Origin: Amoebophrya sp. A120 | Lineage: Eukaryota; Protista; Dinoflagellata | Direction of reading: 5' to 3' | Assembly (NCBI GenBank): GCA_905178155.1 | Contig: CAJINV010000004.1 | Coordinates: 2,781,283-2,845,282 of the forward strand | Length of the DNA stretch: 64,000 nucleotides | Shown here: piece after piece, positions 1-64,000 of the stretch | How positions within the stretch are numbered: position 1 is the stretch's first letter | Layout: each line of letters starts with the position of its first letter | The notes under the pieces: generated by a model | Databases searched by the model: none | Told to the model about the DNA's origin: nothing | The model's input: the letters and a program-made list of their open reading frames with translations, nothing else | Program-made: the position numbers and the translations under genes

Positions 1-156
1 AAAATATTGCGAGTGGTCTTCAATACGATGATGTATTTTCATCTTCGGTGTTGTACCACACAGAATTATGATTATCAATCGTTTTTGGAATATAAATAAG
101 TCATCCGCGTAATCCCCATATTGATACAACGTCACAGAATGCCATGATTTTTCTAC

Positions 157-927
157 CTCTTTCCCGAGCTGCTTTTGGCCTGGCTCGAGGGAAAGGAGGA
201 AGACGTTGTTGTAAACACGTTTGCACAAGGGATGCGTTGGCTGTAGTTGGCTCCGCATCTCGTCTACCCTTTCACGGAGCTGCGCGCAATCCTGTGCACC
301 AAACACGGCGAGACCTTTGTTGATTTCGGAAAAACAAAAATAGATAAGGACCACCTGGATACCGGGTGAAAAGAGCAACTTTGTGGCCGCTCTTCACTAC
401 TGGCCTCATTTTCATTTGACACTCAACACATGAACAGAAATCGAAATGCGGTGCACCATCGAGAGAATTATCCAGCTCTGATTCGATTGGACGAGGTCAT
501 CATGCGATAAGAAAATTTGCAAAGCGTCACTGCCTCTGTCGCGTGAAGGTGACACAATCTTTTCTCACAGAACTGGGAAGGAGGACAGAGGCCGCCTAGA
601 TATCAAAACAAACTCAGCATTTTCTTGCGTTTTCCACTCTATACCGTGCAAAAACTCGGTTTTTGTGAAGCTGCCCATCTGTTTGGCGCCGCAGTGGTAA
701 CACCAAACCAGGGCTACGGGGTCCAGGGGCGAAAAGCCGAGGTCTTCGCACAGTTTCTCGGTGCCTGTTTCCGTTATTATCAGCTCACTGCTGCCGTCGT
801 CCGGCGTTTCGGCGTACTGCGCAAAAAACGCTTCCTGCTTCCGCGTGTCGGGCTTTGGCGGGGCGTACCCATACTGCCCGCGCGACCCCCCGGACCGTCC
901 CATCCCTCCCGTCATGCTGGCAAACAT
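157..927 (-). CDS. DCN1-like (defective in cullin neddylation) protein, first two exons; 3' part runs off the window
   Basis: Exon 927-645 (...GTEKLCEDLGFSPLDPVALVWCYHCGAKQMGSFTKTEFLHG) joins through a canonical GT-AG intron (644-315) to exon 314-157 (GLAVFGAQDCAQLRERVDEMRSQL...VYNNVFLLSLEPGQKQLGKE). This matches the DCUN1/PONY domain pattern. Confidence 0.8.
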
Positions 928-2499
928 GATGGACTTTTACAGGAAGTCGAAGAAGTGCCGGCGGAAATTATGCTCGTGAAGTACGAAGGTTTATTTTCCG
1001 GCACTAGTTGTTGATGCTTCTTTTATTGATACTGATTCAGTATCTGTTCCTAATGTGTATGTAGTTGGTGTGTTGAATGTGAACGATGTTGTAACCGCAT
1101 CGGTGGATGAATTCGTCGCGCGTTTGTTCTTGAGTAGCTGCTGCAATAGCGTGCTGTCTTGTGGTGTTCCACGGGAAGGCTTCCTTGCGCTGAAGACGCG
1201 GGAGTGTTGTGCTTCTCGTTCTCTCCGGGGTTGTGCTCGTCGAGTAACAAGCTTTGCTTGTGTTTATTCCAACGCGCAGACCGCCCCCTGTCCTCCTTGT
1301 GGGATCTTCAAGTAGAATAAACACTACCTGCGAGATGAATTATTGTGCGGGTAAAAAATCACCGCAGGTGTTCTTGAGTTGTGGACCAACTGCTGGTGCT
1401 CCTTACTGCAGGGAAGATGTTCACGAGGATCATCGAGCTAACCGTTCTCCAGGTCGCCCAGGCGTGTGGTCTGCGTCTGGCCTTTGGTCATACTCATAGA
1501 ATCTCATTTTTGCATTTGCTAGAATCATAATTTCTTTTCATCAAGATCAAGATAACTCAAAATAGTTGTAAAAATGCTAAGTAACTGTTCTTGATTTCTT
1601 TCTATGACATAAACACTTCTGTTGAAATAAACAGAAATACTGCGAACATAATGAAGGGGATAAAATCACAATAGAAAATGGATCAACATGATCGTATTAA
1701 ATAGTAGCTTTGAAACAAGACCCGAATTATTTACCTCAACACTTCAGGAAGGGATAGAAAATTGAAATTCTGAATTTGTGTGTGTGCGCCGTACGCATTG
1801 GATCCAGGATATCGAACGTAGTATCTATTAAGATCTCCACATCAACAAGAAACGAGGAAAAATAGTGACCACCTGATAGCCAGCACGATATTTGTAAACA
1901 CGAAAGAGCCAAAAATAAATCGTCGTTTTTTCGTCTCATAATTTTTTCTTTGCAGCTCTGTCTGGTGCTTCTTCTTCAAAAACGAAACGCAGAATGAACC
2001 AACACGACCTCCATCCGCGCTAACTAGTAGGCCAACAACCAGCTGCATCTGACCGTCGTCCACATCAGTCGAGACGACCTGTCGCGGCCATCAGAGCCTG
2101 TTCTTCGCTATCGATATTTCATCTCCAGCTTCTTCATCCACTTATTTTGTATTTGTACAGTGTTTTCATTTCCTTAGCTGTTGTTCGCTTCAATCTTCAT
2201 TTCGAAATACCCAAAATCTGGACGATCGCGACGCTATATGCTCTGTTTTCCTTCGCGTTGTCATGATAGCAGCTGAAACAAAGCTTGTTCTCCTGGCTAA
2301 ATTCTACAAAAACTTGGTTACTTTTATCCGTTTTCTGTATTCTCACGAACAGGTCGCTGTTGAAAAAAAATCATCAGTGTGCTGCTGTGCCAGCGCAGGA
2401 CTGCTAGTGCAGCATGGTAATACTTAGGTCGTAGTAGATATTCTAAGTCTAACTATATCCATCATCAATGTTAATGTGCTCATTTCACCTCCTGCTTCT

Positions 2500-5400
2500 C
2501 TAGTAATATGCCGTGTCATTTTTCGCGTCAAAGTTGGGCATGGTGCAGTTGGTGTCGAAGAGACGCAAACGAAACTGGTCCGAATTGTAGTCCGCCAAAG
2601 TGTATGAGTTGCAAAAGTATCGCACTCGTATAAATGCATTACAAATTTAGCATGAGAAATAAAATTTGTAATGCAGATTTGCCTTGGGCGATAGATTTGT
2701 TGTAAATGCAAGACTTGCATTTATACGAGTACGATACTTTTGCACAGGATAGAGTGGGATTCCCCCGCCGCCGCAACCAAAAGCCCTTTCCGTCGTATCA
2801 CGCGTGACAAGGTCTTTTACTCCCGCTCCCCAGTAGGTTTCCGATTTATAACACGCCCAACGATTAAATCTTAAACTACTTTCAAAAATGTTGCCTAGCT
2901 TCTAAAAGTCCGTGCGCAGGCTCTACCATGTTGGCCCGGTGCATCGGCAACGTGCCCTGTGTAAAGCATGACTCCAGCCTGTCGACCGGCATTGCCCCTC
3001 AACGCCATGCCCCAAAGGAAAAAGGCACAACAAGCAAGACCACTGGGGGCGGAGGCATAATTATCGTGCGCCAGGGCGCTTCTTTCGCAATGGCAACGAT
3101 AGCCCCTTCTGGGCCATCGCGCGCGCCGCGCTTCGCTTTCACTGACGTGCGGGCGCGTGCTTCCGAATCGCTGGAGGGCTGGCCAATTTACGGCTGCGGT
3201 GCGGCGCGCTGGTTTGTGGTCCCGACTGACAACCCTTGTCGCTGTGCCGCTCCTCGCGCCCTGCGGAGGGCGCCGGAGCTGTGAAAGGCGGCGGCCAGGT
3301 TTTTTGTCTACTACGCCACTGCTGTTCCAGTGGGCCGCTCAACACAGGCCTGCTCACTGCTAGGCGCGACTCGCTCTCGCTTCTCCCCAATGCGGGCGCA
3401 AGCGGACCCATAGGCCGCCCGCTGTTATTTTGCGCGGCCTCAAAGAGCGCGCCCCGCCATTAGCCGGCCAGAAAAAATTGCCCGTGGGTGTGCGCTGCCG
3501 CTTTCTGGTAGGGACGCGAATTGCTCCGCCGCTTTGATGGAAGCAGGTCGCGTTCCCATTCAGCATCCAATTGCCGCCGAGCCTCCACGCATACACCTGG
3601 CGATTTTCTCGGCCACCCCAGGGGGCCTCGGCAGGGGGTCTGAGGGGGTCCTCAGACCCCCCCTCTATACCAACGCCCAGCAAGACCTAGCTTTTTTGCA
3701 GCCCCCACGGTACGGTCCGCCAAAGGGGGGTCCCGAGACCCCCACCAATAACCCCCCCTCGATGGGCCGGAAGCTTCTGCCGTGTCTTTCGATTTCGCAG
3801 AAAACGGGGCGGCGGCCCTTCAAAGAAAACGCGCCCCAGAACATCTGGAAGGGCGCGAGGGTGTGGCGTTCGGGCTGCACACCGATACCCATTCCAGGCT
3901 TTTCCCAGGTAACTTTCTTGCATGCGCCGCTGCCCCGGTTACGGGCTTGGTGTGTGTGCATGCTTCCCCGGAAGCGTAACTAAGGCCGATTGCGGCGCCG
4001 CCGCGTTTTGTGCGCCGCGGGGGCGCGCGCATTCTGCTCCCAACAAAAGGACGGCCACACGTACCCGCACGAAGGCGGTGGAGTTTGTCTACCTGCCTGG
4101 TCCGTCGGCCCCCGGGCCCGGGCGAGGAAATACGAAAGCAGGGCCGAAGGGTGTTCCACGTAAGGAACCGGCTCAGCACATGGGCCCGATCACAAAAACA
4201 CACACGCGCCCAACTCGCTTCGGCAGGCGGTTTCTTTTACTCCCGCTCCCCAGTAGGTTTCCGATTGTGCTGTAGTTGCACAGCAGTTTTAGCAATAGGA
4301 CTTACTAGCTTGTGATCTCAATCCAGTAACTAACTCTACCTTGCATCTCGTCTGCATGTGACAAGCTGAGACGAACAAGACAACGCGGCTTACAGTTAGA
4401 ACTACATGCAGATGGAGTAGACGTGGACCACGTGCACTCGCTTTTAATAGGGACTCATGCGAAACCTCCATCTGCTGGGTAGAGCAATGACGGAGTGGAT
4501 CTTTTCACGCAGGATAGGTCGCCCTTATACCACATTTGGTCGTCCACTTGTCCCGTGTCAGACTGTCGGTTGTCGCTGTCGAAAGGAGCTGTGCAGCATT
4601 GAGGTGGAACTACAATTTTTTCTGATCGTGAAATGCGTATGACGAAAACAACTTTTCTAGTAGCTACAGCAACACAAACAAAGTAAAGAAGCTAGGAGAG
4701 TTCATGATGTTCTACATGATGAAATATACAGGGTCGCACTGGCGGGGTATCGGTGTATCGCAGGCGCAGCGTGTAAATGTCCGGCGAATTCGGATAGTGC
4801 ACCAGTTCGAACCACTGCGAGGTGCGGTAGTCGCAGTAGTTGTATCCTGTGCAAGAGTATCGTACTCGTAGTAATCGAAGTTATGCATTACAAATCTTTT
4901 TTTCAAGGTGAATCCGCATTACAAATTATGTTTCTCATGCTGGGGAAATTTGTATATGCAATTTACATTAGTACGATACTTTTCCAATCCATAAGTTGTT
5001 GTACACTACCAAATATTCCTCGGGCGGTTCCAGCGGCCGCGAACTGTTCGTGAAGATCTCCGTACCGAGACACCACCCGGTGTGCGACGGTCCTTCGTAG
5101 GTCAGATCGTACGTGTCGCCCTCGGCAACCTCCAGCTGGACCCATTTCGCCGTCCGGTTGGCGCAGCCGTAGTCGGGCGGGTTTGTGTTCAGGACCACCC
5201 CGGGCTCCATGCAGTCCAGCTGCTCTATGGCGTCCTCAACTGTTACACTCTCAAGTGTTATTAAATACATGAATTTGTGATGCAAGAATGGAAAGAGTGA
5301 ACGAGGCGACCTTGCGCGTCTGGCATGACAGATTTGGCACAGATTAGCAGCCTGTTTGGCCCTCTGATAATTTGTCATGCGAAGCAGCGTGATGGTGTCG

Positions 5401-8011
5401 ATTCTGAAGATAGTCTTGCATGGCAAATCATGTAACAGTTGAGAGTGTAACATTTGAGAACGCCATATGCTCCGTGCGTTCCATCGTGTGCTTGATGAAA
5501 AACGGCGTTGCGTCGGGGTGGGCCATATCGTTTGCAAAAGTTGTATCGTGTATCGTGCTCGTAGTAATTACCGCAAGTAGTCATGCATGACAAACCTCCT
5601 GTTCATGTTCAAGGTAAACCAGCATGAGAAATTCGAACTCCACTTGTCATGCTGAGCTAGTTTGTGAAAATGCACTTAGTACTACTAGCAAGTACGATGC
5701 AGCTTTTGCAATCTATACGCCACATCCGCGTCGCTGGAGTTGGAGTACCAGTGGGGCAGGTCCTGCCTTGTCGTGTCGCGCAAAATTTTGACGTCGCAGT
5801 ATGCACTGCAAAAATGTCTGGGTCTGGAAGGAAGGATGCAACTTGTCATGCTAAGTTTGGACTGTGAAAAAATCTGTGTTGCATGGTTGCCAAAAGTTGT
5901 CCACTTTTGACCAAGTTGGGAGGGAGTTTCTCATGCAGGGTAGGCATAATAGAGATCGCACAGAATCTGTTATGCTAGGGCCTGCATTCCAGCCCTCGTG
6001 GGTCATGCAAATGCGCATTCCATTCTTCCAGACCTAGACACATTTGCATTTGATACGCAGACACGCTTGACGATGGTGGCCCGCTGTTGGTCCACTTCGA
6101 GTTCGGTCGCGATGTCACCCCGGTAGGTATCAGAGTGCACAACTAGTACAACTCCCCCTCGTCGTCCCCCTCAATTTTCGCAGCAAGTAAGCAGGAGGAC
6201 CAGCAGCGGACCCGGCAGCGAAAATGATGGTGCATCGACATCACAAGTTCAGGCAGTGACTGCACCAGTATACTGAAACTAATGTGGCGCTCGACCTCGC
6301 GGGTTGATCATGTCGTGAAAACCACACAGCTTCAAGATCAACACAGCATACAGCACTTGCTATTTATTTGCATGACAGATCATGAGGGGAGCAGGGGGCT
6401 TTTGGTTTTGTCGTCGGCTTTGTGCAGTCGGATAGTAGGCCACCGTGCGACACAGGTCGTTCTTGTCCTCGTTCTTGCTTTTGGTTTCCGGGCCCCACTG
6501 TACCTGGAGGTAAAAGTCCCGGGCCGGGTCTGCGCTCTGCAGTGTAAAGGCGGCCTGCCGGTTCAGGGGGCAGGCAGGCACGTCGGGTTTGTTTTCGTAA
6601 TACATCTTGTCGTACGGCGCCGGCTCGTCGTTGTTCGTGTTCGGATCCGAAAACGGCTTTTCCTTGAGCGGAATGCGGCGCCACGTGGACTCCCGGTTGG
6701 TATCGGATTTGGCCCAGGGGATCTGCTTCATCCCCACAAAGTTCGTGTCCGGGACGCCCGGAATTGCGCTCGGGTCCACGTTATCCAGTGCAAATTTGTC
6801 AGGGTCTGGAAGAGTGTAAGTTTGTCATGCTTGTCTCTCATGACTCCTAAGAACTTTGTGATGCATAAGCCTGAGGAGAGTCTCTCGCCTGTCATGCAAA
6901 AACGCAGTTTGCCATGTAGAAAGCGAAACACGGAGCAGGAGCTCAAGAACTTGTCATGCTTGGCTGCGTGTTGCAGCGCTTCCAACAATCCCAAACCAGC
7001 ATCACAAGCTTCCAGACCCAGACATATTTGCATTAGATACACATCGCTGGAGGTGTAGCGCAAGGGCCCGCCGGATTCGGGCTTCAGGTCCCAGTTCGGA
7101 TTTATCCTGTGCAAAAGTATCGCACTCGTATTGCAATCATGCATTACAAATTTTTTATTTTTTCTCAAGGCAAAACAGCATTACAAATCTTATTTTTCAT
7201 GCTGAGGGAATTTGTCATGCATTCATACGAATACGATACTTTTGCAGTTCATAGGATTTTCCACGTACTGGAAGACGGTATCGTGGTCGAGCGACCCCGG
7301 GCCGGTGTTTTTGTAAGTGAAGAACATGGAACCACCCTCAACTTTTTTGTCTTTCTGTGGAAGGCTGGATACGGAACTCGTCTTAGTGCTATGTTGATCA
7401 GCGTCGGTCGTGCTTTTTTTGCTGACTTCAATTTCGTTCGTCGAGGTGCTCTGCTCATTCACAACTTTCTTGCCCTTCACGTTCTTCTTGATCCCGTTCT
7501 TTACTCCGGAAGCTGAAGCAGCACGGATTTTCTCTTTTTTGTCGTTTTTTTCTGCATGGTGATGGGAGGTCTTCAACAGCGAGGAGGCCTGATGCTGGTC
7601 AACACGGTTCACGACTTGCAGAGCGAATGCTGCGCCCGGAGCAGGTTGGACAGAGTCAGAGAAGGTAACGTCCAGCACGACCTTGTAAATACTCCAGCAC
7701 GACCAGCACGTCGACATGATCTTCATAGGACGGCGGGCGAGCATTTGAAGTAGAAGCTGGAGAGATTTTCTAGACCCCGCAGAAGCTCCTGCTGTTGCAC
7801 CTACAGAAGCTGCATTTTTAGAATTTTTCCGAGTGGTCTTCTGATCACTCATGGTGCGTCTACGGCAAAACAAGGACCGCGATGCATTGTTCCGGGGGAA
7901 AAATCCTGGTGCTGTCCACCGTCCGCACGAATCTTCTCGTGGGACCGCTTTATCCGGAGCCTGCTTCCCGTCCGGCTCCGGGGGAAGCTGCTGCTGGTGC
8001 AGTAAAAACAT
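2500..8011 (-). CDS. Hypothetical multi-exon Cys/Trp-containing protein with 8 introner introns and a 1.4-kb insertion; both ends approximate
   Basis: Removing each element plus one 5-bp repeat gives a continuous frame: ...FQYVENP|NWDLKPESGGPLRYTSSDV|DPSAIP...RTVAY|RGDIATELEVDQQRATIVKRVC|DVKILRD...SDADVA|HPDATPFFIKHTMERTE|QLDCMEPG...YLVVYNN|YCDYRTSQWFELVHY. No family recognised. Confidence 0.7.
2603..2751. mobile_element. Introner, TIR family A
   Basis: TATGAGTTGCAAAAGTATCGCACTCGTATAAATGCA ... TGCATTTATACGAGTACGATACTTTTGCACAGGATA; flanks AAGTG/GAGTG. Confidence 0.85.
2847..4232. mobile_element. ~1.39-kb GC-rich insertion flanked by a perfect 34-bp direct repeat
   Basis: TCTTTTACTCCCGCTCCCCAGTAGGTTTCCGATT at 2813-2846 and 4233-4266; no convincing ORF inside. 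Confidence 0.75.
4843..4993. mobile_element. Introner, family A
   Basis: TATCCTGTGCAAGAGTATCGTACT ... AGTACGATACTTTTCCAATCCATA; perfect repeat AGTTG. Confidence 0.9.
5226..5467. mobile_element. Introner, family D
   Basis: TATGGCGTCCTCAACTGTTACACTCTC ... GAGAGTGTAACATTTGAGAACGCCATA; perfect repeat TGCTC. Confidence 0.9.
5526..5717. mobile_element. Introner, family A (diverged)
   Basis: TATCGTTTGCAAAAG ... CTTTTGCAATCTATA; repeats GGCCA/CGCCA; frame restored (ADVAHP). Confidence 0.8.
5800..6055. mobile_element. Introner, family B
   Basis: TATGCACTGCAAAAATGTCTGGGTCTGGAAG ... CTTCCAGACCTAGACACATTTGCATTTGATA; perfect repeat CGCAG. Confidence 0.9.
6128..6434. mobile_element. Introner, family C
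   Basis: TATCAGAGTGCACAA ... TTGTGCAGTCGGATA; perfect repeat GTAGG. Confidence 0.85.
6782..7039. mobile_element. Introner, family B
   Basis: TATCCAGTGCAAATTTGTCAGGGTCTGGAAG ... CTTCCAGACCCAGACATATTTGCATTAGATA; repeats CACGT/CACAT. Confidence 0.9.
7103..7253. mobile_element. Introner, family A
   Basis: TATCCTGTGCAAAAGTATCGCACTCGTA ... TACGAATACGATACTTTTGCAGTTCATA; perfect repeat GGATT. Confidence 0.9.
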
Positions 8012-8142
8012 GATGGCGCTGCGGATTATCCTCCGACCGGTGCTGCTTGAGGCGAGGAACAAAAAGTTCTTGTAGAAGGATTGTGCAGCAGGAGTAGTCC
8101 ACGACCTCGCGGGTGGTGGTGGTCCCAACAAGCCCTATTGGT

Positions 8143-8794
8143 GGACATAGGCAGGATCATCCCCCCAAGGATCACCCCCCTCAAGATGCAGGGGGGGTTA
8201 GGGGGGCCAGGGGGTGGGCCGGGGGCAGGAAGGTAGGGGGCAACGAGCGAGGCCGGGGGCAGGCAGCCAGGCTACGGGGGGGGACAAGGGCAGGCGGGCC
8301 GGCGGCAGGCAGACCGGGGGCAGGGCGGGGCGGCGTTGGTATTTGCTGGAAGGCCTTCCCAGAGGTTTCCTGGGCCAAGATGTGCTACAGGCGGGCAGCC
8401 ACCCGAGGAAGCCCGGGAGCGCCTAGCGCCTCGCCCCCTGAGGCAACAAAGGCGGCACAGTGAGCGAGCCCCCCCGGGCGGGGTCACGGCAAACCAACGA
8501 AGGGGGAAAGGGGGGGCAAAGAACAGAGAGGGGCGCGAGGGCGGCAAGGCCGGCGGCGCGTGCCTCCGGCCCGGAACAGGAAGGGGCAAAGGGGAATCGT
8601 CTGGGCCAGCCGTCGCGACGGCGCCGTCGCGACGGCTGGCCCAGACGACACCGCCGAAACCCTAAACCCTAAACCCTAGCCCAAACCTAAACCCTATGCC
8701 CTTTAGGGGGGTGATCTTGGAAACTTGAGGGGGGTGATCTTGGAAACTTGAGGGGGGTGATCTTACCTTGAGGGGGATGATCCGGCCTACGTCC
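8143..8794. mobile_element. Non-autonomous Mutator-like TIR element (652 bp)
   Basis: TIRs GGACATAGGCAGGATCATCCCCC / GGGGGATGATCCGGCCTACGTCC; perfect 9-bp TSD CCTATTGGT (8134-8142, 8795-8803); 23-bp subterminal tandem repeats at 8706-8764. Confidence 0.8.
8657..8700 (+). repeat. Interstitial telomere-type (CCCTAAA)n tract, degenerate
   Basis: AAACCCTAAACCCTAAACCCTAGCCCAAACCTAAACCCTA, inside the Mutator-like element. Confidence 0.7.
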
Positions 8795-10114
8795 CCTATT
8801 GGTCTTCAACAAGAAAGCTAGTAAATAATAGAGACGGGCACCCGGCGGCGTGGCCGTCTGCTGCTTGTACTACGTTGTACAAGCCATTGACGTGCTTTCT
8901 GGCGCCGGGGAGCAACATTGATGTCAGCCCGGCCACAACATCGTCTCTTTTTCTGGAACTCCAAAAAGCACTGACTGTTCTTTTATCGAGTCAGTTTGAC
9001 TACCGCTTGTAATTGGTTTTGCTCTTGCGGTGGTACTGGTAACAAGATCATAAGTGAAAATAAAGAAACAAAGCCGTCATCATCTTGGGGTTCCGGCTCG
9101 CCTCGTATCGCTCTCAAAAAAAATCACGTAAGCAACAGCTCTACTCAAGTATGAAGTTGCAAAAGATGAATCAGACCAGCACGCGCTGCAGAAACACGAC
9201 GGTCCGGCCTGTTGCATCCTCATCTTCGCCGTCTCTCATTTAGTAGCCTCCACATGCTGACTGAGAGCAGCCCATTTTTTAGAGGTCGTGTAGCGGAAAA
9301 GGAGTAGAACTCTATCCGGCAACTGTGCTGGCTAACACCAGCTTGAAACAAAATGAAGAAAAATCTATGCCGCTTTTCGGGCGATTGATTTAAAAGCACA
9401 AACGTCAAATATTTTTTACTTTTTTCAACTTTTTTCGTGAAATGGGCGTGGAGAAAATCATGTTTGCAAACAAAATGCGGTACATGTCCTTCTTCTCATC
9501 TTGCTGTATCGATATTAGCGAGTTGATGGGTCGAAAGAGAGTATCAGTATATCCATGTCGGCGTCTGCATATAGATCCTAAAAACAACTTCTCATGCTTC
9601 TAGATCTAGAAGGATGCTTCGACCTTGAAGTCGAGTTCTGTTTCCTCATCGGATCGAAAGTTAGTTTCCACGACTGGCTAATACTGGCGCAAAACCTCCG
9701 TGCTGCTACTCCGTCAAAAAGGTAAAATGATGGTGAGTAGATGACATGCTGATACTTATACCGGTCTTGTTTTTGATTTTGATATAAAATAAAATAAGTC
9801 TGCCGAAAGGAAAGCAGTTTTACATTTAGAAAGAAGCGACGACGTCCTCATCGATCTCTTCTACGTACCGCAAGAAGACAGAGACACGATATATTTTCCT
9901 GCATGAAATAAAACAAAGAAAATTATTCATCGCGTAATTTCGTCTTGCCGCGAAATTGTAGAGGAAGACTGGGAGGAAGGCGCCGGCCACTAAATATTAA
10001 GGACCAAGCCATATACTGCAACGAAAAGAAACAACTTCTGCGAAAATTACACCGAGGTTCCTCGACGTCGTCTCCCTCAGTTTTGATGTTCATCAAAAAA
10101 TAGAAGTAGCTACA

Positions 10115-13100
10115 CTAGTACTTGACCAACGGAACGCCCACCTCCTCGCGATCCTGCACCCGCCGAGCGATCTCGCGCAGCTCGTCGGGGACCGGCTGGC
10201 CGGCCTTTTCCAGCACCTGGATCAGATGAGCAGCATAGGCGGTTTGCAGGAAAAAAACTGCTTCACCCTGCTGAATTTTCGTGCTATTGCTTTCGAGGGA
10301 ATTATACAAACATGACCAGTCGTGGTCGTGGCACTAGGACACTACTTTCGAAAAAGAACAGATGCAACACAGAGCCAGCGACAGGCACAATACAATTTGG
10401 ATTTGCACAACACCTGCTGCATGAAGCCTGCTTCCCCGTGCACGGGGGCAGGAAAGACGCGCCACAGAATTGGGTCGTTTTATGCTGGAAGCCCACAGAG
10501 CATCATCTTTATCAAAATTTAAAACTTCTCTTCACTATGAAGCAGTTTTTTTCCTTTGCATAGTCCGGGTAGTTGGGCCAGTGCTATCAAGTGTAAAAGT
10601 GTCTGGGTCTGGAAGATTGCCAGGTTTGTCATGCACATTTTGCATGACTCCTGATGTCTGTGATGCGTGCCCTAGCGCCACAGATTTTGTGAGGGCTTCC
10701 TGATGCCTATACCGCATGACAAATGCTCTGTCCGTGTAGCAAAACTTGGACTCTCTTTGCTGCTCATGCAATACAGATTTTTTTACAATCCAAAATCAGC
10801 ATGACAAGTTGGATTCTTCCAGACCCAGACATTTTTACAGTTGATAAGTACTCAAAGATCGCGATTGACGACGCCTTGGTTACCACCTCCCTGGTATAAA
10901 ATTGCAAAAGTATCGCATAATTACAGCTATGCATGACAAATTGCCTTCCTTTTCCTACGGCTCTGCCTCTGCTATAACAGCATGACAAATTCCATGATCT
11001 GTCCACACTCTTTAGCTAATTTGTATATGCAATTCAAACTAGTAACGATGTTTTTGCGCAGGATAACTGCCCCGTGCGGTTCGCCCGACACGATGCACGT
11101 AGTCTTCGAGCGAAGAAAAGTCGTAAATGAAGACGTGGGAAATGTCCGGAATGTCGAGACCGCGCCCAATCACGTCGGTTGCCACCAAAAGCCGGATCCA
11201 GCCACGCCTGTAACATCAATTCAGTGGATTTATTCTTTTTTCCGGAACTACATGACAAACTGGTGCACGGATAATCTAGATTATTGGAGGAGGACAAAGC
11301 TGTTGTGAAAGCACTCCTCTTTGCTGCCTTCGGAACATTCGGTACAACTTAAGTATCAACATTCTTACCGAAAAGATTCGATCGTGCCGGTGCGTTTATC
11401 CTGTCGCTTCCCACCGTGCAACGGTATGCTCTAAAAATCACGAGTTGATGAATTTGCATAAAAATCCCATTCCCAACAAGAATAACCAAACTTTGCCTTT
11501 CAAATTTTTTGAGTCATGATGATGCCTTTAAACTAGAAGAAAGATCTCCGCTCCAAGTCCAACGTCATCTTGCCATCACTACGTACTGAGTGGGAACAAT
11601 ATGCAAGTCGTTCTGCGAGCTTGCTAGTCACGACACACTATCACGACTTACATGACTTTGGTTTATGGACATAGACTTCGACATGCCGTAAAAAACGCAG
11701 ATAAAAAGAGGACAAGCGTGAGGCAATTACATCATCTCATCAATTATCCGAAATCAACATTTTTCTGTTTCGTAAATGCAGCTGCCTCGTTGAAGCCCAC
11801 GTTCCAGAGGTCACTGCACAAGTTGTCCGCCGTCACTTCTTATGCATTGCAAAAGCATCTTCGCACTGCAGTTCTGCATGACAAAAGTATCTTCGCACTG
11901 CAGGTCTGCATGACAAAAGTATCTTCGCACTGCAGTTCGTATAAATTGCAGTCCTGCATGACAAACTCCAGTTTTTCTTCTTGAGAAAGTTATTTGTCAT
12001 GCGCTTTATACTAGAACTGGTACGGTACTTTTGCGGAATGCATATTTTTTCCGCGACGAAAATGAGGACCTTTACGCCCTCGGGAAAGGACCGATTGGCG
12101 TTTTTCTCGTAGGCGGTTGTACTAGAATTGGAGTCAGTGGTTGCGATTGGGATGTTGTATAAGGCTTGTTCCTGCTCCTCTTCATTCTTTCTCCCCTGCT
12201 GGTCCTCTGTCGTCAACGTCGTGTAGAAGTTACTTGCACCTCCTTCATCGCACCGGCCATCGTTTTCCAGGAGGGCACCGCTGTTCGTGGAATTGGACAC
12301 CTTCAGGTCCCGACAAGAAATATGCAATGGAACAATTTTTGATGCGTGCTACCACGCGTTAGAAGAAGTCCTCCTCGCACTTTCTTACTTTAGACTTTCC
12401 TAATTAGAAATCCACATTGAAGAACAAGATGAGCTCGGAAAGTAAGTTGTAGATCAACTTCCACTATACGTTCTAAGTAAAGTGCCAGTAGTACTGGCGT
12501 GTCAGTTCTCTATACAGAAAGATCTTGACAAGTTTTCTGAAGATCATGCACCGCTGCAGATGGTAGTACTTACTCCCGCTTTCATTGATGCAGCTTCACG
12601 AAACTTTACCTTGTACTAGTGCTTGTGCTGAGGACTTGGCATGATCACCAACACAATTTTATTTTTCCTTCGGGATAATCCAGCAGTTCGGACAGAAAAT
12701 CGTAAAGTAGCTTTTTCTTCAGTGTCTGCGCTGCAGCATAATCCAGTGACGGGTCCACCACGATCACCTTCTGGTCAATCTCCGGTCGGACGGTGAGAGT
12801 GCAAGAACCGGAAAAAGAAGTATCGTGTCCCTCATGTCCCTCAAGGGCAGACGAGCCGGCTCCTGTCGTGTTGGAGGCAGCATTGATCCTCGTTGAACCG
12901 TTATACAAGAAAAAAACTGTGTAAGCGTAAATCTCTGATGCGGAAAAAGCAAAACAGTTACACTTCTTGCGCTTGTCATGCTCGACATGCATGAGCATGA
13001 TCGGCTCGTTTCCTATGTGTATGTTTTTTCCCTTCCTAACTGCGCATAACAAGTTTTTCCTATCATTGCAGACAAACTTGTGATGCTGTTTTCCCAAAAG

Positions 13101-15446
13101 ATTTACACTAACGCAGTTTTTTTCTTGGATAACCGTGAAGGTCCTGTTCGACCTCCAAAATCAGCTTCCGCTCGTTTTCCGCGAGTTCAAAGGCGACTTT
13201 TTGCACGGTCGCGTCCCACGTAGCCGTGAAAAAGTAGGTGATGCGCTTCCGTGGCGGTAGAGGACCTTCTGCTCGTCCGGGTTGCATTTTCATCGCCCGC
13301 GCGAGCTCTTCGACGACACCTCCAAACCCCTCGTCGAGCATGCGGTCCGCTTCGTCCATATCAAACAAAAAAGCGCTAACGTAAACGGTCCGTTTACGTT
13401 TAGATTTTATTTTTAGAGATTGCAGCTATGCATGACAAATTTTGCCTAGAATGCATGCTATGCAACACCAATTCCGATTCCGGGGCCATTTCTGATGCAT
13501 TACTGCATCACAAATTTTTCCGGTAACCTTAGCACTTTTTCCTGTGATAGTCCAGGACCAAAATGCCGAAGTTCCGGCTCAGGTCGAGTTTTCCATCCTC
13601 GACGAAGTCCCTCAATCTGCCCGGCGTTCCGACCACGAGACGCGCAGCACAAAGGTACGGCTCCTGGTATTTGCGCCCCTGGCCGCCGTAGCAGCATACC
13701 GAGCAGATTTTTCGGCAAAAGGTCAACTTCTCAAACTCCTTGTGGATCTGGTCTGCGAGCTCCCGGACGGGAGCGAGAACTAGTGCGCGCAGCTCCAGGC
13801 CCTGCGCCTCTGCGGCCTCGAGTTGAATGATGGTGGCTACGAGGAACGCGAGGGTTTTGCCGCTGCCCGTGCGCGCGACACCGATAATGTCGATCGGGGC
13901 GTTGAAGGTCAAGGCGTCATTTGTTACCGTAGAAGAAGCCCCCATAATTCTTGTCGCGCCCTCGTCTGTAGTTCCAGGAGCTGCACGAAGTATGGAAATA
14001 TCAGAACAACACGTTGAACTAGGCGTTTTCGCAAAGAGGTGTTGGACCGCCGGGGCCAGGAAGTATTTCTGGATCTTCATCGGTCGCGTCCACTTGTACC
14101 AGTCGAGATTGTCGAGGACGTAGCCTTATGCATTGCAAAAGTATAAGTGTCGTAGTCGTACTCGTGAATCTGAATTGCACTAGAAATTGCCTTAGCATGA
14201 CAGATTAAATCTGTATAGGCGGATTTTCCTTAAGAAAGAGATTTGCAATGCACGCACGCAATTAGTACGAGTACGATACCACTTTTCCAGTGGATAAGCC
14301 TGGAATCAAATTTTCCGTCAAGTCGTCCCGGAAACTGTCAAAAACAAACACGCTGTTGACGCCGTTTTCCGCAGCTGGAGGACCAGAGTCATTTCTGTCC
14401 TTCCCAGATGAGGATGACACGTGCTCCAAAACGATGGGCGCAGCTGCAGCAGAGACCGTCGACGAATCAGTTTCGATTTTTGTCGACAGGAGAAACTGGA
14501 TCTGGATCCGGTCTGTTTCCAGCTCCTCCAGGGTGGCGAGTTTTCCAAACGAAGTCACCTCCTGCGGGTTGAAGCGGAAACCAGATTTTTTGTACTCCGT
14601 CCAACTTCCGGCTTCGTCTTTCACCCACGTGTTGCCTTCTTTGTCGACGACTGTGCTGCTGGTGACCGGGTTTTTGGTGAAAGACGCTGCGTTTTGTTGA
14701 TTCCACGAACGAGTCGTGTAGTAGGTTGCGTTGTCTTCACCGGTCGTGGAATAGTTCTTGCTGTCCTCGTCTTCTCTGATGTTTCTGTAGTAGTTGTTTT
14801 TCCTGTCGTACGGGACGTCATTGCCGCGACCTCCACCAAAACTCCGGTAGTTCGAGGTTGTAGAAGCATGATCGTAGCTGTTGTATTTCGCTCGCCAATC
14901 TTCCGGGGCCTTCGCGGCCGTCGAAGCAGCGTCGTCGTAGTTTTCAGCCTTGTAATAGCGTGTGCTGTAGTTTCGATTTTGTTTCTGCCAGATCGTAGTA
15001 GACGATGAGTAGGACGAAAAGTCGCTTTTGTGGAGGTCGTGCGAAGGTGCTTTTCCGTCCCACTCACCGTCGCCTCGCCAATTGCCGGCACTTCCACCTT
15101 CGGGGTTGCCTCTGTCGTCGCGGTAGTTGGAATGCTGCGTGTTTCTATAGTTGTACCAGTCTCCGCTCTGTCGTCCAGTGGAGTCGCTGTAATTTTTGTC
15201 CCAAGAGGAGGCCCAACTTGACGACCCCGAGTTGGCAGCCCGCTGGTCGTGGGAAGTCGACGTGGGAAGTCGTTTATCGTTATAATTATTTTCCCTCTTC
15301 CCCCAGGGATCGTTGTTCTTGTAGTCCTGCTGCGTATCTAGCACGTGCTCACTAATAGGACCGGCCACGGTGGCTGCCGGTTCGTGCCCATGTGTCGAAC
15401 TGGGCAGGGACGTACCATTAGTTGTATCGCCGTACGCTTCTGTCAT
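10115..15446 (-). CDS. DEAD-box RNA helicase, DDX5/Dbp2 (p68)-like, with long low-complexity N-terminus
   Basis: After splicing: Q motif (WTRPMKIQ), [26 protein letters not shown]|[49 protein letters not shown], and C-terminal [16 protein letters not shown]; stop TAG at 10115-10117. Confidence 0.9.
10239..10557. mobile_element. Degenerate introner-like non-canonical intron without TAT/ATA ends
   Basis: Perfect 18-bp inverted repeat AGGAAAAAAACTGCTTCA (10248-10265 / 10538-10555); direct repeat GCATAG (10233-10238, 10558-10563); removal gives [12 protein letters not shown]. Confidence 0.7.
10585..10846. mobile_element. Introner, family B
   Basis: TATCAAGTGTAAAAGTGTCTGGGTCTGGAAG ... CTTCCAGACCCAGACATTTTTACAGTTGATA; repeats AGTGC/AGTAC; frame FEY|WPNY. 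Confidence 0.9.
10895..11065. mobile_element. Introner, family A (diverged)
   Basis: TATAAAATTGCAAAAGTATCG ... CGATGTTTTTGCGCAGGATA; repeats CCTGG/ACTGC; directly follows helicase motif VI. Confidence 0.75.
11841..12044. mobile_element. Introner, family A-like, with internal 32-bp tandem repeats
   Basis: TATGCATTGCAAAAG ... CTTTTGCGGAATGCATA; repeats CTTCT/TTTTT; splits helicase motif IV. Confidence 0.75.
12902..13131. mobile_element. Introner, family E
   Basis: TATACAAGAAAAAAACTG ... CAGTTTTTTTCTTGGATA; perfect repeat ACCGT; frame DLHG|STRIN. Confidence 0.9.
13359..13549. mobile_element. Introner, family E, inside the DEAD motif
   Basis: TATCAAACAAAAAAGCGCTAA ... TTAGCACTTTTTCCTGTGATA; perfect repeat GTCCA. 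Confidence 0.9.
14127..14296. mobile_element. Introner, family A
   Basis: TATGCATTGCAAAAGT ... ACTTTTCCAGTGGATA; perfect repeat AGCCT; frame LIPG|YVLDNL. Confidence 0.9.
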
Positions 15447-18400
15447 CCTGTTGTTCTTGCTTGAAGTACTTATATTCTTTTCTGTTCTTTTTACTGTCGT
15501 GTGCAGGTGCTGCGGTATTATGTATGATGATCTGTTTCCCTAAAAGATGCGTACGCCACTAACTTTCACATCTAGTATATCTTTGAAAACCGGCGACCAC
15601 ACGACCGCAAGCCAATGGCTTATATTAAAATTCAGTCTATAGCTGTAAAGAGTTGCTGAAGATATTACCGCTTTGCTATTCGTAATCAGCCGATTTTTTT
15701 TCTCTTAGTACTAGTAGAAGTCTACTTCGCTGCTCTATTCCATGCAGCTTTACTTGCTCGTTGAACTGGTGCACCACACACCCGCATGTTGTTCATATTC
15801 TGCCTTCAGGCCATCCTTATTCCTTTCAACTTCAAGATACAGTTTCTAAAACACTGGTCATGATTCGTTGCCCATGAACATGATTGGGTAGGTCGTCTAC
15901 GTTGCTGGCAACAATACTTCACACGTACGCAGATGACCGACGAGGAGCAGTAGAAGATCATCTGCACTTCGACGCGCCAGGCATCCTAGCCGCACTACAA
16001 CTTCCTCTTTTGTTAGTATGCTCCTCCGAAAACAACTTGCGCTTCTCGCTTCAGGACCAAGTTTGCGACTATTTTTTTTTGGTTATGGTGTCCACGCACC
16101 AACAAACACTGATGTAGTAGAACTATGCATCACAGACACAGGACACTTCATCAAGTTGACTATAACTTCAGGACGAACATCCACTTCACGGGGTAGTCGA
16201 GAAGTATTATAAAAGTCAAATCTACTACAACATCTTCTTCGGTTGATGTACCGGAATTGGTGAGCTATGAGCTGCAGATTTTCTCTTCTTCGCCGTTTTC
16301 GCTTGATACATCCATGTTTCTTTCACAACAGCATCTCCTTGGGAGACATCTAGTAAAAGCAGGTCACTCACAAAGGGATACAAAAGCAAATACGTGATGA
16401 AAAAATCAGTACTGCATGGCGGAAGCCCGCCCATTCTACGGGACTGCCAATGACAGATTTCTTCTTGTTTCGGATACATATTCATTGTTACATCCAGAAG
16501 TGTGCGCTGCTAGCTTTTTTCTCTGGGATACCATTGCACTTCTCCAGTGGTCGGTGAAGAGCATGCTATCACCCGACGTATCCACACTTGCCTTTGGATT
16601 CTCAGTAGCATGATCAACACAATACTCATGCTAATCTAATCCATGTAATAACTCAAGAAAAATACCAACTGGCTGCAGCAGCTTTGGCTACCTTAAATCT
16701 GAAAAAAAAGAAAAACGCAAGCAAAATAAATCTTGAGAGACGGGCTATCTTCTGAGTAAAGTCACAAAGATAAAAATCTTATTTAGCTGCCTTTAAAAAT
16801 TTGTTGGGAAGCGTCGCTTAGTAAAGGTTGTGAAAAAAGAAGTAAAAAGTTACTGCTCTGGACAAAATTCGAGAGCGTTGCTGAAAGCTTAAACGCGAAT
16901 TTCGCTGTGCATAAAAATTGCGCTGTGGAGAAGAGAAGCTGTTTTTTGTTTCTGTGTTTTTTGCTTTTGACGTTTTGCTGCTATCCACTTTGCGAGCTGC
17001 AGATCTTCTTGGATGATCTGTCTTACGCCGATAAAAAGACGTGTTTTTTGTTTGAGTTTTAAACTTTCTCTTTCTCGCTTTTGAGTACTAAAAGAAGTCT
17101 GGACTTGCTGACGTTGAGCGCTACTTCTCGCGACCTGCGAGCGCCTGTATGAAACAAGCTTTTTCGGCACTATATCAGCATTGAATAAACAAGAAAAACT
17201 AAACAAGGATTCGACGCAATCCCTTTATTTGTCCTAGCACGCGACATTCGATCGCACAGGTGTCGAATCACAACCCCAATCCTTGCACAGGCGCTCGGCA
17301 TCAAAACGGTACTTGCTGGTTTCCTTTTTCTGCCCGTTGCAACAGCAGTACCAGTAACCTGTGTTCGTGGTAGTTAATTATGATTTCCATTTGTGTGCTT
17401 ACAGTCTCTGCACTACACGCAGTACTACCAAAAGTCGCGCACTATGCACGCACACACATACACAACCGACAAGCACATTTCTTTGGTAATGAAGTAACAT
17501 TTCAAGAGGCGCCAGTTATTGCATAGGGTAATGCATCGTAAAAATTAAAATAGCGCACTGGCAATGGAGAGACATGACGAAGAAAAAAAATGATCATCAT
17601 TTTCATCATTTACCGTCGTGGTCGTTCTGCCGGGTCCAGCTTGTCGGCTGAGCTCGCGCCGTATTCGCTGGTTCTGCCGGTTCGTGTCCCCACGGTCTTC
17701 CTGGAAAAGAGCCGTCCTGGGCGACCCTTCGTCCGTTGCGCACTGTGCCGGCGTATGTCGGACGGTTCTGTTTTTGAAGATTGGCTTCTTTCGCGCGTCG
17801 GTATCCCAACGACCCCAAAGACAAGAGGCGCACAAGAAAAGCCAGGACGAATCTGAACACCACTAGGAATCAGAGCAGTATCCACTTTGTAACGCACTCC
17901 GGTGCTTCTCGTGTGTAGTGCAGGTTTTCCGTTCCTTCCTAAATAAGCTAGCACGAAAGTGCCCGCATCAGGGTGCTTAGAGGTAAGAGCCAATATATTT
18001 GCAACGCTAAGAAGCATACGCGCCGCAATAGTTTCCCGTGGAGAAGCTAGCGCATCTGTGGCAGTGGTTGACAAGCAAAGCAGAGGCGTTTCATGCTTTT
18101 GGCCGTTCGGCAACGTTTTGCCGTTTCGGAATTTGCCATGCGTATTTGGGCCATTTAGTGACGCTCTTCCCCCTTCCCTTTTCGTGATCACGCCCAACAT
18201 TTGGCGGGCGGCAGAGTAGTGCGCGGCTATTCTACGAGCTGAGTCAATATCTTCAGGCCCATTCTGCGGCCATTTTCTCATCGCTACTACTGATCTGCGG
18301 CATAGGTGAGGTTTTCGGAATTTATCCACTTTTTTGATTTGTCTTGCTAATCACGGCCGAGCTCTTTGATTTGGGTGGACCTCAACGAAGGTCCACCTCG

Positions 18401-18490
18401 AAAGCAAAACGAGCGAAAGTATTTGTCGCTCGCGCCGCCGTGGAGGGGGCACAAGCACAATGGCGCGGAATGTTCTACATAATTACACTA

Positions 18491-18512
18491 AGAGAGAGAG
18501 AGAGAGAGAGAG
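18491..18512. repeat. (AG)n microsatellite
   Basis: Pure AG run of about 11 units. Confidence 0.9.
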
Positions 18513-19436
18513 ACAGCCGAAGTAGTAAACTAGTCCGGACTAGAGTAACGCACACCACACAGTTGAACGAAGACCCTGCTTCCGCTCCCCCGCTTGAGTG
18601 ATGCCGTTTTTGCCCACCTCGCAACGCCCTTCTGTGGTCCGTCTGATCTACCCTCGGAATGCGCGGGCGGCGGCGTGGCCCTAGGTGTCTGCCAAGCTGA
18701 TAGAAATCCACAGAGAGTTTGGTAGTCAGTTTCGTCAAGGTCGACCGGAGGGCGTAGGGATGGTTTACCTGTGGCCTTGTAGCCCGAGTCTGGTAAGAAC
18801 CGTTCTACGCGCTGACGTCGTCCACGAGATGTCCGTGAAGAGTAAGGCGGCAAGTTAAGGGGGAATTGAGATGACGGGGAACTTAAAAAAAAAATAAAAG
18901 GCAGTCGAAAGCAAACTAGTTCCCCGGCTCGACGTGCGGCGACGCTGCCCTTCCACGCAGCGCCCCGGCGAGCAGTTGACGGCGTACTCACTCACCGGAC
19001 AGGCCGTCTCCCGTTGTTCAGCGGGGCGGCTATTCTAGCACAAAAACAATAGAAGTAGTTTTTGCGACTTCTGTCTTTCTCTTTCTTCTTACTAAGCTAC
19101 TACTACTACTATTTTTCTTTTTCTCACTAAGCTATCTGCGGACCTCGGCGGCGCATCAACCCGGTGAGTGAGTGAGGGCAGTTTGTGAAGGACGCATTTT
19201 GTGGTTTTTGTTTTTTCACCGACGTATTTTGGATCGAGGACCGACTTGCTTTTGTGTGTGTGTTTTCTGCGTCAACGTTCTTACGTTTGCTAGCGCTACC
19301 GGGGGGCTCTTCCTGTCCCCCCGGGTCCTAATGTGTTTTGATTTGGAAAGGGGTAGTATCCGTTCTCAAACAGACGCAGGATCAAACGACGCAGGTTTGA
19401 ATGTGTAGGATTGTGAAGAAGAATTTAAAAAGAATT

Positions 19437-20330
19437 TAGAGCGGGGTAACAATTGATTCAACTAAGTCGCCCCGGCGCCTTAGTCGTCCGTCCGGCCGGA
19501 CGGACGGCTAAGTCGCCGTTTGCGGCGAGAAGCTTTTCCCTTCAGGCTAGCTGCCCCCCCAGAACCAAAATCGATATCGCGAAGCGAGCACCGTCCAGAA
19601 ACCGTATGCAAAGTCGCACTTTTTCAAATGGATTTTCATGGTTTTGGCATGTTTCTTTTTTTTGGATTTCCGAAAAAAAAACGCAAACTCAGCTCGTCGT
19701 ATCATACATATTCGCCGGAAGGCGCATGGGAATGTCGCCGGAAGGCACATGGGCACGGCAAGGGGGCGCCCCGGATTTGGCGGCCGTATCTATCCCGGGA
19801 GTTGTTTGGCCGGGGCTACTTGGGCAAGCAACGCGCAACCCAAGCCGCTGGACCGATGTCCGCCGCCTTTGTTCGGCAATAACGAATGGGCGGCGCCAAC
19901 ACGCGCGCCGCCACAGCAAAAGCCTGGCGGGCCGCCGGCGGCTCGGGCTCCCTCGCAACAGCGGGGCATGAAGTTTGGCAAGCAAGCAAAAGCAGGGCAC
20001 GCATGTGGGTGCTGGGCAATCACTTGCAGCGCTTCGCCGTGTGTGTTTGCTGGGCATGAAGCTGCACAACAAGCACAACGCGGGGAAACATAGAACAGGA
20101 GCTGCACAACATCGGCGCCCCAGCGAGCTTTTCTTTGCGTTTAAAATGCAGGCGGGCCGCTGAGTGGCCGGCTTCTAGCGTTGTCTTTTTTTCAGCAAGA
20201 GGCGCGCCAACATGCGGAGAAAAATCCGGGCCGTGAATCGTTGGCGCCTGAATCAATTTGGCCCGGTGAGAAACTGGCGCCCCGAATTTTTACCGCGCGG
20301 AACTCTGCTTCGTTTTTTTCACAAGGAGAC
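19437..20330. mobile_element. GC-rich probable transposon fragment sharing its terminus with the MITE at 63246; right end approximate
   Basis: Begins TAGAGCGGGGTAACAA, identical to 63246-63261, followed by a CCGGCCGG-centred hairpin. No matching right TIR found. Confidence 0.5.
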
Positions 20331-20805
20331 CAAAAGCTCTAGCGGTCGACCTCGAGTGGTCGCCCTCAACTTTTGATCAACTTAGATCAGCCGTTCGCCC
20401 ATTATAGGCGAAGTCTTTTATTTTTCTGACCTCTAGAGGTCGCTCCTCTCCTTTGCTATCGGTCTGGACCTGGAGCATACCGTCGGGGAAAAAAATATAC
20501 AAAAAAAACAAAAACCCCCGACCTCTAGAGCTTTTCCTCAGGTTTTCGTCAAAATGGCACATACAATAAATCAGCCACAGCATCGCGCTTGGCCAATTTT
20601 CAAAAAGTCGCTGCTTTTCGGTTTGGTCTCGTTTTCGTCAGGTTTTGGTCAAGTTTTCGCCACAGTATTATCGCGATTAAGATTCCCATACCTTATTTGG
20701 TCTCTCCTTTTTGGTCAAGTTGCTACGAGTCTACAGCTCTCTAATACTATGAAGCTGCTCTGTTTACATCGACCTGGGGCGGTCGGTGGCGAGAAGCAAG
20801 ACGAC

Positions 20806-21033
20806 CTAAAACCAGCAAAGTGGAAGACTTACCACACTGCCGAATACCGGACTCGCTTTCTCTACATATGCCGTAGCTTGTCCGTCACTCCCGATCACGG
20901 CCTGCTGGTCCAGCCCGGGCTTGGCCTGTTCGTCAGTAAACTCGGTCTCGACGGGGGGGACTAACCCATAAACCGCTGTCGCAGCAAGGACCCCGGCAGA
21001 GCGCACCAGCTTCTTCAGGATTCCGAACGCCAT
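20806..21033 (-). CDS. Small protein with signal-peptide-like N-terminus, paralog 1 (first exon; 3' end uncertain)
   Basis: MAFGILKKLVRSAGVLAATAVYGLVPPVETEFTDEQAKPGLDQQAVIGSDGQATAYVEKA aligns with the gene at 45883-47939. Confidence 0.65.
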   Translation of the reverse strand: MAFGILKKLVRSAGVLAATAVYGLVPPVETEFTDEQAKPGLDQQAVIGSDGQATAYVEKASPVFGSVVSLPLCWF

Positions 21034-22351
21034 TCTGGTGGGTGTTGTCTTTGTGGGTCTTTCTATTTCTTTCTACAAAAGACGAAGTAATGGAAGAGTA
21101 CAAGGACGGAGCGGGCTGATGCAATCTAGTATGTAAAAGTCCTTGCCGCGGTACTTAGTTCGTGATTGCGTTGCTGGCCGCGTACTTTTGGTTTTGCGCC
21201 TCTAGAACATGCAAGCTGTACAATTATACCGTTTTAGTACTTCGCTCGCGCTTTCGCTCAGATGATGCGCAACAGGCCAGCGCTATGAGTTCGAGCATGG
21301 TTATTCCCTAAAGAGATACATCTTTCACTCAACTGCTTTGCCTTTGCTTGGTCCTATATGCAGTTGGCCCTCATCACGCAGAAACACGCTCGGGCGGCTC
21401 GTTGTGCTTCTTCTGTCTTTTCTACTATTCTGTTGTCAGCGCTACTCTATGCCAGCACGTCGCTTTTCCTTTTGTTCGTTTTCCTCGTATAAATTGGAAT
21501 TGCTTCTTCAGCTTGCTTCAAGAAGCATTTTGTAAACGCTGGCCATAAGTACGCGTATTAATACGTTGGCGAAATCTAGTACGTGCCCCACGCTCAAGCA
21601 GATGACTGACAAGATTCTCATCCGCACTTACTTTCTTGCGCCGAGCATCGCCCTAGTCGTCCTGCTTTCTAGTTTGTACTATATGCTCCTTGTCTGAGAA
21701 GTTGTGCTTCTCGCTGCAGAAGAAAAATCCGACCATGTTTTATCCGGTTTTGGTTCCCCAGAGCGAAGTTGCTGAGTTAAATTTACAACTTTTTGACGAA
21801 CACCACGCGGCCGCCTTCATCCGATTGCCAAGAAGTATTCAAGAGACCAGACGAGAAAGCTAAATCTACATCTTCAGGTTCACTTGATGCAGCAGACACT
21901 GGTCCATTTCCCGTTGGTCCGTCTTATTCGGGGTTCTCGAGGCGGTTAAAATCATGTAAGAGCCTCGCGTCTGTGCAACGCTATTGGTAAGCAAGCTTTG
22001 AGCTGCTACAGATTCTCTCATATTCCCGTTTCTGCTATACGTGTTTCATCTCCGCAGGAGCTCCTTTGGGGACATGTACACAGTCCAGATCTACTCCAGT
22101 CGGTGGACGGATGGTCGAGTCGAAGTTTCAATGCTGCCCAAGAGCCCCGTGGATCGAGTCCAACTTTGCCGCCAGCTGTTCGCGTTCGGTAGTATGGAGA
22201 GGAAAAATTCTTATCCTAAACACGTAGTAGCTCCTCAAGTTCGTCGTGCTTTCATGAAAAGCCGCGAAGGGAAAACAAATCCGCTTCTGCTTTTGTTTTC
22301 TGGTGCTGGTCCTTTGTGCTGCATGACAAGTTGTGATCTATCATCGCACTG

Positions 22352-25300
22352 CTAGGCGAAGGATAAGATTTGTCTTCTTTTCCGTAACTGCCCAGAGCCG
22401 CGCACTCGCTCTTGAGGACTTCCACGAATCGCATACGGTAACCTGGATTTATCTTTTGTGTTTCTCATTCCCTTTCCAGTGATTCTCCCTCCGCGGCTGA
22501 TCCTTATCGGTTTTTTCGTCTGAATGTGAATCATAGAAAGTGAAAGATATAATAATGACCGATGCACCAGGTGGAAGTGGTTCTGCTTCTGCGTCAGATG
22601 CAAGCACGTTAATTCAACACTTTTATTCTCTTCCCCACATGTTGGTGTTGAAACGACATCATATTCAAAAGCGAAAAATACAGTCTCTGGACAGCGGCCA
22701 GTCCCACGCTCTGCGGTTCCGCCGGAAGATCGGCCGCTGGTTCGTGATCGCGGTAGCCTCCTCCAGGTTTTGCGGAATCTTTCCCTTCCCGGCTTCCCCG
22801 GCGGCATCAGCACCCAAGTAGTCCTTCTGTGTCGCAAGTAGCAGGTCGAGACATTCCTGGACGGGAAGAGGAAGTGGAAAGAAAACAACATCAAAGCCAA
22901 TGAATAAAACTTTAATATCATTTTCCAGGGCGCGGGCGCCTCAGTGTACTACGTAAATTCGCCCCTGGTCGCATTTCAATAAGAACAATAGCCAGATGAA
23001 CCTACTGCATGTAGACACGACTGTAGTTCGTTCCGCTGTGGACTCATCAAGTCCTCGAAAGCGACAACCACTAGCACTTCCGCTATCTTCAAATGTTTTC
23101 TTTTTTTTTTTTGATTCATCCTCTTTCATAGCGACCCCTTCCTCTGGATCTCTGCGTCCACGGCGTCCACCCACTGCTGCTGTCCGGACGATATGCACTG
23201 CAAAAGTCTTATCGCACAACTCGACGAAATTTTCAAATCAATCATAGTGGCAGTATTTGTATTGCATGAAAAATCTGGTTCTGGAGGTACTAATTCAGAA
23301 TGACAAATTCTACTCGTGACCACGCTGAGCAAATTTGTCATCATGCAGTCACGCACTAGAAGAAGCAAGTAGGATACTTATACTTTTGCACAGGATAGAA
23401 GACCAAACGCGCGACCCAACCTTGACGCTCTTCACGAGTTGACCTGGTTTTGAGACGGAAACTGAGTGCTTTCGTTCTCATTTTCTGCACCAGTGGTGGA
23501 ATAACATAGCAACAAACAAGTCGTGACCACACGGTATTAACAGTAAGAGCAGGCATGGCAGGTATTTGAAAAAACCAATACTAGATCTAGATAGCATCCC
23601 AAAAGCAAACTTAACAGCTCAACCTTCGCACGTAAACTCGATTTCGGTTCCGAAAATGAGACAGCGGTGGAGATCGTAGGTGACTCGTTCCGGAGGTATA
23701 ACACGAAAAGGGACAACATGCTAAGTCTAAGACTAAGTCAAGTATACAATAGGCGCCCACTTAATACCGAAGTCGTTCTCATGCAGACGATATGCACAAC
23801 AACCTGAAGGATATCAAAATGTATGTAAAACAACTTGACTCGCCATAGCTCGACGTTTAAATCATGCTGGATAAACGCGTGAAGATCCCGCACATTGCTG
23901 CCCACGCTCTGCAACGCGTCTTTCCAAATCGACAAACTCTTGTCCATCACCATGCTGATAGAGAATTTATTTCGATGCTTCCAATTGGTTTCTAATAAAC
24001 GCATCAAAAACTTGCTAAAGTAGCAACATTTTATGTGAGAATGTACACTCAATTCACAGCTGCTAAATCAGCTGCACTGGGTGGAACGCAACAAGATATC
24101 CCACGTTAGTACTTAAGTTGTACCCGTGCGCAGGGGCGGCAGCACCAGTTCCCGCTGTTATCCACAAAAAAAGGCCCATCATCATCCCTTTTTTGCATGA
24201 CAAACGCAGGACTTGACGCATGTTTTGCGTCACAAATTGGATGGGGATGGGTCTTTTTTTGTGGATAGCCGCTGTCGGCGTGCTGCTTGCCATGGTTGTA
24301 TAGCCAGCTCAAGTAGTGCTGCAAGCTCGACTGTCTTCACATTGGCATGCAATTGCAAATGCAAAGTTGCATGAGCTAGACCACCTTCCGTATTTTAGTT
24401 TTAAAGCGCTCATGGCAAGAAGTTCATCTGTAACTACCTGCTCGAGACTACACTGTAATTGTGTGAACTACTGGTCGTGCACAGAAGTAGAAGATCGCAA
24501 AACTATCATGTGCGCCATGTTTTTCTTCATGCCAGCCAAATCGTTGTCCTTCTAGACTTCCCCGCACAGGTATAACAGCTTGAGATTGCAACACCTGACG
24601 AGCGAGGCATAGGTAGCCCGGCGCGGATCTCCCCGAGAAGAAGAGCTGCTGCCCGCCTTCTGTTGCGGCCCTGCGAATTCAATTGAGATCCAGATAATGG
24701 AACAAAACGAAATGTAGATGCTGCATTAGTTGTTATCCTTATCACGCTATTAAAGTGCTTCGCTTCTACGTTTACCTTTGTGCCGTGGTGGAGAGCAAAA
24801 GTTGATGTGCTGCGCAGCTTCGCAGACAGAGACGCTCTCTCGCTCTCCTGGTAAAAAAATTGCACCCACCAAAGATAAATGTATACTAGTAGTGTACTGC
24901 ACCATGACCAAGACATTATCAACATCAAGTATAATGATCCAACTCATTTCTAATCTTTTAAATGAAAAATGATCTAGTACTACGCAAATTCACGCCTGTG
25001 CCTGGCACTGCCGCTGTTCCACCGGACTGCGAAGTGGAAGATGCAGTCGAGGCACCACCTGCACTCGGTAGTTGTCTTGCAGCGCCGGTATTACTACCCA
25101 TAGTTCCACCAGCGGTCGCTGCTCCCGCGACACCACCGCTGACGGGACCGCCGCCTGCAGTACAACTCGCTGGGTTGTTCGCAGCGGAGGCCGCAGCAGA
25201 AGAACTTCCGGTAGTAGCCTGCGCAGTACTACTTGCTCCTGTTGTTCCAATATTACCTGAGTTGCCCCCCACTTCGCCGGGCACCATGCGCATCACATTT

Positions 25301-27824
25301 TGCTGCGGCCGGGTGTGCAGCATCTTGGAGGCTGCTGTTGGGTGTCCAGTTGTGCCTGCTTCACCCGCAGTGCGATGAGCCGCGCCACGATGCGGGTTAG
25401 TTATCACAAGAAAAAAGTGTTACAGTTACATACTGTGATGCAAGACCGGCAACAGAGACAACCTTTGTCATGCAGGAAATGCTTGGGAGCCTCGTTGCCT
25501 TCCTGTTTTCCCTTATGATCTTCGCATTACAAGTTTTCTCTACAACCACACAGAGAAAATTTGTGATGCAGAAACTCCAACAAGAACAAATGTGTAAGTA
25601 ACTGTAACACTTTTTTCTCGTGATATTAGTCGGCACGTGCATACCACCGAAGCCGCCATGGAGGTATGCATTGCAAAAAGAAAAACTACACGACGACGAC
25701 CGCATCAAACGTGGAAAATCATGAGCAAATTCGAAAGCAATGAAGATGGCCCGAGCTTCATCGCTGTCAACGTCATCAAAAGAATTCTCTGAAGCTCTGT
25801 CATCATGCCAAGGAGCAAGTCCGTCGTCGTGAAGATTTTTTGCAGCGGATAAGATCCCGAGACCGGCGAATATGACAGTGCACATAGATGAACGTACCCC
25901 TCGTTCTCATTTCTCATTCAAAGCACCAACTGCAACTCCAGTCGTCACTATATGTACATGACAAACTGCGAATGAAGAAGCTAAAACAATATTCCAGTCA
26001 GTACCTGAATTTGTGATGCAGAAGCCACATCTCATGCCATGCAAAAGAGGGGGAGCTAAAGCTATGTGCAGTCTGATAGCGAACTCCGCGAATTCGTTCT
26101 CGTCTTCATTGAACACCTCGTACACCTTCTTCTGTACCGAACCAAAAAAGCGTATCCTGTGAGACAACTGCGGCACCATCTTCCCGGTGGAATAAATGCA
26201 AATCAAAATAACACGTTCATCTGAGCATACTTTTGATTGAGCATGACAAGAAGCAACAGGGCGATGCAGGCGTAGTACTGCTTACACGAGGATACAGCCC
26301 TTGATCAGGTCCGTGGCTTCGGACATAACCTGCTTCCCGGCGCTGTTTAGATTTTTCGCAGACGCTGAAGGGTTCAGGCTGTGGGCGAAAGAGTTCGATG
26401 CACCGGTAGAGCTGGAAGACGAAGTTGAGCCAGGGGCTCTACTACTGCTCCCCTGTCGAGACATCGAGGACGCTCCTCCAGACATTGAGGTGGCTGAGGG
26501 AGCTCCAACATTCATCGTTTTCCCAGACGAGCTAAATGCGGTACCACCACCGCCGGACATGCTGATCTTGTTGCTGCCGGTCGACATGATCTTGGCCGCC
26601 CCCGTAGTTGATGAAAAAACTGACGCAGCAGCAGTGTCGTGCCCGAACGCCCCTCCACTACTTGTTTTTATCGTATAGAAAAATATGAACTGCATTTTCA
26701 CTGGAACGATTTTTCTGCAAGTTTATTCTATCTCTTCAACAAAGGTTAAGGCGTGATTTACAAACATGGTTTGGAAAATTTGCCATGCGTGCTCGTCCCA
26801 ACGTACAACATGGCTGAGAAGAATCCACCGCTTTGCATCATGTGTGGCAAGAAAAGCATTTCTACTCCTTTCTGCGACCTCTGCATCACAAGTTCACAGT
26901 GTTGAACAAGCAGCTTCATCATTTTCTTCCGATACAACTTGTCGTGCCGTTGATGAAATTTTCGACGGGGTTATCAATCCAAAAAGTGGCAACGGCTTTC
27001 AACAGATGGCAGTCATGATGCATGACAAATTTGACCTGCAACGCATGCTATGCAATACAAATGTCAGCGTCAGCGCGTTTGCGTTTCTGTGAGTCTAAGT
27101 GTGCATTACAGTACTGCATGACAAATACCTTATAAAAAGCGTTTTCACATTTTCCTGTGATACGGTTGCAGGAAGGATCCTCCCGACACTGTTGCCGGGG
27201 CCCGAATGCGGTCCGGCAGTTCTGCAGCGCCACCCACGCCGACTTTAGACGTGGTAGCGGCGGACCGCTGCTGCGTGGCGCGCTGCTGTTGGGTGGTAAT
27301 CTGCTCAGCCTGCAAACTGTGACCAGTGATGAAACTTTGCATCTTATTCTTCTTTAGCAAATGATGAACCAATACAAATGCATTTTCTGCAGAAAATATC
27401 GCTCGCGGTCCTCGTCACAAATCGCTCAGGTCTGATGACAACTTGCTTTTTTGTAGATCTGAAAAAGATTTTCATCTTGTTTCCATGCTGGACCGATTCG
27501 GGTGCTCCTGCTGTGTTATCTTCCTGCAGGAGCAGGCGCAGGGACAGCACGAATTATGCTAATAGACTTCAAGCAGGACTACGGGAAGCAGAAACAAGCA
27601 GGCAAACACAACTACAGCAGAAAAGGATCTTTGTGAGACGTCACAGGTGCTGCCCGCCTTCCACAATTTTGAAATTTTGCTGATCTTTCAGGAGGACAAA
27701 GGCATGAATATGATGACCCGGCACTATGTATCTTTCGCCGGCCACCAGGATGAATCTGCACCAGCCTCACGGTAGAAATGGGGAGGTGCCGTCGTCCTAG
27801 GAGATGGAGAGAGAGGCACAGCAA
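22352..27824 (-). CDS. Large hypothetical multi-exon protein with Ser/Gly/Ala-rich segments; ends approximate
   Basis: Exon-like ORFs (24958-25401, 26282-26670 and others) joined in frame across introners, e.g. ...GGMHVPTN|PHRGAAH. Confidence 0.5.
23192..23397. mobile_element. Introner, family A-like
   Basis: TATGCACTGCAAAAGT ... ACTTTTGCACAGGATA; repeats GACGA/GAAGA. Confidence 0.8.
24159..24267. mobile_element. Introner, family E-like; shortest copy (109 bp)
   Basis: TATCCACAAAAAAAGGCCCATC ... GATGGGTCTTTTTTTGTGGATA (21/22 match); repeats GCTGT/GCCGC. Confidence 0.8.
25402..25625. mobile_element. Introner, family E
   Basis: TATCACAAGAAAAAAGTGTTACAGTTAC TIR (27/28 match); perfect repeat TTAGT. 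Confidence 0.9.
25665..25851. mobile_element. Introner with diverged direct repeat
   Basis: TATGCATTGCAAAAAG..CACGACGACG ... CGTCGTCGTGAAGATTTTTTGCAGCGGATA; flanks GGAGG/AGATC match poorly. Confidence 0.65.
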
Positions 27825-28827
27825 GAATGCAGCACAAGCGCTGCAAGACTATTGCTGCAGGGCAATGCGACGACACGCACGCCCACAATGGAACGCTGTT
27901 GCTTTGGTTTTCACTTGAGCTCTGCTCTGCTTCTGTCGTGCTCGTTGTACTTGTCCTCGTGGTAAAAACTTCTTATTATGCCATCACTGTACTCTGATTG
28001 TGGTTTTGATAATGCTCCGTGTAGTCCTCTTTGATGTAAAGCCAACTTAATACAGCCCCCATATTACACCACAAAGCTGCGTTCAAAGTATTTAATTTCC
28101 GCAACAACTTTTTGTTTTTAGGGCGGCAGACACACTGTTACGACTCCATCAGAATGCGGTTGCGGTTACTGACTGACTCGCTGAAAATAATGAAAAGTGC
28201 GCTGCAAAGTTTGCGCATCATCACGTAGGCGCCGAGCGGGTAGAATGAACCTTAAAAAGTGGTATTGGCTTCGACGCCGTAAATAATCTTCCCCACCAAA
28301 TTTAGTCCCTTATTCCAGAGGTTGCAGTAGTTGCAAATCTATAAAAATTCCGTTTGTCTGCGAATCATCTCAGTGTCTGAGTCTGAGAATCAATTCAATG
28401 CAAAAATAGATGACTGCGCAACATTCCTCACTGTAAGACGAGAGGTTGGGGCAGGGCGGAGGCCGTTCGTATCACCCCTTCTGTCACACTCTCTTCAAGC
28501 CAAGACGTTTTATTCATTCTAAGAAGAGAGTTTCAAATTGGCCAACCAGGAGCTGGAGCTCTACTTTCTCTACATTGGATCAACATCAATGTCGACCCTG
28601 CGACGGCCGCCAACATTATATCCTTTCTTCGGTAGATTCGAAAGACTAGGAGCTCGAGCTAGAATGTCAGCGCAGACCTATGTAAAAGCATCATTGGCCG
28701 CTGATGTGCTGTCCTGTTCATGATGTTGATGAATGTACATGTAGTTGTCCTACTACTAGACGCTGCTCTTCTAGTACAAAAACTTTTGTAAACAACTACG
28801 TAAGAGGTTTTCGTTGCTTTCGTCACT

Positions 28828-31585
28828 TCATACTTCAATAACCTGTTCCGACGGAGCGGTGGTGGTTGTGTCATGGGCGGTCGCCGCACTGGACCTGGAG
28901 TTTTGCGGGATTTCCTTGCTGTTGCTTCCAACGACGTGCATACCACTTTGAACGTCGAGGACATCGCGACCGTCGGCCCCCGAGTTCTTTCTCCACCCAA
29001 CTTCCCCGCCTAGTGGTCGTTTTTTACCGCCATCATCTGTAGTGGAAGTGGTTTTATTCTTCCGCGCGACCTCGTCCAGCTCGGTTTTCATTTCCTTCCC
29101 CGGCGGGGGGTTCCTGGTTGCACACGCCGACCGGCACCAAGACCGCCAGCCACCGTGCGCGCTGCAACAGCTGTAGAGAACGGCGAGCACCCAGGCCAGG
29201 GGCGCGAAGAGCGTGCAGAGGGCGCACAGAGCGCGGCCGTGGCGGTGACTCAGGTTGGCGCAGGGCACCGGGCACACGTAGCTGTGGCACGGCAAGCCGC
29301 AGAAACACATCAGGCAGCCGACGAAAACAACGCGGTCCGGGTTCTCTTCGTTCGCATACAGCAGTCCGTAACACTGCGTGTTATGCCGCGTTTTCCGGGT
29401 TTTGCTAGGCCGGACGCTCGTCTTGCTGCTATCGCGGGACTGATTTCGTTCCTCGTGGGAAAAATGTTGATCCGCAGCTGTAAGACTTGGCCCTTTCATA
29501 TTTTCAGATGTTGATGGTACTTCTAAAAATCGGGCTTCTGTTCTTGTTGGGCCACCTTGATGCGCGGCACCAGCTGCAGCATCTTGATCATCTTCGTGGG
29601 AACCAGAGGACCCAACAACTGACACGACGATGTGTTGCTGCTCCGGGGGTACAATCACGAGGCTGGTGCTGGGCTCCATGCCATTACCATCCTGGTCTGC
29701 GTGATGAAAGTGATTAAATGGCTCAAGAACGTCCTCTCCAGCGATCACGATGACGTCGTCCATATGCACTTTCTTTGCGCCTGTTCTGTCATCGCCGGAA
29801 CTCTCCACCGCAAGCCTGGTCATCTCAGGTTCAGCTTCCACCTGCCCTAGTGCTGGATTCATTCGAGCAAGCGTCGCGGCTTGTTTAGACCCTGCAGATG
29901 ACAATGTAGTTCCTTCTCCGGCCGCTCTTCTTGCGATTCCGCTGGGGGCGGGAGTTGTTTGATGCTTAGTGTCATTTGCATCAGCAACATGTTGTTCTTG
30001 ACCCGCTGCATCAGCGCCAGCGCCATCTTCTGGGGGTGCATTTGATGTTTTCTCGCTTTTTTTAAGGCTGTTCTGGTTCTTGTCGTTCTGTCCGCGACTA
30101 GGATCGGTAGCACCACAGCTACCACTGCGGCTAGAAAAGACCGCGCGGTGCAGAAAGCTATTTTCCGTGACGCTTCGCAGGGACTTGGAAAACACGCGCC
30201 CCATGGCGCTATCTGCATGGGAGAAGAGGCCCGGCGCAGAAGATGCGGTCGCGGTCCCAGTAGAAGAAGGACCACCCCCTGCAAGAACTCCGTTATGTAG
30301 CTTCAAGGGGGAGGATCCGGTGCTCTCGATGTTTTTCACCTTCGAATAGTTCGCGGGGGAGAGATATCAAATGCAAAAATGTCATCTGGGTCTGGAAGAT
30401 TGCCAGGTTTGTCATGCATATTTTGCATGACTGCTGATGTCTGTGATGCGTGCCCTAGCATCACAGATCTTGTGAGGGCTTCGACTTCCTGATGCCTAAA
30501 CCGCATGAGAAACGCCCTCTCGCCGTGGCAAAAACTGGACCTCTTTTGCTGTTCATGCAATACAGATTTTTGTAGAATCCAGACGCAGCGTCACAAGTTG
30601 CATCCTTCCAGACCCAGACATATTTGCAATGCATAAGAGAATGTCCGTGCGCCCGTCGTCGCGGTCCACGGTATCCGACACAAAACTGTTGGTCAGCATG
30701 ATGACGGGCGCGTTGAGGAGTCGCGAGTGCTTGACCAAATCTCCATACGAGTTGACGCCCTGCTTTTTCTGTGTCAAGTGTAAAAATGTCTGGGTCTGGA
30801 AGGCTCCAAACTTGTCATGCTGTCTTTGGATTCTAAAGAAATCTGTATTGCATGACCAGCAAGAGTAGCCCAGATTTTGCTACGTGCAGAGGCCATTTGT
30901 CATGCGGAAGAGGCATCAGGAAGCCTTTCAAAAATCTGCCATGCTAAGTCATACACTACAGGCATGATGGGTCATGCAAAATATGCATGACGAACCAGGA
31001 AATCTTCCAGACCCAGACATTTTTACATTTGATATTCTGCGGCGTCCCCTGAATCCGCCGGGCCCGCTCCAGGTTGATGCGTTGCAATGGCTTGTTGCCA
31101 TCGTGTTGAGGCAGCAGACCGGCTGCTGCAATGTGTGCCCCTTGACCTGGAGAGGAAAACGATGGTGAAGTAGACGAACCGGGGGAAGATTGCAAATGTC
31201 GGTTCTTCTCCTGCGCCCCTGCTCTTGTGCTCGATGCTTGATGCTCCTCTTGCACGTTAGGTAACTGACTTGGAGCGCGACGTCCTTCCACGTTACTAGC
31301 TGTGCTCGCAGTGGAGGAACATGACCCGCCTGGTCCTGTGGAACGAAAATTAGGCTGCTGAAATACCGCCGGAGCGGTGGCTGTACTACCAGTCACCTTC
31401 TCGCCGCTAGACGGCCATTTTCCGGAACCTAAATTTTTTCGTGCGATTGTCGTGTTGATAAAAGTCACGGCCCACCTCGGGCTCCGCCCGCTTGTGGTGC
31501 AAATTATGTGGTGGTGCTGCTGGTGAAGCAATTGCATCATCTGGGGGTACTCGTACTGCGGCGCACTGTTAATTGCAGTTCGCAT
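28828..31585 (-). CDS. Hypothetical protein, mostly low-complexity, with a Cys-rich hydrophobic (probable membrane) segment near the C-terminus
   Basis: Three exons join in frame: ...RIQGTPQ|KKQGVN...GRTDILS|PANYSKVKNIES...; C-terminal VVFVGCLMCFCGLPCHSYVCPVPC...LCALCTLFAPLAWVLAVLYSCC. Confidence 0.75.
30365..30635. mobile_element. Introner, family B
   Basis: TATCAAATGCAAAAATGTCATCTGGGTCTGGAAG ... CTTCCAGACCCAGACATATTTGCAATGCATA; perfect repeat AGAGA. Confidence 0.9.
30772..31034. mobile_element. Introner, family B, opposite orientation to 30365
   Basis: TGTCAAGTGTAAAAATGTCTGGGTCTGGAAG ... CTTCCAGACCCAGACATTTTTACATTTGATA; perfect repeat TTCTG. Confidence 0.9.
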
Positions 31586-32756
31586 GCCGTGAAGTATATT
31601 TTTGTCTAGACGAAAAACGGTTATTTCCCGTAAATACCTGCGTTGTTCCGCGCCCCGCTGTTCAGTTGCTGGTCATCCACTCCTGCGGCATGATTTCCAC
31701 TAGAGGCCGCCGCCTGTCGAATCGCTCCTCGGACGCTTTTGCGAAAAATATCCAGTGCAATAACTACCACCCAGAAGTAGCTCTCCACCACCAAATCAAG
31801 TCAATCTACACGAGAACATCACCGTCACCGATCATTTTTCATGTTTTCCATTTACATTTCTTACCTAGACAGCCACACTGCAGCTGCAAAGAGGAGCGGA
31901 ATTCATTTGTTAGCTGTCCTACATTGCACTTGCAGTGAAAATTATGGCCATGCTCACGCTGCAGTTCGTCTTTCATGCGTGTCTCTTGTTCTCGTGAGAC
32001 TGAGAAGCGACAGAAATGAACATGGAAACTTTCTTGTTGCCGCACTTTCTTCAAGTTGAGAGAACTACATCAGGTGCTTCTGGTTGTCACACAGCATAAA
32101 GCGCCAGGCCAATCGAGAATTCCGCGTCGGTATGAATTTTGAAAAGTCTACATCCTCGTGGAAGCCACGACAATCCTCATCGGCCGAAATTTGAATTTGT
32201 AATGCATAAGCATATACTTGCAACGAGATCTTCTTTCAGTGCATAAAAATTGATCTTTTTTGCTTATGATGATCCACGACAAGACAACAACATCATCATC
32301 AAACTATTGAGGATTGTCTTAGTTCGACAAGGTGGCTCATGACATTTTACACGAGATACTCGGTGGCTGGCGGTCGGGCACTGAACGGTACCCCAGGCTC
32401 GCCCTCCGCTTCGCCGAGAAGTGGGTATCCTTTTGAAATAAAACGTACCTCCCACCAGCGCAGCCCGAAGGTCAGGACAAGGATGGTTTTAGCAGTTTTG
32501 GTTTTGCTGCACAAGAAATCAAACCATTTTCATGAGCATTTGCGCATGACAACTTTGGATCTACAATGAACTCGTGACTGTACAAGGAGGAACTAAGCTA
32601 GTTGTACAGCCGCAACATGATCACAACAGACTCACAAAATTATGCTTCTCATGCCCGGGGGACAGGGACTGTCCGTGAAATAACACAAGGATTGCTTCGA
32701 GTTCTAGCTTAGCATGGCAGGCGACCGGTCAGGCATAACATATTTCTATTTGCGGT

Positions 32757-35700
32757 TCAAAAAACATCACGTGGGTACGTTTTCGCTTCGGATAACGTTC
32801 TTGCCTTGTTCGCCTGGTCTTTTGGCATGGAGTGCGGGGTCCGCCGGTCGATACCGCGTTGCACACGAAACGCGCTTAGCTTCAATATGGAACTGTCAGG
32901 ATTGAAATTGACAAAGTTGAAAAATAAAAATTTGTGATGTATAAAACCGATACCAGTTGGAAGACCAATTTTAGAGCGGCGCATGACAAATTTCGACGTC
33001 ATCGAAATCCAGTTTGTCATGCTCTTTAGCGAAAGAAGGCATCCTTTGCCATGCTTCTTTAGCAGCTCTATCGCAAACACGAAACAGGCATACAATCGGC
33101 CTCGCTTGCAATCCCTGCAAGACATTCACTGCGTGCCTTGCATTTTATGCATCACAGATTGATTATTTCAACTTTGTCGATTTCAATCCTGACACAACCA
33201 TATTCAAAAATTCCTGGTTACTCGCCCGCGCACCGTGGCTGGTGTAGCCGGTCTTGCCCACACGGTGTATTCTGAAAAAAACGAAAAACTGCTGCATTAG
33301 CAATTACAAACGGCGCGCCCGTTACCGCCGAGACCCGAGAACGAGACCCGGGCGAAGCCAAAATGAGGCCAAGCCTACCGCTTCTTGGTATTCGCGCGCC
33401 GACAACGTCGCGGCCGGGAGCTGTGTAGTTTGTTCTACTTCATGCCGCCGGCCGCGCGTGGTCTCTGCAGCTGCCTCAGAAACACTAGCGCGCCCCCTAT
33501 TGGGGCATGGGCCGCGGGCATATAGATTCGCAGGCCGCGCGCCACGTGGCTCAAATTTTGAGCCGCATCGGACTGCGACCAGACAGACAACGCCCGCCCT
33601 AGTCAATGACCACGCCAGAGCTCGTCTACGTACCGGATGCCCGCCAAAGCGGCGCCGCTATCTGTCCAAAATGGGGCCTCGCGCCTGCTGGCGCAAATTC
33701 GCCCCGTGCCTCTGTTGCTTGCAGATAGAGGACAAGGCAGGACGACCAGAAAACGCGCAGGCCAAAACGAAGCCGGGACGAGGCCAAAACGAAGCCAAAA
33801 CGAAGCCAAAGCCAACCAAAAAAAAGGCGGCCAACCCTTTCAACTTTTTGCCAGAAAGAAAAGGCCCAGAATCAGACCGCGGGGCCTCGTTTTGGCCTCG
33901 TTTGGGCCTCGTTTTGGCGTCGCTTTCACGAGGGCACGGTCAACGGGATCGGGCCCCAATGGGCCCGGAAATAAAAAAATCATGAATCCCAAAAGAAAAA
34001 CGAAAAAAAAAATTTTTGCACTGCCGCCCTATTGTGCCAAACCACTCCGCCGGGGCTCGCTCGATAGGAAATCTGTAGGCCCTAAAATAACGCCGGGGCT
34101 TTGTCAACAGGCTGCGGACCTGTGGGCTCCGGGGTTTTCGAAGAACTGCGCCACATGAAATCGAGCACGCAACTTTTGTTCGGGCAAACACAACTTCACC
34201 GAAAAAAAAGAAAAACACCGAATAAATTTGCGCCAAAAAATTGCTTTCTTTGCGACATGAGTGCGACACGGGTGCGACACCGGTGCGACACGGGTGCGAC
34301 ATTTTTCGGGTTCTTCCTGAAATCCCTAAGAAAAAAAAAACCACGGCCGAAAGCCGATTTTTTTTAATTATTTCAGATTTTTTGTCGCAAAAAAGGCGAA
34401 TTTTTGTCGCAGAATTAATTGGCCACTCGCCCACCCAAAACTTTCCCACCCAGCATCCCTCTCCCATCCCGAAGCACACACCGGCAACATGGGCACCCTC
34501 TGCCGGCCCCACTCCAATCCCTTGCGCCCAAGCCTGCTTTTCCCGCCCAACCCACAAACCCAAGACACACAACCAGAAAAAGAAAACGCACCAGCGAGCG
34601 GCTGCAAGAACTGCAAAAATCCTGCGAAAACTTAAAAGCGCGAAAATTTTCCGGCTTTTGTGATTTTTTTGCTTTTCTGACTACTGGGGGCCGATCCCGT
34701 TGAGCACGGCAAAGCGAGCCGGGCGGCGACCAAAGTGCCGAATTTTCCGCGTTCCCCTTCCAGACGCGAAACGCGCTTGCCTGGCCTCGTTTTGGCTTCG
34801 TTTTGGCCTCGTTTTGGCTTCGTTTCGGCCTCGGCTTTTTTGCCCTTTGGCTTCGTTTTGGCCTCGTTTTGGCTTCGTTTTGGCCTCGGTTTTTTTGCCC
34901 TTTGGCTTCGTTTTGGCCTCGTTTTGGCTTCGGTTTTCCGGCAATGCCGACCAGGGGTGGTCGCGTGTACATATCTACTGGACAAGAGTGCGCCCATACC
35001 CATTTGAATATAATAGCAGGCACCGCGCGGGGGATTGGGGCTTCGCACCATAGTAGCCACAGGCAAGACGAAGGCGGCGCCCCCTGGGCATCCATGTGGG
35101 AAGCGCAACGCCCTGCGACGGCCAGGGCTTTTTGCGTTTCTTTGTAGTGCCATGCGGCTCAAAAATTGAGCCCGGCGGCACGCTGCGTCGCAGGCTCCCC
35201 CCTATGCGAAACGCGACGCGCCCGGGCCCACAGCGCGCACATCACAAATGACGCCCCGGCTTACATGCAGCAGAAGCCCCAAAGGCTGGGGGCCCTGTAA
35301 ACGTCTCGGCCGATCACTATGGGGAAACTTGCCGACGTTTTGCGCTGGCAGAGGTGGGCCACTGTAAAAGCTGCCCGACTGGCTTCGTTTTGGCTTCGTC
35401 CTGGTCTCGTTATCGTGCGAGGGCGGTAACGTGGGTCGCCGTTTGTAAAGCAATGGAGGTGTAAAGCTAGTCTTATTTGACTTTGTTCCTGACGAGCAGC
35501 ACGACGCGACATTTTTACATATTTTCACCATTTTACCTAACATGACAGCACCAGCCATCACTAAATTGATGTTGGCCAGAAGGATCAAACAAAATAATCT
35601 AACCCATGATCATTTACATGTCCAGCAGCAGCATGACCACAATTGCGACTAGCACAGTCGCCATCACAAATTGACACGAATAGGACAGCCAATTTTTCTC

Positions 35701-58842: not shown

Positions 58843-60399
58843 CTTCAGCCCATTCCCTGCTCGCTCCTACTGCTCGTCCTGCTAGGGGCAATACAACATG
58901 AACAACGACTCTATAATGCACACGAAATTGATACAATACTGCCAACATAGCTGGAACATAACCGGGTAATTTTCATGAGTGCAAATTCCAAGATCGGACG
59001 GTTGCGTCAACCATTCCATTTTTATTGTGTGAGAAAGTCATTGGTGGACCACGTGGACCATCAGTAGTCTGCTCTCCGTTGTTTTTTTTGTTCAAGTTCA
59101 ACAAGAAGTTAGGCAACAACATGGAGGTGATGTTGACGACGTGCGTCCCCCTTTATTTGCCTTTGAAGCCATAATTCCATACGACAGAAATTTTTGACAC
59201 GAAGACTTCAATTTCATCCCTCTAGTTTGTTTGTTTGTTTGTAGTTATGCGTCAAGGTGGGAACGCGTTTACTCACCTTTTTTCTCTAGCGCTATTTCAA
59301 TAAAAGTTCATAGTTTATCCTTAATCCATATGAAGACTTTCAGTTCCACGAACATCGTGGAAGCCGATAATATATTTCACCACATAGACATAACCAGCAG
59401 CATTATGGACGAGCCAGCGGCTGGCACAGGAACATCACCCAGCACGGTACTATGATGAAAACGAGGTGGACCAGAGTCGGCGTCGACGTGGACAGTCATA
59501 CTGCTCCCGCCCCTTCGTTTCGAGTTTGTTCTCGTTGTTGCTTTTTTCTGGTCGTCAAAAATGTTGACATGCTCCACGCCGACCCCGGGCGGGAGGACAA
59601 AAATCTTTACAGTTTGTTTATGTTGTAGAAATCGACATCGGCATTTTCGAATTATCATAACCAGGCAGCACAAGAAAGGAAACCATGCGAGAAAACATCC
59701 TGATCCTGATACTTGATTTCGCAAGAAGTGTCCGACAGATCCGAAGCCTGCTTCCATGAAGATCGTGATCCTTGCATTAACAACATTTCACAACACCTCA
59801 ACAGCGTAATGTTGACGCCGGTAGTACAAAAACTACATTCATCGTATGGTGGTAATGTTAAGTTCATCAGTCGTTAAACTTTTGAAATTCGTCTACAGTG
59901 CTGCATGCCAGCAGCAGCGCTGCCAATCACAGCAGATAAATTGTTAAACATAATTCTGGTTCGTATAATGGATTATTGTTTGCAGATTGCTATTGCATGC
60001 GTATAAAAATCAGAATAAAGAAGTGGAATTGTCCTTGTCGTCACAAGTAAGTTGTTGACTGTGTCGGTTCGAGTGTCCATTAGTTGGTGAGAATCATTTG
60101 CGATGGATAAATCATAATCTGTGGTGTACTAAGTTTTAGCGTCACCCTGTGTCAATTCGATTTCGTGTCGCGCGATTTTTTTTTTACAAGTTAACCAGCC
60201 CAAGAAAAACTTCTCACGGAGGTGGAAACATTTATTTTCACATGGTTAAATCTTACAGGTAAAAATTCCTCACATTTGTTTCCCCTGCGTAAAGGAGAAG
60301 AAAAGTTCGACATAATTATCGTCCTGTCGATTCGATAAGCCTACTTTGACTTTCCCCGATCATTAGCTTTCCCCCTCGGCTTTTTTCTTGGCACCACCA

Positions 60400-63300
60400 G
60401 GCTTCAGGACGTCAGGAACTTTGAACCCCATCTCGGTCATGATTACCGCTAGCTTCGCCGGGTCTCGGGTGGCGCTTATCCGGTGCAAAAACGTACCCTA
60501 CTGCACCCCAGAGTTGTCATGCATGTCTGCATGCGCAGAGGCAGAAATAAAACGCAGATCTCATCCGTGGGGGAGCGCGCTGCACATAGTTCCTTCTGTA
60601 TAAATATTCATCATGTAGTTCTAGTGATCAGCAAAAGAGACAAGATCTGTCGTCTCTCTTGTAGCATTCATCACAGCTGCTAGAGGACACGACTACGTAA
60701 ACGTATACTACTTTCGTGAGTCTCCAACTTGAATATTGTCATGCGGAGTACTAGTTCCCAAAAGTTGAAGTTCTGAGCTGCATTTGTGTGGCAAAAGTCG
60801 CATCTTGATGCTGGGGGGCGGGTGCGCTTTTACTACACAGGATAGCATTCAAGGCCTCCTCCTTCGAGCTGAGTTCGCGGAACATTTGGTTCTTGATGTC
60901 CATCGCGCGCTATGAGAGTGCACAACTCCCCTTCCCTTTCCTTTGTGTTGCATGAACAGCAACAAAAGCCCTGGCAAAGATGCAGCTTTTGCATCACAAA
61001 TTCCTCAAGGATTGTAGTGCTGTTTTGGATTCCGGAATCTGTCATGCAAACAGTGTTCACAGGCAAAAGGTGGATTTGGAAATTTGCATGACAAATGAGG
61101 GGGAGGGGGACGAGTTGTGCACTTTCATACGCGCGCAAACTGTGCATCCTTAGCCTCCGCTTTCGACCGCGTTTCTGCCACCTGATGTTGAATTTGATAA
61201 ACGGCTTTTTTCTATTGATTTTGCGGCTTCAAAAGTGCATGACGAGTGTGCTGCAGCTCCTTATTTTGTGCTGGCCCTTGCGAAGAGCTGCATGGTGGAC
61301 GATGACAAGTTCAACTCTAAGTTGTAGAAGATTTATCCACCATATTTCTACGCATTCATTTTCACATTCTATCACCTTGACGCAACTCTTTTCCTCGTCC
61401 TTCAACTCTAGTAGAACTTTGAACTGATGTTGCTGTTTTTAAGTACCCTTACCTTCAAAAGCGAACAGGTCTTCGCCATTTCCTGTGCCCGGAGTTTCGC
61501 CTGGTAATTTCGCTTCTGCAGTATCCTTTCCAAAAACTTCTACCACACCTCCTCCGACCCACAACATGCCGACAAGCTGAGGAAGATGATTGAAGCAGCT
61601 TGGAAAAATATTAAACAGCGACTGCAATTTCTACTGTAAAACTGAAGGAAAGAAACCACCAGCACTGCAGCACTTCTTCTACCGGCGCAGAAGTAGCTCT
61701 GATGCAGCTCTTCACTGTTTTTTTTTTTTGAAAGTTTATCTGCATCGATGCACAAATTATAAAGCGGAAGATCATAAATGGCACACGGAGTAAAAACTCT
61801 TGAGTGGTTCATGAAGATTCCTCGCATGATTACTATATTTCTGTGTCTCAGACTCAGTCACTCAATAGAATGGAAACGTTTTATCGAATCCTCGTGCAGG
61901 GAGGTGGGTGGAAGTTCTGGAAGAGCAGTCGTGCCATCGGATATGCAAGGCGCCGAAAGTCTCGTATTTCTGTTCCTTGTGCGTGAAAACGTCCATGCCG
62001 TTCTTGATTTTTAGGTCCTTGACGTAGCTCTATCCGAATGCACAACTTCTTTCCCTCCCAACTGTTTCTGGAGATGCTCCATTCATGGTAGAGTACGGCT
62101 TTTATTTCATGGAAAATTTACACGGGATTGCAGTGCTGGTGGGGCTGCCGCTGCTGGTACCCATCATGCAAACAGTCCAAGTTGTGTGTTTTGCATGGCA
62201 AGTAGTAGAGGGGGAAGTGCAGGGGTACACTCTGATAAGCTCACCCGCTCGTCCATGTGCTTGGATCGCTGCTCGTATATCAACCAGAAAAGTGTTAACC
62301 TTAACCGTCTTCGCAGATTGATGCAGTCACGCATGACAGATTGTGCCTAGCACGCATGCTATGCAAGACAAATTTCATGCTCTTTTCGCACCATGTGTTC
62401 TTGCATCACAAATTCCTCGTCCGTTATCGTTATCACTTTTTCCTGTGATACCGTACTTTTCGTGCCGACCCTTGGTTTCTGACATGATGCTACCCTTGTT
62501 GCTCGTCATCGTCAAATATGCATTGCAAAAGCGTGCTACTGGTACGTAATGAGTGAAAATCAAATACAAGTAGAAGTAGTAGTAATTGCATCGCATCAAT
62601 AAATTTTCTCAGAATCTTCAAGAATGGACGACTTTCTCTATCATGTAGAACTAAGACTCGGTAAGTAGCGAAGCACATCAGACGCTTGATCATGTCACGA
62701 AAGACTGCAATCCAATTGGGACACGACTTTTGCGTGGGATATGGAAAACCGTTCTCCCATTTTCTCCTTCACTGTCTGACTGCGGTCTTTCAAAAACTGC
62801 CTGCGAGACGAAGCGACGTCCTGGTTCATCATTTTTCGGTTTTATACTAAGGGCAAATACTTCTTCAACTTTTACATTTAGTCTACCATTTTAGTAAAAG
62901 CTATGCTTTCTTTCGTCTATCTCACAACACCAGATGATATCATGTTTTGATGAACGAAATCAGAACCGGGGAGGCAAGATGAAGGAGCCATCTCCTGCAG
63001 CTATGAATGTCGACATCATGTTGAAAAAGAAACTTGAACTTCAACACAAAAAAATATACCGCATAGTGTCCTTCGAACTTTTCGTGTTTTTCCAGGCGTT
63101 CCCGGGCCTGCTGCGCCAGTGTGTTTGCGACGTCCTCCTTTATTTTCGCGAACTTTCGCTGCGAGGCGTCAGGTATGCATTGCAAAAGCATCGTGCTCGT
63201 CATGCTTCTCGTAGTAATTGGAATTCATTGCAACGCTACAAAAACTAGAGCGGGGTAACAAATGCGCCGTTATCTCGCAGCCGCGAGTTAACCTTCCGGC

Positions 63301-63660
63301 CGGCCGGACGGTTAACTCGCGGTTTGAATGGTTCTCAGTTGCTGAACGAGCCCAAAACCTGCCCGCGTGGTTTGGGTAGGTGTTGGGCTGGTTGAGCAGC
63401 TGAGAACCATTCAAACCGCGAGTTAACCGCCCGGCCGGCCGGCCGGAGGGTTAACTCGCGGCTGCGAGTTAACGGCACATTTGTTACCCCGCGCCTACAC
63501 TACTTGGGCAGGAGTGTGACGAATTTGAATTTCTCATGCTGAATACCCGAAGAAACCAGGCATGTCATGCAATTATGAATATTACCACGTACGAGCACGA
63601 TGCTATGGCAATAAAGGTGGATAGCAGTCTGCGCCTCGATTTTGGCTTGGATCTCAGCCT
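60400..63660 (-). CDS. Hypothetical charged, coiled-coil-like protein; 5' part lies beyond the window, 3' end approximate
   Basis: In-frame joins: KIEAQT|DASQRKFAKIKED, KMGERFS|TMTSNKG...HEKY|EQRSKHMDERVS|YVKDLKIK, HSLRA|MDIKNQMFRELSSKEE. Confidence 0.6.
60911..61129. mobile_element. Introner, family C
   Basis: TATGAGAGTGCACAACTC ... GAGTTGTGCACTTTCATA; perfect repeat CGCGC. Confidence 0.9.
62031..62237. mobile_element. Introner, family C-like
   Basis: TATCCGAATGCAC ... GTACACTCTGATA; perfect repeat AGCTC. Confidence 0.8.
62278..62450. mobile_element. Introner, family E
   Basis: TATCAACCAGAAAAGTGTTAAC ... GTTATCACTTTTTCCTGTGATA; repeats TCGTA/CCGTA. Confidence 0.8.
62517..62741. mobile_element. 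Introner, family A-like
   Basis: TATGCATTGCAAAAGCGTG ... CACGACTTTTGCGTGGGATA; repeats TCAAA/TGGAA; frame restored. Confidence 0.75.
63174..63623. mobile_element. Introner, family A, carrying a nested MITE
   Basis: TATGCATTGCAAAAGCATCGTGCTCGT ... ACGAGCACGATGCTATGGCAATAAAGGTGGATA; repeats TCAGG/GCAGT. Confidence 0.8.
63246..63497. mobile_element. Palindromic MITE (252 bp)
   Basis: TAGAGCGGGGTAACAAATG ... CATTTGTTACCCCGCGCCTA; the two halves are near-perfect reverse complements. No clear TSD. Confidence 0.8.
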
Positions 63661-63705
63661 TATGCATTGCAAATATGTCTGGGTCTGGGAGAATGCAGCT
63701 TGTCA
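63661..63705. mobile_element. Left terminus of a family B introner; partner end not seen in the window
   Basis: TATGCATTGCAAATATGTCTGGGTCTGG immediately adjacent to an exon. Confidence 0.65.
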
Positions 63706-64000
63706 ACATGCAACGTCGCGACCACGAAAAAATCTGTCGTGTTGTATGAACCTCGTCCCCGCCAAAAGCCGCTCGCTAATTGCTAGGCAAAATAAGTAGG
63801 CGGATTTCTCTCTCATGCGGGAAAGGCATTAAGATACAAGGCCGCAGCTTATGTCGCGCAGTGGGAGGGTGAACGAGTGGACAGGGGGGAAAGAAGAACG
63901 CCAGAGGATGGGCAAGGGGAAAGATTTCTGACGCAGGGTGGGGCCAAGCATCTGCGCCGCTTCTTGTTGAGCGAACCAATGTGGAGCGCCATAGAGCCCG

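Follow-up and report, generated by a model that had tools for sequence, protein, structure and literature searches.

TAT...ATA introner elements in a 64-kb window of Amoebophrya sp. A120 and a proposed fixed 1+4 register of their removal from transcripts

The window, a 64,000-nt stretch of the Amoebophrya sp. A120 genome analysed here as a whole, contains about 16 minus-strand coding segments, which correspond to 12 or more genes (several segments could be parts of a single gene) and are interrupted by short elements with inverted-repeat ends and flanking direct repeats (Table 1). The first-pass annotation had reported at least nine interrupted genes and about 40 elements; the latter figure is an undercount, and curation by hand, backed by reading frames, RNA and annotation, gave 60 elements between 2603 and 63623. 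They are 109–450 bp in size (median 224 bp, n=60) and occupy 14,174 bp, or ~22% of the window. A strict scan, which required TAT..ATA, a perfect 5-bp repeat and at least 8/12 complementary positions in the inner 12 nt of the ends, yielded 17 matches versus ~0.04 per shuffle. A relaxed scan (TAY..RTA, repeat of at least 4/5) yielded 28 matches, whereas 100 control shuffles gave 0.66 on average and never more than 4; the elements are thus real. Two sequences stand outside the 60, namely a probable 1-nt variant and an element with no far end detected in the window. A 652-bp element with GG..CC ends and a 9-bp duplication at 8143–8794 is also annotated as an intron.

Table 1. Elements and selected host genes of the window (repeat, identity of the two flanking repeats; k is defined in the text)
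Feature	Position	Strand	Repeat	Evidence and remarks
DEAD-box helicase host gene	10118..15539	-		9 elements + 1 canonical intron
Host gene	23129..27414	-		518-codon frame once 10 elements + 3 canonical introns are removed
Coatomer-zeta-like (Clat_adaptor_s) host gene	39546..41560	-		5 elements; poly-T loose end at 39147
Family A (TGCAAAAGTATCG core)	2603..2751	-	4/5	intron in annotated P0002
Family A	4843..4993	-	5/5	P0002 junction
Family C	5226..5467	-	5/5	P0002
Family A	5526..5717	-	4/5	P0002
Family B (GTCTGGGTCTGG core)	5800..6055	-	5/5	P0002
Family D-like (TGCACAA core)	6128..6434	-	5/5	P0002
Family B	6782..7039	-	4/5	P0002
Family A	7103..7253	-	5/5	P0002; contig piece starts 7254
Element, 3' end AAA instead of ATA	10243..10562	-	3/5	P0001 junction; retained-form contig from 10209
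Family B	10585..10846	-	4/5	P0001; contig match stops 10582
Family A-like	10895..11065	-	3/5	P0001 permits k=1–4
Element, 5' end TAC	11425..11774	-	3/5	P0001; retained-form contig 11392–11804
Family A-like	11841..12044	-	3/5	P0001 permits k=1–3
Element	12321..12677	-	2/5	P0001; retained-form contig 12287–12706
Family E	12902..13131	-	5/5	P0001
Family F, within DEAD motif	13359..13549	-	5/5	P0001
Family A	14127..14296	-	5/5	14122–14296 skipped by contig
Candidate (weaker), 5' end TAC	22193..22386	-	1/5	TIR score + frame
Family A-like	23192..23397	-	4/5	k=0–2; joint 23186–23398
Element, decayed TIR	23697..23873	-	1/5	k=1 exactly, ends TT..TC; joint 23692–23875, both=0; fold z 0.36
Family G	24159..24267	-	3/5	k=0–2; joint 24153–24268
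Element	24299..24611	-	4/5	k=0–3; joint 24293–24612
Family E	25402..25625	-	5/5	joint 25396–25626
Element	25665..25851	-	2/5	k=1–3; contig removal
Family D-like	25871..26078	-	5/5	contig removal; micro-exon left between 25871 and 25665 elements
Element	26153..26294	-	3/5	k=1–4; contig piece from 26296, spliced distance 535 = prediction
Element	26669..26934	-	1/5	k=1 (inferred); contig pieces stop 26664; frame
Family F	26972..27162	-	3/5	
Family B	30365..30635	-	5/5	joint 30359–30636
Family B, orientation opposite to 30365, 3' end ACA	30772..31034	-	5/5	joint 30766–31035
Candidate (weaker)	32131..32358	-	4/5	
Family I, candidate (weaker)	32426..32794	-	1/5	
Family H	32886..33202	-	5/5	homologs in second assembly
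Family B-like	35712..35867	-	4/5	
Candidate (weaker), 5' end TAC	35984..36170	-	4/5	
Element, 5' end TAC	36615..36790	-	4/5	
Family B	36895..37146	-	5/5	
Family D-like	37261..37548	-	3/5	
Element, 5' end TAC, weak TIR	37645..37907	-	5/5	
Candidate (weaker), 5' end TAC	37918..38092	-	4/5	
Family A-like, outside the 60	38149..38408	-	4-nt, on one side	contig piece from 38408
Family D, coatomer-zeta-like gene	39594..39809	-	4/5	k=0–2; joint 39588–39810; fold z -7.5
Element	39852..40113	-	5/5	joint 39846–40114
Element, 5' end TAC	40197..40400	-	2/5	k=1 exactly, ends GT..TG; joint 40192–40402, both=0
Element, 5' end TAC	40445..40786	-	5/5	joint 40439–40787
Element, 5' end TAC	41080..41265	-	4/5	k=0–2; joint 41074–41266
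Element	42498..42781	-	3/5	k=0–1; retained-form contig 42464–42811; pieces stop 42492
Family E-like	42827..43122	-	3/5	
Element, no coding context found	45272..45389	.	5/5	
Family B-like	49183..49450	-	3/5	
Family C	49495..49717	-	5/5	
Family A	51873..52031	-	5/5	
Family A-like	57821..58010	-	5/5	
Family C	58446..58684	-	5/5	
Family I	60477..60844	-	3/5	
Family D	60911..61129	-	5/5	
Candidate (weaker)	61522..61943	-	4/5	
Family D-like	62031..62237	-	5/5	
Family F	62278..62450	-	4/5	
Family A-like	62517..62741	-	3/5	
Family A-like with nested hairpin element ~63246–63497	63174..63623	-	3/5	
Family B end, partner not found inside window, outside the 60	63661..64000	-		

The architecture first described as TAT...ATA within a 5-bp repeat is retained, but the end pattern is wider, TAY..RTA: the intron 5' end is TAC in 9/60 elements, and in two the 3' end is ACA or AAA. 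TAC was seen at 0/60 3' ends in the window; this asymmetry was not reproduced in a second assembly (1/73 at each end). TA is present at both termini of 58/60 elements, which is partly due to curation, and the second assembly was also checked without requiring TA. After TAT, the terminal inverted repeat (TIR) continues with less conserved bases and then an A run. Of the four nucleotides initially called variable, position 4 is almost always C or G, and poor complementarity of the ends is limited to positions 6 and 7 (29/60 and 24/60). The direct repeats are identical in 24 elements, match at 4/5 positions in 15 (at least 4/5 in 39/60), at 3/5 in 13 and at 1–2/5 in eight.

Six clusters of elements can be distinguished in the window. 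As had been proposed, no alignment is obtained between the interiors of one family and another; however, the interiors share the motif GCAT[GTC]A[CG]AA (GCATNACAA-like), which is found in 41/60 elements and 0/5 canonical introns, with 82/86 occurrences inside the elements (22.5% of the window). Nine or more end families also have TAT, C/G at position 4 and an A-rich block in common, and the copy 45272, which is non-coding, is built in the same way. The summed DNA-contig depth is ~1e6 at element ends versus ~45 on unique sequence; being counted at 90% likeness, it is a rough sign of repetition and gives no copy number. In the second assembly, short family-B copies are flanked by an exact 5-bp repeat in 56/59 cases and by a 6–9-bp repeat in 0/59, and the target profile is flat, with no target consensus. 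With their TIRs, target duplication (TSD) of fixed length, short size, absence of transposase and many dispersed copies, the elements have the features of MITEs; they resemble, and likely are, non-autonomous DNA transposons whose target duplication is strictly 5 bp.

Removal of an element with one repeat restores the reading frame, as previously claimed. The helicase frame spliced by the 1+4 rule (see below) contains all 956 aa of P0001, letter for letter, and 604 residues of P0002 match with zero differences; P0002 junctions do not narrow the register, every k being synonymous there. Short frames are merged into frames of 518, 616 and 987 codons, including across the insert in the DEAD motif. 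Two exons are 99–100% identical to NCBI proteins of Amoebophrya sp. A120, and one exon of the coatomer-zeta-like gene matches Pfam PF01217. A ±1 frame test, which has little power close to gene ends or where segments are short, was passed at the strict threshold by 32/60 elements. No Rfam match was detected in the window.

Transcript evidence comes from contigs of a single sample (four runs); none of the listed data sets that contain the stretch is recorded as RNA, and these four are presumed to be RNA from skipped canonical introns and a poly-T end. All junctions are from minus-strand genes of this one window, and contigs drop rare forms. Among 15 joints listed of 38, 12 correspond to an element plus 5 nt, and the other three are canonical CT..AC joints, which indicates spliced minus-strand transcripts. 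Three more removals follow from a contig table and record coordinates and one from the contig that skips 14122–14296; thus, the element and one repeat are absent at 16 sites. Canonical and element introns alternate within the same contigs, and the family-B copies 30365 and 30772, inserted in opposite orientations in one gene, are both removed. Under the inferred register, GT-AG is found in 0/60 elements, and sliding within the repeat yields any G[TCA]-AG pair in 3/60 only, so the removal without GT-AG that had been suggested is borne out. For four elements, these contig sets also include sequences in which the element is unspliced. In the 2026 raw RNA runs, 19 and 359 reads map and zero junctions were obtained. 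It is practically certain that these are introners and that they are spliced.

The cut can be described by k, the number of bases kept from the left repeat; in transcript orientation, k=1 corresponds to the register N-TAT...ATA-NNNN (1+4). In perfect repeats (24/60), the cut position cannot be placed. Direct junctions allow various ranges of k (Table 1), the sole two pinned by a listed joint being 23697 and 40197, and k=1 is the single value that fits 9/9 informative ones (chance 3.9e-4, or 2.3e-3 allowing any k). With the indirect cases, which rely on contig ends and retained-form bubbles (26669, 42498, 12321, 10243, 11425 and 10585), 15/15 informative junctions fit k=1 (chance 7.9e-7, or 4.8e-6 allowing any k). 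For 38149–38408, the best-fitting of the alternatives compared puts the cut 1 nt away from the position that the rule predicts; this is a probable exception. Bases at +1 and -1 to -4 show no constraint (n=60), and no drift of decayed repeats to GT or AG was seen (+1: C19, T16, G13, A12; AG ends 5/60). The window hints at the A at -7, invariant there, as a branch point, but this was not supported in the second assembly, where one 3' end lacks the base. The cut site is likely set by the element ends and not by GT-AG signals or the flanking repeat, and 1+4 is quite probably the dominant register genome-wide.

The elements are the published introner set of strain A120, so both class and elements are already known, as the first-pass annotation acknowledged for the class. 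The text and legends of Farhat et al. 2021 (PMC7789003) describe 8–20-nt inverted repeats with a TAT start and an A run, direct repeats of 3–5 nt (5 bp in Fig. S19), a length of ~240 nt, RNA-supported non-canonical borders, a MITE-like reading and up to ~30,000 annotated copies; of the nine predominant A120 motifs in Table S4, 9/9 start with NT and 8/9 end with AN. The window elements agree in the TAT-start TIR with A run, short direct repeats, non-GT-AG removal, division into families and host. The same text and legends, however, state that inverted-repeat motifs specific to families were not detected, rule out mobilisation by a transposase and report that none was found in A120; the Fig. 3 legend describes the place of splicing with respect to the hairpin as variable and the border as unknown. 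By contrast, a single 1+4 register is seen here, together with end cores that are specific to families, an internal motif that families share and a duplication of strictly 5 bp. No statement of a fixed 1+4 register was found in the literature searched, Farhat et al. being represented by text and legends. The legend of Fig. S23 (PMC7789003; "1-5 nucleotides") may already hint at offsets.

Passages of Gozashti et al. 2025 (PMC12130899) describe A120 TIR DNA introner families of 105–320 bp with mostly non-canonical ends, family 38 being Ginger-type with "5-bp TSD, TA/TA Termini". Unlike here, the automated TSD calls in these passages span 2–6 bp, and each family may have its own splice-site mode; neither the passages nor 56/58 A120 rows of supplementary file 8 mention a register common to the families. 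In family 1, as tabulated there, 5' ends are NT in 892/1322 cases and 3' ends AN in 864/1322. These values match a mix of 1+4 and its mirror 4+1, which may reflect either the aligner's choice in perfect repeats or a real second register.

Other introns of MITE or likely MITE origin are also comparable. According to passages in PMC11282704 and PMC12621601, euglenid and diplonemid non-conventional introns are of likely MITE origin, with a removal enzyme described as unknown; they share paired ends, TSD-like repeats and the absence of GT-AG with the present elements, but pairing there involves CAG/CTG at +4 to +6 and -8 to -6, whereas here it involves TAT/ATA at +2 to +4 and -7 to -5. Fritillaria borealis introns, in passages of PMC11282704 and PMC13326754, are likewise MITE-derived with TIR and TSD and are removed by a modified U2 spliceosome; however, preferred ends (AG-AC, AG-AT) and U1 are kept there, in contrast to the unconstrained +1 and last four bases here. 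The combination of GT (or GC) and AG ends that marks U2-type spliceosomal introns is not found in the elements under the inferred register. For A120, most spliceosome proteins and U2/U4/U5/U6 have been reported, while U1 is undetected.

The best explanation, which we favour by a modest degree, is that non-autonomous TIR transposons are removed at a fixed 1+4 register, likely by a relaxed U2-type spliceosome; spliceosomal catalysis as such has slightly better than even chances. Such a spliceosome would read the terminal TAT as +2 to +4 of the 5' splice site, so that N-U-A-U-(G/C), with +1 free, would replace donors of the GUAUGU-type consensus. Inverted-repeat pairing would draw the ends together, and the 3' cut would be measured 4 nt from the element end, without AG. 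An insertion in either orientation would be removed with the protein unchanged, because 1+4 equals the 5-bp duplication. A broader version can be put forward only tentatively: tens of thousands of A120 introns might be cut one base before and four after symmetric TAT...ATA ends, the cut bases being ignored, and any insertion of a TA-ended, 5-bp-duplicating integrase-like transposon, in either orientation, might become a scarless intron. If so, the apparent splice-site chaos of A120 is one rule. As the elements were published for A120, the first-pass finding as written adds little; what emerges is a known system with one testable refinement, the fixed register. If it holds genome-wide, one rule replaces "variable, unknown borders" for up to ~30,000 copies, annotated introner ends are corrected, splicing does not need the flanking repeat, and exact intron ends become available for a lariat/circle search distinguishing an altered spliceosome from a separate RNA-cutting pathway.

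The same elements and register could instead be served by a non-spliceosomal, structure-reading endonuclease and a ligase, as proposed for euglenid and diplonemid introns, which we consider rather unlikely. The unconstrained bases at +1 and -1 to -4, the removal of both orientations and the undetected U1 agree with this, as do the circles formed by euglenid introns, for which passages of PMC12621601 propose an RNase III route. End regions are also predicted to pair in 48/54 folded elements, in partial support of the reliance on a terminal stem invoked at first; nevertheless, 23697 is spliced without a significant fold (z 0.36), and the predicted TAT:ATA pairing is below 0.1 in four elements that have TAY ends and are confirmed by RNA. 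The 1+4 cut would leave a 3-nt stagger relative to TAT:ATA pairing, and a seamless cut of a 5-bp duplication could not yield the 2-nt stagger typical of RNase III. Moreover, the cut falls exactly where TAT provides a donor-like U+2 and A+3, and element introns alternate with canonical ones in the same contigs.

As for mobilisation, a single transposase specificity for all families, suggested earlier, is plausible. An integrase-like mobiliser is a tentative assignment with not quite even chances: a DDE transposase related to IS3EU/GingerRoot or Ginger2 would act in trans, possibly using the shared GCATNACAA-like motif. Passages on these groups (PMC10045372, PMC6839031) report TA..TA termini, occasional TG and no target consensus. 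TA..TA termini, the mark of IS3EU/GingerRoot in these sources, are also found here, but its duplication is 6 bp (0/59 here); the 4–5-bp duplication of Ginger2 (PMC10045372) is matched by 5 bp, whereas the TG..CA termini of Ginger do not occur (TG at one end in 1/60). Membership in IS3EU/GingerRoot was rejected because of the 5-bp duplication, and membership in Ginger2 because of the termini. Transposase domains were found in 0/28 ORFs of the window and in none of 132 ORFs of at least 230 aa in loci L001–L154 of the second assembly. The proposed search for long copies with the same ends and an ORF, which covered the window and 526 kb of the second assembly, revealed no autonomous element; in the latter, six TAT elements of >400 bp (up to 1104 bp) contain no long informative ORF. 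Two end patterns searched in viral contigs gave no match.

Alternatively, several unrelated enzymes may have mobilised the elements, TAT ends and 5-bp duplications reflecting selection for spliceable inserts; we regard this as unlikely. Passages of Gozashti et al. 2025 (PMC12130899) trace the introners of A120 to several kinds of element (non-LTR, LTR and diverse TIR), the GG..CC element is annotated as an intron, and a 1+4 cut would itself select 5-bp duplications. However, the common features of nine or more end families, and their presence in the non-coding copy 45272, are at odds with independent origins.

Removal might instead be guided by the direct repeat and the stem, on which the first-pass annotation held it to rely, with the cut anywhere in the repeat; this is close to the "variable" sites of Farhat et al. 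and now appears very improbable. The perfect repeats in which no cut can be placed, the many end dinucleotides in published annotations and the probable 1-nt exception are compatible with it; however, elements with repeats decayed to 1/5 or 2/5 (23697, 40197 and 25665) are removed exactly and at the same register, and k=1 is common to all informative junctions. Since the register stays the same when repeat identity has dropped to 1/5, when the predicted stem is weak and whichever way the element is oriented, the direct repeat is likely an insertion scar rather than a splicing guide. A hairpin bounded by direct repeats is the classic setting of reverse-transcriptase template-switch artefacts, and retained forms do occur in the contigs, but the idea that the elements stay in mRNA is hardly credible given the removal at 23697, almost without repeat or stem, the single register, and the long frames that removal yields, the DEAD motif included.

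The window holds more of the short TAT...ATA inverted-repeat elements than the first-pass annotation, which had counted about 40, suggested; its observation is confirmed with this undercount, and its interpretation is partly right. A strict scan, in which TAT..ATA pairs had to be flanked by a perfect 5-bp repeat and to be complementary at their inner ends, gave 17 matches in the window versus approximately 0.04 per shuffle, and a relaxed scan gave 28 versus a mean of 0.66 (100 shuffles). Scan matches were joined by candidates that rested on gapped similarity of the ends, on reading frame, on RNA contigs, or on annotated proteins, and curation by hand gave a set of 60 elements (109–450 bp, 14,174 bp in total), six of them weaker candidates. 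All host frames of the elements in the window are on the minus strand, which agrees with the unidirectional gene clusters reported for Amoebophrya. When each element is taken out with five bases, and canonical introns known from RNA or annotation are also removed, long open frames result, as had been claimed for the element plus one repeat: minus-strand frames of 616, 987, 518, 766, 275, 260, and 606 codons contained 7, 9, 10, 2, 5, 5, and 2 elements, respectively.

At least nine end families were counted, where five or more had been claimed. Six clusters align among the window elements, with some copies mutually reversed. The interiors, earlier described as unrelated, indeed do not align between families; however, the motif GCAT[GTC]A[CG]AA is common to them, and 82 of its 86 copies in the window lie inside elements. 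In the second assembly (JACKZZ01 metagenome contigs), 686 copies fall within strictly called elements, which make up 15% of its bases, and 518 lie elsewhere.

The system is already known in the A120 strain. The exon 13529–14125 is 100% identical to P0001, a DEAD-box helicase labelled Amoebophrya sp. A120 in NCBI, the exon 6435–6779 is 99% identical to P0002 of the same strain, and 17 of the 60 elements are already introns in annotated proteins. The part of Farhat et al. 2021 (PMC7789003) examined describes A120 introner elements as having inverted repeats opening with TAT and closing in an A run, 3–5-nt direct repeats, and non-canonical borders backed by RNA. Therefore, both the class and these copies are known. 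No mention of a fixed cut register, of a repeat that splicing can do without, or of an internal motif common to the families was found in the published text examined.

Contigs from four runs that are probably RNA (all of one sample) were aligned to 23160–43155 at 99% likeness. Among the 15 joints displayed of 38, twelve correspond to an element plus five bases and three to canonical CT..AC introns of minus-strand genes; one of the twelve was labelled GT..AG by the tool, but its strand is wrong for that reading. Three further removals were read from the joint table and contig record coordinates, and one more is at 14122–14296. A poly-T loose end at 39147 is consistent with a minus-strand 3′ end. 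Four elements (10243, 11425, 12321, and 42498) were assembled in unspliced form as well, which may reflect precursor RNA, contaminating or genomic DNA, or true retention. The raw RNA run X8, otherwise unmapped, has a family-B end at 10798–10846 whose flanking sequence differs; therefore, a related strain shares this family.

The kept base can be read from a contig only where the two repeat copies differ. At both exact joints, a single base of the left copy remains together with four of the right, and the intron in transcript orientation is therefore N-TAT...ATA-NNNN. The ranges of seven other direct junctions all contain this 1+4 cut and together exclude every alternative; six indirect junctions (contig ends, starting k-mers of retained-form bubbles) and two from P0001 also agree. 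For these data, which come from a single strand and a single sample and possibly overlap with those behind the public annotation, the chance under random placement, with any common position allowed, is 2.3e-3 when the nine direct junctions are counted and 4.8e-6 when the six indirect ones are added (fifteen in all). The rule regenerates P0001 completely (956 residues), whereas the best fit of 38149–38408 is a cut one base off. Under this register, the +1 and last four bases are without constraint and none of the 60 introns is GT-AG, which bears out the claimed non-GT-AG removal. A further point against a single register comes from the text examined of Gozashti et al. 2025 (PMC12130899): in one large family, 67% of 5′ ends are NT, yet 65% of 3′ ends are AN, which requires aligner ambiguity or a mirror register.

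Removal had been attributed to the terminal stem and the repeat. The latter part is not supported: the direct repeat is dispensable for cutting, because junctions whose repeat identity is down to 1/5 or 2/5 are still cut exactly. The stem is usual, being predicted in 48 of the 54 folded elements (at least 8 expected end-to-end pairs), but not universal: the fold z is −7.5 for 39594 and 0.36 for 23697, for which it is not predicted. Family B is spliced in both orientations within one gene; the signal is therefore symmetric, which points to the element ends. A separate structure-reading nuclease and ligase might remove the elements, but this seems rather improbable. Somewhat favoured over it is removal by a relaxed spliceosome of the U2 type that places the 3′ cut by measurement. 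The intron start, N-U-A-(U/C)-(G/C), resembles a donor site in which +1 is free. Most spliceosome proteins and U2, U4, U5, and U6 are kept in A120, with U1 undetected, according to the examined part of Farhat et al. 2021 (PMC7789003). Given these two features, the spliceosome would read the intron start as a donor with +1 free, and the 3′ cut would be set by measurement. The fixed register, dispensable repeat, and shared motif bring the question of how the elements are removed closer to a direct test.

As for mobility, the family-B end pattern occurs in 160 stretches in metagenome_contigs, all retrieved ones being from JACKZZ01, where 23 of 54 window elements compared have homologs. Short paired family-B copies there have an exact 5-bp duplication in 56 of 59 cases and a longer one in none of the 59. 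No target consensus was found among 277 strict elements of this assembly. The search for long copies with the same ends and an ORF, proposed as a check, revealed none with coding sequence, either among window ORFs by domain search or in second-assembly loci. In the text examined, IS3EU/GingerRoot elements have TA..TA ends with rare TG, as in the window, but 6-bp rather than 5-bp duplications (PMC10045372, PMC6839031), while the 4–5-bp duplications of Ginger2 are compatible but its ends are TG..CA (PMC10045372); membership in either was dropped. The best current lead to the mobiliser is A120 family 38, described as Ginger-type in the examined text of Gozashti 2025 (PMC12130899), where its TSD is 5 bp, its termini are TA/TA, and its homology is integrase-like. 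The elements appear to behave like MITEs of an integrase-related transposon.

Joints, micro-exons, and other inserts of the window, with the longest TAT..ATA elements of the second assembly
Feature	Position	Details
Exact joint	23692–23875	repeat 1/5; ends TT..TC
Exact joint	40192–40402	repeat 2/5; ends GT..TG
Micro-exon between adjacent elements	25852–25870	~14 coding bases; present in RNA contigs
Micro-exon between adjacent elements	37908–37917	~5 coding bases
Mutator-like inverted-repeat element	8143–8794	652 bp; GG..CC ends; 9-bp duplication; telomere-like repeats near 8660–8700
Inverted-repeat element	33304–35448	2145 bp; TTA..TAA ends; exact 5-bp duplication; internal 11-bp tandem repeats
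Near-perfect hairpin element	63246–63497	inside introner 63174–63623; another copy opens with the same end sequence at 19437
Exact direct repeat pair around GC-rich insert	2814/4234	33 bp; 1.4 kb apart
Exact direct repeat pair around GC-rich insert	46354/47784	63 bp; 1.4 kb apart
Long element, second assembly	L022:505–1608	1104 bp; exact 5-bp duplication; no informative ORF
Long element, second assembly	L028:632–1465	834 bp; exact 5-bp duplication; family-B copy with internal insert; no informative ORF

The Mutator-like element is annotated as an intron of P0002 with non-standard ends, and it is similar to Gozashti family 65 (627 bp, 8–9-bp TSD, GG/CC) in the text examined (PMC12130899). The 2145-bp element apparently sits within an intron; its three long ORFs have no Pfam match, and A25 introners also carry TTA ends (Farhat et al. 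2021, PMC7789003, part examined). The repeat-bounded GC-rich inserts are possibly LTR-like or composite mobile elements. The region 17770–18390 is repeat-like: its 246-codon ORF has no Pfam match, reads of the raw RNA run X9 map to it at 90–95% with many loose ends, and it matches the second-assembly locus L026 at 77%.
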